From positions 1 through 64,000 of the IMG/VR virus record IMGVR_UViG_3300001528_000580: a stretch of 64,000 nucleotides of DNA. One strand, written 5' to 3'. A model generated the notes under the pieces. It searched no databases, had not been told where the DNA came from, and worked only from the letters and a program-made list of their open reading frames with translations. This stretch comes from a virus (lineage: Duplodnaviria > Caudoviricetes). Both the position numbers and the translations under genes were made by a program. Shown piece by piece: positions 1 to 64,000 of the stretch (positions within the stretch are counted from its first letter, which is position 1; the number at the start of each line of letters is the position of its first letter).

Positions 1-160
1 AATTCCCGCTGCAAATGGTCAAACATGGACATTTGATACTTTCAATGGTACAGTTCAATTTGCGAATGGTGAAACACCTGCTGCCCATCCAACATAGGGC
101 AACATAAAGATTAGAGCATTCGCATATGTTGGTAAAAAATTAAATTCAGTTATTAGTGAT

Positions 161-1834
161 ATGAATAATATATTAAATACTGATATAGATGAATTTAATG
201 ATAGTAATTTAACTGTCTATAAAGAAACTTTTCAATTTTCTGATATGACAAAAGTTGATAATAACTATGAAAAAAATGTTTCTGGTTTTCTAATATGTGT
301 AAAAGATTCAGATGGTCTAATGATTGGAGAGGTTTCATATAACTCCGATGGTTCAAGTAAAGTTATCTTTGAACAATTTGATACTGAATTAGAAAATAAA
401 TATAAAGATAGTACTTTTACTGCTTATATTTTTAAGACAAAGAATAATGAATTGATAGATTTTTTACCACCTGAAATAATTGAAGTAATAAGCTCATCTT
501 CAACAAGTTCTTTTAGTAGTATTCAATCTTCTGAAACATCAAGTAGTAGCGAAACTTCATTATCTAGTGAAACTTCAAATTCAAGCAGTAGTAGTTTAAG
601 TTCTGATTCAAGTGATAATTCACCATCTTCTGAAAGTACTTCTTCTGAAAGTAGTATTCAATCTTCTGAATCTTCTAATAGTAGCACAAGTTCAATGACA
701 TCTGATAGTTCAACAGGAAGTGACAGTAGCACAGGTAGCGATAGTAGTACAGGTAGTGGTGGTTCTGGCGGAGAAGGCGGTTCAGGAGCAGGTGGAGAAC
801 CTCCATCAACTGATGATATTGTAGAACATCCAACTCCATTACAAACTGCAAACTATGGAGCATTGATAGGTTGTTATTTTAATGCAGATGGAACAAAGAA
901 TTGTGATAGAAAATTTATGGGAGTTAGACCATTTAGTAAGATAACTCCAAATTCAGTATTTGTTTCTAGTGGAACAACTGCTAATATTGGTAGTAAATAT
1001 TATTATACATATCCCTATACAGATGGTCCGTATATTGAATGGCATGTCATTTCTCCAATATTTGAGTCAGCAAATGGTGCTACTACTGATGATGATATGA
1101 AGGCGGCAAATAATGCGGCAAGAGCACAAGCAGAAGCATGGATGGTATCAAATGGATATTGGACATCCGAATCTGATCATTCATGGACAGAAGAAGGACA
1201 AGCATTGTATGCTAAGACTTGTGAATGTTTTGAATTAGCATTAACAACAGAATGTTTTAGAAAAACTGTTACTGATTCACAAGGTCAATCTCATTCAGTA
1301 ATTGCATGTCCAGACTCAATAGGAGAAAGAGCAGGTCATATATTTATTGGAGAATATTTTAATAGAAAATTAATTCGTTATGAAGGAGATAAACTTATAT
1401 TGTTAGAAACAGGTGTTGCACAAGATGCACAATATGGTGTAGGTAATCCAAGTGAGGCAGAAACAGTTGTTTTCGATACAGTTGCATATAAATCAAGTAG
1501 TGAAGAAGGTGAAACAATATTTACAACAGATAAAGAAGATATTGAAACAGAATTTGCATCTAAAACAAATGAGTGGAAAAATCTTCGTGTATTAACAAAG
1601 TGTGATTGTTTTAATCAAGTAAATGTTGTTGTATGTAGATATGATGGAACAGATTCAGAAGGAAATGAAATAATAACCTGTTCTGATGATGATAGTGTAA
1701 TGGTAAGTAAAATTCAAACTGTCAGTATATCAGATGATCAAAAATATGTTTTATATGGTGACAAATGGTGTCCAATTGGTGAAAAATTTGACATAGATAC
1801 CTATGTAGGTCCGGCAACTGGTCATAATAATTAA
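161..1834 (+). CDS. C-terminal part of a large virion/tail-like protein with a Ser/Gly-rich linker and Cys-rich repeats; true start lies upstream of the window
   Basis: The same frame is open from position 2 except for one TAG at 95-97. Ser-rich linker. Two CxCF...C...DSxG...IxCxD repeats. Confidence 0.6.
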   Translation: MNNILNTDIDEFNDSNLTVYKETFQFSDMTKVDNNYEKNVSGFLICVKDSDGLMIGEVSYNSDGSSKVIFEQFDTELENKYKDSTFTAYIFKTKNNELIDFLPPEIIEVISSSSTSSFSSIQSSETSSSSETSLSSETSNSSSSSLSSDSSDNSPSSESTSSESSIQSSESSNSSTSSMTSDSSTGSDSSTGSDSSTGSGGSGGEGGSGAGGEPPSTDDIVEHPTPLQTANYGALIGCYFNADGTKNCDRKFMGVRPFSKITPNSVFVSSGTTANIGSKYYYTYPYTDGPYIEWHVISPIFESANGATTDDDMKAANNAARAQAEAWMVSNGYWTSESDHSWTEEGQALYAKTCECFELALTTECFRKTVTDSQGQSHSVIACPDSIGERAGHIFIGEYFNRKLIRYEGDKLILLETGVAQDAQYGVGNPSEAETVVFDTVAYKSSSEEGETIFTTDKEDIETEFASKTNEWKNLRVLTKCDCFNQVNVVVCRYDGTDSEGNEIITCSDDDSVMVSKIQTVSISDDQKYVLYGDKWCPIGEKFDIDTYVGPATGHNN

Positions 1835-1848
1835 TTGGAGATGTTATA

Positions 1849-2469
1849 ATGGCTTGTTCATGTAATAAATTTAAATTAGTTAAACCAATAGAAACTTGTT
1901 TATTTTGTGCTCATAAGCATATTGCATCAGCAATGTCATTATATAATGAAGATGCTAGTTCAATTGATAATTCATATATAATTGGACAATTGAATTTAGC
2001 ATCTTGGCATTATAATAGTGATTTTGCTATTGAAAGAGATATGTGTTTAAACATAATAAATAAGATCAATAATGGAGTTGATTATAAAGTTGATTTGTCA
2101 AAATTAGTTGAAGTTGCATGGAATTTAGTTTTAGAAAATCAAGATTCTAAAGTTGTTTATGATATTCATAATTTAGAAGAAGAAAAACCAGAAAAATCCG
2201 ATATTTTTAAAGCTAATATTGCAATCTCAACAGCAAATGCTTTGTATAATTATGAATTAAATTATAAATCTATTAATTCTAGTTTTGCAATAGGTCAATT
2301 AATAACAGCTGCATGGCATTTGCAAACTGATTATATGGGTTTAGCAATGGCATGTAGAGATTGTTGGTTAAAAATAGAAAAATTACAAGATTGTAAATCA
2401 ATGTTGGATGATTTGCAAAAAAGAATGTGGTTGTTAACTTGTGATATTAGAGGTAAAAATGGCAACTAA
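1849..2469 (+). CDS. hypothetical protein with internal two-fold repeat
   Basis: GGAG RBS; SYIIGQLNLASWH / SFAIGQLITAAWH repeat; N-terminal CSC and CLFC. Confidence 0.7.
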   Translation: MACSCNKFKLVKPIETCLFCAHKHIASAMSLYNEDASSIDNSYIIGQLNLASWHYNSDFAIERDMCLNIINKINNGVDYKVDLSKLVEVAWNLVLENQDSKVVYDIHNLEEEKPEKSDIFKANIAISTANALYNYELNYKSINSSFAIGQLITAAWHLQTDYMGLAMACRDCWLKIEKLQDCKSMLDDLQKRMWLLTCDIRGKNGN

Positions 2470-3259
2470 TATAGTAATAAAAAAGTTAGAGAATAAAGTT
2501 TTTGATGATCATGTAGAAGCACAAGAAAGATTAATTGAGCTTGGTATAAATTCAGATGTTAATAGTGAAACTTATAAAGATTTAGCTGAACAAGTAAGAG
2601 AAACGTGTCCTTGTTATTGTTATTTTAGCAAAAGGATAAGTTATACTGTTTTATTAAAGTATTCTGGACATTATACTACAGCAATATCATATTCAGATGG
2701 ATATAAAACTCTTACAGAATATGAAATTACTGGCGAAGGAGTTGGAACAATACAAAAGGGAAATAGTTCATGTAATGTTCCAATTGTTAGTTATTGTAAA
2801 ACATATAAAGATATGATGCATGTTCCAAATGATTATAATATACCTAATTTTGCATGTCCATCATTATCAATTACAAAAAACTCTAATTTTTCAGTAAAAA
2901 TATCAGATGATTGTAAACATTGGATTTTTTCTTATAGTCCTTCTTGGTCAGGTCAAATAAGTTACGATGTAATGAATCCTGATTCTCCACCATCAGGTTG
3001 TTTTGAAGAATCTTTTTCTTTTTCTTATAATACAAATATGTTACAAGAAGAAATTTATCCAGAAGTGACAAGCGCATATCCAGATGGTAGCATGAAATTA
3101 GTTTATCATTCTGAATCTCAAAATGATAATCTTGGCGATCCAATAAATTATTTAACTGATGTTGTAATTGAAGCAACAGTAACTCCAACAGTTGATAATT
3201 ATAATACATTGAATTCTATCAATTCATTGTACAATGAATTAAATGATACCTTAAAATAA
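2459..3259 (+). CDS. hypothetical Cys-containing protein, paralog of 3272-4123
   Basis: ATG at 2459 after GAGG; N-terminus MATNI matches the next gene. Confidence 0.75.
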   Translation: MATNIVIKKLENKVFDDHVEAQERLIELGINSDVNSETYKDLAEQVRETCPCYCYFSKRISYTVLLKYSGHYTTAISYSDGYKTLTEYEITGEGVGTIQKGNSSCNVPIVSYCKTYKDMMHVPNDYNIPNFACPSLSITKNSNFSVKISDDCKHWIFSYSPSWSGQISYDVMNPDSPPSGCFEESFSFSYNTNMLQEEIYPEVTSAYPDGSMKLVYHSESQNDNLGDPINYLTDVVIEATVTPTVDNYNTLNSINSLYNELNDTLK

Positions 3260-3271
3260 TAGGGATATAAA

Positions 3272-4123
3272 ATGGCAACCAATATAATAATTAATAAGTT
3301 AGAAAACAAAGTTTTTGACGATCATATAGAAGCAGAAAAAAGATTAAATGAGCTTGGTATTAATGCAGATATTACCAGCGAGACATATCAAAATCTTGCG
3401 GATCAAGTAAGAGAAGCGTGTCCATGTAATTGTTATTTCAGCAAAAGAAAAGCATATGCAGTTAGTGTTAGTTATAAAGGTAAAAGTAATCGAAAAGAAG
3501 ATACTATATCTAAATCTGGAAATGGCGGCACAGTTCAAATGTTTCATAATTATGAGCTTGAAGGTAATGGAAGTGGATATATTGAAAAAGGTAGTACTAC
3601 TGGTTCAATTGATGTAACAGGAACAATATCAATGAGACAAGAAGCTGCTGGACAAGATTTTGAAGAATTTGATCCAGGACCTAATAAGGCTTGTAATTCT
3701 CAAAATACAACAACAGGGAAAACAACATTTTCAATTAAATTGTCAGATGATTGTAAACATTGGATTTTTTCTTATAACCCTGTTTGGTTTGCAGGATATG
3801 TAGATGAATATTCAGGTGAATGTTATACATCTGTTGATGAAATAACAACTGTATTTGACAATGTCAAAAATAATAACAATTTATCAGAAGAAGTTTATCC
3901 AGAAGCAACGACTGCTTTTCCAACAGGAACTATGAAATTAGTTTACACGGTCAATATTGATGAAGATAGACCAGATTCAGATCCAGAATCAACTGTTTAT
4001 TGGCATATTTTCCAAAATTCTGAACTTGAATTAAGTGCAACAGTTACACCAATAGATGATAATGAAAATTCATTAAATACAATTAATTCATTATATAGTG
4101 ATTTAGACAATTCATTAAAATAA
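3272..4123 (+). CDS. hypothetical Cys-containing protein, paralog of 2459-3259
   Basis: Shared blocks KLENKVFDDH, CPCxCYFSKR, SDDCKHWIFSY, MKLVY, ATVTP. Confidence 0.75.
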   Translation: MATNIIINKLENKVFDDHIEAEKRLNELGINADITSETYQNLADQVREACPCNCYFSKRKAYAVSVSYKGKSNRKEDTISKSGNGGTVQMFHNYELEGNGSGYIEKGSTTGSIDVTGTISMRQEAAGQDFEEFDPGPNKACNSQNTTTGKTTFSIKLSDDCKHWIFSYNPVWFAGYVDEYSGECYTSVDEITTVFDNVKNNNNLSEEVYPEATTAFPTGTMKLVYTVNIDEDRPDSDPESTVYWHIFQNSELELSATVTPIDDNENSLNTINSLYSDLDNSLK

Positions 4124-4126
4124 AAT

Positions 4127-4154
4127 TTGATTTTTAAATAATAAGTGTTATATT
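4127..4154 (+). promoter_or_regulatory. sigma70-like promoter TTGATT-N16-TATATT
   Basis: Same geometry recurs at 17 intergenic sites in the window. Confidence 0.65.
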
Positions 4155-4186
4155 ATTATATAAATGATTTTAATGAGGAAATAAAA

Positions 4187-4735
4187 ATGAAAAAAATTGA
4201 AATAATTAGTGATGATGCTGTTTATAATGGAAAATTCATTGATATGAAACAAACATTATATGCAGTAGATGGTGATATATTTAGTTGGGAGTATGCTACA
4301 AGAAAAAATAAAACAAAAGCTGTAATGATAGTAGCTCATAATAACGGTAAGTTGTTGTTAACAAGTGAATATAGAGTTCCAATTAAAGGAAGGGAAATAG
4401 GTTTTCCAGCAGGGTTAGTTGAAGAAGATGAAGATATTTCAGATGCAATTGTTAGAGAGTTTAAAGAAGAAACAGGAATGAATATTGATAAAATTCATGA
4501 TATAAGTGGTGAAGTATATAATAGTTGTGGAATAACAGATGAATCTATTTTTATTGCATTTTGTGAATGTTCTGGTAAAATTTCTGGTAAGTTTTTAGAA
4601 AAGCAAGAAGATATTAAAGCATTTTTTGTTGATAAAAACGATATAATCAAATTATTAAATGATAAAGAAAACAAATTTGGAGCAAAGACTTGGTTAATTT
4701 TAAATATGTTTTCTAAATATGGTTGGCAATATTAA
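4187..4735 (+). CDS. Nudix hydrolase (ADP-ribose pyrophosphatase-like)
   Basis: Nudix box GLVEEDEDISDAIVREFKEETG; ATG at 4187 after GAGGA. Confidence 0.9.
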   Translation: MKKIEIISDDAVYNGKFIDMKQTLYAVDGDIFSWEYATRKNKTKAVMIVAHNNGKLLLTSEYRVPIKGREIGFPAGLVEEDEDISDAIVREFKEETGMNIDKIHDISGEVYNSCGITDESIFIAFCECSGKISGKFLEKQEDIKAFFVDKNDIIKLLNDKENKFGAKTWLILNMFSKYGWQY

Positions 4736-4741
4736 AAATAA

Positions 4742-4769
4742 TTGTATTTTTTTATATTATTTATATATT
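4742..4769 (+). promoter_or_regulatory. promoter TTGTAT-N16-TATATT
   Basis: matches the recurrent consensus. Confidence 0.5.
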
Positions 4770-4827
4770 ATATGAGATGACAATTTTTATATTAAAGTTT
4801 TAACAATTTAAATGGAGAAAACGATAT

Positions 4828-5028
4828 ATGCCTTATATGTGTGAAGATGGTATGTTTATTCTGTTTGTGTGTACATATTTAATTTTTATTTTTGCATGTA
4901 TATATTCGTTGGCAGTCGTTTTCCATTTAGAAAAACAAATAGTAGATATTGAGAAAGAAAATAAAAAATTGTCAGAAGAAAATGAAAAGTTAAAGGTTAA
5001 CTTTGTTAATGATACGAATGAAAAATAA
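4828..5028 (+). CDS. small membrane protein with coiled-coil tail
   Basis: GGAG RBS, hydrophobic segment, charged C-terminus. Confidence 0.6.
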   Translation: MPYMCEDGMFILFVCTYLIFIFACIYSLAVVFHLEKQIVDIEKENKKLSEENEKLKVNFVNDTNEK

Positions 5029-5036
5029 GGTAAAAT

Positions 5037-5582
5037 ATGAAATATTTTTTTGATTTCGAGTTTGAGGAAAAATCATATCACAATGGAGTGGCTATCGAAA
5101 TTATTTCTTTAGGAATTACAGATTTAAATGGAAATAATTTATATTTAGTAAATAAAGATTATAATTGGTATGATTGTAAAAATAAATGGCTATTAGAAAA
5201 TGTTAGACCATATTTAAATGTAAATAGCGAAGATATTTTTGAAAAAAATTATTATGTTAATTTTAATGATTTTAAAAATATATTAATTAATTATTTTAAT
5301 GAAACATCAGATGGAGTTATTGAGTTATATGGATATTTTGCAGACTATGATCATGTTTGCTTATCTTCAATATTTGGTAGAATGATTGATTTACCAGAGT
5401 TCATGCCAATGTATACAAAAGATTTAAAACAATATTGTGATGATTTATTTTTAACAGAAGATGTTATAAAGGATGAATGTCCTTTAAGTGGTAATGAACA
5501 TTGTTCATTAGATGATGCAAAGTGGAATAAAGAATTATATTCATTTATTCAAAGCGTTTCAGAGGATTTTATTAATATTTAA
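5037..5582 (+). CDS. DEDD 3'-5' exonuclease (Rv2179c-like)
   Basis: FFDFEF, IISLG, YDHV, HCSLDDAKW motifs. Confidence 0.8.
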   Translation: MKYFFDFEFEEKSYHNGVAIEIISLGITDLNGNNLYLVNKDYNWYDCKNKWLLENVRPYLNVNSEDIFEKNYYVNFNDFKNILINYFNETSDGVIELYGYFADYDHVCLSSIFGRMIDLPEFMPMYTKDLKQYCDDLFLTEDVIKDECPLSGNEHCSLDDAKWNKELYSFIQSVSEDFINI

Positions 5583-5596
5583 AAAGGAGATATGTT

Positions 5597-5923
5597 ATGG
5601 AACATATGGCAAGTGTAGTTGATCCGCAAAAGGTTAGAGAAGAAAAAGTTCAAAGTATTTGGTCTAAATTTAGTTATTTGTTACGTCATGACCAAAAAAA
5701 TAATATTATGTATTTAATATCAATTATATCAGATAACAAAGAATGGTTAAATAAAAGTAAAGAAGAGTTAAAAAATGAAATTTTACAGTTTATAATTAAC
5801 GAATTTTCTTATGCAGAACAAATAAATATGTTTGTTATTGTTGGAGATACAAGGTTATTTGATGAAATATTTGAAGTATTAAATATTTTAAAAAGTGATG
5901 AGTTTAAAAACATTTTCAAATAG
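5597..5923 (+). CDS. hypothetical protein
   Basis: AAGGAG RBS, 108 aa ORF. Confidence 0.65.
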   Translation: MEHMASVVDPQKVREEKVQSIWSKFSYLLRHDQKNNIMYLISIISDNKEWLNKSKEELKNEILQFIINEFSYAEQINMFVIVGDTRLFDEIFEVLNILKSDEFKNIFK

Positions 5924-5948
5924 AAATATTAGTTAAAATATTAACGAT

Positions 5949-5991
5949 TAGCATGTTAACTTTAATTGAGCTAACATGCTATATTTTTTTT
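5949..5991 (+). terminator. intrinsic terminator
   Basis: TAGCATGTTA/TAACATGCTA stem followed by T-run. Confidence 0.6.
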
Positions 5992-6050
5992 AATATTTTT
6001 TACTAGTTAAAAGAAGTTTTTAATAACAAAAAAAGGGTCTGTTTTTTATC

Positions 6051-6350
6051 ATGGAAAAAAATAATAACGAAAATCATATCTTAACATATAAAGTAGCTTG
6101 TGGTGTATTAGGAACAATACTTTTGCTGTTATTAACAATTGTGGGCTTTTTCTTTTCAAGTTGGATGAATTTGATTGACAGAGCTAATGATAAAATATTA
6201 AAGAACACAGAAAGCATGAGCCTAGATTTAATGCAAGTTCGACTAAAAATCACAGAACTAGAAAGTAAAATGCTAACTAATGAAAGTGTTCGTTCAATCA
6301 CTCGTGAAGAAATTTACAAATATCACGTGCAACATCCTAATGAAAAATAA
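6051..6350 (+). CDS. single-TM membrane protein (holin-like candidate)
   Basis: N-terminal hydrophobic helix plus coiled coil. Confidence 0.5.
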   Translation: MEKNNNENHILTYKVACGVLGTILLLLLTIVGFFFSSWMNLIDRANDKILKNTESMSLDLMQVRLKITELESKMLTNESVRSITREEIYKYHVQHPNEK

Positions 6351-6353
6351 TGA

Positions 6354-7022
6354 TTAAATTATATATTCATTATCATTTATATCTATACATTTAAACTTAC
6401 CACCAAACATTTTTTCATATTGTTTAAATATTGGTTTTTGTTTAATTTTTATTTTATCAGTAATTTCCATTATTCCAAATAGATCATTGTTATTTTTAAA
6501 CCAATGACAACCCATTCCATGATCTTCCATTAGATCTTTAAATATTGGACTTTTTTCATTTCCACTTATATCTACTAAAACATATGTATTATCTTCATTT
6601 TTACATAATAAATGATAATTTAAATCAATAATTGTTCTTATTAATTTATATGTTTTTGATATTTGTTCTAGATTTTCATTAATTAAATAATATTTATTTC
6701 TTTCTTTTGCAACAATAGCATGGGTTCTAAAATCAAATAGAATATTTCCTTGTTCGCCTTTTTCATTGGTTTTAAAAAATATAAATTCATCTAATATTTT
6801 TAAATTTATAGGATCAACAATATATATTTTGTTGTTTCTCGAACTTTTAACAGCAATATAATTATTAAACTTTTCTATAAGTTTACCACCATGAGTATAA
6901 ACATAACTTTCATTAGTTTGAATATTTTTATATATTTCAGGTTCTTTAAGTAATTCAGTTGCACTTGGTACATTTAAAAGATCATAAATTTGATATAATT
7001 TATCTCTTAAGCTATATTTCAT
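6354..7022 (-). CDS. hypothetical beta-repeat protein (WG-repeat-like)
   Basis: GAGGA RBS; repeated Y(I/L/V)(V/I/L)(D/N)xxxx segments. Confidence 0.55.
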   Translation of the reverse strand: MKYSLRDKLYQIYDLLNVPSATELLKEPEIYKNIQTNESYVYTHGGKLIEKFNNYIAVKSSRNNKIYIVDPINLKILDEFIFFKTNEKGEQGNILFDFRTHAIVAKERNKYYLINENLEQISKTYKLIRTIIDLNYHLLCKNEDNTYVLVDISGNEKSPIFKDLMEDHGMGCHWFKNNNDLFGIMEITDKIKIKQKPIFKQYEKMFGGKFKCIDINDNEYII

Positions 7023-7083
7023 ATTATTTCCTCACATATTTTTTATATTTTTAATAGACTAAAAATATAAAGGATTTATAAAA

Positions 7084-7743
7084 ATGAATATTAATCAAAA
7101 CTATTATAGAACAATGTTATTATCTAATAAAAAGGATGATATTAAAATAAAATGTTTTATTATTTTCTTATTAAATAATAATGAAGATTTTTATGATAAA
7201 GTCATTGAAAAAATAAATAGAAATTATTATGATATAGATAATAGTAAAATTAATCTCAATAAATATCATATCGAGTTAGCTTTAAAAGAATTTAATGAGG
7301 ATGATGACAAAAAAAGATTTAAGAATAATTTAGAGCAAGGGAAATATAAATTATCTTATTATTGGAATCAGATATATAAATTATTTAAAAAAGAGATAGA
7401 TGATTTATATAATGAACAATATGATAGAACAAAATTAAAAGTAGAAAAAAATTTCAGTAAAATAAAATATATTATTGAAAAATATAATATTAAAGATTCA
7501 AGTGAACAGGAATTAAAAAAGCGTGGAATTGATTCTATTTCAGATAAAGATTTATTATATGTTGTATATGATAATTTAATTGATGAAGAAGATTATAAAG
7601 GTGCAGAATATATTGTAAATTTATTGAATGATAAATCTTTGAAATTAAAATTTGAAAAAGATAGAGTTCAACAAGGTGAATTTAAATTTGGAACTGTATC
7701 TGCTAAGTTAGATTTCTTATCAAGAATGATTTTAAGAGCTTGA
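7084..7743 (+). CDS. hypothetical protein
   Basis: AAGGA RBS, 219 aa. Confidence 0.65.
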   Translation: MNINQNYYRTMLLSNKKDDIKIKCFIIFLLNNNEDFYDKVIEKINRNYYDIDNSKINLNKYHIELALKEFNEDDDKKRFKNNLEQGKYKLSYYWNQIYKLFKKEIDDLYNEQYDRTKLKVEKNFSKIKYIIEKYNIKDSSEQELKKRGIDSISDKDLLYVVYDNLIDEEDYKGAEYIVNLLNDKSLKLKFEKDRVQQGEFKFGTVSAKLDFLSRMILRA

Positions 7744-7767
7744 TTTTTTAAAAATATATGCTATATT
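7740..7767 (+). promoter_or_regulatory. promoter TTGATT-N16-TATATT with extended TG
   Basis: consensus match. Confidence 0.7.
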
Positions 7768-7796
7768 ATTCTTATTCTTAAATAGGAATTTGAATA

Positions 7797-8279
7797 ATGG
7801 AAAACGAATGTATTTTTTCAAGTGATAGAAAATATAGATATGTATTAAAACATTCTTGGATAGATATGTTTGACACCAAAGAAAAAGCAATTGTTTGGAT
7901 TGCATTGAATCCATCTACTGCTGATGAAAATAAGTTAGATCCAACATTAACTAGGATTAGAAATTTTTCATCTGACAATGGATTTAATACATTTTATATG
8001 CTAAATTTATTTGCTTATAGAGCTACAAATCCTAAAGATATGTTATTACAAGAAGATCCAATTGGAATAGATAATAATTATTGGATTAATAAAATATGTC
8101 ATGAAAATAAAATTGTAGTATGTAGTTGGGGAGTTTTAGGTAATCATTTAAATAGGCAAAACGAAGTTTTGAATATAATAAATGATTGTGATTTAAGATA
8201 TTTAGAATTATCAAAAAACAATATTCCTAAGCACCCATTATATTTAAAATCAAACAGTACATTAAAAAGGTTGAAATAA
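7797..8279 (+). CDS. DUF1643 family protein
   Basis: YRYxL, LNPSTAD, DPT, NLFAYRATNP, WG, PKHPLY motifs. Confidence 0.9.
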   Translation: MENECIFSSDRKYRYVLKHSWIDMFDTKEKAIVWIALNPSTADENKLDPTLTRIRNFSSDNGFNTFYMLNLFAYRATNPKDMLLQEDPIGIDNNYWINKICHENKIVVCSWGVLGNHLNRQNEVLNIINDCDLRYLELSKNNIPKHPLYLKSNSTLKRLK

Positions 8280-8280
8280 A

Positions 8281-9042
8281 ATGGATTATTTAAACGGTAT
8301 TGCTAAAAGTCTCGATGATTATTTAAAAAAGATGATTCCACAAGAGTTACTAGAACCATTGGAAAATAAAGAATATGAATCTGAATATAAGAAATTTAAA
8401 TTTATAGATAATACAAAAAAGTTTAATTTATTTGGAAAATTAATAAAAGAAATTGAGTGTGCAGAAAAGATTGGTAAAAAAATAGAATTTATATTATTTT
8501 CAAATAAATATAGGTGTTTTCTTGAAACAGGAATAAATACTGAATCAATGAAACATTATACAAATGAAATAATGGGTATTAAATGTGGATTTTCTAATAA
8601 GATAGAAAAAGGATTTGTTGTATTTTATAAAAAAGTAGATGATTATAATAAAAATATTAATCATGCGTCATGTAATGATTGTATACATGTTCAGAATATA
8701 ACTGATATTAAAGAATTAAAAGAACAATTAAGTGAAGATTCAAATATAAAAGAAGGAGATATTATAGTTGTTTCAAATTCAAATGAGTTAAATGGATCTT
8801 ATTATATATCTTCTATTAAACCTGTTGTAATAACAAAAATACTTAATAAAGATGATGTTTATAATGGTTTTAAACATTATTATACGTCTAATGGGAATGT
8901 TAAATTTAAATCAACACCATATGATAACAATTATTTTAGAGATTATTATATAAATAGTTATTCTACTATTGATTCTAACACATCGGATACATCTTCAACA
9001 TGGAAAAACATCACCATGTGGTCAAGTAATTCAGGAGTGTAA
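8281..9042 (+). CDS. hypothetical protein (contains capsid A-domain-like segment)
   Basis: 253 aa ORF in operon. Confidence 0.6.
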   Translation: MDYLNGIAKSLDDYLKKMIPQELLEPLENKEYESEYKKFKFIDNTKKFNLFGKLIKEIECAEKIGKKIEFILFSNKYRCFLETGINTESMKHYTNEIMGIKCGFSNKIEKGFVVFYKKVDDYNKNINHASCNDCIHVQNITDIKELKEQLSEDSNIKEGDIIVVSNSNELNGSYYISSIKPVVITKILNKDDVYNGFKHYYTSNGNVKFKSTPYDNNYFRDYYINSYSTIDSNTSDTSSTWKNITMWSSNSGV

Positions 9043-9045
9043 AAT

Positions 9046-9447
9046 ATGGTAAAGGTTATTACAATAAAACAACCGTGGGCAAATCTCATTGTTGAAGGAA
9101 TTAAAGATGTTGAAAATAGAACATGGCAAACAAAATACCGTGGTGAGATTTATGTTCATACATCTAAAAATTCATTTGATTTTTGGTCTTTGGATTATAT
9201 AAGAAAAATAGATGAATTGCTATATCAATATATAATGGAATATTTTGGAATAAAAGATAATAAAATAGCTAGAAATTTAAATCAATTTGGTTCTATTATA
9301 GGAAAAACTAATATTGTTGATATAGTTGATAATAGCGAAAGTATTTGGGCGATGAAAGATTCTTATCATTGGAAGTTGAAAAATTCTACTAGAATCAATC
9401 CTATACCATGCAAAGGTAAATTAAATATTTGGGAATATGAAATATGA
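9046..9447 (+). CDS. ASCH domain protein
   Basis: IKQPWA, GIKDVENRTW, YRG, GxIIG, CKGKLNIW. Confidence 0.9.
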   Translation: MVKVITIKQPWANLIVEGIKDVENRTWQTKYRGEIYVHTSKNSFDFWSLDYIRKIDELLYQYIMEYFGIKDNKIARNLNQFGSIIGKTNIVDIVDNSESIWAMKDSYHWKLKNSTRINPIPCKGKLNIWEYEI

Positions 9448-9848
9448 AAAAAGAATATTTTAAAGTTAAAGAAATTGTTTTAGATGCAAATGGTAATTTC
9501 AAAGAAACAATACATGATAAATGTTATAAATTTGAAACATTTGATATAGAATATATTTATTGTGTTAATAAAGAGCAAGAAAAAGTTCACGATCTTTCTG
9601 ATATATTAGTTGAATACAAAGCTACTGAAACATGCATTGTATGCCTTACAACAAGTATTCCTACGATTACTGTATATACATTGTTAATTAATGATGACGT
9701 TGCTGTAAATAGCATTAAAAAGAGAATGATTGTAGAGATGAATAATTTATTGCAAGAAGAACAAAGAAAAATGATAAATAGATTGAATTTATTTTCTAGT
9801 TTTATTAGCGAATTTAATAATGAAATTTTAAACAAATGGTTGAATTGA
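9444..9848 (+). CDS. hypothetical protein
   Basis: ATGA overlap with the ASCH gene. Confidence 0.6.
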   Translation: MKKEYFKVKEIVLDANGNFKETIHDKCYKFETFDIEYIYCVNKEQEKVHDLSDILVEYKATETCIVCLTTSIPTITVYTLLINDDVAVNSIKKRMIVEMNNLLQEEQRKMINRLNLFSSFISEFNNEILNKWLN

Positions 9849-9856
9849 TATAAACA

Positions 9857-9889
9857 AAAAATGGGTAGCGATATTCGCTACCCATTTTT
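9857..9889. terminator. bidirectional intrinsic terminator
   Basis: AAAAATGGGTAGCGA-tat-TCGCTACCCATTTTT between convergent genes. Confidence 0.85.
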
Positions 9890-9893
9890 CATC

Positions 9894-10817
9894 TTATTTA
9901 ACAGGGGTTAAAAATAATTTTGATTCTTCTTTTCTTCTATTTACTAATCCTTCAACAACTTTACCTTTAGATTTTATAATATCTAAAAATTCTTTTGCTG
10001 CATTTTTATAATCACCAGCTTGAATAAATCCTATTAATTTAGGAGTATCTAAATCAACTCCTGTATTATAATATAATGACACCAAAGCAACTCTTTGATT
10101 TATATTTAATTTATTCCAATGATCAGCACCAATTTTTCTTTTTGTTCTAGTAATAACTTTTCTGATAAAATTTCCAGCTTCTTTAACAGCTTCTTGATTT
10201 GTTATATATCCTTTATTAACAACACTATTATTTGTTGTTCCATATCCTATTGTTGGTTTTCCTTTACAATTTTTGATAAAATCATCTAATGTATCTGGTT
10301 TTCCATCCCAATGTTTATTAGGTTTACCCATAGGAATTTCATCATCATAAACTAAATGAACATTTCTTGCTATTACTTTACCATCTTTATCATATACATT
10401 TCCTAAAACTTGTCCTTCATATTTTTTAACAAATAAAAATGCTTGTTTTAATACTTCATTATCAGAAACACTTTGTTTCATTCTTTGTTCCCAACCTGGT
10501 ACTTTAGGTTCAGGTGGTATATTTTTTGCTTCTCCTGCATGTATTAATGATATGCAAGCTAATAACATCATAACAATAACTTGATTTTTAATACTTGCTG
10601 TTTTCATTAAACTAGCATATTTTTTATTGTTATTTGATTTATATAATCTATCAACTAACATATCATATGAGTTTTGGTCAATTATATTGTTATTTAATAA
10701 TTTATCTAAAAGTCCATTAACAGATGATTTTATTTTTTCATAATCAACAAATTTATCAATATTTTGAGCTTTTTTCAATACTGATTCTAATTTTTTTATT
10801 GTTTCAATAACCTTCAT
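9894..10817 (-). CDS. GH24 phage lysozyme with N-terminal extension and internal hydrophobic segment
   Basis: YEG...D...PTIGYG, ALVSLYYNTG, GLVNRRKEE. Lies on the minus strand (CAT at 10815-10817, TTA at 9894), contrary to the ORF track label. Confidence 0.85.
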   Translation of the reverse strand: MKVIETIKKLESVLKKAQNIDKFVDYEKIKSSVNGLLDKLLNNNIIDQNSYDMLVDRLYKSNNNKKYASLMKTASIKNQVIVMMLLACISLIHAGEAKNIPPEPKVPGWEQRMKQSVSDNEVLKQAFLFVKKYEGQVLGNVYDKDGKVIARNVHLVYDDEIPMGKPNKHWDGKPDTLDDFIKNCKGKPTIGYGTTNNSVVNKGYITNQEAVKEAGNFIRKVITRTKRKIGADHWNKLNINQRVALVSLYYNTGVDLDTPKLIGFIQAGDYKNAAKEFLDIIKSKGKVVEGLVNRRKEESKLFLTPVK

Positions 10818-10907
10818 TATAATTAAACTCCTTATAATTTTTTTTATTTTTTATAATATAAAGATTATTAAATTTTCATTTAATTATTACTTTTTATCAT
10901 TTTTTTA

Positions 10908-10939
10908 TATTTACCAAATTATTCATAATTTGGTAAATA
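10908..10939. repeat. 14-bp perfect inverted repeat, TTCA core (H1)
   Basis: TATTTACCAAATTA-TTCA-TAATTTGGTAAATA directly before the RBS. Confidence 0.9.
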
Positions 10940-10954
10940 AGGATATTTTAAATT

Positions 10955-12616
10955 ATGATAAAAGTTATAAGTAATTCTTCTAATTTGAGTACATGGTATT
11001 TAGATCCTGGTCAAGCTCCAAATGAGGGTGATGGGAAAAGTATCAGTACACCATTTCAATGGTACAACCATATTGAACAAAATAATAATAATAAAGTTAT
11101 TAATCTACCAAGTAAAAGTTATATAGCTATGACTTTAGAGGCTGGAAAAACATATAATTTTTATAATTATAGTTATAATTATGATGGATATTTGCAACTA
11201 TTTGATAGTAATGGTAATGAATTAACTTCAAATGATGATAGTGGTGGTGGAGAAGGTGCTTCATATCCAGGTGGTTCATTTGATTATTCTATTTCAACAA
11301 CAGGTATATATATATGTGGAGTTGGATTAAATAGAGGTGATTTTAATAATAGTTCATATAAAGATGATTTAATTGTTAAATCAACAGTTGATAATTCTCC
11401 ACCAGTTGATAATAGAACTGATCCCGGATGGAAAAAGAAAACAGGACTAGTAGATGGAAGTGGCTGGAATATTAAAACCGGTAAATTATTTAAATATAGA
11501 AGTATTGAAAATGCTGGAATAAAATTCTCTGATATTCCAAAATATGTTGCTCCATTAGATTTAACAAGTGATAGTAGTTCTGATTGGGAAGTTTCTGCCA
11601 GTTCAATATATGATTCTCGTTTTAATGCTTATAATGCATTTGATGGATTATATAGTGAAAATAATGCTGGTTGGTTTAGTGGCTCTGGACAACCTGCTCC
11701 ACAATGGTTGCAATGGAAGAATTTAAAAGAGAAAGTTAATATAAAAACTTATCTATTACAATTTGGATATGATAGTACAAATAGATATTTTAAATCATGG
11801 GAATTACAAGGTTCTGATAATGGAACTGATTGGGTAAAATTAGATGAAGAAACTAATTTTACTACATCAAGTAAAGGTTATTTGTTAAAAAGAGAAATAA
11901 ATAATAGTAAAAGTTTTTATTATCATAGATTATATATTACAGATGTAACTAATGGATATATAGCTGTTGGTGAATTTAAATGTTGGAATGGTATATTTAA
12001 AGATATTTGGAAAGATATTATTTGTTATTATCCGTTAAAAAATGATGAAACAGATTTATTTAAGATAATTAAGAAAAATACATCATCAAATATAACCAAA
12101 ACAGATGATGGATATTTATTTAATGGTTCTGATAGTTATATTAATCTTGGTAGACAAATGTTTGAAAGTGTCAACGATCAAATCACAATTGCTGGTTGGA
12201 TTAAACCAAATAGTTTAACCAAAGATCAAAGATTAATATCAAAAACAGAAAGTGGAGATTGGCAAATAGGAATAAATGAATCTAATTTTAATAATTATGT
12301 TTGTGGATATTTAAGATTAAATGGAACATATTATAATCCCAAATTTAATGTTAATGATCTTAATTTAAATGAATGGAATCATTTAGCTTTAACATATGAT
12401 GGCAGTTCTATAAAATTATATCATAATGGTATAGTTAAAGATACAGTTAATGCTTCTGGAACAATTTCTCATGGCTCTGCTCCATGTATGATCGGTGCAG
12501 AACCTAATAATAGTGGATATGCAGGTTCTTCATTTGATGGATTAATAAAAAATGTAGGTGTTTGGGCAAGAGGATTAACAGAAGTTGAAATTAAAAAAAT
12601 AATTTCTTTAAAATAA
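10955..12616 (+). CDS. adhesin-like protein: anchor A + discoidin (F5/8C) + LamG
   Basis: AYNAFDG...W...WELQGSDNGTDW...YYHRLYI; then FNG...TIAGWIKP...WNHLALTYDG...LYHNG. Confidence 0.8.
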   Translation: MIKVISNSSNLSTWYLDPGQAPNEGDGKSISTPFQWYNHIEQNNNNKVINLPSKSYIAMTLEAGKTYNFYNYSYNYDGYLQLFDSNGNELTSNDDSGGGEGASYPGGSFDYSISTTGIYICGVGLNRGDFNNSSYKDDLIVKSTVDNSPPVDNRTDPGWKKKTGLVDGSGWNIKTGKLFKYRSIENAGIKFSDIPKYVAPLDLTSDSSSDWEVSASSIYDSRFNAYNAFDGLYSENNAGWFSGSGQPAPQWLQWKNLKEKVNIKTYLLQFGYDSTNRYFKSWELQGSDNGTDWVKLDEETNFTTSSKGYLLKREINNSKSFYYHRLYITDVTNGYIAVGEFKCWNGIFKDIWKDIICYYPLKNDETDLFKIIKKNTSSNITKTDDGYLFNGSDSYINLGRQMFESVNDQITIAGWIKPNSLTKDQRLISKTESGDWQIGINESNFNNYVCGYLRLNGTYYNPKFNVNDLNLNEWNHLALTYDGSSIKLYHNGIVKDTVNASGTISHGSAPCMIGAEPNNSGYAGSSFDGLIKNVGVWARGLTEVEIKKIISLK

Positions 12617-12659
12617 AATTAATAATAAATATATAATATCATAATTAAATATTTTTCTA

Positions 12660-12691
12660 TATTTTTCAAAATATGAATATTTTGAAAAATA
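12660..12691. repeat. 14-bp perfect inverted repeat, TGAA core (H2)
   Basis: TATTTTTCAAAATA-TGAA-TATTTTGAAAAATA. Confidence 0.9.
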
Positions 12692-12706
12692 AAGGTTTTT
12701 AAATAT

Positions 12707-13906
12707 ATGATTAAAGTTTTAAGCAGTTCTAATAAGACTAGTTCTTGGGTTCTTGATCCAGGTGTGCCAGAAGATGGAAATGGAACTAGTTTTGATAATC
12801 CTTTTGTATGGCAATTACATTCTTCAAACAATAATATGAATTTTGATTATATTGCTCCTAATGGTGGAGAATATAGATATGTATTGTTAAAATTAAATTC
12901 TGGTGTTACCTATAATGGTCAGATTGCTGCAAAAACTGGTCCGATAACTTATGTGTTATATTCACAATCAGATTCTAATACAGTAATTGGAACTTTTAGC
13001 TATTATGATTCTCAATCATTTTCTTTTAGTGTTAATCAAGATGGATTGTATATATTTAAATGTGGTTCAGAATTTTATATGCCAGGTGATACTGAAACAT
13101 TAACATTAAACCCTGCACCAGAAACAATATCAGGAGAACCATCATGGAAGAAAATTTCAATAGAAACATCAAAAGGATTGGATGAAATAGGATATTTAAA
13201 TAAATATCAAGACATCTATGACGCAAATATTATTTACTTTGGAATTTGGGATAATACAAGTAATACAAAATTTTATTTAAATTTTTCATAAGAAGATGTT
13301 TCAAAAGGAAATCAAACACCATATAGTATAAATCCATATTCAATAACATGGGATTCAGAAAATAATCCGGTATTTGATGGTTCTAGTTATTTGTCTATTC
13401 CTAATTTTGATAAGAATATTTTTGGTTCTGGTAGTGAATGGACTATTGATTTTTGGATGAAATTGTCAAGTTCATATAGTTCATGGAACAATATATTAGT
13501 TCAAACAAATAATTCAAATGGTGATAATTATTTAAATGAAAGTATAGGATTGGGTATAAATTCAGATCCATCATTATGTTTTTATTATGCTGCAATAAAT
13601 TGTGGATTAGGAAGTGATAGAACTAAAATATATCAAGATAATTTAATTCCAGAACAATGGTATCATATAGCAGTAGATAAATATAAATTAGAAGATAATT
13701 GGCATATTACATATTATGTTAATGGTGTTAATGTTACTGATATAATTTTAACGAAAGAAATTACGCCATATCAATCACATGATGTTTCATTTTCTGGTAT
13801 AAATGATGATAACGGTAGAAGATTTAGAGGTACAATATGTAAACCAAGAATTAGTAATATTGCACTTTTTAAAGGGAACAATTTTGATTTAAAATCTAGA
13901 GTTTAA
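12707..13906 (+). pseudogene. adhesin-like protein (anchor A + LamG) split by an in-frame TAA at 13289-13291
   Basis: ORFs 12707-13291 and 13391-13906 share a frame; FYLNFS*EDVSKGN...FDGSSYLSIP...WTIDFW reads as one LamG domain. Confidence 0.75.
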
Positions 13907-14463
13907 ATATCTTTATATCCGTTTAATTCACTTATTAACAAACCATCTGAACCGTGTTCAGTTACATATATTCTATGATAATAATATCCTCTATTATTTT
14001 CTGGTATAGTGAATGACTTTAATTCATTTTGTGACCAATTTGTAATATTTTCTTTTGAATCTATTGTTTCCCAATCAGAACCATTATTACTACCTTCTAT
14101 TTTCCATGTATAAGGAGAACTATAATTCATGCCATCATTTCTATTTCTTATTTCATATTTTTTAATTAAAACTTTTTGTTTTAAATTTTGCCATATCATA
14201 TAACAAGGAAATGAATTGCTTCCCCATCCATCTTGTTTGTTATTGCTGGTTCCATTGAATGCTCTCCATGCATAGCAAGTAGTACCATCATATGATTCAT
14301 TTGAGGCACTGACTATCCAATCAGGATCAGATGTGTATCCAGTTAAATTTTTTGGTGTTGATATATCAGGAAATTCAGAATAATTAATATTTAAATCGTT
14401 CATATTGTCATATCCATGTGAATATCCATATGATAATTCTTTTTCTTTGTATATTTTTATCAT
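13903..14463 (-). CDS. adhesin-like protein: anchor C + discoidin domain
   Basis: AWRAFNG, WKIEGSNNGSDW, YYYHRIY. Confidence 0.8.
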   Translation of the reverse strand: MIKIYKEKELSYGYSHGYDNMNDLNINYSEFPDISTPKNLTGYTSDPDWIVSASNESYDGTTCYAWRAFNGTSNNKQDGWGSNSFPCYMIWQNLKQKVLIKKYEIRNRNDGMNYSSPYTWKIEGSNNGSDWETIDSKENITNWSQNELKSFTIPENNRGYYYHRIYVTEHGSDGLLISELNGYKDI

Positions 14464-14580
14464 AATTGTTCCTTTTAATAAAACTTTTATCTATAAAAAA
14501 TTATTTAAAAATATGATCCATAATATTTTTCTATATTTTATATAAAATATAAAAGAATAAAATAAATGGAAAGTTTAAAT

Positions 14581-16056
14581 ATGATAAAAGTTATAAACAA
14601 TTCTGCAAATTTAAGCACATGGTATTTAGATCCTGGTGTTGCGAGTGGAGATGGTTCTACAAAAGAAGCTCCTATTGTTTGGAGTGAAAATTCTACTAAC
14701 AATGGAACACATTTAGTATATCCAATTAAAGAAAACAGTGGATATGAAAGTAATAGAGTTTATATATTAATGACATTAAAAGCTGGAACAGCATATTCTC
14801 TTTATATTAATGCAAATTATGGACCAATGTATGGTGAATTATTTAAACAAACTGATTTGAATACTGTTATTGGTAATTATGATTACAGCAGTTCTAATAC
14901 AATAAATGTTTCTGAGGATGGTAATTATATTTTAGGTGTTTATAATTCTTATTCTTATAATGTTGAAGATTATCTAACGTTAAGTCCTGCTCCAGAAACA
15001 ACAGTTGGTGAAGCTGGTTGGAAAAAGAAAGAAGGATTAGTTGATGGTTCTGGTTGGAATAAAATAACAGGTAAGGTTTTTGAATATCGTTCTTTAGAAA
15101 AAGCATCCATTAAATATAATAATTATGTTAATGGTTTATTATATTGGGATTCAAATAAAGCATCTTCAATATCAAGTTATGATGATGCTGTAAGTAAATT
15201 TGAAACTGGCGCTAATGGTCCAATATTTACGGGAAAATTTAATTTAGTTGATGGTGAAGGAAGTTTAATTTCAGGATATACAGATTATTTTATTGTAAAG
15301 ATGAAAGGGTATGTAAGAATAGAAAATCCTGGAACATATATATTTTATACAAATCAAGATGACCAAGTTGCAATGAGGGTTAAAGATATAACTGGTTATT
15401 ATAGTGGTTCAAGCGGATCTTATGGTTCTCGTGTTACGGTAGAATTAGAGAAAGGTTTTCATGAGTTTGAATTTTATTTTGCAGAAGGTAGTGGAAATCA
15501 ATATTATAATATAAAATGGCAACCACCAGATGCAACTACTTATGAAGATATTCCATATGGAGTATTTTGCTGTAAAGCTCAAGATGTTCCTTCTGAATAT
15601 TTTACAATTAGTAGTCCACAATATTTAACTTCAAATACATCTGATCCAAATTGGGAAATTAGTGCAAGCGGAGAAAAATATGGAGATACACAGGCTTGGT
15701 GTGCATTTGCACCAGGTAATAGTTGGAGAGGAGTAGGTGGTACTTGGGGATCTGGTGGGTTGCCATCATGGATTCAATGGAGAAATTTAAATAATAAAGT
15801 TCTTATTAAAAGATATAAAATACAAGGATGTGCTAATTATGGCAGTATAACTGCATGGACATTAGAAGGTTCAAATGATGGCAACAATTGGACAATAATT
15901 GATACACAAAATATTGGTTCTTTCCCATCAGGAAGTGAATTTAAAGAGTTTGATTGTTCAACAAATAATACATCATATTATTATCACAGATTAAATATAA
16001 CAGCATCAGAGGATAGTGATTGTCCAGTTGGTCAGATTATAACTTATTCAAAATAA
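14581..16056 (+). CDS. adhesin-like protein: anchor A + PA14 + discoidin
   Basis: PA14-like GYVRIENPGTYIFYTNQDD...WQPP; discoidin WTLEGSNDG...YYYHRL. Start MIKV at 14581 chosen by paralogy. Confidence 0.8.
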   Translation: MIKVINNSANLSTWYLDPGVASGDGSTKEAPIVWSENSTNNGTHLVYPIKENSGYESNRVYILMTLKAGTAYSLYINANYGPMYGELFKQTDLNTVIGNYDYSSSNTINVSEDGNYILGVYNSYSYNVEDYLTLSPAPETTVGEAGWKKKEGLVDGSGWNKITGKVFEYRSLEKASIKYNNYVNGLLYWDSNKASSISSYDDAVSKFETGANGPIFTGKFNLVDGEGSLISGYTDYFIVKMKGYVRIENPGTYIFYTNQDDQVAMRVKDITGYYSGSSGSYGSRVTVELEKGFHEFEFYFAEGSGNQYYNIKWQPPDATTYEDIPYGVFCCKAQDVPSEYFTISSPQYLTSNTSDPNWEISASGEKYGDTQAWCAFAPGNSWRGVGGTWGSGGLPSWIQWRNLNNKVLIKRYKIQGCANYGSITAWTLEGSNDGNNWTIIDTQNIGSFPSGSEFKEFDCSTNNTSYYYHRLNITASEDSDCPVGQIITYSK

Positions 16057-16066
16057 AGGTTTAAAA

Positions 16067-17203
16067 ATGATAAGAGTATTAAATAATTCAAGTGATTTGT
16101 CAACATGGTATTATAAACCAGCAGTTGTAGATGGAGATGGAACACAAAGTTCTCCCTTTAATTGGTTAGAACAAAGCACTGATGGCGGAACATCGATTAC
16201 TTGTAATCTTGTAAACTCAGGTGATCATAATTGGTATGTTTTTTCTTTAACTGGTGGAACTACTTATAATTTTACTTCATATAGTAGTTCATATCCTGTT
16301 AGTATTAGAATTTATTTACAGTCAGATCCAGATACAGTATTAGCTGATAGACAATATACAGGTAGTGGTTCTGAAAGTTTTTCATTTGTGCCCTCTACTA
16401 GTGATTTATATTTGTTTGAAATGTATAGTGATCCTAATGCTTGTTCAAGTTGTACAGGAACATCTCCAGCTACAATTAGCCCAATACCAAATGAAATTTC
16501 AGCAGAGGGTGGTTATGAAAAGAAGTTAATTGATATGTCTACTGGAATAGACGATGTTGGTTATTTATTTAATTATCAAGATTTAGTTGATAGTGATTTG
16601 TTACATAAAACTATTCCTACAGATGGATTAGTATTTTATGCATCTTTAAAAGAAGATTCAACTAAACCTGAAATTGGAAATAGTTGGACAAGCAAAAGTT
16701 CAAATATTACTTATCAAGAAGTTGATGGTATTCTTTGTGCTACTTTTAATACGGGATCATTAAGAACTAGTTGTTCACAAGATTTCGGAACAAACAAAGT
16801 TACATTATCATCATGGTTTAAAAAGATACAAAATTCTGGAACAACAGCGTGTTTCTTGGTATATGGTTCTGATTCTACATATAGAGTAGCTGGACTTCAA
16901 GAAGCATCTGGATATTTTGCATTGGAAAGGGGTTCAGGTCGTTGGACAACTTCTTTTGCAATGGATGAATCTTGGCATCATTATGCTTGTACAATTGATG
17001 ATACTGTTATAAAATTATATGTTGATGGTGTTAATGTATATGAAACTACACAATCCATGAATTTATCTTTAGATACATTGGCTATTGGTTCGTGGATCAG
17101 TGGAAGTTATAATGTTAAAGGTTATATAGCTGGTTGTAGAGTATATAATAGACCTTTATTAGATAAAGAAATTATTTCTTTATCTAAAGAATTTAAAATT
17201 TAA
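16067..17203 (+). CDS. adhesin-like protein: anchor A + LamG
   Basis: TLSSWFK, WHHYACT, LYVDGV, RVYNRPL. Confidence 0.8.
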   Translation: MIRVLNNSSDLSTWYYKPAVVDGDGTQSSPFNWLEQSTDGGTSITCNLVNSGDHNWYVFSLTGGTTYNFTSYSSSYPVSIRIYLQSDPDTVLADRQYTGSGSESFSFVPSTSDLYLFEMYSDPNACSSCTGTSPATISPIPNEISAEGGYEKKLIDMSTGIDDVGYLFNYQDLVDSDLLHKTIPTDGLVFYASLKEDSTKPEIGNSWTSKSSNITYQEVDGILCATFNTGSLRTSCSQDFGTNKVTLSSWFKKIQNSGTTACFLVYGSDSTYRVAGLQEASGYFALERGSGRWTTSFAMDESWHHYACTIDDTVIKLYVDGVNVYETTQSMNLSLDTLAIGSWISGSYNVKGYIAGCRVYNRPLLDKEIISLSKEFKI

Positions 17204-17212
17204 TAAACACTT

Positions 17213-17776
17213 TTAAATTTTGCTGTATGCAGTAATATTGCCGACACTCATATAACTACTTGGAGATAATGAATAAATTCTGTGATGAAAATATCCAGTT
17301 TCATTATCTTCTAAAGTAAATGTATTGGTGTTTCCGGTATTGTAACTTCCATTTAAAGTTTTTATATTAATCCAATCACTACCATCATCTGAACCTTGTA
17401 AAGCTACACTACTTAAACTGCTACTCCATGCACTATTATAATAACTTGCAGTAATTTCTATTTTTTTTACTAATACTTTTTGTATTTTATTTTGCCATGC
17501 AATCCAATGTGGTTGACTGCTTGCGGTGTGAAAATGTGTTCCATTAGAAGAAGCATATGGTTTGTTAAATGCTATCCACGGTTGTGTATCATCTGCATAT
17601 ACAGTGCTCGCATATACACGCCACTCATCAGTTTCATTACTTGTCATATTAACAGGAGTAGATATTTCAGGGAAAATATAATATTTTACTTTGGCGCTTT
17701 TAAAGTTATTTAACTTATATATTGTTCCATATTCTGAAACAAAATTTTTATCTGATGAAGCATATTTTCTTATCAT
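17213..17776 (-). CDS. adhesin-like protein: anchor B + discoidin
   Basis: PHWIAWQN, LQGSDDGSDW, YFHHRIY. Confidence 0.8.
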   Translation of the reverse strand: MIRKYASSDKNFVSEYGTIYKLNNFKSAKVKYYIFPEISTPVNMTSNETDEWRVYASTVYADDTQPWIAFNKPYASSNGTHFHTASSQPHWIAWQNKIQKVLVKKIEITASYYNSAWSSSLSSVALQGSDDGSDWINIKTLNGSYNTGNTNTFTLEDNETGYFHHRIYSLSPSSYMSVGNITAYSKI

Positions 17777-17854
17777 AAAAACATTTCCTTCTTTTTATAG
17801 ATAAAAAATATAAAAATATCAATAATAAAAATCAAAAGATTTATGATTTTCACC

Positions 17855-17882
17855 TTGATTTTTTATATTTTTATGATATATT
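17855..17882 (+). promoter_or_regulatory. promoter TTGATT-N16-TATATT
   Basis: consensus match upstream of the radical SAM operon. Confidence 0.65.
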
Positions 17883-17916
17883 GTAATACAAAGAAAATAA
17901 AATAAGGGATTTTATT

Positions 17917-18588
17917 ATGGCAACTCGTTTATATATGAATCTTACAAATAATTGTAATGCTAATTGTGAGTTTTGTTGTATGTATTCATCTGCTTGTAAA
18001 AAAACGTTTCTTTCTTTTGAGCGGTTTAAATCAAATATTGATTGTGTTATTGATGATATTGAGCTTCAATTAGAAGGTGGCGAACCTCTTTTGCATAGAG
18101 ATTTCTATCTTTTTCTTGAATATGCAAGACATGTTGAAAAAATTAAAAAAATTATTATTCTTACCAATGGTATTGAATTGAAAAACAATTTATCTCGTAT
18201 TGTTGATTTTCATAAATATTCAAAAATTCCAATTACCATTAAAGTTAGTATTAATTATTGGTTACTTAATATGAATAAAGATCATATTAATTGGTGTCAA
18301 AATTATTATTATGCTACAGAATTTATTCCTGATTTTAATATAATGTTTAATGTTAGATTGAGAAAAAATGAAGATAATAATATTATTAATTCATTAAAGG
18401 AAAAAAATCTTTTTGATCATAGCAATGTATTTTATTTGCAAAGTTATGGAAGATGGACAGATAAAAAAGATTATGAAAAACCAGTTATTGTTCAAAATAT
18501 TGATAATTGGTATGTGTTTGCAAGTGATGGAACTTGTTTTTTTAGGGATTTGATTGCCAGAAGTGAATATGAAAAAACATTGGATTAA
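17917..18588 (+). CDS. radical SAM protein
   Basis: CNANCEFC, GGEP, TNG. Confidence 0.9.
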   Translation: MATRLYMNLTNNCNANCEFCCMYSSACKKTFLSFERFKSNIDCVIDDIELQLEGGEPLLHRDFYLFLEYARHVEKIKKIIILTNGIELKNNLSRIVDFHKYSKIPITIKVSINYWLLNMNKDHINWCQNYYYATEFIPDFNIMFNVRLRKNEDNNIINSLKEKNLFDHSNVFYLQSYGRWTDKKDYEKPVIVQNIDNWYVFASDGTCFFRDLIARSEYEKTLD

Positions 18589-18591
18589 AAT

Positions 18592-19548
18592 ATGAACACA
18601 ATAAAATATTCTCATATTTATGATGTAAAAACAGAAACTCATGATGTTGAGTTTTATAAACATTTTATTTTAGAAATAAATGGTAACGATTATGAAGTTG
18701 ATAATCATGCTTCTTTGATGATTTATCCGACAATTAATTGTAATGGAAAATGTCAGTTTTGCATTAATAAATATGATAATAATTTTAAAAAAATGATTGA
18801 TTGTAATATAAACTATTATTTTAAAAAATTAAATAAGATATTTCAAATTTTTAAAGCTGTGAAACCTGCTATAACTATATGTGGTGGTGAACCAACAATT
18901 TCTGATTATACTATTGAAATTATGGAGTTAGTTAATAAATTTGGATTTCCTGTTAGAACTTTTCCTACAAATGGAACTGGTTTATTGAATAATGATAGTG
19001 GTAAGCCATTTATTCAATATATGTATGAATATGGATTTAATAAAAATATTAATTTGAGTATTCAACATTTTGATAAAGAAAAAAATAAACAAATTATGGG
19101 ATTTTGTTTAGATGATAATGCAATCAGAAGAATAGGTTTTTTTAGTAAAGTAAATAGGCTTGAATTGAGAACTAGTTGTAATTTGTTAAAAAATGGTATA
19201 AAAAATTTATATGATATAGAAAATTATCTTAAATATTTTAGTGAATTTAATATAACTTCTGCTATTTTCAGAGAATTGATTAAAGTTGATAATAAATATT
19301 GTGAAAATAATTTTGTTGATATTGAAACAATAGTAGAAGAAATAGAAAGAAATAAAAATTATTCTTTTATAAGAAAAATGAATGGAGCTTATTATGATGT
19401 TTTTGTTTATAGATTTAATGACTATCTTGTAAAAATTTATAAGGAAAAATTTAAACAAGATGTAAATTATATAAGGGATTTTATTTTTGGAAGTGATGGT
19501 CATTTATATGTTAGTAATGTAAATAAAGATAACAAGTTAATATATTAA
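18592..19548 (+). CDS. radical SAM protein
   Basis: CNGKCQFC, GGEPT, TNG. Confidence 0.9.
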   Translation: MNTIKYSHIYDVKTETHDVEFYKHFILEINGNDYEVDNHASLMIYPTINCNGKCQFCINKYDNNFKKMIDCNINYYFKKLNKIFQIFKAVKPAITICGGEPTISDYTIEIMELVNKFGFPVRTFPTNGTGLLNNDSGKPFIQYMYEYGFNKNINLSIQHFDKEKNKQIMGFCLDDNAIRRIGFFSKVNRLELRTSCNLLKNGIKNLYDIENYLKYFSEFNITSAIFRELIKVDNKYCENNFVDIETIVEEIERNKNYSFIRKMNGAYYDVFVYRFNDYLVKIYKEKFKQDVNYIRDFIFGSDGHLYVSNVNKDNKLIY

Positions 19549-19564
19549 ATTTGGAGAAATAAAG

Positions 19565-20602
19565 ATGTCATTGAATCGGGAATATCGCTATAAAAGACAA
19601 AAATGTTATAATATTAATAGACATGAATTAGTTCAAGATTTTCATTTTGCAAATGGCTCTAAGATTGTATATGGTAATGTTAATTTCACTATTTTTATTG
19701 ATGATTATTGTAATGCAAATTGCAAATTTTGTGTTGCACAACTTCGTTTTGAAAATAGAAACCAATTATACAAGAAAGCTAAAATTGAAAACGATGAAGA
19801 ATATTATAATAGATTAACAGAAATTTTGAAAGTTGTTCGCCCACTTAATCCAAGTTTATCTATTACTGGTGGAGAACCGACATGTTCTAAGCGTTTGGTT
19901 AAAACATTACAGATTGTTAATAGTTTTAATTTTAGAAAAAAAGTTATGACTACCAACGGCTCTCGATTGCTTGAAGTAGTAGATGGAAAAACAATTTTAG
20001 ACCATTTAATTGAAAACAGTTGGAATCATATCAATATTTCTATTGCTCATTATGATGAAAAAATCAATGAAGATATTATGGATTATGGATGCGAAGGCAA
20101 AGCACCAACAAAAGAAGAATTGAAATATATTATTAAACATTCTTTAAACAATGGGATTCGCCCTAGAATTAGTTGTCTGCTTCTTAAATCAGGAATCAGA
20201 AATGTTGATGAAATAAAAAAATATCTTGATTATTGTATTGAACTTGGAGTTGATAATGTTATTTTTCGTGAGCTTATGGATTTTGATCTTAGCAAAATGA
20301 TAAACGAAGAAAAAAAGCAATATTGTTTCAAAAATAAAATTAGACTTGCGGATGTTTGGGAGCAACTTGATAAAGATAAAGAATTTAATCTTTATCAAAA
20401 TATTCTCGGATATTATTATTATGTCGAAATTTATAAATATAAAGGAATTGATGTTGTTTCTGAATCAGCAGATCTTAAACAATTATATAAAGAAAAGGAA
20501 AATCATAAAAATTATGTATATGAAATGATTTTTCATCCAAATGGAAATTTGAATGGAAGTTGGGTAGATAATGAAGAAATACTTGATGATTATAAAAAAT
20601 AA
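19565..20602 (+). CDS. radical SAM protein
   Basis: CNANCKFC, TGGEPT, TTNG. Confidence 0.9.
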   Translation: MSLNREYRYKRQKCYNINRHELVQDFHFANGSKIVYGNVNFTIFIDDYCNANCKFCVAQLRFENRNQLYKKAKIENDEEYYNRLTEILKVVRPLNPSLSITGGEPTCSKRLVKTLQIVNSFNFRKKVMTTNGSRLLEVVDGKTILDHLIENSWNHINISIAHYDEKINEDIMDYGCEGKAPTKEELKYIIKHSLNNGIRPRISCLLLKSGIRNVDEIKKYLDYCIELGVDNVIFRELMDFDLSKMINEEKKQYCFKNKIRLADVWEQLDKDKEFNLYQNILGYYYYVEIYKYKGIDVVSESADLKQLYKEKENHKNYVYEMIFHPNGNLNGSWVDNEEILDDYKK

Positions 20603-20613
20603 TCATTTTTCAT

Positions 20614-20641
20614 TTGATTTTTTGTATTTGCAAGTTATATT
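20614..20641 (+). promoter_or_regulatory. promoter TTGATT-N16-TATATT
   Basis: consensus match. Confidence 0.6.
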
Positions 20642-20682
20642 ATATATGGAACAAAGAACAATATAAAATAAGGAATTTTATT

Positions 20683-21237
20683 ATGAACGCTTCTGAAATT
20701 GAAAAACTTAAAATGTTTGTGCAGATGAAAAAAGAAAACATTAAACCAAAATCTATTAAAAATATTTTGGGATTATCCGACAACGAGTATAGAAATTTTT
20801 CTGGAATAGTCGGTATTTGCTCTGAAAATAGAACCGTTTCAAGAGATTATGTTCAGCCAGATTTGTTTAATCGTTCCAGAAAGTATGTTGCTGAATTTCT
20901 TCTTCAAAATCCATTTAAATTTAGTTCAACAGAGGAAGTTGCAACTAATGCAGGAGTTTCGCAATCTACTGTATTGAGAGCATTTAGAGATTATCCAGAA
21001 ATTAAAGATTTGTTGTTAAAAGAAGAAACAAAAGATTTGTTTATTGAAAATGTTGGTTTTCATAAGAAAACTACCAAAAAAGCAATTAATCTTATTAAAG
21101 ATAATTATTTTGAAAGAAGAAATAAGATTACTAAAAACGCATTGACAGATGAAGTTGGTTTTTCTCGTAAAGCATGTCAATCATTTTTGACAAGATTTCC
21201 TAATTTTGCTGTATTGGTGAAAAAAGAAGATGAATAA
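20683..21237 (+). CDS. multi-HTH DNA-binding protein
   Basis: STEEVATNAGVSQSTVLRAF helix-turn-helix; AAGGA RBS before 20683. Confidence 0.6.
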   Translation: MNASEIEKLKMFVQMKKENIKPKSIKNILGLSDNEYRNFSGIVGICSENRTVSRDYVQPDLFNRSRKYVAEFLLQNPFKFSSTEEVATNAGVSQSTVLRAFRDYPEIKDLLLKEETKDLFIENVGFHKKTTKKAINLIKDNYFERRNKITKNALTDEVGFSRKACQSFLTRFPNFAVLVKKEDE

Positions 21238-21565
21238 ACAAGAAGAATTGTTATATAGTGCATTACAAAATGTGGACATTCAATTAGATAATCTGTTTCT
21301 TGATGAACAATTGAGTGATGATGGATATAATTCTCTTAGAATAATTAGAGATTATATTCATAAAAAAATAGATGAATATAAAAATATAACTATGTGTTTT
21401 GTTTTATTGCTTTTATGTGGTTGCTCTGTTTACGAATCTAAACAAATAAATTATATAAATATGGTTAATGTTTCCACAACGTTACCAGAAGAGGAATTAG
21501 AAATAAAATTTTTGGAGCCAATTGTATATAAGTGTCCTCATTGTGGCAATATTATAATTAAATAA
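21230..21565 (+). CDS. hypothetical protein
   Basis: overlap-coupled ORF; internal lipobox-like LLLCGC and C-terminal CPHCG. Confidence 0.55.
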   Translation: MNKQEELLYSALQNVDIQLDNLFLDEQLSDDGYNSLRIIRDYIHKKIDEYKNITMCFVLLLLCGCSVYESKQINYINMVNVSTTLPEEELEIKFLEPIVYKCPHCGNIIIK

Positions 21566-21576
21566 AAAGGAAAAAT

Positions 21577-22485
21577 ATGAGTACAAAAATATATAATGGT
21601 TATGTTCTTCCTAATATGAATTTATTAGAACTAAAGCAGTTTTGTTGTAAATTGGATATTGAAAGAAAAAATGCAATTGATAAATTTGTTAAGAAGCATT
21701 TTTTTCAATCAATTATTTCTTTTATTGATAAATTAATATTAGAACCAAATAAAAATGATATATTTATAGATCGTGAGTTAAAAAACGACGATTTATTTTT
21801 TATGACTTATTTTGATTTTTGCAAAATGATAGAACATGATTCTGAATCTAAAGAATATGGACTTTTTGATTTAAAAATGACAATTTGTTTTTTACCAATG
21901 AAAGATAAAATCTTGGCTTTATTGTATTGTAATAATAGAGATTTAACAAAAGTATTTACTGAAAATGAATTAGTTTCAGAATATTGTTACTTTAACAATT
22001 CGGATAAACCAGATGAAATTTCAGAAGTCGAATGGGAAAAAAGAAGAATAGAATGGGACGAGGCTTTAACAGAATTAAGGGATAACGCTTTAAAAGGTCA
22101 TGCATCACCTTGTGATGTTGGTCTTTGTTATGAACCTGATTATTTAAATTATATTCAATGTCGTGTTCATTGGTTGTTTGAAGATTTATTTAAAGAATTT
22201 CCAGAAATTATTAATAAAGAGTTGAGAGCAGAAAAATTTTTAAATAATAATATTAATTTATTTAAAAAATATAATAAAAATATTGATGTTGTTAAAAGAT
22301 TTTGTGATTGTTTTAAAAATAATTTTGATGTTGATAATTTTTTTAAAACAGAAGATGAAATAAGAAACTTTTTTAACAAAAATATTGTTGCCATTCCAGA
22401 AGATTTATTTAAAAATAAAATTGGCGATGTAAAAAAAGAAATTTTAAGTTATTATGGGAAAATTGTGAATGAAAATATTAGATGA
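21577..22485 (+). CDS. conserved phage hypothetical protein
   Basis: MSTKIYNG, YFNNSDKPDEISEVEW motifs. Confidence 0.7.
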   Translation: MSTKIYNGYVLPNMNLLELKQFCCKLDIERKNAIDKFVKKHFFQSIISFIDKLILEPNKNDIFIDRELKNDDLFFMTYFDFCKMIEHDSESKEYGLFDLKMTICFLPMKDKILALLYCNNRDLTKVFTENELVSEYCYFNNSDKPDEISEVEWEKRRIEWDEALTELRDNALKGHASPCDVGLCYEPDYLNYIQCRVHWLFEDLFKEFPEIINKELRAEKFLNNNINLFKKYNKNIDVVKRFCDCFKNNFDVDNFFKTEDEIRNFFNKNIVAIPEDLFKNKIGDVKKEILSYYGKIVNENIR

Positions 22486-23215
22486 GAAAAACAATAATAT
22501 AATACAAAATGAAGATAAATATAAAGATAAACCATTAAAATTTTTCGACAAAGGAACACATTATGAATTGTTTTTTGTTGATGAGTTTAATTTTCCAGAT
22601 AAAGATTACACTGTTTTGACAGATATAATAATAGATCTTAAAAATTCTGATAAATCAAAAGAACTTCATATTTGGATAAATTCTTATGGTGGATATGTAA
22701 TAAATTTAATTTCTTTGATGCAGGTAGTTAGAGAATTTGATTATGTTGTAACAATATGTAATGGAGCAGCAATGTCCTGTGGATTCATGTTATGGTGTTG
22801 CGGACACGAAAAATATGTTTCACCATATAGTGATTTAATGTATCATGCGATTTCAATGATCACATATGGCAAATCATTTGAAGTAAGACTTCGTGCTGAT
22901 TTTATCGAAAGACAAACTTCTATATTAATAGAAACAACTGGTATAAATAAAATTCTTACAGAAGAGGAAATTGTTTTAGGTAAAACATCCGAAGTTTGGT
23001 TATTGGGTAGTGAACTAATTGAACGTGGTATAGCAAAAGATTTTGCACTTTATAAAGATAGAATTATTCCTACAAAATCTGATGTTTTTAAAATTGGAGA
23101 TTATATATACGAAAAAGAAAATAGTTCGTATATTAAATATGAAAAATCAAAAGATAAACCTATAAATTATTTTGAAATATTAGAAAAATCAAAAGAAGAC
23201 AATAGAGATAAATAA
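22469..23215 (+). CDS. ClpP/crotonase-like serine protease
   Basis: INSYGG, AAMSCG (Ser), LMYH (His). Confidence 0.8.
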   Translation: MKILDEKNNNIIQNEDKYKDKPLKFFDKGTHYELFFVDEFNFPDKDYTVLTDIIIDLKNSDKSKELHIWINSYGGYVINLISLMQVVREFDYVVTICNGAAMSCGFMLWCCGHEKYVSPYSDLMYHAISMITYGKSFEVRLRADFIERQTSILIETTGINKILTEEEIVLGKTSEVWLLGSELIERGIAKDFALYKDRIIPTKSDVFKIGDYIYEKENSSYIKYEKSKDKPINYFEILEKSKEDNRDK

Positions 23216-23221
23216 TAAATT

Positions 23222-24682
23222 ATGAATACATTAGAAGAAATAAGAATACTATTAAAAAATATTTTACGAGAAACAGATTTGTTCAACAAGGTATATTTTG
23301 TTGGTGGATGTGTTCGTGATTTTATTAGAAATGAAGATCCTAAAGATATTGATTTAGTAATTAATCATAATAAAGGTTCTTTAAAGTTAGGATTAATTAT
23401 ACATAATTTATTTAGTAAAGAAACAACTTTTCCTTATAGATTAGGTAATTATCCTATACGTTCTATTTCTTTTAAAGAAAATGTCAAATTCAATGATAGA
23501 ATATATAATGTCTCTGGTTTAGATTTAGAAATTGCAGAGACAATGACAGAGGAATTTTCAAATCCAAACAGCAGACAACGCAATGTTAAATATACAGATA
23601 ATTTAAAAGATGATGTATTTAGACGAGATTTTTCAATTAATTCAGGACTTATGAATTTAAATGGAGAGTTAATAAGAATATCAAAAACATTTGAACATGA
23701 TATTAAAAATGGTATTATAAAATGTAATAATGGAGTTGATAAGGATAAAATATTTTCAGATGATCCATTAAGATGTATAAGAGCAGCTACATTTTCTGCT
23801 AGATTTAATTGGAAGATAGATGAAGAAACTGTTGAAGCGATAAAGAGAAATGCATATAGAATTAAAATTGTTGCAACAGAAAGAATAATGAAAGAAATAA
23901 CAAAAGCAGCTAATGTTAAATTTGGATTATATCGATTAATTCTAGCTCTTGATAAACTTGATTTATTAAAATATATATTTCCTGATATATACAATCAAAA
24001 AGAAGTGCTCCAACAGCCCGATACACGCATGATACACATGGAGGGTGGTTCTGTATATCATCACACGTTAAGTGCTCTCAAAAACGCTCCAAATGACTTA
24101 ATTTTAGGTTTGGCAGTATTATTTCATGATGTTGGCAAAACTAATGATATAAAAGAAGAAGTTAATGGAAAAATGAGATTCGCAGGTCATGAAAATATAG
24201 GATTTATCAAATCAAAGAAAATACTTTATAATTTAAAATTTAGTAATGATGTTGTTAAGAAGGTTTCACATCTTATAAAGCATCACATGGATTTCAGCGG
24301 ATTTGAAACATTAAGTGATAAAAGTATAAGAAAAATTGTTAGAGAAGTAGGAGAAGAAAATATAGAAGATTTGTTTCAAGTTATAAATGCAGATTGTTGT
24401 GGAACTATTATGAAATTTCCAGATGGAACAATAGGACCAATATTTGAACAAATAGAATTGTTTGATAGGGTTCGTAGGCTTATTGAATATGATAAAAATA
24501 AAGAAACTGTTAAAAATATTTTTAATGGTAAAGAGTTGATGAATGAATTAGGTATAAAACAAGGTGTCGAAGTTGGTCGTGCTGTTAATATCATGTTAGA
24601 TATTCAAGATGAATTTGGATATGATGTTGACAAAACATTTGCAATGAATTTAATTAAAGAAAGGTTTAATAATGTTGATTGA
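23222..24682 (+). CDS. cca: CCA tRNA nucleotidyltransferase with HD domain
   Basis: VGGCVRD, KDIDL, RRDFSIN, DDPLRxxRA, ERI, FHDVGK. Confidence 0.9.
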   Translation: MNTLEEIRILLKNILRETDLFNKVYFVGGCVRDFIRNEDPKDIDLVINHNKGSLKLGLIIHNLFSKETTFPYRLGNYPIRSISFKENVKFNDRIYNVSGLDLEIAETMTEEFSNPNSRQRNVKYTDNLKDDVFRRDFSINSGLMNLNGELIRISKTFEHDIKNGIIKCNNGVDKDKIFSDDPLRCIRAATFSARFNWKIDEETVEAIKRNAYRIKIVATERIMKEITKAANVKFGLYRLILALDKLDLLKYIFPDIYNQKEVLQQPDTRMIHMEGGSVYHHTLSALKNAPNDLILGLAVLFHDVGKTNDIKEEVNGKMRFAGHENIGFIKSKKILYNLKFSNDVVKKVSHLIKHHMDFSGFETLSDKSIRKIVREVGEENIEDLFQVINADCCGTIMKFPDGTIGPIFEQIELFDRVRRLIEYDKNKETVKNIFNGKELMNELGIKQGVEVGRAVNIMLDIQDEFGYDVDKTFAMNLIKERFNNVD

Positions 24683-24935
24683 ACTTACTTTATCAGATAA
24701 TGATTGGGAAAAAGTTGCACTTTCTAAAAAACAAGGAAATATTATTATTGATTTAAATAATATATCAAAAATGATTGATGTGGAAGATCAACTAACATTA
24801 GCAAGAGGTTGGAGTCAAATAAAAATTGAATTAAAAGATAAAAAAGTATATTATGTTTATGGTTATGTTCATGAACTTGCAAATAAAATTCGTTCAAATA
24901 CAGAACTTTTATGTACTTATACATTTGGAACTTGA
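24672..24935 (+). CDS. hypothetical protein
   Basis: overlap-coupled ORF. Confidence 0.55.
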   Translation: MLIELTLSDNDWEKVALSKKQGNIIIDLNNISKMIDVEDQLTLARGWSQIKIELKDKKVYYVYGYVHELANKIRSNTELLCTYTFGT

Positions 24936-24959
24936 TTTATTAAAAAAATATGCTATATT
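24932..24959 (+). promoter_or_regulatory. promoter TTGATT-N16-TATATT
   Basis: consensus match with TGc extension. Confidence 0.7.
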
Positions 24960-24988
24960 ATTTTTGAATTACAAAGGAGTATTTTAAG

Positions 24989-26074
24989 ATGAAAAAAGAT
25001 GAAGTATTAAAACTGTTTCCAATTAAAGAAAAAGTATTGTTTTTGACAAAGGCAGGATCTTTTTTATATGGAACTAATTCTGAAAAATCAGATACAGATA
25101 TAAAAGGTGTATTTCTTCCTGATTTAAATGATTTGATTCTTAAAAAATCTCCTAATCATTATAATTTTAAAACAGGTGATAGTCATTCAAGGAATACAAG
25201 TGAAGATATTGATGTAACTTTTTATAGTTTACAATATTTTTTGGAACTTGCTTCTAAGGGTGAAACAAATGCATTGGATATGTTATTTTCTTTTACCAAT
25301 AAAGATGCAGTAATTTTTAAGGATGATCTTTGGGATATACTTATAAATGGAATTGATAATATTGTAACAAAGAATGTTAATTCATATCTTGGATTTTGCA
25401 AAAGTCAAGCAGTTAAGTATAGTATAAAAGGTGAAAAGTTAAATAATTTTAAAACATTTGAATCTTTCTGTAAAAAATACTATGATGAGAAAAATAACAA
25501 TGGTGCTCCAATTACTTTAAAAACAGCACTTCAAAAATATATTTTTCTTGATGATAAAAAATTACCAATTGTTGGTGAAGATAGAAAAGTATTATCTGAT
25601 TGTTTAGATAATAATACTTTTGGTCATATTTTTGGTGAACATGCATATTTTGTTACTGCTGATAATAAAGAAGTATATTTGCAAATATCAGGGGTAAAAT
25701 TTCAGTTACAAGATTCAATCAAAAGTTCTTATCATAAAGTTTTAAAAGTAATAAATAGTTATGGCGTAAGGGCAGAAAATGCAGCTAGTGACAATGGCGC
25801 AGATTATAAAGCTCTTAGTCATGCTATACGTGTTTTATATCAGACAGAAGAATTATTGACTACTGGAATGATTAAATTTCCTTTAGGAAATAAAGATTTT
25901 GTAAAAAGTATAAAATATAAAGAAACAGATATGAAATATGATGATATTATAAATTTTATTACAGAAAGAATGGAATATATTGATAACAAAATAATTCCGA
26001 ATAGTAATTTGAAAAGTAAAAGTAACTATAAATGGATTGAAAATTATATTTTAAGTTGTTATGATATAAAATAA
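24989..26074 (+). CDS. Pol-beta superfamily nucleotidyltransferase (RlaP / T4 NrdC.11-like)
   Basis: GSFLYGT...SDTDIKGVF; DYKALSHAIR. Confidence 0.85.
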   Translation: MKKDEVLKLFPIKEKVLFLTKAGSFLYGTNSEKSDTDIKGVFLPDLNDLILKKSPNHYNFKTGDSHSRNTSEDIDVTFYSLQYFLELASKGETNALDMLFSFTNKDAVIFKDDLWDILINGIDNIVTKNVNSYLGFCKSQAVKYSIKGEKLNNFKTFESFCKKYYDEKNNNGAPITLKTALQKYIFLDDKKLPIVGEDRKVLSDCLDNNTFGHIFGEHAYFVTADNKEVYLQISGVKFQLQDSIKSSYHKVLKVINSYGVRAENAASDNGADYKALSHAIRVLYQTEELLTTGMIKFPLGNKDFVKSIKYKETDMKYDDIINFITERMEYIDNKIIPNSNLKSKSNYKWIENYILSCYDIK

Positions 26075-26083
26075 GGTGTTGTT

Positions 26084-26344
26084 ATGAAATTTTTGAAAAA
26101 AATATTTTATAAAAACAAAATTAAAAAGTTAATCATACAATCACTTGATGAAAGTATATTAACTGATCCATATGGTTATTTGTATTTTACTGTTTCTATT
26201 CCAATATCAAAAATAATGTCAAAAAATATCACTTCGGATATTATTGATTTGTTTAAACAAGATATGTTTTGTTTAAAATACAAAAATCGTGTATTTTTAA
26301 GCGTATTTTGGAGAAATTGCATATTGGTACATGTAGAAAAATAA
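26084..26344 (+). CDS. hypothetical protein
   Basis: AAGGTG RBS. Confidence 0.55.
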   Translation: MKFLKKIFYKNKIKKLIIQSLDESILTDPYGYLYFTVSIPISKIMSKNITSDIIDLFKQDMFCLKYKNRVFLSVFWRNCILVHVEK

Positions 26345-26362
26345 TAATAAGGAAAAAATAAT

Positions 26363-26749
26363 ATGGAAGAACAAATGATGGTGTTTTTTTGTTCATTTTG
26401 TCACAAACATTTTAATACCTACAATAAAGAAGTAGATTGTAAATTTTGTGATGCTCCACATGATTGGTATGTTAGTTCTCCAAAACATATAGATGAATGG
26501 AATAATAAAAAACGTTCATATTCATTGGATGAATATATAGATACAGTTAATCATATTCGTAAAACTGGTGTTGAATTTTTTTATCCACATCGCAATGGAA
26601 TAAAATCATTTGAACAAGAAAGAACTGATTATCCAATAACTCAATTAGATATAATTGAAATAATTGAAAATAATATGGAAGTTCTAGTTGATAGTATTCA
26701 TGGTCATGAATCTGATATATCAATTAATGAAATTTTTTCAAGAAAATAA
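26363..26749 (+). CDS. hypothetical Zn-finger protein
   Basis: CSFC and CKFC. Confidence 0.6.
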   Translation: MEEQMMVFFCSFCHKHFNTYNKEVDCKFCDAPHDWYVSSPKHIDEWNNKKRSYSLDEYIDTVNHIRKTGVEFFYPHRNGIKSFEQERTDYPITQLDIIEIIENNMEVLVDSIHGHESDISINEIFSRK

Positions 26750-26761
26750 GAGTTAAAAATT

Positions 26762-27010
26762 GTGAAAATATTAGGATTGTTAAACGATATAGATAATATA
26801 GATGATTATATATTGTTGTATAATCCTAATTATTTTAAAGAAATTTCAAAATATGTTGACATAAAAAATATAGAAGATGATTCAGGAAATATATTTTCAC
26901 ATATTTATTTGTTTGGTTTAAAATGTAAAGAAAATAGCTTAATTGATAAATATGTTTTAATAAATAGAAAAAATATGAGTATATTATTATATGGTGGTAA
27001 TAAGAAATGA
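26762..27010 (+). CDS. small protein resembling an HK97 capsid A-domain fragment
   Basis: LLYNPxxF...DDSG...LFGL pattern. Confidence 0.45.
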   Translation: MKILGLLNDIDNIDDYILLYNPNYFKEISKYVDIKNIEDDSGNIFSHIYLFGLKCKENSLIDKYVLINRKNMSILLYGGNKK

Positions 27011-27879
27011 GTGTATCAATAGGAATTACAGAGCGTGGAGATGCTTGTCAAGATTTGTCATGGACAAAATTAATTGACTATGTAGACGGGGCGATTATTA
27101 TATCAAAAGGATTTAATTCTGATTTTAATAATGAATTGTTAAAATATAAAAATAAAATAATTTATCATGCAACTTGCACAGGACTAGGTGGAACAATATT
27201 AGAACCAAATGTTCCTTTTTATTTAGATCAAATTGAAAATATTAAATTATTAATAAATTCTGGTTTTCCAGTGGAACACATTGTTGTAAGGATCGACCCA
27301 ATAATTCCTAAAGATATTTTTATTCAGTTACCAGATTATGCAAGAAATATTGATGAAAAATTCAAGGAGAATAGTCTAGAAAAAGATTATAAATATGTTG
27401 CTATTGTAACGGACATAATTTATCGATGTCTGGATTTGGGAATAAGAAGATTTAGATATTCTTTTCTTGATTTATATTCACATGTAATAAAAAGATTAGA
27501 AAATAAAAATATAGTAATTTCAAGAAATGAAATTAATGAGATCGAATGTTCTGATTGGATGATGCAATTTGATTCTATTGAAGATGATATTTATTTTAAA
27601 GACAATAATATAAAGAAAAATAAAGATGAAGTTTATAATATAAATCCACAAGATTTAACAGTATTTTTTGAGTCTTGTGCAGAAAAACATACAAGAGATT
27701 ATCATAAGATTGGCTGTGTTTCAAAACGTGATTTTGAAATTTTAGGGTTAAATATTGAAGATGTGAATGGTAGTTCAAACCAACGTCCATTATGTTTATG
27801 CTGTTCTGCAAAAACAGAATTATTAAAAAGCAAGAAACCATGTCCTCATTCTTGTTTATATTGTTACTGGAAAAATTAA
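27007..27879 (+). CDS. DUF1848-like / SPL-like radical SAM-related protein
   Basis: LEPNVP, VRIDPIIP, SFLDLY, C-terminal QRPLCLC and PCPHSCLYCY. Confidence 0.75.
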   Translation: MSVSIGITERGDACQDLSWTKLIDYVDGAIIISKGFNSDFNNELLKYKNKIIYHATCTGLGGTILEPNVPFYLDQIENIKLLINSGFPVEHIVVRIDPIIPKDIFIQLPDYARNIDEKFKENSLEKDYKYVAIVTDIIYRCLDLGIRRFRYSFLDLYSHVIKRLENKNIVISRNEINEIECSDWMMQFDSIEDDIYFKDNNIKKNKDEVYNINPQDLTVFFESCAEKHTRDYHKIGCVSKRDFEILGLNIEDVNGSSNQRPLCLCCSAKTELLKSKKPCPHSCLYCYWKN

Positions 27880-27892
27880 TATAAATATTAAT

Positions 27893-27920
27893 TTGTAAAA
27901 AATAAAAATAGTTGTATATT
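27893..27920 (+). promoter_or_regulatory. promoter TTGTAA-N16-TATATT
   Basis: consensus match. Confidence 0.6.
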
Positions 27921-27974
27921 ATAATAATGTTATTAAATGGGTTAATAACATCATCACTAAGGAGTAATAATGCT

Positions 27975-28358
27975 ATGAGTAATGAAAGTTTAGGTATTGT
28001 TGGTATAATTTTTGTTGCATTGTTAATTGCTGCTGGTTTATATGGTTGTCCCAAATATAATGTTTGGCAACAAGGATTGTCTGGTCAGGCAGAATTAGCT
28101 AAAGCAGAACAAAATAGAAAAATTAGAATTCAGGAAGCAGAAGCAACAAGAGATAGTGCAAAACTATTAGCAGAAGCAGAAATCGAAAGAGCTAAAGGTG
28201 TTGCAGAAGCGAATAAGATTATTGGGAGTAGCTTAAAAGATAATGAATCATATTTACGTTGGTTATGGATTGATAAATTAAATGAAAATGGACAAAATGT
28301 AATTTATGTTCCTACAGAAGCAGGTTTACCAATTCTTGAAGCAGGAAGACGTAAGTGA
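27975..28358 (+). CDS. membrane-anchored SPFH/band-7-like coiled-coil protein
   Basis: TM helix; AEAEIERAKGVAEANKII; YVPTEAGLPILEA. Confidence 0.7.
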   Translation: MSNESLGIVGIIFVALLIAAGLYGCPKYNVWQQGLSGQAELAKAEQNRKIRIQEAEATRDSAKLLAEAEIERAKGVAEANKIIGSSLKDNESYLRWLWIDKLNENGQNVIYVPTEAGLPILEAGRRK

Positions 28359-28396
28359 ATTAAAATGTTTTATAATAAAAATAGGTAAAAATACTA

Positions 28397-28759
28397 ATGA
28401 ATGAAATTAAATTAAAGCCAAAGTATAAAATAAAAGATGTTGTAAAATTTAATTATGATACAAAGGATTTAGGGATTGTTCAATATTTTGGAACAATTAC
28501 AAATATAATTTGTCAACCTGTTCAAGAAAGATTTATGTATGAAATAAACTGTCATGCATTTTCAAAACCTATTTTCATTTTAGAAAGCGAAGTTATTCCA
28601 GAAGATATCATTAAAATATCTAAAGGAGATATTGTGTATCATAAACATAATTGGACATATCATGAAGTTGTGTTTGTTGAAAATGATATATATGTTACAG
28701 TAAGATGTAAAAACGGAAAACTTGAAACATTTCATCATTCTTGTTTTGATAAAATTTGA
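28397..28759 (+). CDS. hypothetical SH3-like protein
   Basis: KYKIKDVV and KGDIVY repeats. Confidence 0.55.
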   Translation: MNEIKLKPKYKIKDVVKFNYDTKDLGIVQYFGTITNIICQPVQERFMYEINCHAFSKPIFILESEVIPEDIIKISKGDIVYHKHNWTYHEVVFVENDIYVTVRCKNGKLETFHHSCFDKI

Positions 28760-28769
28760 GGAATATAAA

Positions 28770-29228
28770 ATGTATTTAGAAATATCACCAAGAAGAACCG
28801 GAAAAACACATAGGTTAATTAATGAAATAATTAGATATCACTTAGAATATCAAAATGGAAAAATTTTATTATTTTGTCCAAATCATGATATGAGTATGGA
28901 AATAAAAAATAGATTAATGAGATATAATATTTTAAACAATAAAATAATAGATATATTAAGTAATTCTAGTTTTGAAAATACTTTATCTATTGATGAAAAA
29001 GATAAAATAAATGAACAATCAATAAAAAATTATCTTAAATTATTTGTTGATGAATTCAATTATTGTAATTTGTTTAAAAATAAATTTGATATTTTATATG
29101 AATATTTTCCTGTTTTAATGAAAAATGGAGTTTTTGTTTCAACATATGAGGATTCGCTTATACAACATAAATTGATTGGTATGAATGGTGATAATTATTA
29201 TACAATGTCTAGAAATATAGGTGCGTAA
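28770..29228 (+). CDS. short P-loop NTPase-like protein
   Basis: PRRTGKT Walker A, LFVDEF Walker B. Confidence 0.65.
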   Translation: MYLEISPRRTGKTHRLINEIIRYHLEYQNGKILLFCPNHDMSMEIKNRLMRYNILNNKIIDILSNSSFENTLSIDEKDKINEQSIKNYLKLFVDEFNYCNLFKNKFDILYEYFPVLMKNGVFVSTYEDSLIQHKLIGMNGDNYYTMSRNIGA

Positions 29229-29612
29229 ATGGAAAAGGAAAGTTATTGTCAATTGTCGTTAAAAGATAGAAATTTTTATTCTTTTAAATCAGAATGTTCA
29301 TGTTATTCACATGATATTGCAGTAATTTTTGAAAAAGATGAAGATAATTTTATTACTTTAAGTCTTTACGATAAGGTTTATTTGGGAGAAGATGAAAAAC
29401 ATCCTATTTGGAGTAGAATAAAAGCATCTTTAAAATTGTTGTTTAAAGGGTATTTTGAAGTTGAACATGGATTTATTTTTAAAGGTAAGGAACATGTGAC
29501 AGATTTCATGAATTATATGAATAATGGATATAATACAGTTATTAAAAATGATATGAATATTTTTGAAAGAGATGAAAAAGGAAGGTTTATAAAAAAAAGT
29601 AATTGTAAATAA
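29229..29612 (+). CDS. hypothetical protein
   Basis: abutting ORF in operon. Confidence 0.6.
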   Translation: MEKESYCQLSLKDRNFYSFKSECSCYSHDIAVIFEKDEDNFITLSLYDKVYLGEDEKHPIWSRIKASLKLLFKGYFEVEHGFIFKGKEHVTDFMNYMNNGYNTVIKNDMNIFERDEKGRFIKKSNCK

Positions 29613-29656
29613 AGTTCTAATATAAATGTTAATAATTATAAAATAGTGGATAAATA

Positions 29657-30184
29657 ATGAATAAATTAAGATTTGAAATGACATGCGGTGCGTGTCCTGA
29701 ACAATATGATGTATTTAAAGGTGATGATAAAGTTGGATACATGAGATTAAGGTGGGGTCATTTTACTTTTGCAAATAATACAGCTTATGATATTATTTTT
29801 GTTTGTGGTTCAACAGAAGATAGTGGTTGGGGTGGTACATTTGAAAGTGAAGAACAAAGACAAGAAGTTTTTAAGTTATGTGAAAATGTTTATCGTGTTT
29901 ATGAGCTATTAGGAGATGATTTTGTAACTTATGATTTTGATGAAATTAAATCTATTGAACAATATGAAAGAATAATTGAAGAACGTTATAAGGAAAATCA
30001 TGAAGAATTATCAGATGAAGAAAAACAAAAACAAGAAGAGTTAACACAAAAATATATATCTTTATTGCAAAATGATTCTGAATATCGAAAGAAAATTGCA
30101 GAAAGCATAGTAGCACCATTGCGTATGCCAAGTTTATCTAGACGCATGTTTCAAATAGAAGAAATATCAAAAGATAAAATATGA
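29657..30184 (+). CDS. conserved phage protein (CPEQYD domain) with capsid-N-arm-like tail
   Basis: TCGACPEQYDVF...GYMRLRWG. Confidence 0.65.
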   Translation: MNKLRFEMTCGACPEQYDVFKGDDKVGYMRLRWGHFTFANNTAYDIIFVCGSTEDSGWGGTFESEEQRQEVFKLCENVYRVYELLGDDFVTYDFDEIKSIEQYERIIEERYKENHEELSDEEKQKQEELTQKYISLLQNDSEYRKKIAESIVAPLRMPSLSRRMFQIEEISKDKI

Positions 30185-30789
30185 TGAATATAAAGATAAA
30201 ATTAACTAAAAAAAGTAAAGATTTAATTGATATATTTGGAATATTAATTAAATATTTTGAAAAAAATGAATTAGTAAGTACAAATGAATTAACTTATTTT
30301 ATAAATAATTATCATAAACTTTTCCCAAAAGAAAATTATTTCTGTTATAAAATAGAAGTAAACAATGAAATAATTGGGACTTTACTTGGCGTAAATTTAA
30401 AAGAATTTATAGTTATTGATTATTTCGCTATTGAGAAGAAATATAGATGTTTGACAAGATATATAATCAATGAACTATTCAATATTGTTAATACGAATAA
30501 ACCAATAGTTGTTGAGGCATCAACAAATACATTATGTAGATTTTATCAAATGATTGGATTTAAAAAGTTTCCTCAACCATATGTTTATCCTAAATGTAAT
30601 ATAAATTTATATTCAAAAACAATAACATTTGAAAAATTTCCATCAAATTTATTGTTTTTATATAATGATGATATAAATTTTTTTGATACTATAAATATAA
30701 TATATTTTACACATTATCAACGTTGGCATAGTATTTATAGTGACAGATATACTATACCATATCAAAAATTTTTATTAAATCTTTTATAA
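30181..30789 (+). CDS. GNAT-like protein
   Basis: IDYFAIEKKYR and RFYQMIGF motifs. Confidence 0.55.
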   Translation: MMNIKIKLTKKSKDLIDIFGILIKYFEKNELVSTNELTYFINNYHKLFPKENYFCYKIEVNNEIIGTLLGVNLKEFIVIDYFAIEKKYRCLTRYIINELFNIVNTNKPIVVEASTNTLCRFYQMIGFKKFPQPYVYPKCNINLYSKTITFEKFPSNLLFLYNDDINFFDTINIIYFTHYQRWHSIYSDRYTIPYQKFLLNLL

Positions 30790-30820
30790 ACTTATAAATA
30801 ATAAATTAAAAGGAATTAAT

Positions 30821-31294
30821 ATGTCAATAGAAATAAAAAGAGTCAAAGGTGGAGATACAAGAAGCTGTGAAAAAAATATTAGTAAAGAAGAACTTCTTGA
30901 ATCAACAGAGCAACACATAGATGATGTACGAAAAGCTATAATGTGGATGATTATGGAATTGTTTATGTCAAGTTCAAAACATGATTATACAAAAGTAAGA
31001 TTAATTGATGAGTTTTATAATGATTTTTCTTATGCTGTAAAAAATAAAACAGATTTTAAAGATTCTGATTGGTATAAAATGCATATATCAACAGAGAGAC
31101 ATCATATAGATAAGATTTGTCCTGATAATATTAATTTATTTGATGTATTAGAACATATTGCTGATATTGTAATGGCTGGATTATCGAGAACAGGTAAGTT
31201 TTATGATGACGAAATATCACCAGATATTTTAATAAAAGCATATCAAAATACCATAAATAAATTAAAAGATAATGTAAAAATAATAGATGGATAA
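30821..31294 (+). CDS. HD-like (DUF5662-type) protein
   Basis: HI, HDYTK, ERHH, EHIAD metal-binding pattern. Confidence 0.6.
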   Translation: MSIEIKRVKGGDTRSCEKNISKEELLESTEQHIDDVRKAIMWMIMELFMSSSKHDYTKVRLIDEFYNDFSYAVKNKTDFKDSDWYKMHISTERHHIDKICPDNINLFDVLEHIADIVMAGLSRTGKFYDDEISPDILIKAYQNTINKLKDNVKIIDG

Positions 31295-31682
31295 AATTAA
31301 TATGAGATTAAATATTAACACATTACCTAACGGAAAATCAGAAATAGATTTTGGCACATTTGATAATGCTGAAATAATTAAAATTTTAGAAGAAAAAACT
31401 TCAACTATAATGCAATATATGAGAAAAAATTTTTCATCTATTACACAAACATTTTTTGTTGTAAATCAAAAAGTAATAGATAGTTTTAATGAAAAATGTA
31501 CTTATAAAAAATCAGAAAACAGAGCATATCATTTGCAAGTAAATCTTAGTAATGGATTAAAAATAATATTTTTATCAAGTAATAGATATTATTATGATGG
31601 AATTAATCATTATGTTGTTGATTATATTGATAATATAAGAACAAATGCAGAACAATTCAAACAATTTTATTATGGATGTTAA
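31287..31682 (+). CDS. hypothetical protein
   Basis: overlap-coupled ORF. Confidence 0.55.
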   Translation: MDKINMRLNINTLPNGKSEIDFGTFDNAEIIKILEEKTSTIMQYMRKNFSSITQTFFVVNQKVIDSFNEKCTYKKSENRAYHLQVNLSNGLKIIFLSSNRYYYDGINHYVVDYIDNIRTNAEQFKQFYYGC

Positions 31683-32171
31683 ATGAAAATATATATTAAA
31701 GATAGATATTGGATTAATAATATATTGAATAAAAAACCAGATTTTTATATGGGTAAAGAAATAATATCTATATATAGTTCAGGTGATACTAGTCCATTTG
31801 TTGATAGATTTAATATATTAAAATTAAATTTTGATGATATAGTTTATCCAGAAGTTTTAAGTGAAAAAGAATTAAATGAAGTTATTTTATTTGATGAAGA
31901 TATGGCTAAACAAATTGTTGAATTTGCACAAAAAATGAATCCAAATAAATTATGTTTTATTCATTGTGATGCAGGAATTAGCAGAAGCGGAGCAGTTGGT
32001 TATGTATTAAATGAATATTTTAATAAGAAATTAGAAAATAATGAAACCGATTTTAATTTTTTTAAGAATGAAAATAAACATATATTACCAAATGATTTAG
32101 TTGTGAAGATATTAAAAAAATCATTTGAACCATTATATTATAAATTATGGAAGGATGCTAATAATGGATAA
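31683..32171 (+). CDS. protein-tyrosine/dual-specificity phosphatase-like protein
   Basis: HCDAGISRS (CX5R) motif. Confidence 0.85.
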   Translation: MKIYIKDRYWINNILNKKPDFYMGKEIISIYSSGDTSPFVDRFNILKLNFDDIVYPEVLSEKELNEVILFDEDMAKQIVEFAQKMNPNKLCFIHCDAGISRSGAVGYVLNEYFNKKLENNETDFNFFKNENKHILPNDLVVKILKKSFEPLYYKLWKDANNG

Positions 32172-32610
32172 ATATAAAGCATATATAAAAGATTTTAATA
32201 TTATAGTTAATGTTGAAAAAATTGATTTTAAAAATAAATTTATTACATGGTTTGATGGACAATATGATAGAAGTTATCCAAAACCAAATAAAATGTATGA
32301 TATTACTAATTTTGATGATTGTATTATATTAAAATATTCTGGATTCTGTGATGATAGAGGAAATGAATTATATGAAGGTGATATTGTTAAATCATTTATA
32401 TTACATCATGGAATAACTACAATAGATTTGTTAAATAAAGAATCAAAATATGTTGTTAAAATTGTTGATAATGATTTTATTTTGCAATCACTTGAAAATC
32501 AAGAAGAATATTGTAAATTATCATCTTTAATATATAGAAAATCAAGAAGAGGAAATAAAGAAATAGTTTCTGTAATAAAAACAAAAAATATATATGAAAA
32601 TTTAGATTAA
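32164..32610 (+). CDS. YopX family protein
   Basis: YSGFCDDRGNELYEGDIV...NIYEN. Confidence 0.75.
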   Translation: MDKYKAYIKDFNIIVNVEKIDFKNKFITWFDGQYDRSYPKPNKMYDITNFDDCIILKYSGFCDDRGNELYEGDIVKSFILHHGITTIDLLNKESKYVVKIVDNDFILQSLENQEEYCKLSSLIYRKSRRGNKEIVSVIKTKNIYENLD

Positions 32611-32619
32611 GGATGTAAT

Positions 32620-32916
32620 ATGAAAACTATACGAGATTACCATATGGCAATAGAAAAAAGGCAAGATTATCAAGAATGGTGTAAAAGAAATGGATATATT
32701 TCTGTTGAAGAATTTTTAAATAGAGGATTAACTTGGGCAATATCAATGTATGATTATGATATTATCGCAGAAGATGCAATTGAAGAATTCGGCAATGACA
32801 TTCCTAATATAGTTAGCGGATTAAAGAATTGGTTAAACTGTCAACATGGTAATGCTAGTTTACAAATAGCAAGGGTAATAGATTCTGTTAAAAAAATTCA
32901 ATTTAATCAAAAATAA
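32620..32916 (+). CDS. hypothetical protein
   Basis: AAGGA RBS. Confidence 0.6.
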   Translation: MKTIRDYHMAIEKRQDYQEWCKRNGYISVEEFLNRGLTWAISMYDYDIIAEDAIEEFGNDIPNIVSGLKNWLNCQHGNASLQIARVIDSVKKIQFNQK

Positions 32917-32955
32917 TAATATTTTTATATTATCCTTTATTAAAAGGAATTTATA

Positions 32956-33840
32956 ATGAAAATAGAAGTAGGAAAATATTTTGCACCACAAAAACCATTT
33001 TTAATAACAAGTGAAATGTTGATTAAAAATGGTTTTTTATTCAAATCACCAGCATGTTATTCTGGAAAAATAATTAAAGTTTTACCAAGTAATGAAATTA
33101 TATATGAAATATTAGGAGAGTATCAAGATAGAATATACTATGATGATTTTAATGAAAAATATATTTATGCAGGTTTTACTAAATATAGATGTCCTTCTTT
33201 TCAAATAAAATATAAATTATTAAATGGAGAAAGTTATTTTGTTAGTAACGAATTAAAATATAATAAAATTTGGAATTTAATTAAATTTAATGGTTATAAT
33301 AAAATTAAAGCAATTAAAAAATTATTGTCTTTAATTGGAAAATTTAAATATGGTGTTGTTGATGTTGAAAATGATAATATTATTACCAATCTAAATGATG
33401 ATATTTTTAGTAATATATATAGTTGGTTAACACCAGATCAAGTATTAAAATATAGATGTGGAGTTTGTTGGGATACTTCTCATGTAAGTAAAATAATTTT
33501 AGAAAAATTAAATATAGAATGTCACGAAATATATTGCGAAATGGATATGAACCAAGATTATCCAACTCATACATTTGTAATAATTAAATTAGATAATAAA
33601 TTTCATATATTTGAAGTTTCTTGGAAAAGTTATATTTCTATTTCTGATGGATTTTATTCTATAAATGAATGCTGTTTTGAAATGTCTAAAAGAATGTATA
33701 ATCAATATCCAAAATCAAAAAATATATCTTTTTATGAAGAAATAAATTATCCTGAATATGGTTGTAGTTGTATTGAGTATATGGATTTTATTAAAAAAAA
33801 TAATCATTGCATATTAATTGATTCGTATATTACAAAATAA
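32956..33840 (+). CDS. transglutaminase/papain-like cysteine-fold protein
   Basis: GVCWD...THTF...FEVSW Cys-His-Glu pattern. Confidence 0.6.
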   Translation: MKIEVGKYFAPQKPFLITSEMLIKNGFLFKSPACYSGKIIKVLPSNEIIYEILGEYQDRIYYDDFNEKYIYAGFTKYRCPSFQIKYKLLNGESYFVSNELKYNKIWNLIKFNGYNKIKAIKKLLSLIGKFKYGVVDVENDNIITNLNDDIFSNIYSWLTPDQVLKYRCGVCWDTSHVSKIILEKLNIECHEIYCEMDMNQDYPTHTFVIIKLDNKFHIFEVSWKSYISISDGFYSINECCFEMSKRMYNQYPKSKNISFYEEINYPEYGCSCIEYMDFIKKNNHCILIDSYITK

Positions 33841-33929
33841 ATTGTTAAAATTATTAATAATATTACATAACAATAACAAACAAAAAAGATAAACAAATAA
33901 AAAAGTCACTCAGTTTTGGAGAAAAATGT

Positions 33930-34415
33930 ATGCTATATAATAAATTGTTAAAATTATCTAAAATATTGCTTGCAGAACAAGCCGATGAAGAACAAAATGT
34001 TGCAATTATGATTGAATATTATGACAATTTTTATAATGCAATAAGAAAACATAATGAACATGAATTTAATGAAATGTTACAATATGTTGATGTTAAAGTA
34101 AATGAATATGCTTATAATTATTCTGATACAGTATTAAAAGAATATTTAAATAAAACATATAAAATATCACCAATAGCTTATGCTTTACAAGCAGATAATT
34201 TATATGCATTTACAAAATTGATAAAACTTGGTTCTGATATAAATGATGAAACACTCGGTTCTAGTTTGCTTGCTATTTGTGCAAAAGATAAAAACAAATC
34301 AATATTTGCAGAACAATTATTAAAAAATCATTGTAAGAAAAATGATGAATTAATTGCTATTGCAAAAATAAATCACAATCCTGATTTTGTAAAAATTTAT
34401 AGAAAATATCAATAA
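33930..34415 (+). CDS. ankyrin-repeat-like protein
   Basis: SPIAYA...LIKLGSDIN...SLLAIC. Confidence 0.55.
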   Translation: MLYNKLLKLSKILLAEQADEEQNVAIMIEYYDNFYNAIRKHNEHEFNEMLQYVDVKVNEYAYNYSDTVLKEYLNKTYKISPIAYALQADNLYAFTKLIKLGSDINDETLGSSLLAICAKDKNKSIFAEQLLKNHCKKNDELIAIAKINHNPDFVKIYRKYQ

Positions 34416-34431
34416 TTAGAGAATTTTTCTA

Positions 34432-34463
34432 TATTTATCAAATTATGAATAATTTGATAAATA
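34432..34463. repeat. 14-bp perfect inverted repeat, TGAA core (H3)
   Basis: TATTTATCAAATTA-TGAA-TAATTTGATAAATA. Confidence 0.9.
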
Positions 34464-34478
34464 AAGGTTTTTCTAGTT

Positions 34479-35051
34479 ATGATAAAAATATATAATGCAA
34501 ATAATAAAGAATTTGTTTCTTCATATGGTACTTCATATAAATTAAATAACCTAACTGATTTAAATATAATATATAATGCTTTTCCATTATTATCTGCACC
34601 AACAGGTTTAACATCCGATACTTCTGATCCTAATTGGACTATAAGTGCAAATTCTTATTTAAATTCTAGTGATGATTGTAAGGCTTACAATGCTTTTAGT
34701 GGAGCAACAGAACTATATGAATATCCAACATGGCATTCAGCAAGTTCTACACAACCTAATTGGTTATGTTGGAAAAATAATAAACAAAAAGTTTTAGTTA
34801 AAAAATTATCAATATGTTGTAGAGGTTATGGAACACAACCATTTGCATCTTTTAAACTACAAGGTTCAAATGATGGATTAGATTGGAATGATTTATTAAA
34901 TGTAACAGGATTATCGTGGAGTAGTGGAGAATTTAAAACATGGACATTACCAGATAATAACAAAGGATTTTATTATCACCGTATTTATATTACTTCGAGT
35001 GAAAATTATACAACTATTTGTCAATTAAAAGCATGGAGTAAAATAGAATAA
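34479..35051 (+). CDS. adhesin-like protein: anchor B + discoidin
   Basis: AYNAF, PNWLCW, FKLQGSNDGLDW, FYYHRIY. Confidence 0.8.
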   Translation: MIKIYNANNKEFVSSYGTSYKLNNLTDLNIIYNAFPLLSAPTGLTSDTSDPNWTISANSYLNSSDDCKAYNAFSGATELYEYPTWHSASSTQPNWLCWKNNKQKVLVKKLSICCRGYGTQPFASFKLQGSNDGLDWNDLLNVTGLSWSSGEFKTWTLPDNNKGFYYHRIYITSSENYTTICQLKAWSKIE

Positions 35052-35094
35052 TTTTAAAAAATATATAATATTTATATTTATAAATATTTTTCTA

Positions 35095-35126
35095 TATCTT
35101 TCAAAATATGAATATTTTGAAAGATA
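35095..35126. repeat. 14-bp perfect inverted repeat, TGAA core (H4)
   Basis: TATCTTTCAAAATA-TGAA-TATTTTGAAAGATA. Confidence 0.9.
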
Positions 35127-35140
35127 AGGAAATTTTAAAT

Positions 35141-35728
35141 ATGATTAAAATATATAATAAAGATCATTTAGTTTATGGATATACGCATGGATATGATAGT
35201 TTAAATAATTCTGATCTTATTTACAAAGAAATAGAATTAGTAACTCCTGACAATATGAGTGATTTTGAAAATGATTTATGGAAAATAACTACAACAGGTC
35301 AATATAGTGATCGTTATATGTGGAAAGCATTTGACAACGATAAATCAACATGGGCAGATTCAAGAGGAAGTACTTCACCAAGATTTTTTGGTTGGAATAG
35401 AAAAGATGGAAAGAAAAGTAAGATAACTTATTATGAAGTATATTCAATAGCAGTTGGTGCTACTGGTGATAATATGGGTGAGTGGAAATTACAAGGTAGT
35501 GACGATGAAACCAATTGGAAAGATGTCCATCATGTTGGTAATCCAAATGTTATAACTTCATGGGTTGATAATAAAAATACTGATGCTCCACCAATGACTT
35601 TTGAAGTAAATTCTAATGAGTATTTTTCAAATTATAGAATCATTTTTATAAGAAATGCTCAAGGTTCTACAAATACAGAATATTTACCATATATATGCGA
35701 ATTTAAAGCATATGGTAAATTTAAATAA
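35141..35728 (+). CDS. adhesin-like protein: anchor C + discoidin
   Basis: WKAFD, WKLQGSDDETNW, YRI. Start MIKIY at 35141 after AAGGA. Confidence 0.8.
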   Translation: MIKIYNKDHLVYGYTHGYDSLNNSDLIYKEIELVTPDNMSDFENDLWKITTTGQYSDRYMWKAFDNDKSTWADSRGSTSPRFFGWNRKDGKKSKITYYEVYSIAVGATGDNMGEWKLQGSDDETNWKDVHHVGNPNVITSWVDNKNTDAPPMTFEVNSNEYFSNYRIIFIRNAQGSTNTEYLPYICEFKAYGKFK

Positions 35729-35775
35729 ATTTTAAATATTTTATATTTTATAAAGATAAAAGGATTTTATAAAAT

Positions 35776-37749
35776 ATGGAAATAGAAAGATTAAATAACT
35801 CTGATTTAAAATTTCTTGAATCAAGAATTAAATTAAAAGGAATGAAGTTAAAACGTTCTAATAAAATATTAATTTCATATAAATTATATAAATTATCAAA
35901 ATTGATTTATGCTGAATTAACACCATCACAAAAATCACTTGTGAAAAAATATGAAAGACAAAGAAATAAGTCGTTAAAATTTGGTGAATTTAATTTTAAT
36001 GGTTTAGGTAGAGCATATTTTAAAGTAAATTATACTGAAAAAGAATTAGAAATAGATCCAGAAATAAAAGAAGTATTAGATAAAGCTGGATTTTTCTGTC
36101 CCGACTATAAGGAAGGATATGTTTATAAAAATGGTGATACAGAGTTAAAAAGAAAATATGGCTTAATCTCTATTTTAGATAAAAATGTTAAAGATAAAGA
36201 TAGATTTAAGCAATTAAAAAAGTTATTTGATGGAAGATTGGGAACAGGCAGAAAAGAAGTAAGCAAAAAGTTATTGTTAGTTATATCTCATAATTCAGAA
36301 GATATTGGTGCAATGAGTACAGGAAGAGATTGGACTTCTTGTATGAATTTAAAGGATGGTATGTATAAAGATACTCCATTAAAGCAAGTAAAATATGGTG
36401 GAATGGTAGCATATTTAATTTTTGAAGATGATAAAAACATTGAACATCCAATAGCTAGAATAGCCATAAAAAGATTTATTAATGAATTAGATGAAAATGC
36501 ATATGTTTTTGCAGCAGAAAACAGAATATATGGAGAAATTGATACTGCTAAAAATGCAAATATGCAAGAACAATTAAAGAAATTATTAGAAAAATCAAAT
36601 AAAGTTACTGGAAAAAGTTCTGGTATTTATGTAAGAAAAGATGAGGATAGTTATTCTGATTCTAAAGTAAATGAAATTGTTAAATTAACTCCTAAAAATG
36701 TGAATGAAATTTTAATGAAGTTTAATGAAGGGCATATTGTTAATAAAATAACAAATCTTATTATTAGTAATGAGATTAAAGTAAAATATCTTAAAAAAGA
36801 TGTTTTTGAAAAATTTTTTAATAATATGAGTAGTTATTCACAATATATAGTAATAATGAACAATAAGATAAAAAGTAAAAAATATATTATACAAACAATA
36901 AAACACTTGTTGGCAGGTAGAGGGTTTAATGATTATCCATCAATGATATTGAATTTATTAATATATGGAAATATTAAAAATAAAAAATTATATATGGAAT
37001 TGTTTAATATTGCAAGTGGAAATACTGTAAAGCGTATAATATCAGAAAAAGATAATAATCCAGAATTATATAATTCATTTTTGAATTATATTTTAAAGAA
37101 CAAAGATGTTTATTTATTGGAAACGTTTATTGTAAGAGGATTAGTTTATTTAAATGAAGATTTGTTAAAATTATATCTTGAAGAAAGACCAAGAGCATTA
37201 ATAGAAATATTAGAAAATAAAGAAGATATTATTAAAAATAATAAAAATTATATAGATATAATAATAAATTATTTTAACAAAAATGATGATGGAGATAATT
37301 TTTTATATAAGTTTTTAGATTTGTTCAATGAATATATGACTGATGAACAAATTGATAAAATACTTAAAAATTTGGCAAATGGTTATTATCAAAATGTAAT
37401 GGTTAATTGCTATGAAAAATATCCAAAATTCAGAGATAATATTATTGAATATCTTTTTGAATCTAAAAAAATTGCAATGCTTTATACATTAATGGCAAAA
37501 CATGATGTTAAATTTACTGACGAACAATTCAAAGAAATGATTTATAATGGCATTAATAATGGTATAGAAAGCCATATTTTAGTAAGAATGATACGTGAAG
37601 GTATGATTACTGATAATACAATGAAAAGTGATATTATTGATTCTTTGATTAAAGAAAGAGAAGATTATTTCTTAAGAGAATTGTTAAAAAGAGGTACTAA
37701 TAAGGAAATGAAAGAAAAAATAAGAAAGTATTTAAGAACAAGAAGATAA
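35776..37749 (+). CDS. large phage protein with MSTGRDWTSCM domain and helical C-terminus
   Basis: 657 aa ORF, AAGGA RBS; function unknown. Confidence 0.7.
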   Translation: MEIERLNNSDLKFLESRIKLKGMKLKRSNKILISYKLYKLSKLIYAELTPSQKSLVKKYERQRNKSLKFGEFNFNGLGRAYFKVNYTEKELEIDPEIKEVLDKAGFFCPDYKEGYVYKNGDTELKRKYGLISILDKNVKDKDRFKQLKKLFDGRLGTGRKEVSKKLLLVISHNSEDIGAMSTGRDWTSCMNLKDGMYKDTPLKQVKYGGMVAYLIFEDDKNIEHPIARIAIKRFINELDENAYVFAAENRIYGEIDTAKNANMQEQLKKLLEKSNKVTGKSSGIYVRKDEDSYSDSKVNEIVKLTPKNVNEILMKFNEGHIVNKITNLIISNEIKVKYLKKDVFEKFFNNMSSYSQYIVIMNNKIKSKKYIIQTIKHLLAGRGFNDYPSMILNLLIYGNIKNKKLYMELFNIASGNTVKRIISEKDNNPELYNSFLNYILKNKDVYLLETFIVRGLVYLNEDLLKLYLEERPRALIEILENKEDIIKNNKNYIDIIINYFNKNDDGDNFLYKFLDLFNEYMTDEQIDKILKNLANGYYQNVMVNCYEKYPKFRDNIIEYLFESKKIAMLYTLMAKHDVKFTDEQFKEMIYNGINNGIESHILVRMIREGMITDNTMKSDIIDSLIKEREDYFLRELLKRGTNKEMKEKIRKYLRTRR

Positions 37750-37769
37750 AATATTAAAATATTTTATAT

Positions 37770-37808
37770 AATCTCATAATCATTTATGTGGTTATGAGAT
37801 TTTTTTTA
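37770..37808 (+). terminator. intrinsic terminator
   Basis: AATCTCATAATCA/TGGTTATGAGATT stem plus T-run. Confidence 0.55.
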
Positions 37809-38495
37809 TATTCTTTAAGCTATAAAGATCATTTAGTCTATGGATATTGTAAAGGATATGATAGTTGTAGTGGAGCAGATATATTATATAGATTAATTCC
37901 AACAGAAGGATTAGTTCTTGATATACCATTAAAGGAAGATAAAAATATTGCAGAAACCGGACAAACTTTGACTAAAAATGGAACTATATTGTATCAAGTT
38001 GATTCTGGTATACCATGCGCTTATTTGGACACATCAAATTATATTACATTTGCAACAACAAATCTTCCAACAGGAAGTTCACCAAGAACAATAAGTTTAT
38101 GGACGAAAATACAAACATATGGGTATGTTTTTTCATATGGTGATTATAGTAGCACAAGGTTTTTCGGATTACAGTTTAGATCATCTGATATTGTTTATTT
38201 TACACAACATGGTGGTGGAGTATATGTTAATTCTACAAAAGATTTAACTTCATGGCATCATATTTGTATGACATTATCAGATAGTAATGCTTTGAATTGT
38301 GTTTTTTATGTTGATGGAGTGAAATATAATTTAAAATCAGTTGGTGGTGGAACAATTAATACAAATAGTACAACTGGTCATTTAATGGGAAGATCAGGCA
38401 ATCATGTTAAAGGATATTTATCATCAGTTAGATTATATAACAGAGTTTTATCAGAAGATGAAATTGTATTATTATCTAAAGAATTCAAGATTTAA
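37788..38495 (+). CDS. adhesin-like protein: anchor C + LamG (start uncertain)
   Basis: KDHLVYGY anchor; TISLW, WHHICMT, FYVDG, RLYNRVL. Confidence 0.7.
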   Translation: MVMRFFLYSLSYKDHLVYGYCKGYDSCSGADILYRLIPTEGLVLDIPLKEDKNIAETGQTLTKNGTILYQVDSGIPCAYLDTSNYITFATTNLPTGSSPRTISLWTKIQTYGYVFSYGDYSSTRFFGLQFRSSDIVYFTQHGGGVYVNSTKDLTSWHHICMTLSDSNALNCVFYVDGVKYNLKSVGGGTINTNSTTGHLMGRSGNHVKGYLSSVRLYNRVLSEDEIVLLSKEFKI

Positions 38496-38509
38496 ATATT
38501 TTTTTATAT

Positions 38510-38535
38510 TCTCTAAACTATTCATAGTTTAGAGA
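38510..38535. repeat. 11-bp perfect inverted repeat, TTCA core (H5)
   Basis: TCTCTAAACTA-TTCA-TAGTTTAGAGA. Confidence 0.85.
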
Positions 38536-38537
38536 TA

Positions 38538-38577
38538 ATGTTTAAACTATTCTAAAATATAAGGATAGTTTAAACAT
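38538..38577 (+). promoter_or_regulatory. RBS-occluding hairpin
   Basis: ATGTTTAAACTATTCT pairs with AGGATAGTTTAAACAT (one G-U), covering the RBS and start codon. Confidence 0.6.
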
Positions 38578-39301
38578 GATAAGAATATATAATATTAACA
38601 ATAATAAATTTGTTTCTGATTATGGAACATCATATAAATTAAACAGTCTTAGTCAATCAGATATTTTATACAATAAAATACCTACAAGGGAGTTGATTTT
38701 TTATAATTCATTTTCTAATGATTCAGTTATTGCAGAAACAGGTCAACAATTGAATATTAGCAATAGTTCATATGTAACAAAAAATTTATTAATAGATAAT
38801 ATTCCTTGTTGGAAAATAAGGAAATATTGTTATATTGATATAACAGAAAGTAATATAAACTATGCACAACAACCAATTACTCTATCTGTATGGATTAATT
38901 TAATTGGGACAGATGCTTCTTGGGGCAGAATTATTTCGATAGGAAATTATAATCAGTATAAAGAGTTTGCAATTAGTTTATTTGGTAATAATGGCATTTA
39001 TTTTACAGCAGGTAATGGGGATAGTGGTAATTGGATTAGTGAATATCCAGTAACATCAAACAAGTGGTATCATGTATTAGGATATACAGATGGTAGTAAA
39101 GCATATTTATATATAAATGGTATTTATCATAATAGTGTGGATTTAACTGCTGATAATAATGTTGCACAAGAAAAAAGGATTAGAATATTAGGTAATTCTA
39201 GTAAAATTATACCAGATTGTTATATTTCATGTGTGAGAGTTTATAATAGAGTTTTAAATGAAAATGAAATCATTAATTTATCTAAAGAATTTGAAATATA
39301 A
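38576..39301 (+). CDS. adhesin-like protein: anchor B + LamG
   Basis: TLSVWI, WYHV, LYING, RVYNRVL. Confidence 0.8.
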   Translation: MIRIYNINNNKFVSDYGTSYKLNSLSQSDILYNKIPTRELIFYNSFSNDSVIAETGQQLNISNSSYVTKNLLIDNIPCWKIRKYCYIDITESNINYAQQPITLSVWINLIGTDASWGRIISIGNYNQYKEFAISLFGNNGIYFTAGNGDSGNWISEYPVTSNKWYHVLGYTDGSKAYLYINGIYHNSVDLTADNNVAQEKRIRILGNSSKIIPDCYISCVRVYNRVLNENEIINLSKEFEI

Positions 39302-39320
39302 ATATTATTTGTAAAATAAC

Positions 39321-39348
39321 TTGAATTATAAATAATCTATGCTATATT
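39321..39348 (+). promoter_or_regulatory. promoter TTGAAT-N16-TATATT
   Basis: consensus match. Confidence 0.7.
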
Positions 39349-39377
39349 AATATTATTAACTTAAATGAGAGGTTATC

Positions 39378-39884
39378 ATGGATGAAATAAATGAGATGAA
39401 GCAATTGGCGAATAAACTCATTGAATTAAATCAACAGTATGATTCTTTTGATGATTATATTTTGAATTGTTTTGATTTTTATAAAAATTTTAGCAATGAA
39501 TCATGGAGAGATGAATTTGAAGATATTCATTCAATTGAATTTTTTGCAAATGGATTTATAAATATTAGATGTGGTCTAGATTTTAACGCTGGATTCGATG
39601 GAGAAAAAGATAGAAATAATTTGTCAGATGATATAAAAGATAATATAACTTCTTATTATGTACAAATGTTAAAGGCACTATTAAATTCTAAAGATTTAGA
39701 TAATATTTATTTATTACATAGAATCTGTGCGTTTAATGGTATACCTGGATTTTTTAAAAGTTCTGATGACAAGAAAAAAGCATTAGATGAAATAAATGAA
39801 TTGAATTCTGAAATTTTTTCTGATCCGGTTATGAAAGAAAAGGCAAAAAATTATAAAGTAAGAGATAGAAAAATTAAGGAGTAA
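39378..39884 (+). CDS. hypothetical protein
   Basis: GAGG RBS. Confidence 0.65.
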   Translation: MDEINEMKQLANKLIELNQQYDSFDDYILNCFDFYKNFSNESWRDEFEDIHSIEFFANGFINIRCGLDFNAGFDGEKDRNNLSDDIKDNITSYYVQMLKALLNSKDLDNIYLLHRICAFNGIPGFFKSSDDKKKALDEINELNSEIFSDPVMKEKAKNYKVRDRKIKE

Positions 39885-39887
39885 TTG

Positions 39888-40352
39888 ATGTCAGAAAAAT
39901 ATTTAAAACAGGAAACAGTTGATAAATTATTGCAATTTTATAAAGATCATAATAGAGTAAGAAATAATTGCGTAGTTATTGATAAGTTAGATGATTATTT
40001 AAATTTACTAAATAATAATAAAGATAAAAAAATAAAATATACATATCCTGATGAAGAAAATGGATTTTCACTTATTTTAACAGAAAAATGTTCAAGTGTA
40101 ATAAATGATCCAGAAATGATATTTGTATTTAATTGCTTTTCATTACCATTTGAATTTATAAATGACAATGATATGTTAGAAGCATATCGTTCTATTATTA
40201 GAATAATTGATCATGAAATAAATAGATATAATTTATTATCAGATGACAAAATATTATATTATATAATATCTCAAGAAATTAATTGTGAATTAGATAATGT
40301 TAATCAATCATGTCATTTGTATAATTCATTATCAATGTTTTATTTTGATTGA
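39888..40352 (+). CDS. hypothetical protein
   Basis: AAGGAG RBS. Confidence 0.6.
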   Translation: MSEKYLKQETVDKLLQFYKDHNRVRNNCVVIDKLDDYLNLLNNNKDKKIKYTYPDEENGFSLILTEKCSSVINDPEMIFVFNCFSLPFEFINDNDMLEAYRSIIRIIDHEINRYNLLSDDKILYYIISQEINCELDNVNQSCHLYNSLSMFYFD

Positions 40353-40361
40353 GGATTATAT

Positions 40362-40658
40362 ATGGAAAAAGACGAATATTACGATGATATAATTGAAAAA
40401 TTTCAAGAAGAAACAATGTTTTATTCTTCTACTCATGCTGCTATGGCAACCGAATCAGCTAAAATATTATTAAAAATTGAACCAGAATATTTTTATAAAT
40501 TGTTTGAACATTTAGATAGTAATTGGTTTATTATTTTAATAATAAATGAAGTAATTCCAGATTTAAAAATAAATATTCCAAATGAAAAACTTGGTTGTAT
40601 TGATTATATTTTTGAACAATATAAAGAGTACGGTAAAGAACACGGCTATTTAAAATAA
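40362..40658 (+). CDS. hypothetical protein
   Basis: GAGGA RBS. Confidence 0.6.
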   Translation: MEKDEYYDDIIEKFQEETMFYSSTHAAMATESAKILLKIEPEYFYKLFEHLDSNWFIILIINEVIPDLKINIPNEKLGCIDYIFEQYKEYGKEHGYLK

Positions 40659-40681
40659 TTATTACATTATAATATATGATT

Positions 40682-40721
40682 ATTGGTATACTTTCGTTAT
40701 AGAAGATATACCAATTTTTTT
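40682..40721 (+). terminator. intrinsic terminator
   Basis: ATTGGTATA/TATACCAAT stem plus T-run. Confidence 0.65.
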
Positions 40722-40761
40722 ATATATTATTTAATTAATTAATATTATTTTGAGGTTAAAA

Positions 40762-41615
40762 ATGTCATTAGAAAGAAAATTAATTAAAATTGCAAAAATT
40801 ATAGTCGCAGATGCAGGAACAGATTTTAAAATAAGAAAAATATTATTTGAAACTTGGCGTAATTTATCAAACGATAATCAATATTTAGATGGAGAATATA
40901 ATAAGTTTTATCATTTTCATCATTTAGACCACGAAAAGAAAGAATATAATTATCAAAGGAGAACAAATGAAAATTTAAATCTTCTTGTTGTATATTGTTT
41001 ACATGATGCAGTTGCTTCTGGTACAACAAATTATACAGAAGATTTTATAGATTCTGTATATAGGAATCATAAATCAGAATTAAAACAAGATATTGAAAAA
41101 TATAAAAAGGATGTAGAGGGTTTAAGCCGTAGTGAACAAAATAAAGAAATAGAAAAAACAATCATGTATATTAAAGATGAATGTGAAAAAATAGAAAGAG
41201 ATTTAGAAAATGTTGCTGTTGTTCCAGAACCAGTTCATATGTTTTTAACATCAGATGAAAAAATAAAAAAGAAAAATTATTCTCTTGATGACATAAAAGA
41301 ATTGATAAAATTATTGGATAATGGAACAAGTGATAATGAAGAATTAAAAAAAGATGTTGATAACTTTTTGAAAAAGAGAATAGAAAATACAAAAAAGTTT
41401 ATGGATAAGGATAAAGATAAAAAAATAATAATGAAAATGTAAATAAAGATGAAGAATTTAATAGTGGTGATCCTAAAGAATATTGTGATAAAATTAAAAA
41501 TTTTATAGATTTAATTCCAAGAAATAATTATAAAGAAATAATTAAAAAATTAGATGAAGTATTAGATGTTGAAATAGAATTAGTAAAAAGTAAATACGGA
41601 ATTCAACTTGATTAA
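40762..41615 (+). CDS. hypothetical protein with split HNH-like motif; apparent -1 frameshift at A7 (41419-41425)
   Basis: HHLDH...ENVAVVPEPVH; the -1 frame continues about 63 codons to TAA at 41613-41615. Confidence 0.55.
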
Positions 41616-41638
41616 AAGTAAATATGGAATTTAACTTG
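41586..41638 (+). repeat. 25-nt tandem direct repeat (2 mismatches)
   Basis: AAAAGTAAATAYGGAATTYAACTTG at 41586 and 41614. Confidence 0.8.
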
Positions 41639-41663
41639 CTTTTTCACTAAGTTATGCTATATT
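41636..41663 (+). promoter_or_regulatory. promoter TTGCTT-N16-TATATT
   Basis: consensus match. Confidence 0.7.
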
Positions 41664-41703
41664 ATATATAAAATATTAAAATAACTTTTTCTAAGGAGAA
41701 AAT

Positions 41704-42399
41704 ATGACAAAAGAAGAACTACAAAATTCAGCAGATGAATGTATATCATGTGCTGATTGGGATGTTTCTGAACGTATCAAATCTAAACTTCTAAATACAA
41801 TGTCAAGAGAACGTTTAATTGATTATATGTTAAAAAATAATTATAATGTGCTTATGTGTCATCCTAAACATTTTAACTTAATTGAAAATTTAATTAAAAG
41901 AAACGAAAAAAGAGGATTTGTTACATTAGGTTTAATTACTTTATTTTATTTTGAACATAATATTTATGTATTGACAGCAAACCAAATATCAGAAGATAAT
42001 ATTTATTTTACAGAAAATTTTGTAAATGAAACTAAGGATAATTTTGTAAATAGTTATGTTGGTTGTAATTCTGGTGATTTAGAAGAGGATGATTTTATGC
42101 CTAGAGCATATACTAAAGAAGAAATGACAGATAGATTTATAAATCATTTAAAATCAATGATTGAATTTCAATTTTATAGTAAAAATAAAACAGAAAAAGA
42201 AAAACTTGAAGGAATTGTTTATTCTTTTTGTACACTTCTCGATGGTGTATCAAGCGGATTTCCATGTGTTGATTTAGTAATGCGTTCACATTCAAGTGAT
42301 AAAAATTATCATATTGAAAATGGAGAAAATTGGATTGAAGATGGTATGATTATTAATGATGATGTATATTTACATGATATAATTAAATTTAGAAAATGA
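41704..42399 (+). CDS. hypothetical two-domain protein
   Basis: AAGGAG RBS. Confidence 0.65.
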   Translation: MTKEELQNSADECISCADWDVSERIKSKLLNTMSRERLIDYMLKNNYNVLMCHPKHFNLIENLIKRNEKRGFVTLGLITLFYFEHNIYVLTANQISEDNIYFTENFVNETKDNFVNSYVGCNSGDLEEDDFMPRAYTKEEMTDRFINHLKSMIEFQFYSKNKTEKEKLEGIVYSFCTLLDGVSSGFPCVDLVMRSHSSDKNYHIENGENWIEDGMIINDDVYLHDIIKFRK

Positions 42400-42647
42400 A
42401 AAATTTTGATAAATATATACAAAGATATAAATTAGATAAAAATAAGTTAATTTATTTTATGCAAAGGGATAATTCTTTTTATGGTATGATTTGGGAACCA
42501 TTAGATTTAACTCTTTATGATAATATTTTTTGTAATATGTTCAAAAATAAAAAAGGATTTAATGGTGTATATTGCAAAATCGACAATAATGTAATAGAAG
42601 TGAATATTTGTTTTGATACAGAAGAACAAGCAAAAAATGCAATATAA
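42396..42647 (+). CDS. hypothetical protein
   Basis: ATGA overlap. Confidence 0.55.
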   Translation: MKNFDKYIQRYKLDKNKLIYFMQRDNSFYGMIWEPLDLTLYDNIFCNMFKNKKGFNGVYCKIDNNVIEVNICFDTEEQAKNAI

Positions 42648-42662
42648 TGGAGTAAAATAAAA

Positions 42663-43121
42663 ATGTATGATGATTTTGAAGAAGATATAAAAATAAAATG
42701 TGATAAATGTGGTGAAGAATTTATCAATAATGAAAGAAATGTTTTATTTCATAATTCAAAACATGTATTTGAAGATACAGTTACACCCAAATATCAAGTT
42801 GGTGATGTTTTAAAATATTATGACGGTTTATGTCAAATAACTAGTAGGTTTATTGGATTAAAGTTCTATGATAAAGAACCCAATGTTAATAATATGAAAT
42901 ACATATATAGTACTGATAAAGAAGATTATGTAGATGGTAGTGCTATATATGTTTCTGATTTAAATAAATTATACAAATCAGCAGTTCAATTAGAAAAAGA
43001 AAAAGAATCATTACTTAATGAAATTAAAAAATATAATTTAGATAACAAATTTGAATGTCAAATATTAATGGATAAAGAAGGTTATTCATATTATATTAAA
43101 TTAAAAGAAATAAAGAAATGA
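42663..43121 (+). CDS. hypothetical protein
   Basis: GGAG RBS. Confidence 0.6.
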   Translation: MYDDFEEDIKIKCDKCGEEFINNERNVLFHNSKHVFEDTVTPKYQVGDVLKYYDGLCQITSRFIGLKFYDKEPNVNNMKYIYSTDKEDYVDGSAIYVSDLNKLYKSAVQLEKEKESLLNEIKKYNLDNKFECQILMDKEGYSYYIKLKEIKK

Positions 43122-43825
43122 ATATTTATATTAATAGACAATTGTGTAAAAATATATCTAATTTTCAGAATAAGTTAAATATAAGGTTTTATTATAACTT
43201 ATATCAAACGAGAAAAGAAAAAGATGCATTTTATTTTGGAACAATTGAAGATATAAAACATTTAGAATCTATTAATAGAGGAATGTTTAGTAATAAAAAT
43301 GATAATATTATAGATTATTTACCATTCATACAAAGAGATTATCTTAATTTTGATGGAGCATTTTACAGAGTGGATCAGCTATCAAAAATACCAAATGGTG
43401 ATTGGTTCTGTAGAAGTAATAGTGGTGATAAAATATTAAGAGGTCAAAGATTAACAAATGAATTGATTGATTATGTTCAAAAAACACTTAAACCAGATGA
43501 TGTATTATATGTAAGTACATATAAAGAAATAGATGGAGAAATGCGTTTTTGGTGTATTGAAAATAATATTATAGAATATTCTTCATATTGTTCAATGGAT
43601 AAAGATGGTAAATATTTTTGGGGAGATATTGATTTATTTTCAGCAATAGATTATGTTCATAAAGTCAATCAATATTGGATGCCATGTAATTTATTTGTCA
43701 TAGATATATGTAAATATAAGGGAGAATATAAAGTTGTAGAATATAATGGTTTTTCTACATCTGGATTTTATAATGCAAATTTAAATAAAATTTGTGAAAA
43801 ATTAGAACAATATTTGTGGAAATAA
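43118..43825 (+). CDS. ATP-grasp domain protein (DUF4343-like)
   Basis: WFCRS..GDK, EMRFW, FVIDIC, KVVEYNGFSTSGFY. Confidence 0.8.
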   Translation: MNIYINRQLCKNISNFQNKLNIRFYYNLYQTRKEKDAFYFGTIEDIKHLESINRGMFSNKNDNIIDYLPFIQRDYLNFDGAFYRVDQLSKIPNGDWFCRSNSGDKILRGQRLTNELIDYVQKTLKPDDVLYVSTYKEIDGEMRFWCIENNIIEYSSYCSMDKDGKYFWGDIDLFSAIDYVHKVNQYWMPCNLFVIDICKYKGEYKVVEYNGFSTSGFYNANLNKICEKLEQYLWK

Positions 43826-44116
43826 ATGAATAAAGATATATTAAAACGTTCTATTGATTTAATGAAAGAATCGGTTTGTTTGTTGGTCAATGGTATGCCA
43901 TGCTTCTATAACGATAAACAAACATTCGATGATATTTCAGATGATATTCCTGTATATATAATTATTGATGATTATTTAAATGATGATTGTGCATTTGCAA
44001 TCAAAGTATGTGATATAATAGAAATAGAAATTTTATATACAGCAATAAAAATACAAACAATAAAAACGAGTTATATTATAAATATTTTAAATATAAAAAC
44101 ATTAAATGAGGAATAA
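43826..44116 (+). CDS. hypothetical protein
   Basis: abutting ORF. Confidence 0.55.
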   Translation: MNKDILKRSIDLMKESVCLLVNGMPCFYNDKQTFDDISDDIPVYIIIDDYLNDDCAFAIKVCDIIEIEILYTAIKIQTIKTSYIINILNIKTLNEE

Positions 44117-44123
44117 TTAAAAA

Positions 44124-44672
44124 ATGTTATTAGAAGAAATTTATGAAGGAAAAATTTTTGATTATATATCTGGTTTAAAAGAAAGTTTAAACAATATTTT
44201 AAAAGAACATTCTTTAGATGGTTTTGATTATGTTGATATTGATATAAATACTCAAGGGAAATCATTTGAAATAATTTGTCAATATTTTGATTTTCGTGTT
44301 AGATATGAAAACATAAAAAATGAATGTGTAAAATTGCACAACTGCTTTAATTGTTCAGTTAGTTTTCAAATGAAACCTTGTGATTTTAATAATATTAATG
44401 TATCTCAATTATTTGGTCGTGTAAGACATAATTATGGTATAGGATATGGTTGTTCCAATTCAAAAAAATTATTTAGTTTTAATATTGATAGTTTAGAGTT
44501 AAAAAAATTAATTGAATTATCAGCAAAACAAATAAATTCAGTTTTGTTAATATTAGAGGAACAGATAAATAAAAACAAGAAAAAATATTTATATAATATG
44601 AATAAATTAAAATCAGAATATGCGAATTTGACTTTTCAGAGTTTTGAAGTAATAGTAGAAGATAATATATAA
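44124..44672 (+). CDS. hypothetical protein
   Basis: GAGGA RBS. Confidence 0.6.
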   Translation: MLLEEIYEGKIFDYISGLKESLNNILKEHSLDGFDYVDIDINTQGKSFEIICQYFDFRVRYENIKNECVKLHNCFNCSVSFQMKPCDFNNINVSQLFGRVRHNYGIGYGCSNSKKLFSFNIDSLELKKLIELSAKQINSVLLILEEQINKNKKKYLYNMNKLKSEYANLTFQSFEVIVEDNI

Positions 44673-44698
44673 TAAATTAATTTAAAAAAGGAGAATAT

Positions 44699-45196
44699 AT
44701 CATAAAAATTTTAGCGAAAAATGATCTAACCAATGAACAGGTTAGAGCGATTGACGAAAATGGTGTTCAATTGGGCGTTATTTCAATGTATAAGGCGTTT
44801 GAGGTTGCTTTAAGTAGAAACTTGGACTTGGCATTGGTTTCAGAAAACATAAGCCCTAAAGTCGTTCGTATTGTAAATTATGGCAAAATAAAATATGAAC
44901 AGAAGAAGAATAAGAAAAATCAAAAAAGTAATGAAGTAAAAACAAAAGAAATTAAGTTTGGTTTAAATGTTGGAGACAATGATTATAAAATTAAACTTAA
45001 TAAGATTATCGAATTACTTGAAGATAATTGTAAAGTAAGAGTTTATTTAGTATTAAAAGGTAGAGAAATAATACATAAAGATTTGGCTTTTGAATTTATG
45101 AACAAAATAATCAATGATTTAAAAGAGCATGGAAAAACAGAAGATAAACTATCATTAGTTGGTAGAAATATAATAATAAATTTTACAAAGGTGTAA
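44699..45196 (+). CDS. infC: translation initiation factor IF-3 with non-AUG start
   Basis: QVRAIDENGVQLGVI, LDLALV, NYGKIKYE, KEIKF, KGREI. AAGGAG at 44688-44693 is followed by in-frame ATC/ATA. Confidence 0.9.
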   Translation: MIKILAKNDLTNEQVRAIDENGVQLGVISMYKAFEVALSRNLDLALVSENISPKVVRIVNYGKIKYEQKKNKKNQKSNEVKTKEIKFGLNVGDNDYKIKLNKIIELLEDNCKVRVYLVLKGREIIHKDLAFEFMNKIINDLKEHGKTEDKLSLVGRNIIINFTKV

Positions 45197-45200
45197 CATA

Positions 45201-45386
45201 ATGAATTTAAAAGAATGGAAGATAGGATTTAGAGCATTAGAATTTAATCCTGAAACAGCTATATTAATAAGTAAAGAAAAAATAGGTCATTTAACAAAAT
45301 CAATTTATAAGGATCATAATAATATTTTTGGTTATACCTTTATAAATGAGAAAGGATTAAAAAGAATATCGTTCATAAAGGAATAA
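45201..45386 (+). CDS. hypothetical protein
   Basis: AAGGTG RBS. Confidence 0.5.
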   Translation: MNLKEWKIGFRALEFNPETAILISKEKIGHLTKSIYKDHNNIFGYTFINEKGLKRISFIKE

Positions 45387-45390
45387 AAAT

Positions 45391-45588
45391 ATGAAAACAA
45401 AACTTTGTTATTGTGATGAATGTAAGAGAAAAACAATTCATTATGTAGAAAATGATGATAAAGCATTTACAACTTTAATAGGAATATGTACTGCCGGACT
45501 AGTAATTCCAAGAGATTTATGTTATACTTGTTCTATTTGTGGAAATGAGTTTTATAGAGAAAAAGATACTATTTGTGGAGTATTGTAA
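45391..45588 (+). CDS. small Zn-ribbon protein
   Basis: CDEC..H and CSICG. Confidence 0.6.
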   Translation: MKTKLCYCDECKRKTIHYVENDDKAFTTLIGICTAGLVIPRDLCYTCSICGNEFYREKDTICGVL

Positions 45589-46310
45589 TGGGTTATACAA
45601 CTTACTTTATTGAAAAATTAGATCTTGATAGAGAATTAGATGAAAATACATATAATTTTTTGGTAAAATTTAGTAAAACAAGAAGAATGAAACGCAATGT
45701 AGATTCTGTATATGGAGTTGAAGGAGAATTTTATGTATCAGGTGGTGGAAATTTCGGTCAAGATTTTGAAGATAATATAATAGATTACAATCAACCACCA
45801 GAAACACAACCAAGTTTATGGTGTCATTGGATTCCATCAGAAGATAGGAAACATATAGTTTGGGATGGCGGCGAAAAATTTTATTATTATATAGAATGGT
45901 TAAAATATATTGTTGATAACTTTTTAAAACCACAAAATTATATACTTAATGGTAATATTAAATATTGTGGAGAAGATATTACTGATCTTGGCGTTATTTT
46001 TGTTGTTGATAATAATATTTTAGTTAAAAAAATTGAAGTAGATAATATTTCATTTAAAGATGCAGAAAAATTATTAAATGATAATAGTGAATTTAAGTTA
46101 TATGTAGGATATAATTTAACAGAAAGTTGTGCAATTGAAAATAAAATAGATTGGAAGAAATTAGAACAATATATAAATATAGTTGATTTTAATTATTTTG
46201 TAATTAATCATTCAAATAAAAATAATGAGTGGAATATAAATGATGTTCCAATTGAATTAATATTAGCAGATAAAATAAAAATATATACATTGCCAAAAGA
46301 ATACTTGTAA
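45588..46310 (+). CDS. conserved phage hypothetical protein
   Basis: MGYTTYF, QPSLWCHW, WDGGEKFY motifs. Confidence 0.7.
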   Translation: MGYTTYFIEKLDLDRELDENTYNFLVKFSKTRRMKRNVDSVYGVEGEFYVSGGGNFGQDFEDNIIDYNQPPETQPSLWCHWIPSEDRKHIVWDGGEKFYYYIEWLKYIVDNFLKPQNYILNGNIKYCGEDITDLGVIFVVDNNILVKKIEVDNISFKDAEKLLNDNSEFKLYVGYNLTESCAIENKIDWKKLEQYINIVDFNYFVINHSNKNNEWNINDVPIELILADKIKIYTLPKEYL

Positions 46311-46332
46311 TTTTATTTTTTGATGGTATATT
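46305..46332 (+). promoter_or_regulatory. promoter TTGTAA-N16-TATATT
   Basis: consensus match. Confidence 0.6.
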
Positions 46333-46344
46333 ATATATAAAGAC

Positions 46345-46908
46345 GTGAAATTGATTACGTCTATAAACATAAAAGGAATTAAAAAGATGAAAAAAGAAGT
46401 TAAAACAGAAGAATGTATAGCACAATTTGAAGAAGACCCAATGTTTGATTATATACATAGATATTGTTCAGTTGACAATTATACTACTAATGAAGAAGAA
46501 GAAATGTATTATAGAATATTCGGTTTTTTTGACGATGAATTATATACACCAAAAGAAAAAGATTTTCTTGATTTATGCGTTGTTTATCATACAGATGATT
46601 CAAAAAATCCAAAATCTAAATGTACATTTAGATTTTGGAAAGCAGATTGTTATTTACAAATTAAAAATATTCTAAAAGAGAATAAAAGTATTGATTGGAT
46701 TATGAATCGTATCATGTTTTGTGTAGATAATTTTTGTAGAAAAATTGGATACGATGGATTAAAATGCTATATGTCATATAATGGTAAAAAACTAGAAGTA
46801 AAATTGGTGTTTAATTATTTAAATAAAGATAAGCATGAAATAGAATTATTTGTATTCACAGAAAGACCATATTCTGATGTTATGAGAATTGTTCCATTGA
46901 GTATATAA
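46345..46908 (+). CDS. hypothetical protein (true start probably the downstream ATG at 46387)
   Basis: AAGGA RBS before MKKEV. Confidence 0.6.
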   Translation: MKLITSINIKGIKKMKKEVKTEECIAQFEEDPMFDYIHRYCSVDNYTTNEEEEMYYRIFGFFDDELYTPKEKDFLDLCVVYHTDDSKNPKSKCTFRFWKADCYLQIKNILKENKSIDWIMNRIMFCVDNFCRKIGYDGLKCYMSYNGKKLEVKLVFNYLNKDKHEIELFVFTERPYSDVMRIVPLSI

Positions 46909-46915
46909 AATTATT

Positions 46916-46944
46916 AAAGGAGTATATATTATTATGCTCCTTTT
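46916..46944 (+). terminator. putative terminator hairpin
   Basis: AAAGGAGTATA/TATGCTCCTTT. Confidence 0.5.
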
Positions 46945-46961
46945 ATTATAAAGGTATAATA

Positions 46962-47576
46962 ATGAATAAAAAATATTTTAGTGCAGTAGGTAAAATTACT
47001 ACTCCACCAACTGTCAAAGATAGAATAGTTGAAGAATTAAAAAAATATGTTACATTTGGTTATATATTAAGATCAGGTGGGGCTAAAGGTGCAGATAGCA
47101 TATTTGCGCAAACATATATGGAAATGGGCGGTAAAGTTGAAATTTATTTGCCGTGGAATGGATATAATGGAAAATTTTTAGGACATGATTATATAAATCA
47201 GAATTGTTGTATTATGGTAACACCAGAAGCATTCAATATTGCATATGAGTTAGATGAAAAGTGGAATGAAAGAATAGAAGCGACTAAAGTTTTAGATGCA
47301 AGAAATGTTCATATATATTGTGGATTTAAAATTGGTAAAGAACCATTGTCAGATTTTGTAGTATATTTTGATGATCATCCAGAGAATAAAGATTCAGGAA
47401 CTCAAAGAGGATTAAAAGTTGCTGATAAATTTAAAATACCTAAAATAAATTTATATCATTATGATATTATTCAATGTCAACATTGTTTAAAGTTTATTGA
47501 TGAATCAAATCGTGATTATCTTAATTGTCCATATTGTTCAAATATATGTGGTGTAACAAAGGATGAGTTATTATGA
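46962..47576 (+). CDS. SLOG/DprA-like nucleotide-binding protein with C-terminal Zn finger
   Basis: LRSGGAKGAD, IYLPW, ARNV, SGT. Confidence 0.8.
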   Translation: MNKKYFSAVGKITTPPTVKDRIVEELKKYVTFGYILRSGGAKGADSIFAQTYMEMGGKVEIYLPWNGYNGKFLGHDYINQNCCIMVTPEAFNIAYELDEKWNERIEATKVLDARNVHIYCGFKIGKEPLSDFVVYFDDHPENKDSGTQRGLKVADKFKIPKINLYHYDIIQCQHCLKFIDESNRDYLNCPYCSNICGVTKDELL

Positions 47577-47788
47577 TATTTAATTGCCGTGTTTCTCCGT
47601 GTAAAAATTGTGGGATTGACATTGTTAATTCTGAATTATGTGATTTATGTAATAAAGGACATACAAAAGAAGAAGTATATCAAATAAGAATGGAAAAGGC
47701 AAAAAAGGCAAATGAAAAATTACTTAAAGTATTATTGAAAAGAAATAAAAATATAGATGGTAATATAAAATTTGATGAAAATAAATAA
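47573..47788 (+). CDS. small Cys-rich protein
   Basis: CKNC and CDLC; ATGA overlap. Confidence 0.55.
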   Translation: MIFNCRVSPCKNCGIDIVNSELCDLCNKGHTKEEVYQIRMEKAKKANEKLLKVLLKRNKNIDGNIKFDENK

Positions 47789-47803
47789 ACATAGGAAAAT
47801 AAA

Positions 47804-48334
47804 ATGAATACAACAGATGTTTTAAATAAAATTGTTTTTGAAGAAATAAGAGAAAAACTTGACAAATCAAGAATTGGAGTTAATATTATTCAATTAAAAG
47901 ATGGAGAATTACCAATTTTTAAAAAAGATCCAGAATCAACTAGTTATATTATTGGAGAAGATGGTGATAATATATTAACAGTTCAAAAATCTAAAAGACT
48001 ATTTGTACCATTAATGGAAATTGCAACAGAAGATTTAAAAATATCAGATTTTAGTTCTGTAAAAGAATTGATTGATTATGGTTTAAATGAAATTATAAAG
48101 CAAGAAAAACTTTGTTTTGATGCTTTAAGAGAATTTATAAAAAATGATATTGAAATTTTCATTTGTAAAAGAACTGATGTTTGCTGTGTTCCATTTAATT
48201 CAAATGATAAAAAATCAGATGAAAATATTGATAAGATTGTAATGTTTGAAATGGTAGCTATTGCTGCTGATGAAAAGAATAAATTGGTTTTTGATAATTC
48301 ACAAATTGAACTTATAAATAATCTACAATTATAA
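47804..48334 (+). CDS. truncated major-capsid-like protein (tentative)
   Basis: QLKDGELPIFKKDP...IIGEDGDNI...LFVPLMEIAT recalls the E-loop region of huge-phage HK97-fold capsids. Confidence 0.5.
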   Translation: MNTTDVLNKIVFEEIREKLDKSRIGVNIIQLKDGELPIFKKDPESTSYIIGEDGDNILTVQKSKRLFVPLMEIATEDLKISDFSSVKELIDYGLNEIIKQEKLCFDALREFIKNDIEIFICKRTDVCCVPFNSNDKKSDENIDKIVMFEMVAIAADEKNKLVFDNSQIELINNLQL

Positions 48335-48346
48335 AAAAATAAGAGG

Positions 48347-48694
48347 ATGAAAATGACAAATATTTTTGAGAATGGAACTAAGGTTTATACTGAATTAACA
48401 AGTGTTAGCAGTAAAAATGGATATAGTTTTTTTCAAGGTATAAAAAATATATATTCTCATTTCTTTGATGAAGATAAAAATTTATATTATATATTAACAA
48501 GTTATCCAATAAGTATATTTGAAACTTGGTCTAAAGATTTAAATATTCCAATAAAACAATTGGAATGCTTGTTGGATCTTACGATTGTACCAGAAAAACG
48601 TGTATTGAAAATTAATGAAGATATTATTGAGAATATGAAAAGAGATGATTTAGATTTGTTGCATAGGATATATATAGAAAAAATAAATGAATAA
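48347..48694 (+). CDS. hypothetical protein
   Basis: GAGG RBS. Confidence 0.55.
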   Translation: MKMTNIFENGTKVYTELTSVSSKNGYSFFQGIKNIYSHFFDEDKNLYYILTSYPISIFETWSKDLNIPIKQLECLLDLTIVPEKRVLKINEDIIENMKRDDLDLLHRIYIEKINE

Positions 48695-48809
48695 ATATTA
48701 TTTGTAATTTTTGTTTAAGAAAAGTTTTATTTAAAGATAATATTTGTTTTTATGTTAATATTAAAAAAGGAAAAATAGATTCATTGTTGAAAAATAAGGA
48801 AAAATAATT

Positions 48810-49457
48810 ATGGATAACGAAAAAATGGTTAGTGATTATATTGATAAAATTACTGGTGAAGAATATAAAATTTTAGATGACAGAAAATTAACAGAAGATG
48901 AAATGAAATATTTAATTTCAGTAAATAAATATGATGGATTTAAAAAATATAAAATATTTAAACCAGAAATAAATAAGTCATTTTTTGCAATTCAATTATA
49001 TGTAAGTGGTTCTAGTAAAGGTTTTGGTTGGAATTTTAGTTTAAATTTATTCAATCTTCCAAGAAGAATTACAATATTAGAAGATGATTGTAATAAAAAA
49101 TATAGACAAGAATTTGTTGAGTGGAATGATGATGTTAAGAATGATGACAAATTAACTGATGGAAAATATAGAATAGATGAACATTATGTTGCATATGGTT
49201 CTAAAATATGTCCAGATGAAAATGTAACATGTAATTGTGGTTGTTATAATAATAATCCTATATCTGTATTTCCGTGGAATGAGAAAAATAATAATTGGAT
49301 AATAGCTCCAACAATGCAAGAATTGAAATTAAAGTGTGAAATCTTTTTCAAACATTTTAATTTTGACATTATTCAAAGTAATGCTTATAAATATATAGCA
49401 GAAAGAAAAAATAAAATAGATTCTTTATTAGAAGAATATGGAGAATATTATGAATAA
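48810..49457 (+). CDS. hypothetical protein
   Basis: AAGGA RBS. Confidence 0.6.
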   Translation: MDNEKMVSDYIDKITGEEYKILDDRKLTEDEMKYLISVNKYDGFKKYKIFKPEINKSFFAIQLYVSGSSKGFGWNFSLNLFNLPRRITILEDDCNKKYRQEFVEWNDDVKNDDKLTDGKYRIDEHYVAYGSKICPDENVTCNCGCYNNNPISVFPWNEKNNNWIIAPTMQELKLKCEIFFKHFNFDIIQSNAYKYIAERKNKIDSLLEEYGEYYE

Positions 49458-49761
49458 TTTTTTAAGAGATTATTTAAATCAATTAATTTTTGATATTGAT
49501 GAAATAAATAATAAAATAGATAATATAATAGAAAATCAACCAATTAATAAAAATTGTGAATGTATATTTTTAATTAATCCTAAATATTATAATGAATCAT
49601 CGTCTATTGTTGAACATTTACATGATTTTATATGTGGAGATATTTATAAATTAAAAAATAGAGAAATGAAAGTAATATATTCTAAAGAAGTTCAAACATG
49701 GGGAATTGGATATATAAATAAAGCGTTTATACCAGAATATATTAATAAAAACTATTTTTGA
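49438..49761 (+). CDS. hypothetical protein
   Basis: GGAG RBS near 49440. Confidence 0.55.
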   Translation: MENIMNNFLRDYLNQLIFDIDEINNKIDNIIENQPINKNCECIFLINPKYYNESSSIVEHLHDFICGDIYKLKNREMKVIYSKEVQTWGIGYINKAFIPEYINKNYF

Positions 49762-49763
49762 TA

Positions 49764-49791
49764 TTGAATTTCATAATTATTATGCTATATT
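49764..49791 (+). promoter_or_regulatory. promoter TTGAAT-N16-TATATT
   Basis: consensus match. Confidence 0.7.
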
Positions 49792-49832
49792 ATATAAAAG
49801 AAAAAATTTCATAAGAATAAGGCATAATAATT

Positions 49833-50342
49833 ATGAATAAAATGTTTAAGGTAGAACTAACATCTGACGAATTAATGTTATTGGATGGAAAAGTAAGAGA
49901 AGAAATTCAAAAAATAATTGAACAATCTAAACTTGAAAAATCATTTGGTTTAGATGATTATTCTAATGAAATTTTGCGCAAGGGCGTAGAAAATGGGAAA
50001 ATAGAATGGAGCTATTGTAAAATATCATCGTGTATGTTTTGTGATAAAAAAGCAGGTTATCATACATTTAGAAGAACAACTAGATATCACAGAAAAGGAG
50101 AAGAAGATATAAAAAATCCATTTACATATAGTGGAGTTAAGCCTTTCTGTGGATTTTCCTTGTAAATGGAGTATCAGGAGTATGTAGTGGTTGTTGGAAT
50201 AGAAAATTTATCCATAAAATATATCAATATATTCTTGATAATGATTTAAAAATTGAATTAACTAAATGTGGTAATTTTGAAACTAAATATTTTAAAGATT
50301 GTTCAAAAATTTGTTATAATTGTAAACAGTTGATGTATGAAA
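49833..50342 (+). pseudogene. Cys-rich phage protein, frameshifted near 50155 and interrupted by the IS
   Basis: The -1 frame continues GVCSGCW...CYNCKQLMYE up to the IS right end. Confidence 0.6.
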
Positions 50343-50382
50343 TTGACATACTCTCCATGCTAAAGCATTGGAGATTCTAAGG

Positions 50383-51507
50383 TCAGACGGCTGTTGTCGA
50401 TTGACAACAGCCTACCTTAAACGAAGATGCCCCTTCGTTATATATATTAAAACTAGCATTACGATCTCTATCATGATGAGTGGAACATGCAGAGCATGTC
50501 CACTCTCTATCACTTAACTTGAGATCTTTATTTATAAATCCACATTTACTACAAGTTTTGCTACTTGGAAAATAACGGTTGATAAAATATATATTTTTTT
50601 TATATTGAGAACATTTATTTTTAAGAATTTGTAAAAATTGATAGAATCCTAAGTCATAAATTTTTCTTCCGAATCTTTTACTTATAGCTTGTAAATCTAA
50701 ATTTTCAAAAAAGAAGTTATCATATTTTTTAACTAAAGTTAAAGCTAATTTATTATGAAAATCTAATCTTTTATTATAAATTTTTTTGTGTAAACGAGCT
50801 AATTTAATTTTAGCTTTTTTATAATTATTGCTTCCTTTTTTCTTTTTAGATAAATTATTACTTAATTTTCTTAATTTAGCTATGTTTTCTAATAAATATA
50901 ATGGAGATTCTATATCTTCATAATCATTGCTTATTAAAAATGTTTTTAATCCAAAGTCATATCCAACAGATTTATCTGTTTTATCAATAACTTTTTCATC
51001 TTTATAATCAGTAATTACTACAATATAATATTCATTTAAATTATTTCTACTTACGCTTATCCTTTTTACTTTTCCTAATATTTCTTGACTTTTACTATAT
51101 TTATATATCCTATCTTTTATCTTTATTTTATTATTATCTAATATTTTAAAACCAGCTTTTTTTAATATCAATGATTTATAAAACTTACTCTTTTTAAATT
51201 TTGGCGGTCTGCTTTTTATATTTTTCTTTAAATTGCTGAAAAATAATTTATATCCCTTATCGATACGTTCAGTAACTTCTTGTAAAGCATCTATTGGTAT
51301 TTCTTTTAAATAATTGAATTTTTCTGTTTTTTTAAGTTTTGTTAAATGTTTTTGTAATTGATACATATTTAACATTTTATTATATCTTCTATAATATCTT
51401 TTATGAAGTTTTATACAATGATTATACCAATATCCACATACAGTTATCAAATTTGATAACTGATCATTGTTTTTATTTTTGTATAATTTGTATTTATATG
51501 CTTTCAT
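50383..51507 (-). CDS. tnpB: RNA-guided endonuclease TnpB
   Basis: RuvC GYDFG, FFENL, DRDRNAS; Zn finger CSKC/CSAC; N-terminal AYKYKLY. Confidence 0.95.
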   Translation of the reverse strand: MKAYKYKLYKNKNNDQLSNLITVCGYWYNHCIKLHKRYYRRYNKMLNMYQLQKHLTKLKKTEKFNYLKEIPIDALQEVTERIDKGYKLFFSNLKKNIKSRPPKFKKSKFYKSLILKKAGFKILDNNKIKIKDRIYKYSKSQEILGKVKRISVSRNNLNEYYIVVITDYKDEKVIDKTDKSVGYDFGLKTFLISNDYEDIESPLYLLENIAKLRKLSNNLSKKKKGSNNYKKAKIKLARLHKKIYNKRLDFHNKLALTLVKKYDNFFFENLDLQAISKRFGRKIYDLGFYQFLQILKNKCSQYKKNIYFINRYFPSSKTCSKCGFINKDLKLSDREWTCSACSTHHDRDRNASFNIYNEGASSFKVGCCQSTTAV

Positions 51508-51917
51508 TTATCTTTTTGCTCTTCTATATATTTTTTTACTATTTCTAAACTTACTGAACCAACTGTTGATATAAAACAGCTTCTTGTCCACAAACAAGGT
51601 AATTTACTTTTTAGATACGGATATTTGCTTCTTAGATACCTTGCACTAAATCCTTTTATACTACATACCGTTGAAAATATTCCTATTTTTGGATTTATAT
51701 CTAATAATAAATGTACATGATCTTCTAAAACTTCCATTTCTAATACTTTATATTTATATTTTTCTTCATTTAATAGAATTATTTCTTTTAATGACTCGTC
51801 TACTCCATTTTTTAAAATACTTTTTCTATATTTTGGACAAAATATTATATGATATTGACAACTATATTTTAAATGATCTGTACTTTTATATTCCTTTTCT
51901 TTATTTTCAATATTCAT
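51504..51917 (-). CDS. tnpA: Y1 HUH transposase TnpA
   Basis: YHIIFCPKYR, DHVHL, LW, KYIEEQ. Confidence 0.95.
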   Translation of the reverse strand: MNIENKEKEYKSTDHLKYSCQYHIIFCPKYRKSILKNGVDESLKEIILLNEEKYKYKVLEMEVLEDHVHLLLDINPKIGIFSTVCSIKGFSARYLRSKYPYLKSKLPCLWTRSCFISTVGSVSLEIVKKYIEEQKDK

Positions 51918-51986
51918 TTTTAATCTCCATATTATTTTTGAATTCTATTTCTAAATATAATTAATATAAAAAAATATTTAAAAAAT

Positions 51987-52014
51987 TTGCTTTTTTTGAT
52001 TTTTAAGCTATATT
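51987..52014 (+). promoter_or_regulatory. outward-facing promoter TTGCTT-N16-TATATT inside the IS left end
   Basis: consensus match. Confidence 0.55.
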
Positions 52015-52123
52015 ATAATATTGGAGTTGATAAAAATTCTTATCCAAGCTAAAGCAATGAACTTCCTTTTTATGGAAAAAAGTGATATAACAACTGGTAT
52101 TATATATAAAGGATATAAAAATA

Positions 52124-52639
52124 ATGAATGATAATGATGAAATAGAATTTACTATAAAATGTAAAATGAAAAGATCATGGATGAATACTTTTTGTTCTTT
52201 TCTTAAAATAATGGAAAAATTTGGCAAATGTGGAATGTCAAGAGATATTATTTTTTATTGTGATGGTGATGGAGACTTTAGACCAAGATTTGAATTGCCA
52301 GAATATAAAACAAAACAGGGAAAACAATATTCAATAAAATTTAATGGCAATAAACATGATTCATATTTTTTTGATGTTGAAAATAAATATGTAGAAGAAG
52401 GTGAATCAGATATTTTATCAATTACTGAAAATATTTTTGCAAAACAATGGTTTGAAACAGAAGAAGAATATCAAAAAAGATATAATAATATTTGTAATGA
52501 TTTATATAGCATAAAAACTCAAGAAGAATTTGATAAAAGAAAGAAAATGTATTTAGAAGAAATGAAAAAATTATTAAAAGAAAGAAAAGATTTCTTGAAT
52601 GATATGAAAGAGTTATCTTCTAAAAATAAAAGGAAATAA
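52124..52639 (+). CDS. conserved phage hypothetical protein
   Basis: FYCDGDGDFRP motif. Confidence 0.65.
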   Translation: MNDNDEIEFTIKCKMKRSWMNTFCSFLKIMEKFGKCGMSRDIIFYCDGDGDFRPRFELPEYKTKQGKQYSIKFNGNKHDSYFFDVENKYVEEGESDILSITENIFAKQWFETEEEYQKRYNNICNDLYSIKTQEEFDKRKKMYLEEMKKLLKERKDFLNDMKELSSKNKRK

Positions 52640-52640
52640 A

Positions 52641-52985
52641 ATGAATATAAATATAGCTTATATGAATCTAGATATTGATAAACTATCAATTAATATTTAT
52701 AAAAAAGATAATGTTAAGATAAATAATAAAAAACATAATTTTGTGAATATTAACAACGAAAATGTTGCAATAGGATATAATGAAGAAACAATGTATAGTT
52801 CAAGTAATGGAACATTTTCTCGTTTTGTCATTTCTATTTCATCAAAAAATAAAAGCTCAAATGAATTAGAAGATATGTTAAAAGAAAAAATAGATGATAT
52901 TTTAAGTCAATGTTTGAAGATTTATTCTGATTCTATTTTTAATAGAATGAAAAATAATTATAATTATGGATCTTATTGTTATTAA
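52641..52985 (+). CDS. hypothetical protein
   Basis: AAGGA RBS. Confidence 0.55.
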   Translation: MNINIAYMNLDIDKLSINIYKKDNVKINNKKHNFVNINNENVAIGYNEETMYSSSNGTFSRFVISISSKNKSSNELEDMLKEKIDDILSQCLKIYSDSIFNRMKNNYNYGSYCY

Positions 52986-53017
52986 ACAATTGAACATGAT
53001 GAGTTGTTTGTTTATTA

Positions 53018-53461
53018 ATGATAAAATGGAGAATAAAAATGATAGTAAAAAAATGTATTGCAAATTTAAATTTTGAAGATTTTAAACAAAATTATAAAAA
53101 ATTCTGGCATGATTCGATAGATGAAAATGAACTTTGGAATAAAATAAAAAAGTTACAAAAAAATTATCCTTGTAATGAAAATGATAAGGATATAGATAAC
53201 GGTAATACTGGAATAGTTAAATTTACTTTTGATGGAACAGAATGGTTTCCTAAAGTATATATAAATGTTGAAAAAGGTCATATAATTGAACCAAAATCAA
53301 CTGATTTTATTAATATAAGCGATTATGTCAATATGAGAATATGTAAAAATATTGATATGAGTGATATTGAACATACTCTTTTATTGATATATGACATGAC
53401 ATTTTATGGTTGGTCTGATAAAGAAATTGAAGATACAAAAAATATGATTATATTTAGTTAA
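53018..53461 (+). CDS. hypothetical protein
   Basis: GGAG RBS; YDMTFYGW motif. Confidence 0.55.
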   Translation: MIKWRIKMIVKKCIANLNFEDFKQNYKKFWHDSIDENELWNKIKKLQKNYPCNENDKDIDNGNTGIVKFTFDGTEWFPKVYINVEKGHIIEPKSTDFINISDYVNMRICKNIDMSDIEHTLLLIYDMTFYGWSDKEIEDTKNMIIFS

Positions 53462-53473
53462 CAGCGGTTTAAT

Positions 53474-54067
53474 ATGAATAAATGGCTTAAAAAATTTTTT
53501 AATTTTAAAGATGAATCAAAAGAAGAAATATTGTTTAAATATAAAAATATGGTTGAAGAATTATCAAAAAATAATAGTACAGATATATTTGGTAATTTTT
53601 CTATTGATACATTTGAATTTATTCTTGAAAAAATGATTTTTGAAACTAATCAATCATTAATTATTTTTATTAAAAGTTATGATATGTATTTTGATGATAT
53701 AAAATTGTTTATGTTAAAACAATTGGCAAATAGATTGAAAAATGTTAAAGGCACAATTGAAATTATAACTTTTTATGAAAAAGATAATGAAAATTTAAAA
53801 AAGTTATCAGAAGAATATAAGGAAGTAGTACAATATTATTCTTTTAAGATAAATGATTTAAAAAATAAAGAATTAAATAACTTTCTTGTTTCAGATTTTA
53901 AAAAATATATTCTTGAAGATAGAGAAACATCTTTGTTTTTAAGAAAAGGATTAAATAAAGAAAATAATTTTATACATAATGAAGTTTGTTTTAATGGAGT
54001 TAATAAGGCAAATGAATTAGCTTTATTTTTTTATGAATACAAAAGAAATTTGGAGAAAAATAAATGA
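53474..54067 (+). CDS. hypothetical protein
   Basis: 197 aa ORF in operon. Confidence 0.6.
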   Translation: MNKWLKKFFNFKDESKEEILFKYKNMVEELSKNNSTDIFGNFSIDTFEFILEKMIFETNQSLIIFIKSYDMYFDDIKLFMLKQLANRLKNVKGTIEIITFYEKDNENLKKLSEEYKEVVQYYSFKINDLKNKELNNFLVSDFKKYILEDRETSLFLRKGLNKENNFIHNEVCFNGVNKANELALFFYEYKRNLEKNK

Positions 54068-54534
54068 GTACACAAGAACAAATTGCACAAGCGTTACATA
54101 TTGAAATAAATGATAATGAAGATCCTAAGTCAAGATTAATTATATGTGTTAAAAAGAAAATTGGTAATGTTGATTTAGATAATGGACATTTTGGATTAAT
54201 ATGCGCACATTCAACTGGTATTGCATTTAATGCATGGGATGGCAACCAACAAAATAATAATTGGTTTACAAATTATCCAAATATAACTTTTAATGATACT
54301 TTTAAACAGGAAGATTTTAATAATTGGAGATATAATTCTTTTAGAAAATTAGTTCTTGAAATGAATTCAGATTTAGAATTTGAAAGAACTAAATCAAAAT
54401 TAATAAGAGATGAAATACCATTTAGAATTTGTGGAGAAATTGCTTTTGGAGATGCAGAGGTCGCAATTGTCATATTCCCACTAACACAAGAACAAACTCC
54501 TAAATATTTAAAATTTTTAAAAGTTTGGAGATAA
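54064..54534 (+). CDS. hypothetical protein
   Basis: GGAG RBS, adjacent to the upstream stop. Confidence 0.6.
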   Translation: MSTQEQIAQALHIEINDNEDPKSRLIICVKKKIGNVDLDNGHFGLICAHSTGIAFNAWDGNQQNNNWFTNYPNITFNDTFKQEDFNNWRYNSFRKLVLEMNSDLEFERTKSKLIRDEIPFRICGEIAFGDAEVAIVIFPLTQEQTPKYLKFLKVWR

Positions 54535-54821
54535 TTAAAATGAAACATTTAATAACATATTCTCTTGATGACAATATATTATTCTTAATTGATGATTATG
54601 ATTCATTTGCCAAGAAAATTATAAATATTAAAACAGAAATTTTAATATATCATAGATTAAACTTTTCTGATGCTAATGTATTATTAAAATTTAAAGATGG
54701 AGAAGAACTATTAAGTAAATTGTGTTCTATTAGATTAACTGATGTTGAATATGAAAAATTATATAAAAATGGTATTGATGAAAAAGAAGAAAGTTCATTT
54801 TATGCACAGATAGGAATATAA
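54525..54821 (+). CDS. hypothetical protein
   Basis: GGAG RBS before ATG at 54540. Confidence 0.55.
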   Translation: MEIIKMKHLITYSLDDNILFLIDDYDSFAKKIINIKTEILIYHRLNFSDANVLLKFKDGEELLSKLCSIRLTDVEYEKLYKNGIDEKEESSFYAQIGI

Positions 54822-54824
54822 CAA

Positions 54825-55238
54825 ATGAATATTATATCTTATTCTGAACAATATAAAAAACAATTACTAAATTTAATTAATTTATTTTATAAAGAAACGA
54901 TAGAACAATATAATAAGATAAACATAAATTATATTATAGAATCAAATGACCTTGATAATAATTATTATATTTTACTTGACAATGACATAATTGTGGGATA
55001 TATTAATTATTGTATAGATGAAGAATATGAAAATACAATTATGATAAATCAATTGTTTATATTAAGAGAATATAGGAACAAAGGATTAGCAACTAAATTA
55101 ATAAATAATTTGTTTGAAGAATATAAAGATTTTAATTTTTGTTTAGGGGTTGTTGAATCAAACGAAAATGCAAAAAGATTATATAACAAATTAGGATTTA
55201 ATAAACCAACTTTTCAATTCTTATATAAGGAAAAATAA
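54825..55238 (+). CDS. GNAT acetyltransferase
   Basis: LFILREYRNKGLAT, NENAKRLYNKLGF. Confidence 0.9.
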   Translation: MNIISYSEQYKKQLLNLINLFYKETIEQYNKININYIIESNDLDNNYYILLDNDIIVGYINYCIDEEYENTIMINQLFILREYRNKGLATKLINNLFEEYKDFNFCLGVVESNENAKRLYNKLGFNKPTFQFLYKEK

Positions 55239-55241
55239 GAT

Positions 55242-55595
55242 ATGTTTAAATTACTTGAAAGAAGAATACAGGAAATTAAAGATAGAAATAAAATTATAGA
55301 AAATGAAAATGAGTTAACCGAAATTGATAATAATTTTGATATAATAATAGAACCAATAGTTACTAATTATATGGGATTTAAAACAAAGGTAAATAATAAA
55401 GAATTAGTATTTGAGGTAAATAAACATTTTAATTATTGTGATGTTTTTATAATTAATTTAGATAAAAAAGATTTTAGAGTTTTTATTAAAGTTCCATTTG
55501 GATTAACACTTGAGGACACACTAAAAGAAGCAATTATTAGATTTGCTAAACAATCTTCTGATTTTGTTAACCAATTATATAAATGTAATATATGA
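55242..55595 (+). CDS. hypothetical protein
   Basis: operon ORF. Confidence 0.55.
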   Translation: MFKLLERRIQEIKDRNKIIENENELTEIDNNFDIIIEPIVTNYMGFKTKVNNKELVFEVNKHFNYCDVFIINLDKKDFRVFIKVPFGLTLEDTLKEAIIRFAKQSSDFVNQLYKCNI

Positions 55596-55948
55596 ATAAA
55601 AAGATATTTAATGACAGAGTTGATGAAATTATAAATAAATTAGATGATAAAGGTAACGCTAAATTAAAAGCATTGAAAATAAAAGAATCATTTTTAAAAT
55701 ATTATGATTTTGATAGATTAAGTAATATAAATATATTCAGCAACATTAGGAATAATGGAATATATTTTGAGTGGAATTTCAATGAATGTCAAATTGTATT
55801 AGACTGTGAATGTAATGAAGATATTATACCGTTAGAAGAATACCATAAAGATAATGGTACTATAACAATATCTAATATTAAAATAAATCTTTTAGGAATA
55901 AAATTACTTAATAGAATATTATTAGATAAACATAAAAACAATGGATGA
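55592..55948 (+). CDS. hypothetical protein, paralog of the next gene
   Basis: YDFDxLS, GIxFEW, LNRILLD shared. Confidence 0.65.
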   Translation: MNKKIFNDRVDEIINKLDDKGNAKLKALKIKESFLKYYDFDRLSNINIFSNIRNNGIYFEWNFNECQIVLDCECNEDIIPLEEYHKDNGTITISNIKINLLGIKLLNRILLDKHKNNG

Positions 55949-56591
55949 AAATATGAATAAAAAAGAATTTTGTGATAGAATAGATTTTATAGCAATAAAT
56001 CTAAAACAAACAAAAAACATTAAAGAACATTGTGAAAAGATAAAAGAATTATTTGTAGAAAATTATGACTTTGATCAATTATCTGATATATATGTATATG
56101 GTAATTTAACAGAAGATGGTATACAATTTGAATGGGATATTGATGAATATAAAATTGAATTAGATTGTTCAATAGAAAATAATATTTTAAATCTTGAATC
56201 ATATCATGAAGAGCTTGGAATAACAGATATTGCAAAATTTCAGTTAAATAAAACTGGCATAGGATATTTAAATAGAATTTTGTTAGATGCAAACACAAAA
56301 TATATTTTAAAGTATAATGGTGTATATGGAAGAAAAGAAAGTTTTATATTATTGAATAAAGAACATTTTATCAATAAAGTAAAAAGTATAAATAATGAAT
56401 TTGGTATATTCTTTGGAGAAATTGAAGTATTATTTAATAATGGAAATGATTTATTAAATTATATTAGTTTTGAAAAGATAAATGATAACGATAATATTGA
56501 TTTTGCTAAATATGGAATATTCTGTATGAAACAATCATGTTTTTATGAACAATTAAGAGAAATAATAAATAGGAATGAATATGTTAAATGA
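55941..56591 (+). CDS. hypothetical protein, paralog of the previous gene with a C-terminal extension
   Basis: same shared blocks. Confidence 0.65.
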   Translation: MDENMNKKEFCDRIDFIAINLKQTKNIKEHCEKIKELFVENYDFDQLSDIYVYGNLTEDGIQFEWDIDEYKIELDCSIENNILNLESYHEELGITDIAKFQLNKTGIGYLNRILLDANTKYILKYNGVYGRKESFILLNKEHFINKVKSINNEFGIFFGEIEVLFNNGNDLLNYISFEKINDNDNIDFAKYGIFCMKQSCFYEQLREIINRNEYVK

Positions 56592-57051
56592 ACAATATGA
56601 TTTAAAACAAATACCATTTAATAAAGATGTTTTGGTAATTGATATATATGGAACTTATGATGTAGGTTTTTTTACAATGCATAAAGATAATCAACATTTA
56701 TTGTTTAATAGTTATATGTTTGGATTAAGATTTTGGGGAACAGATGAATATAGTTGTAAATATATTAAATTAATGGATGATATTATAGATGATTATAAAA
56801 TGGTATTAGATGATAATATCAATATAATTGATGATAATAATTTTATTGCAAAAATGAATAGTCATTATTTAAAATTTAATATTGGTGAAAAAACATATAA
56901 ACTCATAGAAATAGATGATAAAAAAGTTGAATTAGATGAAATATTACTTAGCGAAATACCAAATGAAGATAAAAACAATTTTCATTATTACGCTTGGTTA
57001 TATATAAAATATAAGAATAAATATATTAGAAAATACTTGGAGAAAATATAA
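56575..57051 (+). CDS. hypothetical protein
   Basis: operon ORF. Confidence 0.55.
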   Translation: MNMLNEQYDLKQIPFNKDVLVIDIYGTYDVGFFTMHKDNQHLLFNSYMFGLRFWGTDEYSCKYIKLMDDIIDDYKMVLDDNINIIDDNNFIAKMNSHYLKFNIGEKTYKLIEIDDKKVELDEILLSEIPNEDKNNFHYYAWLYIKYKNKYIRKYLEKI

Positions 57052-57503
57052 TGTTTGCATTTTTCAAAAAAATAGATAAAAATAATAAAATAGATTGGAA
57101 TAAAGAAACAACTATAATTAGATATAAAAAGGCAGAAGAGAAAACAATTGATGAATTAAAGAATGAACTTGATATATTATTAGATGATTGGTCATTAGAA
57201 AGAATAAATAAAAATAAAGAAAAAAATCAAAAAATATTTTTTGACGGATTTAATATAGCATTAAAAACTTTCTTAGAAAAATGTGCAATCAATTTAGATA
57301 CAATGGTTATGACTGCAGATAAACAATTTAAAAATATATTTACAAGAGACTTATTGAATACAAAGGAAGTAACAGATTTTTTAAATGGGTATGGGGTGAA
57401 GTTTATTGATGTATATTATGATGATATTAATTATAAACCATTTAGTGTAATTATTAGTCTTGATATATCTAGATTAAAGATAAAAGGAAATATAAATGGA
57501 TAG
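57051..57503 (+). CDS. hypothetical protein
   Basis: GGAG RBS, TAATG overlap. Confidence 0.6.
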   Translation: MFAFFKKIDKNNKIDWNKETTIIRYKKAEEKTIDELKNELDILLDDWSLERINKNKEKNQKIFFDGFNIALKTFLEKCAINLDTMVMTADKQFKNIFTRDLLNTKEVTDFLNGYGVKFIDVYYDDINYKPFSVIISLDISRLKIKGNING

Positions 57504-57753
57504 AATTAGTATAACTGATGAATGCTACATTGTGTCAGGATTAATTGAAGGTAACTCTATTGATTTTGTTGTCAATTATAGAGATTCATATATACAAATT
57601 ATTAATATAAACGGAAAGCCTGTCAATATAGAACTAATGCACTTTGATAAAAAAATACCATGTGATATTTATAAAAGAGTGGAATATTATATTTTACAAA
57701 GAATAGATAAAATAAAGGAGTATTTTAATGAATGTATTAAATCTAAAATTTGA
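57496..57753 (+). CDS. hypothetical protein
   Basis: AAGGA RBS. Confidence 0.55.
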   Translation: MDRISITDECYIVSGLIEGNSIDFVVNYRDSYIQIININGKPVNIELMHFDKKIPCDIYKRVEYYILQRIDKIKEYFNECIKSKI

Positions 57754-58581
57754 TGATGATATAAAAAATAAGTTTAATAGTTATCAACAACCATTGCATG
57801 TATATGTAATATCTAAAATATATAATAAACGCAAGTATTATGTAATTAATGTAGATCATAAAGATTATAATATTGATTTCTTATTAAGAAATATAGAAGA
57901 TTCTTTTAAATTATTACACTTTTATAACAATAGTTCAAAACAACCTTTATTTGGTTGTATAGAGTCAGATTTGGATAGTGAACAAGGTCAATTATTTTTG
58001 AAATATGTAAAACAATAGACCCAACATGGCAAATTGAAAGAATGAATTTCTTTTGGTTTAAAAGAATGCCAAATTATTGTATTATAAATGGAATTGAAAA
58101 GTCAGAGTTTGAGATAGAATTTTTTATGGAAAAAGATAATTCATTTGATATTGATATAATATGTGATGATAATAAATATAATGTTAAAGAACATGTTATG
58201 GAAAAAACAGATAATATTGATTGTTATGTACCATATATTATTTATTGTAAAAACAATCATGCTTATTATAGTTTTAATATATCAGAAAATATCGAAATGG
58301 GAGATTTTTGGGATTATTATACGAGTGATAATAATCGAGAATGTATTTCAAATGAAGATGAGATAATAAAATTGTATGGTAATAAAAAGATGGAGTCATC
58401 TTATATTATTGAAAAAATGATTAATGAAGTAAAATTATATTTAAAAGATAATGAAGATATTGAAATACACTTATTAAAAGAAATAGATTATAAAATCGTA
58501 GATATTGGAAAAATAGAATATGATGATATTAAATCAACAATAGGTGAATTAGATGATAGATATAAATCATTATATTTATAA
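57728..58581 (+). CDS. hypothetical protein; ORFs 57728-58018 and 58042-58581 are possibly one gene with a -1 shift at T5 (57995-57999)
   Basis: AAGGAG RBS at the first ORF, no clear RBS at the second; the -1 frame reads FEICKTIDPTWQIERMNFF. Confidence 0.5.
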
Positions 58582-58661
58582 TAATTATCTTGAAAAGACA
58601 GTTTGAATTATATTATGATATATTTAAATAATAAATAATCAATATTATATTTTTTTATATT

Positions 58662-58702
58662 AAAGTGATTAATGGAATACAAAAACATTAATCACTTTTT
58701 TT
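58662..58702. terminator. terminator closing the long + strand block
   Basis: AAAGTGATTAATG/CATTAATCACTTT plus T-run. Confidence 0.7.
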
Positions 58703-58799
58703 AACATATTTTTTGTGCTATAAAATTCGCATCTATATATAATATATAGAACTTAGCACTATAGATAAATTTTTGTTTCACTTTTTAACCCTATATCTA

Positions 58800-59190
58800 T
58801 AAATTTTTTTGTTATTTTTTATTAAAAAAATGCTGCCGCCGAGTAAGTTTTTTTCAAAAAAATTTTTTTCAGAAAAATGAAATTTTGTAAAAAAATGTCA
58901 AAAAATGCATTTTTATGCATCTTAATAAAAATGGGTAAAATCAGGTTTTAAAATGATGCATAATAAAAGTAACTGATTGTTTCTGGTTTTTGAAGATGCA
59001 TCATATTAGGGTTATTATGCATCTTAATATTTTGTATTTGATTTAAAACAAATATGATGCATGAAAAACAATTATTATGCATCATATTTAAATGGATTAG
59101 TTTATAATTAAATATGATGCATAATAAGATATATAAAGATGAATCATTTAAAAATTGGATTCCATTGGATTATTTGGGTTGCATCTTATT
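58800..59190. repeat. A/T tracts plus a phased ATGCAT array (origin- or terminus-like)
   Basis: ATGCAT at 58905, 58915, 58956, 58996, 59017, 59057, 59077, 59117; variants at 59139 and 59179. Confidence 0.8.
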
Positions 59191-59192
59191 CA

Positions 59193-59214
59193 ATATTATT
59201 ATCGATAATAATAT
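59193..59214. promoter_or_regulatory. 22-bp palindrome ATATTATTATCGATAATAATAT
   Basis: first of five copies. Confidence 0.8.
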
Positions 59215-59243
59215 CTATATATATTGTCTTTATTTATAACAAA

Positions 59244-59271
59244 AAATAAGGGGTAATTATATCCCTTATTT
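59244..59271 (-). terminator. intrinsic terminator for the minus-strand genes
   Basis: AAATAAGGG/CCCTTATTT. Confidence 0.65.
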
Positions 59272-59278
59272 GTGTATT

Positions 59279-59533
59279 TTAAACTTCAATGATGTTTTCT
59301 TGACTTATAATAAACCTTGCTTTTGTTGATGTGCTATAACAATCACCGCTTTTTGTAATTACATTAGTATGTAAATATTTTCCTCTACTGTCACCAATAT
59401 AATTAAATATATCCTTTATTTCTTTAATGTCTTCTAAAGGGATAATAATGCTTGGAGACATATTTGTCATGCTATCATCAAATGTGATATTTTTCAAATT
59501 TTGGTAAACTTGTTTGATAACAAGAAATTTCAT
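59279..59533 (-). CDS. hypothetical protein
   Basis: GGAG RBS. Confidence 0.6.
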   Translation of the reverse strand: MKFLVIKQVYQNLKNITFDDSMTNMSPSIIIPLEDIKEIKDIFNYIGDSRGKYLHTNVITKSGDCYSTSTKARFIISQENIIEV

Positions 59534-59535
59534 AG

Positions 59536-59904
59536 TTATTCTCCGATTTTATTTTGTTGTTGTATATATTTAGGGTTTAACCTGTTTTGTGTTATTTCCC
59601 ATACTCTAAATAACAGGATTTCATTGTTATCATCATCAGTATAGTATATATTTAATGCTTTATTTACAAAGCCATTGGCAACACTGGATACAGACACAGG
59701 TTTATTGCTTCTAATGCCTTTTATATAAGCATTGTCAGGTATGCCTACTTGTTCTAACGCACCAAGTAATATTTTTCTATTAGAAAATACTCCTAATAGC
59801 TCACCTTTGTTGTTTTGCTTTGAAGCAACATATACCCTTCTTGCATCAGGAGCACCAACAAGAAGTTCAAAAACTTCATTTTTGATAATTTCGTTTTCTT
59901 TCAT
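59536..59904 (-). CDS. hypothetical protein
   Basis: AAGGAG RBS and own promoter. Confidence 0.7.
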   Translation of the reverse strand: MKENEIIKNEVFELLVGAPDARRVYVASKQNNKGELLGVFSNRKILLGALEQVGIPDNAYIKGIRSNKPVSVSSVANGFVNKALNIYYTDDDNNEILLFRVWEITQNRLNPKYIQQQNKIGE

Positions 59905-59927
59905 TCTAATACTCCTTTTCTAAATAT

Positions 59928-59955
59928 ACTATACATCAATAATTGAAAAATACAA
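59928..59955 (-). promoter_or_regulatory. promoter TTGTAT-N16-TATAGT
   Basis: consensus match on the minus strand. Confidence 0.65.
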
Positions 59956-60006
59956 GGGTTATTATATTATATTTTTGGTATTTTATATGGATGATAAAAA
60001 TTATAA

Positions 60007-60032
60007 TTATATTATTATCGATAATAATATAA
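60007..60032. promoter_or_regulatory. 26-bp palindrome with ATCGAT centre, between divergent promoters
   Basis: TTATATTATTATCGATAATAATATAA. Confidence 0.8.
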
Positions 60033-60079
60033 AAACATATTTGCGTATAGATAAAAAATGAAAAAAGTTTTATTTTAAC

Positions 60080-60107
60080 TTGAAAAATCATTATTTTGGT
60101 GTATAGT
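60080..60107 (+). promoter_or_regulatory. promoter TTGAAA-N16-TATAGT
   Basis: near-identical to the promoter at 62830. Confidence 0.75.
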
Positions 60108-60152
60108 ATATATAGTAACAAGGAAAACCACACTTAATAAAGGGAATGAAGC

Positions 60153-60515
60153 ATGAAAAATTCGATGGTTAAAATCAATGGTATTTCGGTTCGCAACAAT
60201 AACGCTATTCGCCGTAATCATGGAGTGAGGATTGATAGAACTATTGAAATGCCCGGAGTAGTACGGGTTATTTGTGGTACTTGTGAAGAAGGTGATTTGC
60301 CGATGTTGGCAGCTTGTGCCAGAGAAGAAAATAAACGTGCTGGAATGAATATGGCGGTAGGTTTCTTTAGAAGTAATCGTCCCTTGTCGGATGAAGAAGC
60401 AGCTCTTTGGGCAATGCAACATGGACATGCAGGGTTGATTCAGAAACGTTTTCTTGGCAATCGTGAAAACGTGCGGACAATTGAAAATCGGAATATGTGT
60501 TTTATTGAAGAATAA
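60153..60515 (+). CDS. hypothetical early-like protein
   Basis: promoter, AGGGA RBS and terminator. Confidence 0.7.
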   Translation: MKNSMVKINGISVRNNNAIRRNHGVRIDRTIEMPGVVRVICGTCEEGDLPMLAACAREENKRAGMNMAVGFFRSNRPLSDEEAALWAMQHGHAGLIQKRFLGNRENVRTIENRNMCFIEE

Positions 60516-60526
60516 ACAATATGATA

Positions 60527-60560
60527 AATAGAGTAGCATAAAAACCTACTCTATTTTTTT
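60527..60560 (+). terminator. intrinsic terminator
   Basis: AATAGAGTAG/CTACTCTATT plus T-run. Confidence 0.75.
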
Positions 60561-60590
60561 ATATTTTTCTTTAGTCTTAATCTTATTATA

Positions 60591-60602
60591 ATTATCGATA
60601 AT
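60591..60602. promoter_or_regulatory. ATTATCGATAAT palindrome
   Basis: third copy. Confidence 0.7.
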
Positions 60603-60688
60603 AATATAATCTTATTTTTATTTATTTGATACATATTATATTTGAAAAATTGTATTGATAAAAAGTCGAATAATTTTTTAAAATTAGC

Positions 60689-60716
60689 TTGCAAAATTAG
60701 AAAATAGTGGTATAGT
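60689..60716 (+). promoter_or_regulatory. promoter TTGCAA-N16-TATAGT
   Basis: consensus match. Confidence 0.7.
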
Positions 60717-60758
60717 ATATATTAAAGGAAAGAGAACTCAAAACAAGGAGGATATAAA

Positions 60759-61184
60759 ATGTTAAACAGGTTTTTGAGGGGATTAAATTGGGCGATGATT
60801 CCGTGCGGTATTGTCGGAATTATTTCAATTGGATTTTTGCTTCTTCTTGGAATTGGCTTCCTTGTGGTTGTGCATGGATTATTGTTCTCTTCAATGTTGG
60901 AAGGAAACACCAATATTTATTGTTTAATGATTGTTTTGGTATTTGATCCGACTATTTTACTTTTTTTATGGGGATGCTTTGGTAAAAAAGCATTATGGGT
61001 GTTTCCAATTATTTTACTTGTAATTGGTATTCTTAACATTAAAATTTTAATTGGAGCTTTAGGAGCTTTGGCATTTTTATACATTATAATTGCAGGAATT
61101 GCCGGAGCGGTTAATAATGGCAACAAACGTAATATTTTGGACAATACCAATATGGTTGATGCGCCTCGTCATAAAAGACGTTAA
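60759..61184 (+). CDS. multi-pass membrane protein
   Basis: AAGGAGG RBS, about 4 hydrophobic segments. Confidence 0.75.
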   Translation: MLNRFLRGLNWAMIPCGIVGIISIGFLLLLGIGFLVVVHGLLFSSMLEGNTNIYCLMIVLVFDPTILLFLWGCFGKKALWVFPIILLVIGILNIKILIGALGALAFLYIIIAGIAGAVNNGNKRNILDNTNMVDAPRHKRR

Positions 61185-61195
61185 TTATAAAACAT

Positions 61196-61226
61196 TGAGT
61201 TGGTAAAATTTACCAACTCTTTTTTT
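61196..61226 (+). terminator. intrinsic terminator
   Basis: GAGTTGGTAAA/TTTACCAACTC plus T-run. Confidence 0.8.
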
Positions 61227-61256
61227 GCTTGAAAGTTATATTAATATTTAAATATA

Positions 61257-61268
61257 ATTATCGATAAT
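61257..61268. promoter_or_regulatory. ATTATCGATAAT palindrome
   Basis: fourth copy. Confidence 0.7.
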
Positions 61269-61344
61269 AATATACATGTTGTAGTTGTATATATGGATAT
61301 ATTTAAATGAATAAAAAAATAATCTGATTTTTTTGAATCTTGAC

Positions 61345-61372
61345 TTGTATTTTTCTAAATGTGGTGTATAGT
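61345..61372 (+). promoter_or_regulatory. promoter TTGTAT-N16-TATAGT
   Basis: consensus match. Confidence 0.7.
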
Positions 61373-61426
61373 AAACAATGTAACAGGGAAAGCAACAACT
61401 ACAATAAAGAATGAAAGGTTAAGAGA

Positions 61427-61981
61427 ATGGATAACAAGAAGTTTGAAATGCTTATCAATTTGATTGATGAACTTGATGACTTTGAAATTACCAGTATTGA
61501 AAATTTGCAGAAGGCACGTGAAAGAGAAAAACTCTATGATGATATGCGCCGGAAAATGGTTAACAAACTTTTTGATTTTGAGTATAAAGAATGTGAATGC
61601 AAAGTTCATTTTAGCGTTAGTAAATCCTATCAAATGATTCATGCTGTGTTGAAACTGTTGAAAAACAATAATGAACAAATTACTTTAACAGAATTGTCCA
61701 AAATTTGTAAATGCAGTCTTTCGGATATTTACAACTTCTTTAATTTCAGTAAATATAATTGCAGTAATTTTGAAAATCATATTATTGCACCACCTTTTGC
61801 TAAACATAAAAAAGAAGAAAAATGTAGGAATATGGAACATGTTTTGAATATAGCTAAACAGTATAAAGGAGGAATTACACTTTCAGCGTTAACAGAAAAA
61901 AGCGGTTTGAGCTATGCAACTGTATCAAAATTTGCAAGGGAAAATAAGGAGATTGCAGAACACATTAAATACTTGAATTAA
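61427..61981 (+). CDS. protein with two HTH motifs
   Basis: ITLTELSKICKCSLSDIYNFF and ITLSALTEKSGLSYATVSKF. Confidence 0.65.
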   Translation: MDNKKFEMLINLIDELDDFEITSIENLQKAREREKLYDDMRRKMVNKLFDFEYKECECKVHFSVSKSYQMIHAVLKLLKNNNEQITLTELSKICKCSLSDIYNFFNFSKYNCSNFENHIIAPPFAKHKKEEKCRNMEHVLNIAKQYKGGITLSALTEKSGLSYATVSKFARENKEIAEHIKYLN

Positions 61982-62046
61982 ATCTTGATTCATTTAAACA
62001 ACACAAAAAAAACAACTACACAAAACGATAGAAGGGACTTAGAAAA

Positions 62047-62673
62047 ATGGGTGTTGTGAATAGTTTTGCTTCCAAGTTCAAGACGATTAACAAGCACAAT
62101 GTGGAAAACATCGTTAAAATTGCGGAGTTGTATAAAAACTCCGGTGCAACCGTGAAAGAATGGCATGAAGAATTTCCCTGTTACAATACAAGGTGGTGGA
62201 ATATCATTCGCCTTGTTTCCCAAAACAAGGTTGACGCAAGGTTGGCTTTGTACCGTGCGCCGAGTGTTCAGTTCATTATGAAAATGCCGTTGAAAAAGCA
62301 AAAAGCGATTCTTGACAATCCTTTCATTGAAGTTTACAATCCTCAAACTGGAGATTTTGAAAAAGCAAGTATCTTCCGGCTGAACCGTGTTCTTTGCAAG
62401 GTTGCATTGAATATTGAATATGATTTTGATGAAGATGATTCTGATGAACGTGTAAATGTTTACTATGATGAAGCGGAACAGAAAAGCCGTTATAATAGCT
62501 TGAAAGAATCCGAAAAAGAAATTTTTCTTTCTGAACTTCATGAATATAACATTTCGCAAGGTTATGATAACGAAGGCAATTTGCAGTTTGAAAAAGAAGG
62601 CGTTATTATCACGGTTCCTGAAGTGAAGGCAATGAATAATTATATTCATCATTATAACAGGTTTGGCGAATAA
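62047..62673 (+). CDS. hypothetical protein
   Basis: AGGGA RBS, 208 aa. Confidence 0.7.
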   Translation: MGVVNSFASKFKTINKHNVENIVKIAELYKNSGATVKEWHEEFPCYNTRWWNIIRLVSQNKVDARLALYRAPSVQFIMKMPLKKQKAILDNPFIEVYNPQTGDFEKASIFRLNRVLCKVALNIEYDFDEDDSDERVNVYYDEAEQKSRYNSLKESEKEIFLSELHEYNISQGYDNEGNLQFEKEGVIITVPEVKAMNNYIHHYNRFGE

Positions 62674-62681
62674 TCAAATAT

Positions 62682-62711
62682 AGGCAAGGGAAAATTCCCC
62701 CTTGCCTTTTT
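62682..62711 (+). terminator. intrinsic terminator
   Basis: AGGCAAGGG/CCCTTGCCT plus T-run. Confidence 0.8.
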
Positions 62712-62736
62712 ATTTTTATATTATGCTGTTATAATT

Positions 62737-62762
62737 ATATATTATTATCGATAATAATATAT
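62737..62762. promoter_or_regulatory. 26-bp palindrome with ATCGAT centre
   Basis: ATATATTATTATCGATAATAATATAT. Confidence 0.8.
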
Positions 62763-62829
62763 GATAATATTAGCGTTATTATCACTTTTTAGTATGACAA
62801 ATTTTTTTGTTATTTTTTCTATTTTATAC

Positions 62830-62857
62830 TTGTAAAATCATTATTTTGGTGTATAAT
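62830..62857 (+). promoter_or_regulatory. promoter TTGTAA-N16-TATAAT
   Basis: consensus match. Confidence 0.75.
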
Positions 62858-62883
62858 ACTATATAGAAAAGGGAGTTCTAAGA

Positions 62884-63234
62884 ATGATGAAGAAGATTAC
62901 AAAAAAGGCTGTAAATGACTTCGTTAAAAACGAATTGAGAACTAATGATAAATGGGCTGTTCGAGCTTTGATTCGTATTTATGAATTTCAAACTTCTGAT
63001 GAAAAGAATACCAATACGACCAATGAATCTAATAATGTTGGTTTTACTGGCTTTGATGCAGAATTGCTTTCCAGTTTTGCGAAACAGTATATTGCTTGTA
63101 AGCATTTGAGCATTCGGCAAATGGATATTGTTAAAGAACGGATTCCCAAATACTGGCGGCAAATTATTAATATTGCTGGTGGTCATGATAAATTCCATAG
63201 ATTTATGGTTGGTGGTGATTTGTTTAACAAATAA
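62884..63234 (+). CDS. conserved phage hypothetical protein
   Basis: RALIRIYEFQTSDE...NNVGF..DA..LSSFA. Confidence 0.7.
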   Translation: MMKKITKKAVNDFVKNELRTNDKWAVRALIRIYEFQTSDEKNTNTTNESNNVGFTGFDAELLSSFAKQYIACKHLSIRQMDIVKERIPKYWRQIINIAGGHDKFHRFMVGGDLFNK

Positions 63235-63249
63235 GAATGGTGATAAAAT

Positions 63250-63741
63250 ATGTTTGAACTTGTTGAAACTATTGATTATCGTGGTTGTATTATTACTATT
63301 GAACGTGATAATATTGAAAATTATGGTTATTCGGAACGTACTAAGAAAAATAATCCGTATGTATATAGTTATTCCTATAAGACAGATAACTATAATGCTT
63401 CTGATGGGCGTGTTTTTGTAAAGAAAGAAACTGCAATTGTCAATGCCAAATATGATATTGATAATTACCTTGAAAAAGAAGAAGAACCTACTTCTGGAAA
63501 GTATTATTTTGATATTGAGCATAAAAGCACTGGTGGTTTTATGTCGGTTGATTATTGTGAAGGAATTATTAAAATTGGAACTGATGAAGTTTTGAAAGTT
63601 CCTATGAAATATCATAGTGCTTGTAAAAATGTTTGTGAATTTATTGTGGATAAGTTAAATAAACTTAAATATATTGAAAACATATGTCAAAATAACGTTG
63701 AAGTATTATCAGATGATATTTTGAAAGTTTTGAAACAATAA
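63250..63741 (+). CDS. hypothetical protein
   Basis: operon ORF. Confidence 0.6.
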   Translation: MFELVETIDYRGCIITIERDNIENYGYSERTKKNNPYVYSYSYKTDNYNASDGRVFVKKETAIVNAKYDIDNYLEKEEEPTSGKYYFDIEHKSTGGFMSVDYCEGIIKIGTDEVLKVPMKYHSACKNVCEFIVDKLNKLKYIENICQNNVEVLSDDILKVLKQ

Positions 63742-63753
63742 AGGATATGAAAT

Positions 63754-63924
63754 ATGGATTGTCCGAAGTGCGGTAAAAAGTTGGGTGTTGCTCCTATGTC
63801 AATGTGCCTTAACAAACAGGATAACGAAAAAAAGCTGTTTTGCTGGGGTTGCATGAAATTGCATTACAAAAGTGATTTGCAATCAAAGAAATTACACGAA
63901 CAGGGATATTTCAAAAAACATTAA
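63754..63924 (+). CDS. small Zn-finger protein (56 aa, not in the ORF track)
   Basis: AAGGA RBS; MDCPKCG...FCWGC. Confidence 0.65.
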   Translation: MDCPKCGKKLGVAPMSMCLNKQDNEKKLFCWGCMKLHYKSDLQSKKLHEQGYFKKH

Positions 63925-64000
63925 ATAGCACAAAATTACTATAAATAGTGTCAAGTGTTACTATAGTATTAAAAACACTTTTTGAATAGCACAAAATTAC

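Follow-up and report, generated by a model that had tools for sequence, protein, structure and literature searches.

Introduction

Cassettes composed of a promoter, a stem-loop and a ribosome-binding site (PeSLs, for promoter-early stem-loop) occur in T4-like myoviruses, where they stop transcription arriving from upstream and serve in shuffling (Arbiol et al. 2010, PMC2839356; Comeau et al. 2014, PMC4122927). The T4 genes e, soc, 49 and I-TevI have an inhibitory hairpin whose 5′ strand is encoded by DNA that also contains a late promoter (PMC3014915). Inverted repeats are also subject to template switching, which homogenises their arms and inverts the spacer or loop (PMC8794818, PMC8604942, PMC7202029), and minute inversions have been described in chloroplast hairpins (PMC12371153). 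In the literature surveyed, PeSL cassettes are described for T4-like phages only.

In the sites of tyrosine recombinases (loxP, dif), a short asymmetric centre separates two inverted arms. Integron attC sites are conserved in structure more than in sequence, and their stems are imperfect, with extrahelical bases. N4-type hairpin promoters, with a stem of 5-7 bp and a 3-nt loop, are used by a single-subunit (T7-like) virion RNA polymerase.

Here we analyse a set of hairpins from a gut phage that is not T4-like and whose genome is complete (440,868 bp, that is 441 kb; 25% GC). The window, as we call the whole stretch of DNA analysed, comprises positions 1 to 64,000 of IMG/VR record IMGVR_UViG_3300001528_000580. 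An earlier, sequence-only reading had noticed five inverted repeats upstream of discoidin/LamG genes and had proposed a recombination or cassette site, a cruciform late promoter or an operator. The explanation that we prefer, and to which we give roughly even chances, is that the five hairpins (H1 to H5) are the stem-loop part of a PeSL-like regulatory cassette that recurs at the 5′ ends of genes from one paralogous family, that the hairpin acts in read-through RNA, and that its perfect arms and flipped loops result from template switching.

Results

Five hairpins with an invertible centre

The five elements were found again at the positions first reported, four of them with a perfect 14-bp stem and a 4-nt loop (Table 1). 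The left flank TTTTTYTATAT is common to all five. Each element adjoins a promoter-like motif, and the earlier finding that four of them abut an AGG proved correct: A(A)GG directly follows the hairpin in four of the five copies. The centre reads TA-TGAA-TA in three copies and TA-TTCA-TA in two, and a genome-wide listing bore out its occurrence in both orientations. The compensatory pairs reported between H2 and H4 and between H1 and H3 are present as described. The flank-plus-centre pattern matched five times in the window and not once in 100 shuffles. The specificity of the element for these genes also held when the scan was extended to the entire 440,868-bp genome. Perfect hairpins with a 4-nt loop and a stem of 11 bp or more number 31 in the genome, H1 to H5 among them; none of the other 123 genomic copies of the 8-mer centre has complementary flanks, and H1 to H5 are the sole hairpins of their kind. 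The list of five stands but was incomplete: a degenerate sixth hairpin, an orphan 5′ arm and an AT-only palindrome have to be added. Comparison of the orphan arm with the related contig L116 shows that loop, 3′ arm, second hairpin, ribosome-binding site and start codon were deleted. At H5 the first hairpin is followed by a second, whose 5′ strand is a repeat of the first hairpin's arm-end plus loop. A search of Rfam with the region from 10.5 to 39.5 kb matched no family.

Table 1. Hairpins, promoter-like motifs and related features of the window.
Feature	Position	Strand	Remarks
Promoter-like motif (T-run + TATAT) at H1	10900..10910	+	Abuts hairpin
H1	10908..10939	+	Perfect 14-bp stem, loop TTCA; AGG ribosome-binding site of gene 10955-12616 directly 3′
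Promoter-like motif at H2	12652..12662	+	Abuts hairpin; similarity to L141 resumes at 12651
H2	12660..12691	+	Perfect 14-bp stem, loop TGAA; base extension, UCU paired with AGG of ribosome-binding site
AT-only 20-bp palindrome	14532..14551	+	Directly 3′ of motif 14527-14536; leader of family member 14581-16056
Promoter-like motif at H3	34424..34434	+	Abuts hairpin
H3	34432..34463	+	Perfect 14-bp stem, loop TGAA (TTCA in orthologue L119); gene 34479-35051
Promoter-like motif at H4	35087..35097	+	Abuts hairpin
H4	35095..35126	+	Perfect 14-bp stem, loop TGAA; 4-5 bp base extension over AGGAA; gene 35141-35728
Degenerate sixth hairpin	37770..37801	+	13 pairs including one G-T, 6-nt loop, then eight-T run; terminator-like
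Orphan 5′ arm of family hairpin	37812..37822	+	Joined directly to about codon 6 of gene 37788-38495
Promoter-like motif at H5	38499..38509	+	Abuts hairpin
H5, first hairpin	38510..38535	+	Perfect 11-bp stem, loop TTCA
H5, second hairpin	38538..38577	+	16-bp stem with one G-U pair; ribosome-binding site and AUG of gene 38576-39301 buried
IS200/IS605 Y1 (HUH) transposase TnpA	51504-51917	-	TnpB adjacent; TnpA and TnpB span 50383-51917

The hairpins belong to the 5′ module of one gene family

Pfam discoidin and/or LamG domains were identified in three of the five genes downstream of the hairpins: both domains in gene 10955-12616, discoidin in gene 34479-35051 and LamG in gene 38576-39301. Gene 35141-35728 matches discoidin-type PHROG families. 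For these four genes the earlier assignment to the discoidin/LamG class stands, in the last case through PHROG, but gene 12707-13291 has neither a Pfam nor a PHROG match. This gene is ended by a TAA codon at 13289, where relatives have CAA and read through, and its LamG-matching part lies behind the nonsense codon, in frame to 13906. In a search of the whole genome, every LamG or discoidin match that passed the Pfam cut-offs fell inside the window. The encoded proteins start with MIK(V/I) and carry their discoidin and/or LamG domains at the C-terminus; they probably form a variable, adhesin-like set with a role in host binding.

A catalogue of hairpin copies was assembled from the window and 18 related contigs, obtained solely through protein look-ups in ENA and in Logan assemblies. 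It holds 44 copies with 13 distinct stems, each directly after the motif. Other routes were unproductive: a search of IMG/VR with two proteins returned no relatives, megablast of 25 kb against GenBank phages gave no matches, the flank-plus-centre pattern had more than 113 single matches in IMG/VR, none a true hairpin (no more than 11 of 14 positions pair, and the flanks are unrelated), and a stricter 32-nt degenerate pattern was absent from IMG/VR and JGI metagenomes. In two distant contigs, one of 242 kb (46.5% GC in the stretch fetched) and one of 366 kb, neither LamG/discoidin genes nor hairpins were found near the homologue.

The order motif, hairpin, A(A)GG, ATG is kept in all five copies of the window and in all 44 of the catalogue, the promoter being assigned by the motif alone, and in every copy the stem starts either 2 nt inside TATAT or directly after it. 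The hairpin copies are not independent sites. The 5′ module, made of motif, hairpin, ribosome-binding site and MIK(V/I) N-terminus, is duplicated with the gene family. Presumably all cassette copies share descent and have been duplicated and exchanged along with the first ~30 codons of the gene.

A promoter-like motif at the foot of each hairpin

Among 294 upstream regions the motif occurs 41 times in the sense and 14 times in the antisense orientation, usually 17-49 nt upstream of the start codon. A T comes next in 32 of 40 sites, giving TATATT, and the motif is also present upstream of the homologue in the distant 366-kb relative. Terminator tails account for 4 of 42 motif sites. The alignment of 40 motif sites revealed no conserved −35 element. 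Together, orientation bias, position and conservation suggest that the motif is a −10-type promoter element; the genes' own transcripts would then begin inside the 5′ arm of the hairpin. The sigma-70-like class of this genome is represented by a distinct motif, TGCTATATT, found 25 times in sense as against twice in antisense. A search of the genome revealed neither a phage sigma factor nor a phage RNA polymerase; the search for PF00940 gave no match, its control likewise matching nowhere. PHROG annotation of ten motif-preceded genes elsewhere in the genome yielded no structural assignments, and the lone, weak capsid-like gene sits in an operon that lacks the motif. For these reasons, the motif cannot be called late. 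In size the hairpins do not fit N4 hairpin promoters, their stems measuring 11-14 bp and their loops 4-5 nt. In a scan for sigma-70 promoters, the 3′ arm supplied the −35-like hexamer and the −10-like one overlapped the start codon; such matches were as numerous in shuffled sequences and were therefore treated as due to chance.

Loops flip between near-identical strains

Comparison of orthologous hairpins confirmed that the loop is tolerated in both orientations and showed it to invert at the DNA level, the flip being the only difference at orthologous sites of near-identical wild strains. At the H1 and H2 sites, the loop differs among three contigs that encode an identical downstream protein. 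At H3 and H4 the window has the orientation opposite to that of relatives; the H4 stem carries loop TTCA in all 12 copies from related contigs. A 5-nt loop also exists in two versions, TTCCA and TGGAA, in two contigs with an identical neighbouring protein. Flips recur at six sites, namely the orthologous positions of H1 to H4 and two further hairpin types, and five of the six stems seen at least three times show them. As for short inverted repeats (7-8 bp), the 19 examined on one strand of the same regions had no loop flips.

Eight of the 11 apical pairs of the stem differ between copies, and all changes are double except for one G-T, a single non-Watson-Crick cell type across the 13 stems; the apical AAnTA-loop-TAnTT is the most conserved portion of the first hairpin. 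The covariation seen earlier is a weaker sign of selection than had been assumed, because template switching yields double changes in one step (PMC8794818). The H1-H5 family has the attributes of template-switch hotspots: perfect stems, compensatory changes without intermediates, and 4-5-nt loops replaced by their reverse complement with no other change, in long stems only. It departs from the described cases in that flips recur at six sites among otherwise near-identical strains, and the mechanism is here deduced from the outcome. Most likely the loops flip through template switching rather than through a recombinase. DNA-polymerase template switching at perfect inverted repeats would account for the perfect arms, the one-step compensatory changes and the flipped loops, with no recombinase required. 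One mutational process can give all three features, which by themselves prove neither structural selection nor the action of a recombinase. With so many natural flips among near-identical strains, these sites lend themselves to the study of template switching during phage replication.

A perfect palindrome placed at a promoter-like motif could also be a DNA operator or cruciform, to which a dimeric phage or host protein binds 3′ of the −10-like motif to repress or activate transcription. The centre is kept in either orientation, as if both DNA strands were read alike, and the H4 stem shows no difference between clades that share only 80% identity in the flanking DNA (calculated chance of no change in 28 nt, ~0.002). 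We nevertheless regard an operator as distinctly unlikely. Arms that differ at eight of 11 apical positions while pairing is kept do not resemble a sequence-specific operator; the G-T pairs of one lineage and of the degenerate copy are G-U pairs when read as sense RNA; the hairpins have no regulator gene linked to them; and the second hairpins described below clearly behave as RNA structures.

Rearrangement junctions lie mostly outside the hairpins

Gene content differs from strain to strain at the hairpin positions, and gains and losses of cassette size are seen between relatives. This variation could suggest that the hairpins are site-specific recombination or cassette sites (lox/dif/attC-like, or an HUH hairpin) that shuffle the adhesin genes, all the more so as inverted arms flank a short asymmetric centre in loxP, dif and attC as they do here. 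The sequence-only reading, which listed such a site among its options, had suggested comparing gene order to see whether junctions fall at the hairpins. The comparison placed seven of the eight mapped junctions outside the hairpin, at module edges or conserved coding ends. Some lie inside genes (window positions 11546 and 34576), others at the left edge of the next cassette, where similarity resumes (12651 and 35065), and 38500/39221 falls in conserved 3′ ends. The exception is a deletion in the window that ends exactly at the boundary between 5′ arm and loop (37822/37823); one PeSL crossover of phage RB49 was likewise mapped in the loop (PMC2839356).

Nothing in the complete 440,868-bp genome matched the tyrosine recombinase family PF00589, whose control matched in 14 of 14 genomes, and the only resolvase of the genome is 75 kb distant. 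Contrary to what had been stated, the window does encode a recombinase-type protein, an IS200/IS605 Y1 (HUH) transposase (Table 1). No hairpin copy lies near the ends of this element, the five copies being found at 10.9-38.5 kb, and an IS200/IS605 end or REP-type hairpin was ruled out on this ground. A diversity-generating retroelement was rejected because the genome has no match to the reverse transcriptase family PF00078. Overall, there is no cognate recombinase, the arms are variable and are not conserved protein-binding sequences, crossovers do not fall in the centre, a 5-nt loop flips as well as a 4-nt one, and the stems are perfect, without the extrahelical bases of attC. The idea of a recombination site is thus largely refuted and must be considered highly improbable. 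Under our preferred explanation, the adhesin-like genes would be shuffled by ordinary homologous recombination, with the whole cassette and the conserved gene ends serving as patches of homology.

Predicted behaviour of the leader RNAs

RNA folding gave predicted energies of −11 to −19 kcal/mol and, in H2 to H4, an extension of the base that pairs with the AGG. The U-runs are short (4-5 nt) and interrupted and the stems are AT-rich, so the hairpins are not canonical terminators. In the single-hairpin leaders of H1 to H4 the ribosome-binding site is weakly paired. The predicted probability that a ribosome-binding site is unpaired rises from 0.18-0.41 to 0.43-0.97 when the RNA begins at the putative start. 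In the mechanism that we favour, the position of this start inside the 5′ arm would prevent the hairpin from forming in the gene's own transcripts, whereas read-through transcripts from upstream genes would carry both arms and fold. The folded hairpin, extended at its base over the AGG and followed by the short U-run, may attenuate transcription and hide the ribosome-binding site. With read-through RNA blocked in this manner, each gene would depend on its own promoter.

The palindromes could instead be without function of their own, arising and persisting through template switching and carried along as passengers of the duplicated 5′ module. Template switching alone is able to create and keep perfect stems and to flip loops (PMC8794818, PMC8604942); in L117 and L120-L123 the hairpin is still perfect although the gene is truncated and its ribosome-binding site mutated; and two family members lack a strong hairpin. 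This possibility appears quite improbable to us, given that the register of the stem relative to motif and ribosome-binding site is constant in 13 versions, that base extension and U-run are retained, and that the related second hairpins are under RNA-level selection.

These second hairpins were found in nine leaders, those of H5 and relatives, where they cover the ribosome-binding site and often the AUG too. Their alignment comprises 225 cells, 100% of them paired, with many G-U pairs and with nine pairs changed on both sides, and none of 500 shuffles reached their covariation score. Judging from these substitutions, they are clearly RNA structures under RNA-level selection. Since the second hairpin lies downstream of the putative start, the ribosome-binding site would be buried whichever start is used (predicted probability of being unpaired, 0.01-0.09), and a further activating step is therefore needed that the main model does not supply. 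A switch in which the 3′ arm of the first hairpin pairs with the 5′ arm of the second was considered and discarded, as the second hairpin was far more stable in every model.

The need for an activator favours a different view, in which the hairpin belongs to the mRNA leader of the gene itself and offers a grip to some factor acting in trans, such as a Com-like translational activator, RNase III or a small RNA, which would unlock or process that leader. In the com/mom system of phage Mu, a binding hairpin adjoins a translation-inhibiting stem, and the nine two-hairpin leaders, with their RNA-type evolution and buried ribosome-binding site, have a similar arrangement; the conservation of the AAnTA-loop-TAnTT apex would also fit. 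A loop-specific RNA-binding protein, though, would not accept both UUCA and UGAA at one site in near-identical strains. No candidate factor was identified, the ribosome-binding site of H1 to H4 is weakly paired, and Rfam gave no match. We consider this view possible, albeit unlikely. If the folding predictions are right, the two-hairpin leaders point to an additional activation step for their genes.

Comparison with PeSL cassettes and T4 leaders

In common with PeSLs, the cassette is an intergenic composite in which a stem-loop overlaps or follows a −10 element (putative here) and precedes the ribosome-binding site and start codon; it is repeated before accessory genes of a plastic region, and its copies sit where insertions, deletions and replacements that distinguish close relatives begin or end (12651, 35065). 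Whereas the PeSL stem-loop was shown to stop upstream transcription, such a role is proposed here from folding and U-runs. Several traits set the two apart. A T-run and TATAT(T), with the −35 element missing, takes the place of the sigma-70 −35/−10 consensus of PeSL early promoters, which have an AT-rich upstream region; where PeSL stems pair G-tracts with C-tracts, those analysed here are rich in A and T, perfectly palindromic and 11-14 bp long; the cassette is tied to one paralogous family and extends into the first ~30 codons; the loops flip frequently; and the host genome is that of a 441-kb, 25% GC gut phage, not of a T4-like phage. If our interpretation is correct, promoter/stem-loop cassettes are not confined to T4-like phages and organise the variable gene set of a huge uncultured gut phage.

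The resemblance to T4 e, soc, 49 and I-TevI lies in the presence of later-needed genes among co-oriented other genes, in a helix that involves the ribosome-binding site, and in the putative promoter within the DNA of the 5′ strand, which would let a gene's own transcripts escape the structure. In the folding models, the ribosome-binding site or AUG is sequestered as well, by base extension in H2 to H4 and by the second hairpin in the H5 type. Unlike the T4 leaders, however, H1 to H4 touch the ribosome-binding site by base extension only; the burying hairpin of the H5 type lies downstream of the putative start, so that the motif position fits the promoter-in-5′-strand design for the first hairpin and not for the second; and no gp55-like factor was found.

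Orientation of the loop

In the TTCA orientation, the apex of the hairpin duplicates the strand with which the gene's ribosome-binding site pairs; in the TGAA orientation it mimics the ribosome-binding-site strand instead. The loop flip could be a recombinase-free, heritable switch of expression, but such a switch strikes us as very improbable; thermodynamic folding of full-length leaders predicted no effect of the flip. Were it real, frequent template-switch flips at each gene would make the phage population a shifting mix expressing different subsets of the adhesin-like proteins. Across the catalogue, the TTCA type is seen 36 times and the TGAA type 8 times. This skew is not predicted by neutral flipping; shared ancestry of the copies may explain it.

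Five perfect hairpins in front of one gene family

The five hairpins that the sequence-only reading had noted upstream of adhesin-like genes (H1 to H5) lie at the positions it gave, and the observation is genuine and well documented. Four have the proposed 14-bp perfect stem and 4-nt loop; in the fifth the stem is 11 bp long. Their centres read TA-TGAA-TA in H2, H3 and H4 and TA-TTCA-TA in H1 and H5. The left flank TTTTTYTATAT is common to all, A(A)GG directly follows the stem on the 3′ side in four of the five, and the flank-plus-centre pattern gave five matches in the window versus none in 100 shuffles. The compensatory changes were likewise found as described: H2 differs from H4 by a single T-A to C-G pair and H1 from H3 by a single C-G to T-A pair, with the loop flipped as well. 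The source genome, whose start forms the window, is complete (440,868 bp, direct terminal repeats, 25% GC). A genome-wide check for perfect hairpins with stems of at least 11 bp and 4-nt loops returned just 31, five being H1 to H5, and complementary flanks are absent from all of the other 123 copies of the 8-mer centre in the genome.

The link between hairpins and "adhesin" genes is real as an association but reflects the shared descent of one module, made up of the promoter-like motif, the hairpin, the ribosome-binding site and the first few codons; that the modules arose by duplication is near-certain. All five downstream proteins begin with MIK(V/I) or MIRI. Pfam domains of the discoidin (F5/8 type C) type, the LamG type or both are found in three of the genes. 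The gene at 35141 has hits to PHROG families of discoidin type, and the gene at 12707, which is truncated and lies behind H2, had no match in domain or family searches. The latter has TAA at 13289-13291 where three related contigs have CAA (Gln), and a LamG part continues in the same frame to 13906; it is therefore a nonsense allele in the window strain. Above Pfam cut-offs, the 441-kb genome has five LamG and three discoidin matches, all inside the window, where nine family members were counted by N-terminus and leader (Table). Their neighbours are radical-SAM, nucleotidyltransferase and lysozyme genes, which do not make up a structural module. Other palindromes also occur (Table); the GTAC-centred one has an identical copy in a related contig (L116, 13064-13091), cut to 12 bp by the contig end.

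Table. Family members, palindromes and other features (window coordinates unless marked "genome").
Feature	Position	Strand	Remarks
Family member with long hairpin H1	10908-10939	plus	gene 10955-12616
Family member with long hairpin H2	12660-12691	plus	gene 12707-13291
Family member with long hairpin H3	34432-34463	plus	gene 34479-35051
Family member with long hairpin H4	35095-35126	plus	gene 35141-35728
Family member with long hairpin H5	38510-38535	plus	gene 38576-39301
Family member 37788	37770-37801		degenerate hairpin, broken leader
Family member 14581			AT-only 20-bp palindrome directly after same motif
Two family members		minus	motif or variant, no strong hairpin
Separate 11-bp palindromes	60007-60032, 62737-62762; genome 66881, 68801, 82755		TCGA-type centres
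Perfect 14+14 palindrome	46608-46639		self-complementary GTAC centre
TnpB, IS200/IS605-type element	50383-51507	minus	
Y1 (HUH) transposase, IS200/IS605-type element	51504-51917	minus	
Bidirectional terminator	9857-9889		
Motif and 13-bp hairpin	genome 90437-90492		ribosome-binding site in 3′ arm; HNH endonuclease gene 90493-91467 follows

Stems and loops in wild relatives

Searches of GenBank phages, IMG/VR and JGI metagenomes yielded no relatives; protein look-ups in ENA and Logan assemblies gave 18 related contigs, whose neighbouring genes are 71-95% identical to those of the window. Across window and contigs there are 44 copies of the hairpin, which represent 13 distinct stems; the motif immediately precedes every copy. 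Variation affects eight of the 11 apical pair positions, and all variants are standard pairs except for one G-T in a single lineage. The H4 stem is identical in a clade with 80% identity in the flanking DNA; we calculate a probability of about 0.002 for zero changes across its 28 nt.

That the loop is tolerated in both orientations was borne out at orthologous sites, where loops truly flip. Three contigs encoding an identical downstream protein differ at the H1 site, where one has TGAA and two TTCA, and independently at the H2 site, with TTCA in two and TGAA in one. The H3 and H4 loops are TGAA in the window versus TTCA in relatives, and a further site shows TGAA in two contigs and TTCA in one. 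Of the six stems with three or more occurrences, five show both orientations. Overall, 36 loops are of the TTCA type (27 TTCA, 5 TTCCA, 4 TTTCA) and eight of the TGAA type (7 TGAA, 1 TGGAA); these copies are non-independent. A 5-nt loop reads TTCCA versus TGGAA in two contigs encoding an identical neighbouring protein; since this other loop also flips, flipping is a property of the long perfect palindrome and not of a TGAA "core". No flips were seen in a control set of 19 short inverted repeats (7-8 bp) for which the same contigs have orthologues. By analogy with published mechanisms (PMC8794818, PMC8604942), template switching is the probable source of the perfect arms, double changes and loop flips.

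Rearrangements around the hairpins

The proposal that the hairpins are recombination or cassette sites fared poorly: the mapped rearrangements, with one exception, do not use the loop, and the complete genome encodes no tyrosine recombinase. Similarity between the window and contig L141 is lost at 11546, within the H1 gene, and regained at 12651, the first T-run base of the H2 cassette. Relative to L119 it is lost some 33 codons into the H3 gene, at 34576, and regained immediately ahead of the H4 cassette, at 35065; a LamG C-terminus therefore replaces the discoidin one behind an unchanged leader and N-terminus. L124 lacks the H5 gene, the loss falling between conserved 3′ ends (38500/39221). 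Within one clade, a 2.36-kb block comprising a LamG gene with its cassette, a dual-specificity phosphatase gene and one more gene is inverted and translocated between L117 (1-2355) and L121 (5790-8147), on opposite sides of the adhesin array, with its boundary about 17 nt upstream of a T-run. The exception lies in the window itself, at 37822/37823: an orphan 5′ arm runs directly into its gene at about codon 6, and compared with L116, the loop, 3′ arm, second hairpin, ribosome-binding site and start codon are gone.

The complete genome has no reverse transcriptase and a single resolvase, at 113 kb. The window itself had been thought free of recombinases; it encodes an IS200/IS605 TnpA with TnpB (50.4-51.9 kb), and no hairpin copies lie near this element. 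Altogether there is a strong case against site-specific recombination at the hairpins, and a recombination site is an extremely improbable explanation.

A deletion with its end at a hairpin apex has stripped the LamG gene at 37788-38495 of its native leader and start. The GTG/ATG listed as its start sits within the degenerate hairpin upstream, in the 3′ arm, and lacks a ribosome-binding site; this gene may therefore be silent. In the IS region, TnpB-type genes are gained and lost among related contigs, and L114 has a resolvase and TnpB pair.

Promoter-like motif and leader RNA

Of 294 upstream regions, 41 contain the motif TTTT[CT]TATAT in sense and 14 in antisense, mostly 17-49 nt ahead of the start codon, and the next base is T at 32 of 40 sites, giving TATATT. 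This hexamer is also found in the genome's sigma-70-like class TGCTATATT, of extended -10 type, which has 25 sense versus 2 antisense occurrences in upstream regions genome-wide (for example upstream of 7797, 24989, 39378, 41704 and 49833) and probably represents promoters of the host sigma-70/sigma-A class. The T-run/TATAT motif has no conserved -35 and is a terminator tail at just 4 of 42 sites. In a distant relative of 366 kb it likewise stands ahead of a homologue. Searches for phage RNA polymerase and sigma domains found none.

The closest known system is the promoter-early stem-loop (PeSL) cassette of T4-like phages (PMC2839356, PMC4122927), which resembles ours in the order of parts, position at indel borders and proposed logic, and differs in promoter type, stem chemistry, host genome and our cassette's restriction to one gene family. 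The T4 e/soc/49/I-TevI leaders (PMC3014915) embody the promoter-in-the-5′-strand idea that is also proposed for H1 to H5. The most likely reading, to which we give about an even chance, is that H1 to H5 are cassettes of the PeSL kind. With the motif as -10 element, transcription would start about 10-12 nt into the 14-nt 5′ arm, and the hairpin would exist only in read-through RNA. There it would attenuate transcription and mask the ribosome-binding site, so that each gene would be insulated and driven by its own promoter; this insulating function is the weakest part of the explanation. When RNA is modelled from the predicted start, the unpaired probability of the ribosome-binding site goes from 0.18-0.41 to 0.43-0.97 in H1 to H4 and is still 0.01-0.09 in leaders with a second hairpin. 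Of the alternatives, a handle in the leader that an activator or RNase would grip is rather unlikely in our view, a DNA operator quite unlikely, and a self-maintaining palindrome without function very unlikely.

In the minimum-energy folds of H2, H3 and H4 the stem extends past one mismatch and the T-run UCU pairs with the ribosome-binding-site AGG; a run of four or five U comes next. In a second hairpin, present behind H5 (38538-38577) and in eight related leaders, the ribosome-binding site is buried, as is often the AUG. The consensus structure of these nine leaders has 25 pairs, with 225 of 225 cells paired. Nine pairs show double-sided change, the covariation score was reached by none of 500 shuffles, and sliding the partner lowers pairing to 37-50%.

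Plentiful G-U pairs and changes on one side only, as is usual for RNA, characterise the second-hairpin helix; the first-hairpin helix shows double changes and a single G-U. The first hairpin's arm-end and loop (…CTATTC[C]A) repeats the second hairpin's 5′ strand, the partner of the ribosome-binding site, with 8-11 of 12-13 nt identical in all nine leaders. Judging by this repeat, the first hairpin appears to be a partial duplication of the second, which would account for the conserved centre with no need for a recombinase core.

At the bidirectional terminator, two changes in relatives make A-C mismatches on the plus strand and G-U pairs on the minus; unlike palindromes of the H1-H5 type, its stem evolves by the ordinary RNA route. 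The leader of the HNH endonuclease gene (Table), which has the T-run/TATAT motif, recalls the control of T4 homing-endonuclease genes.
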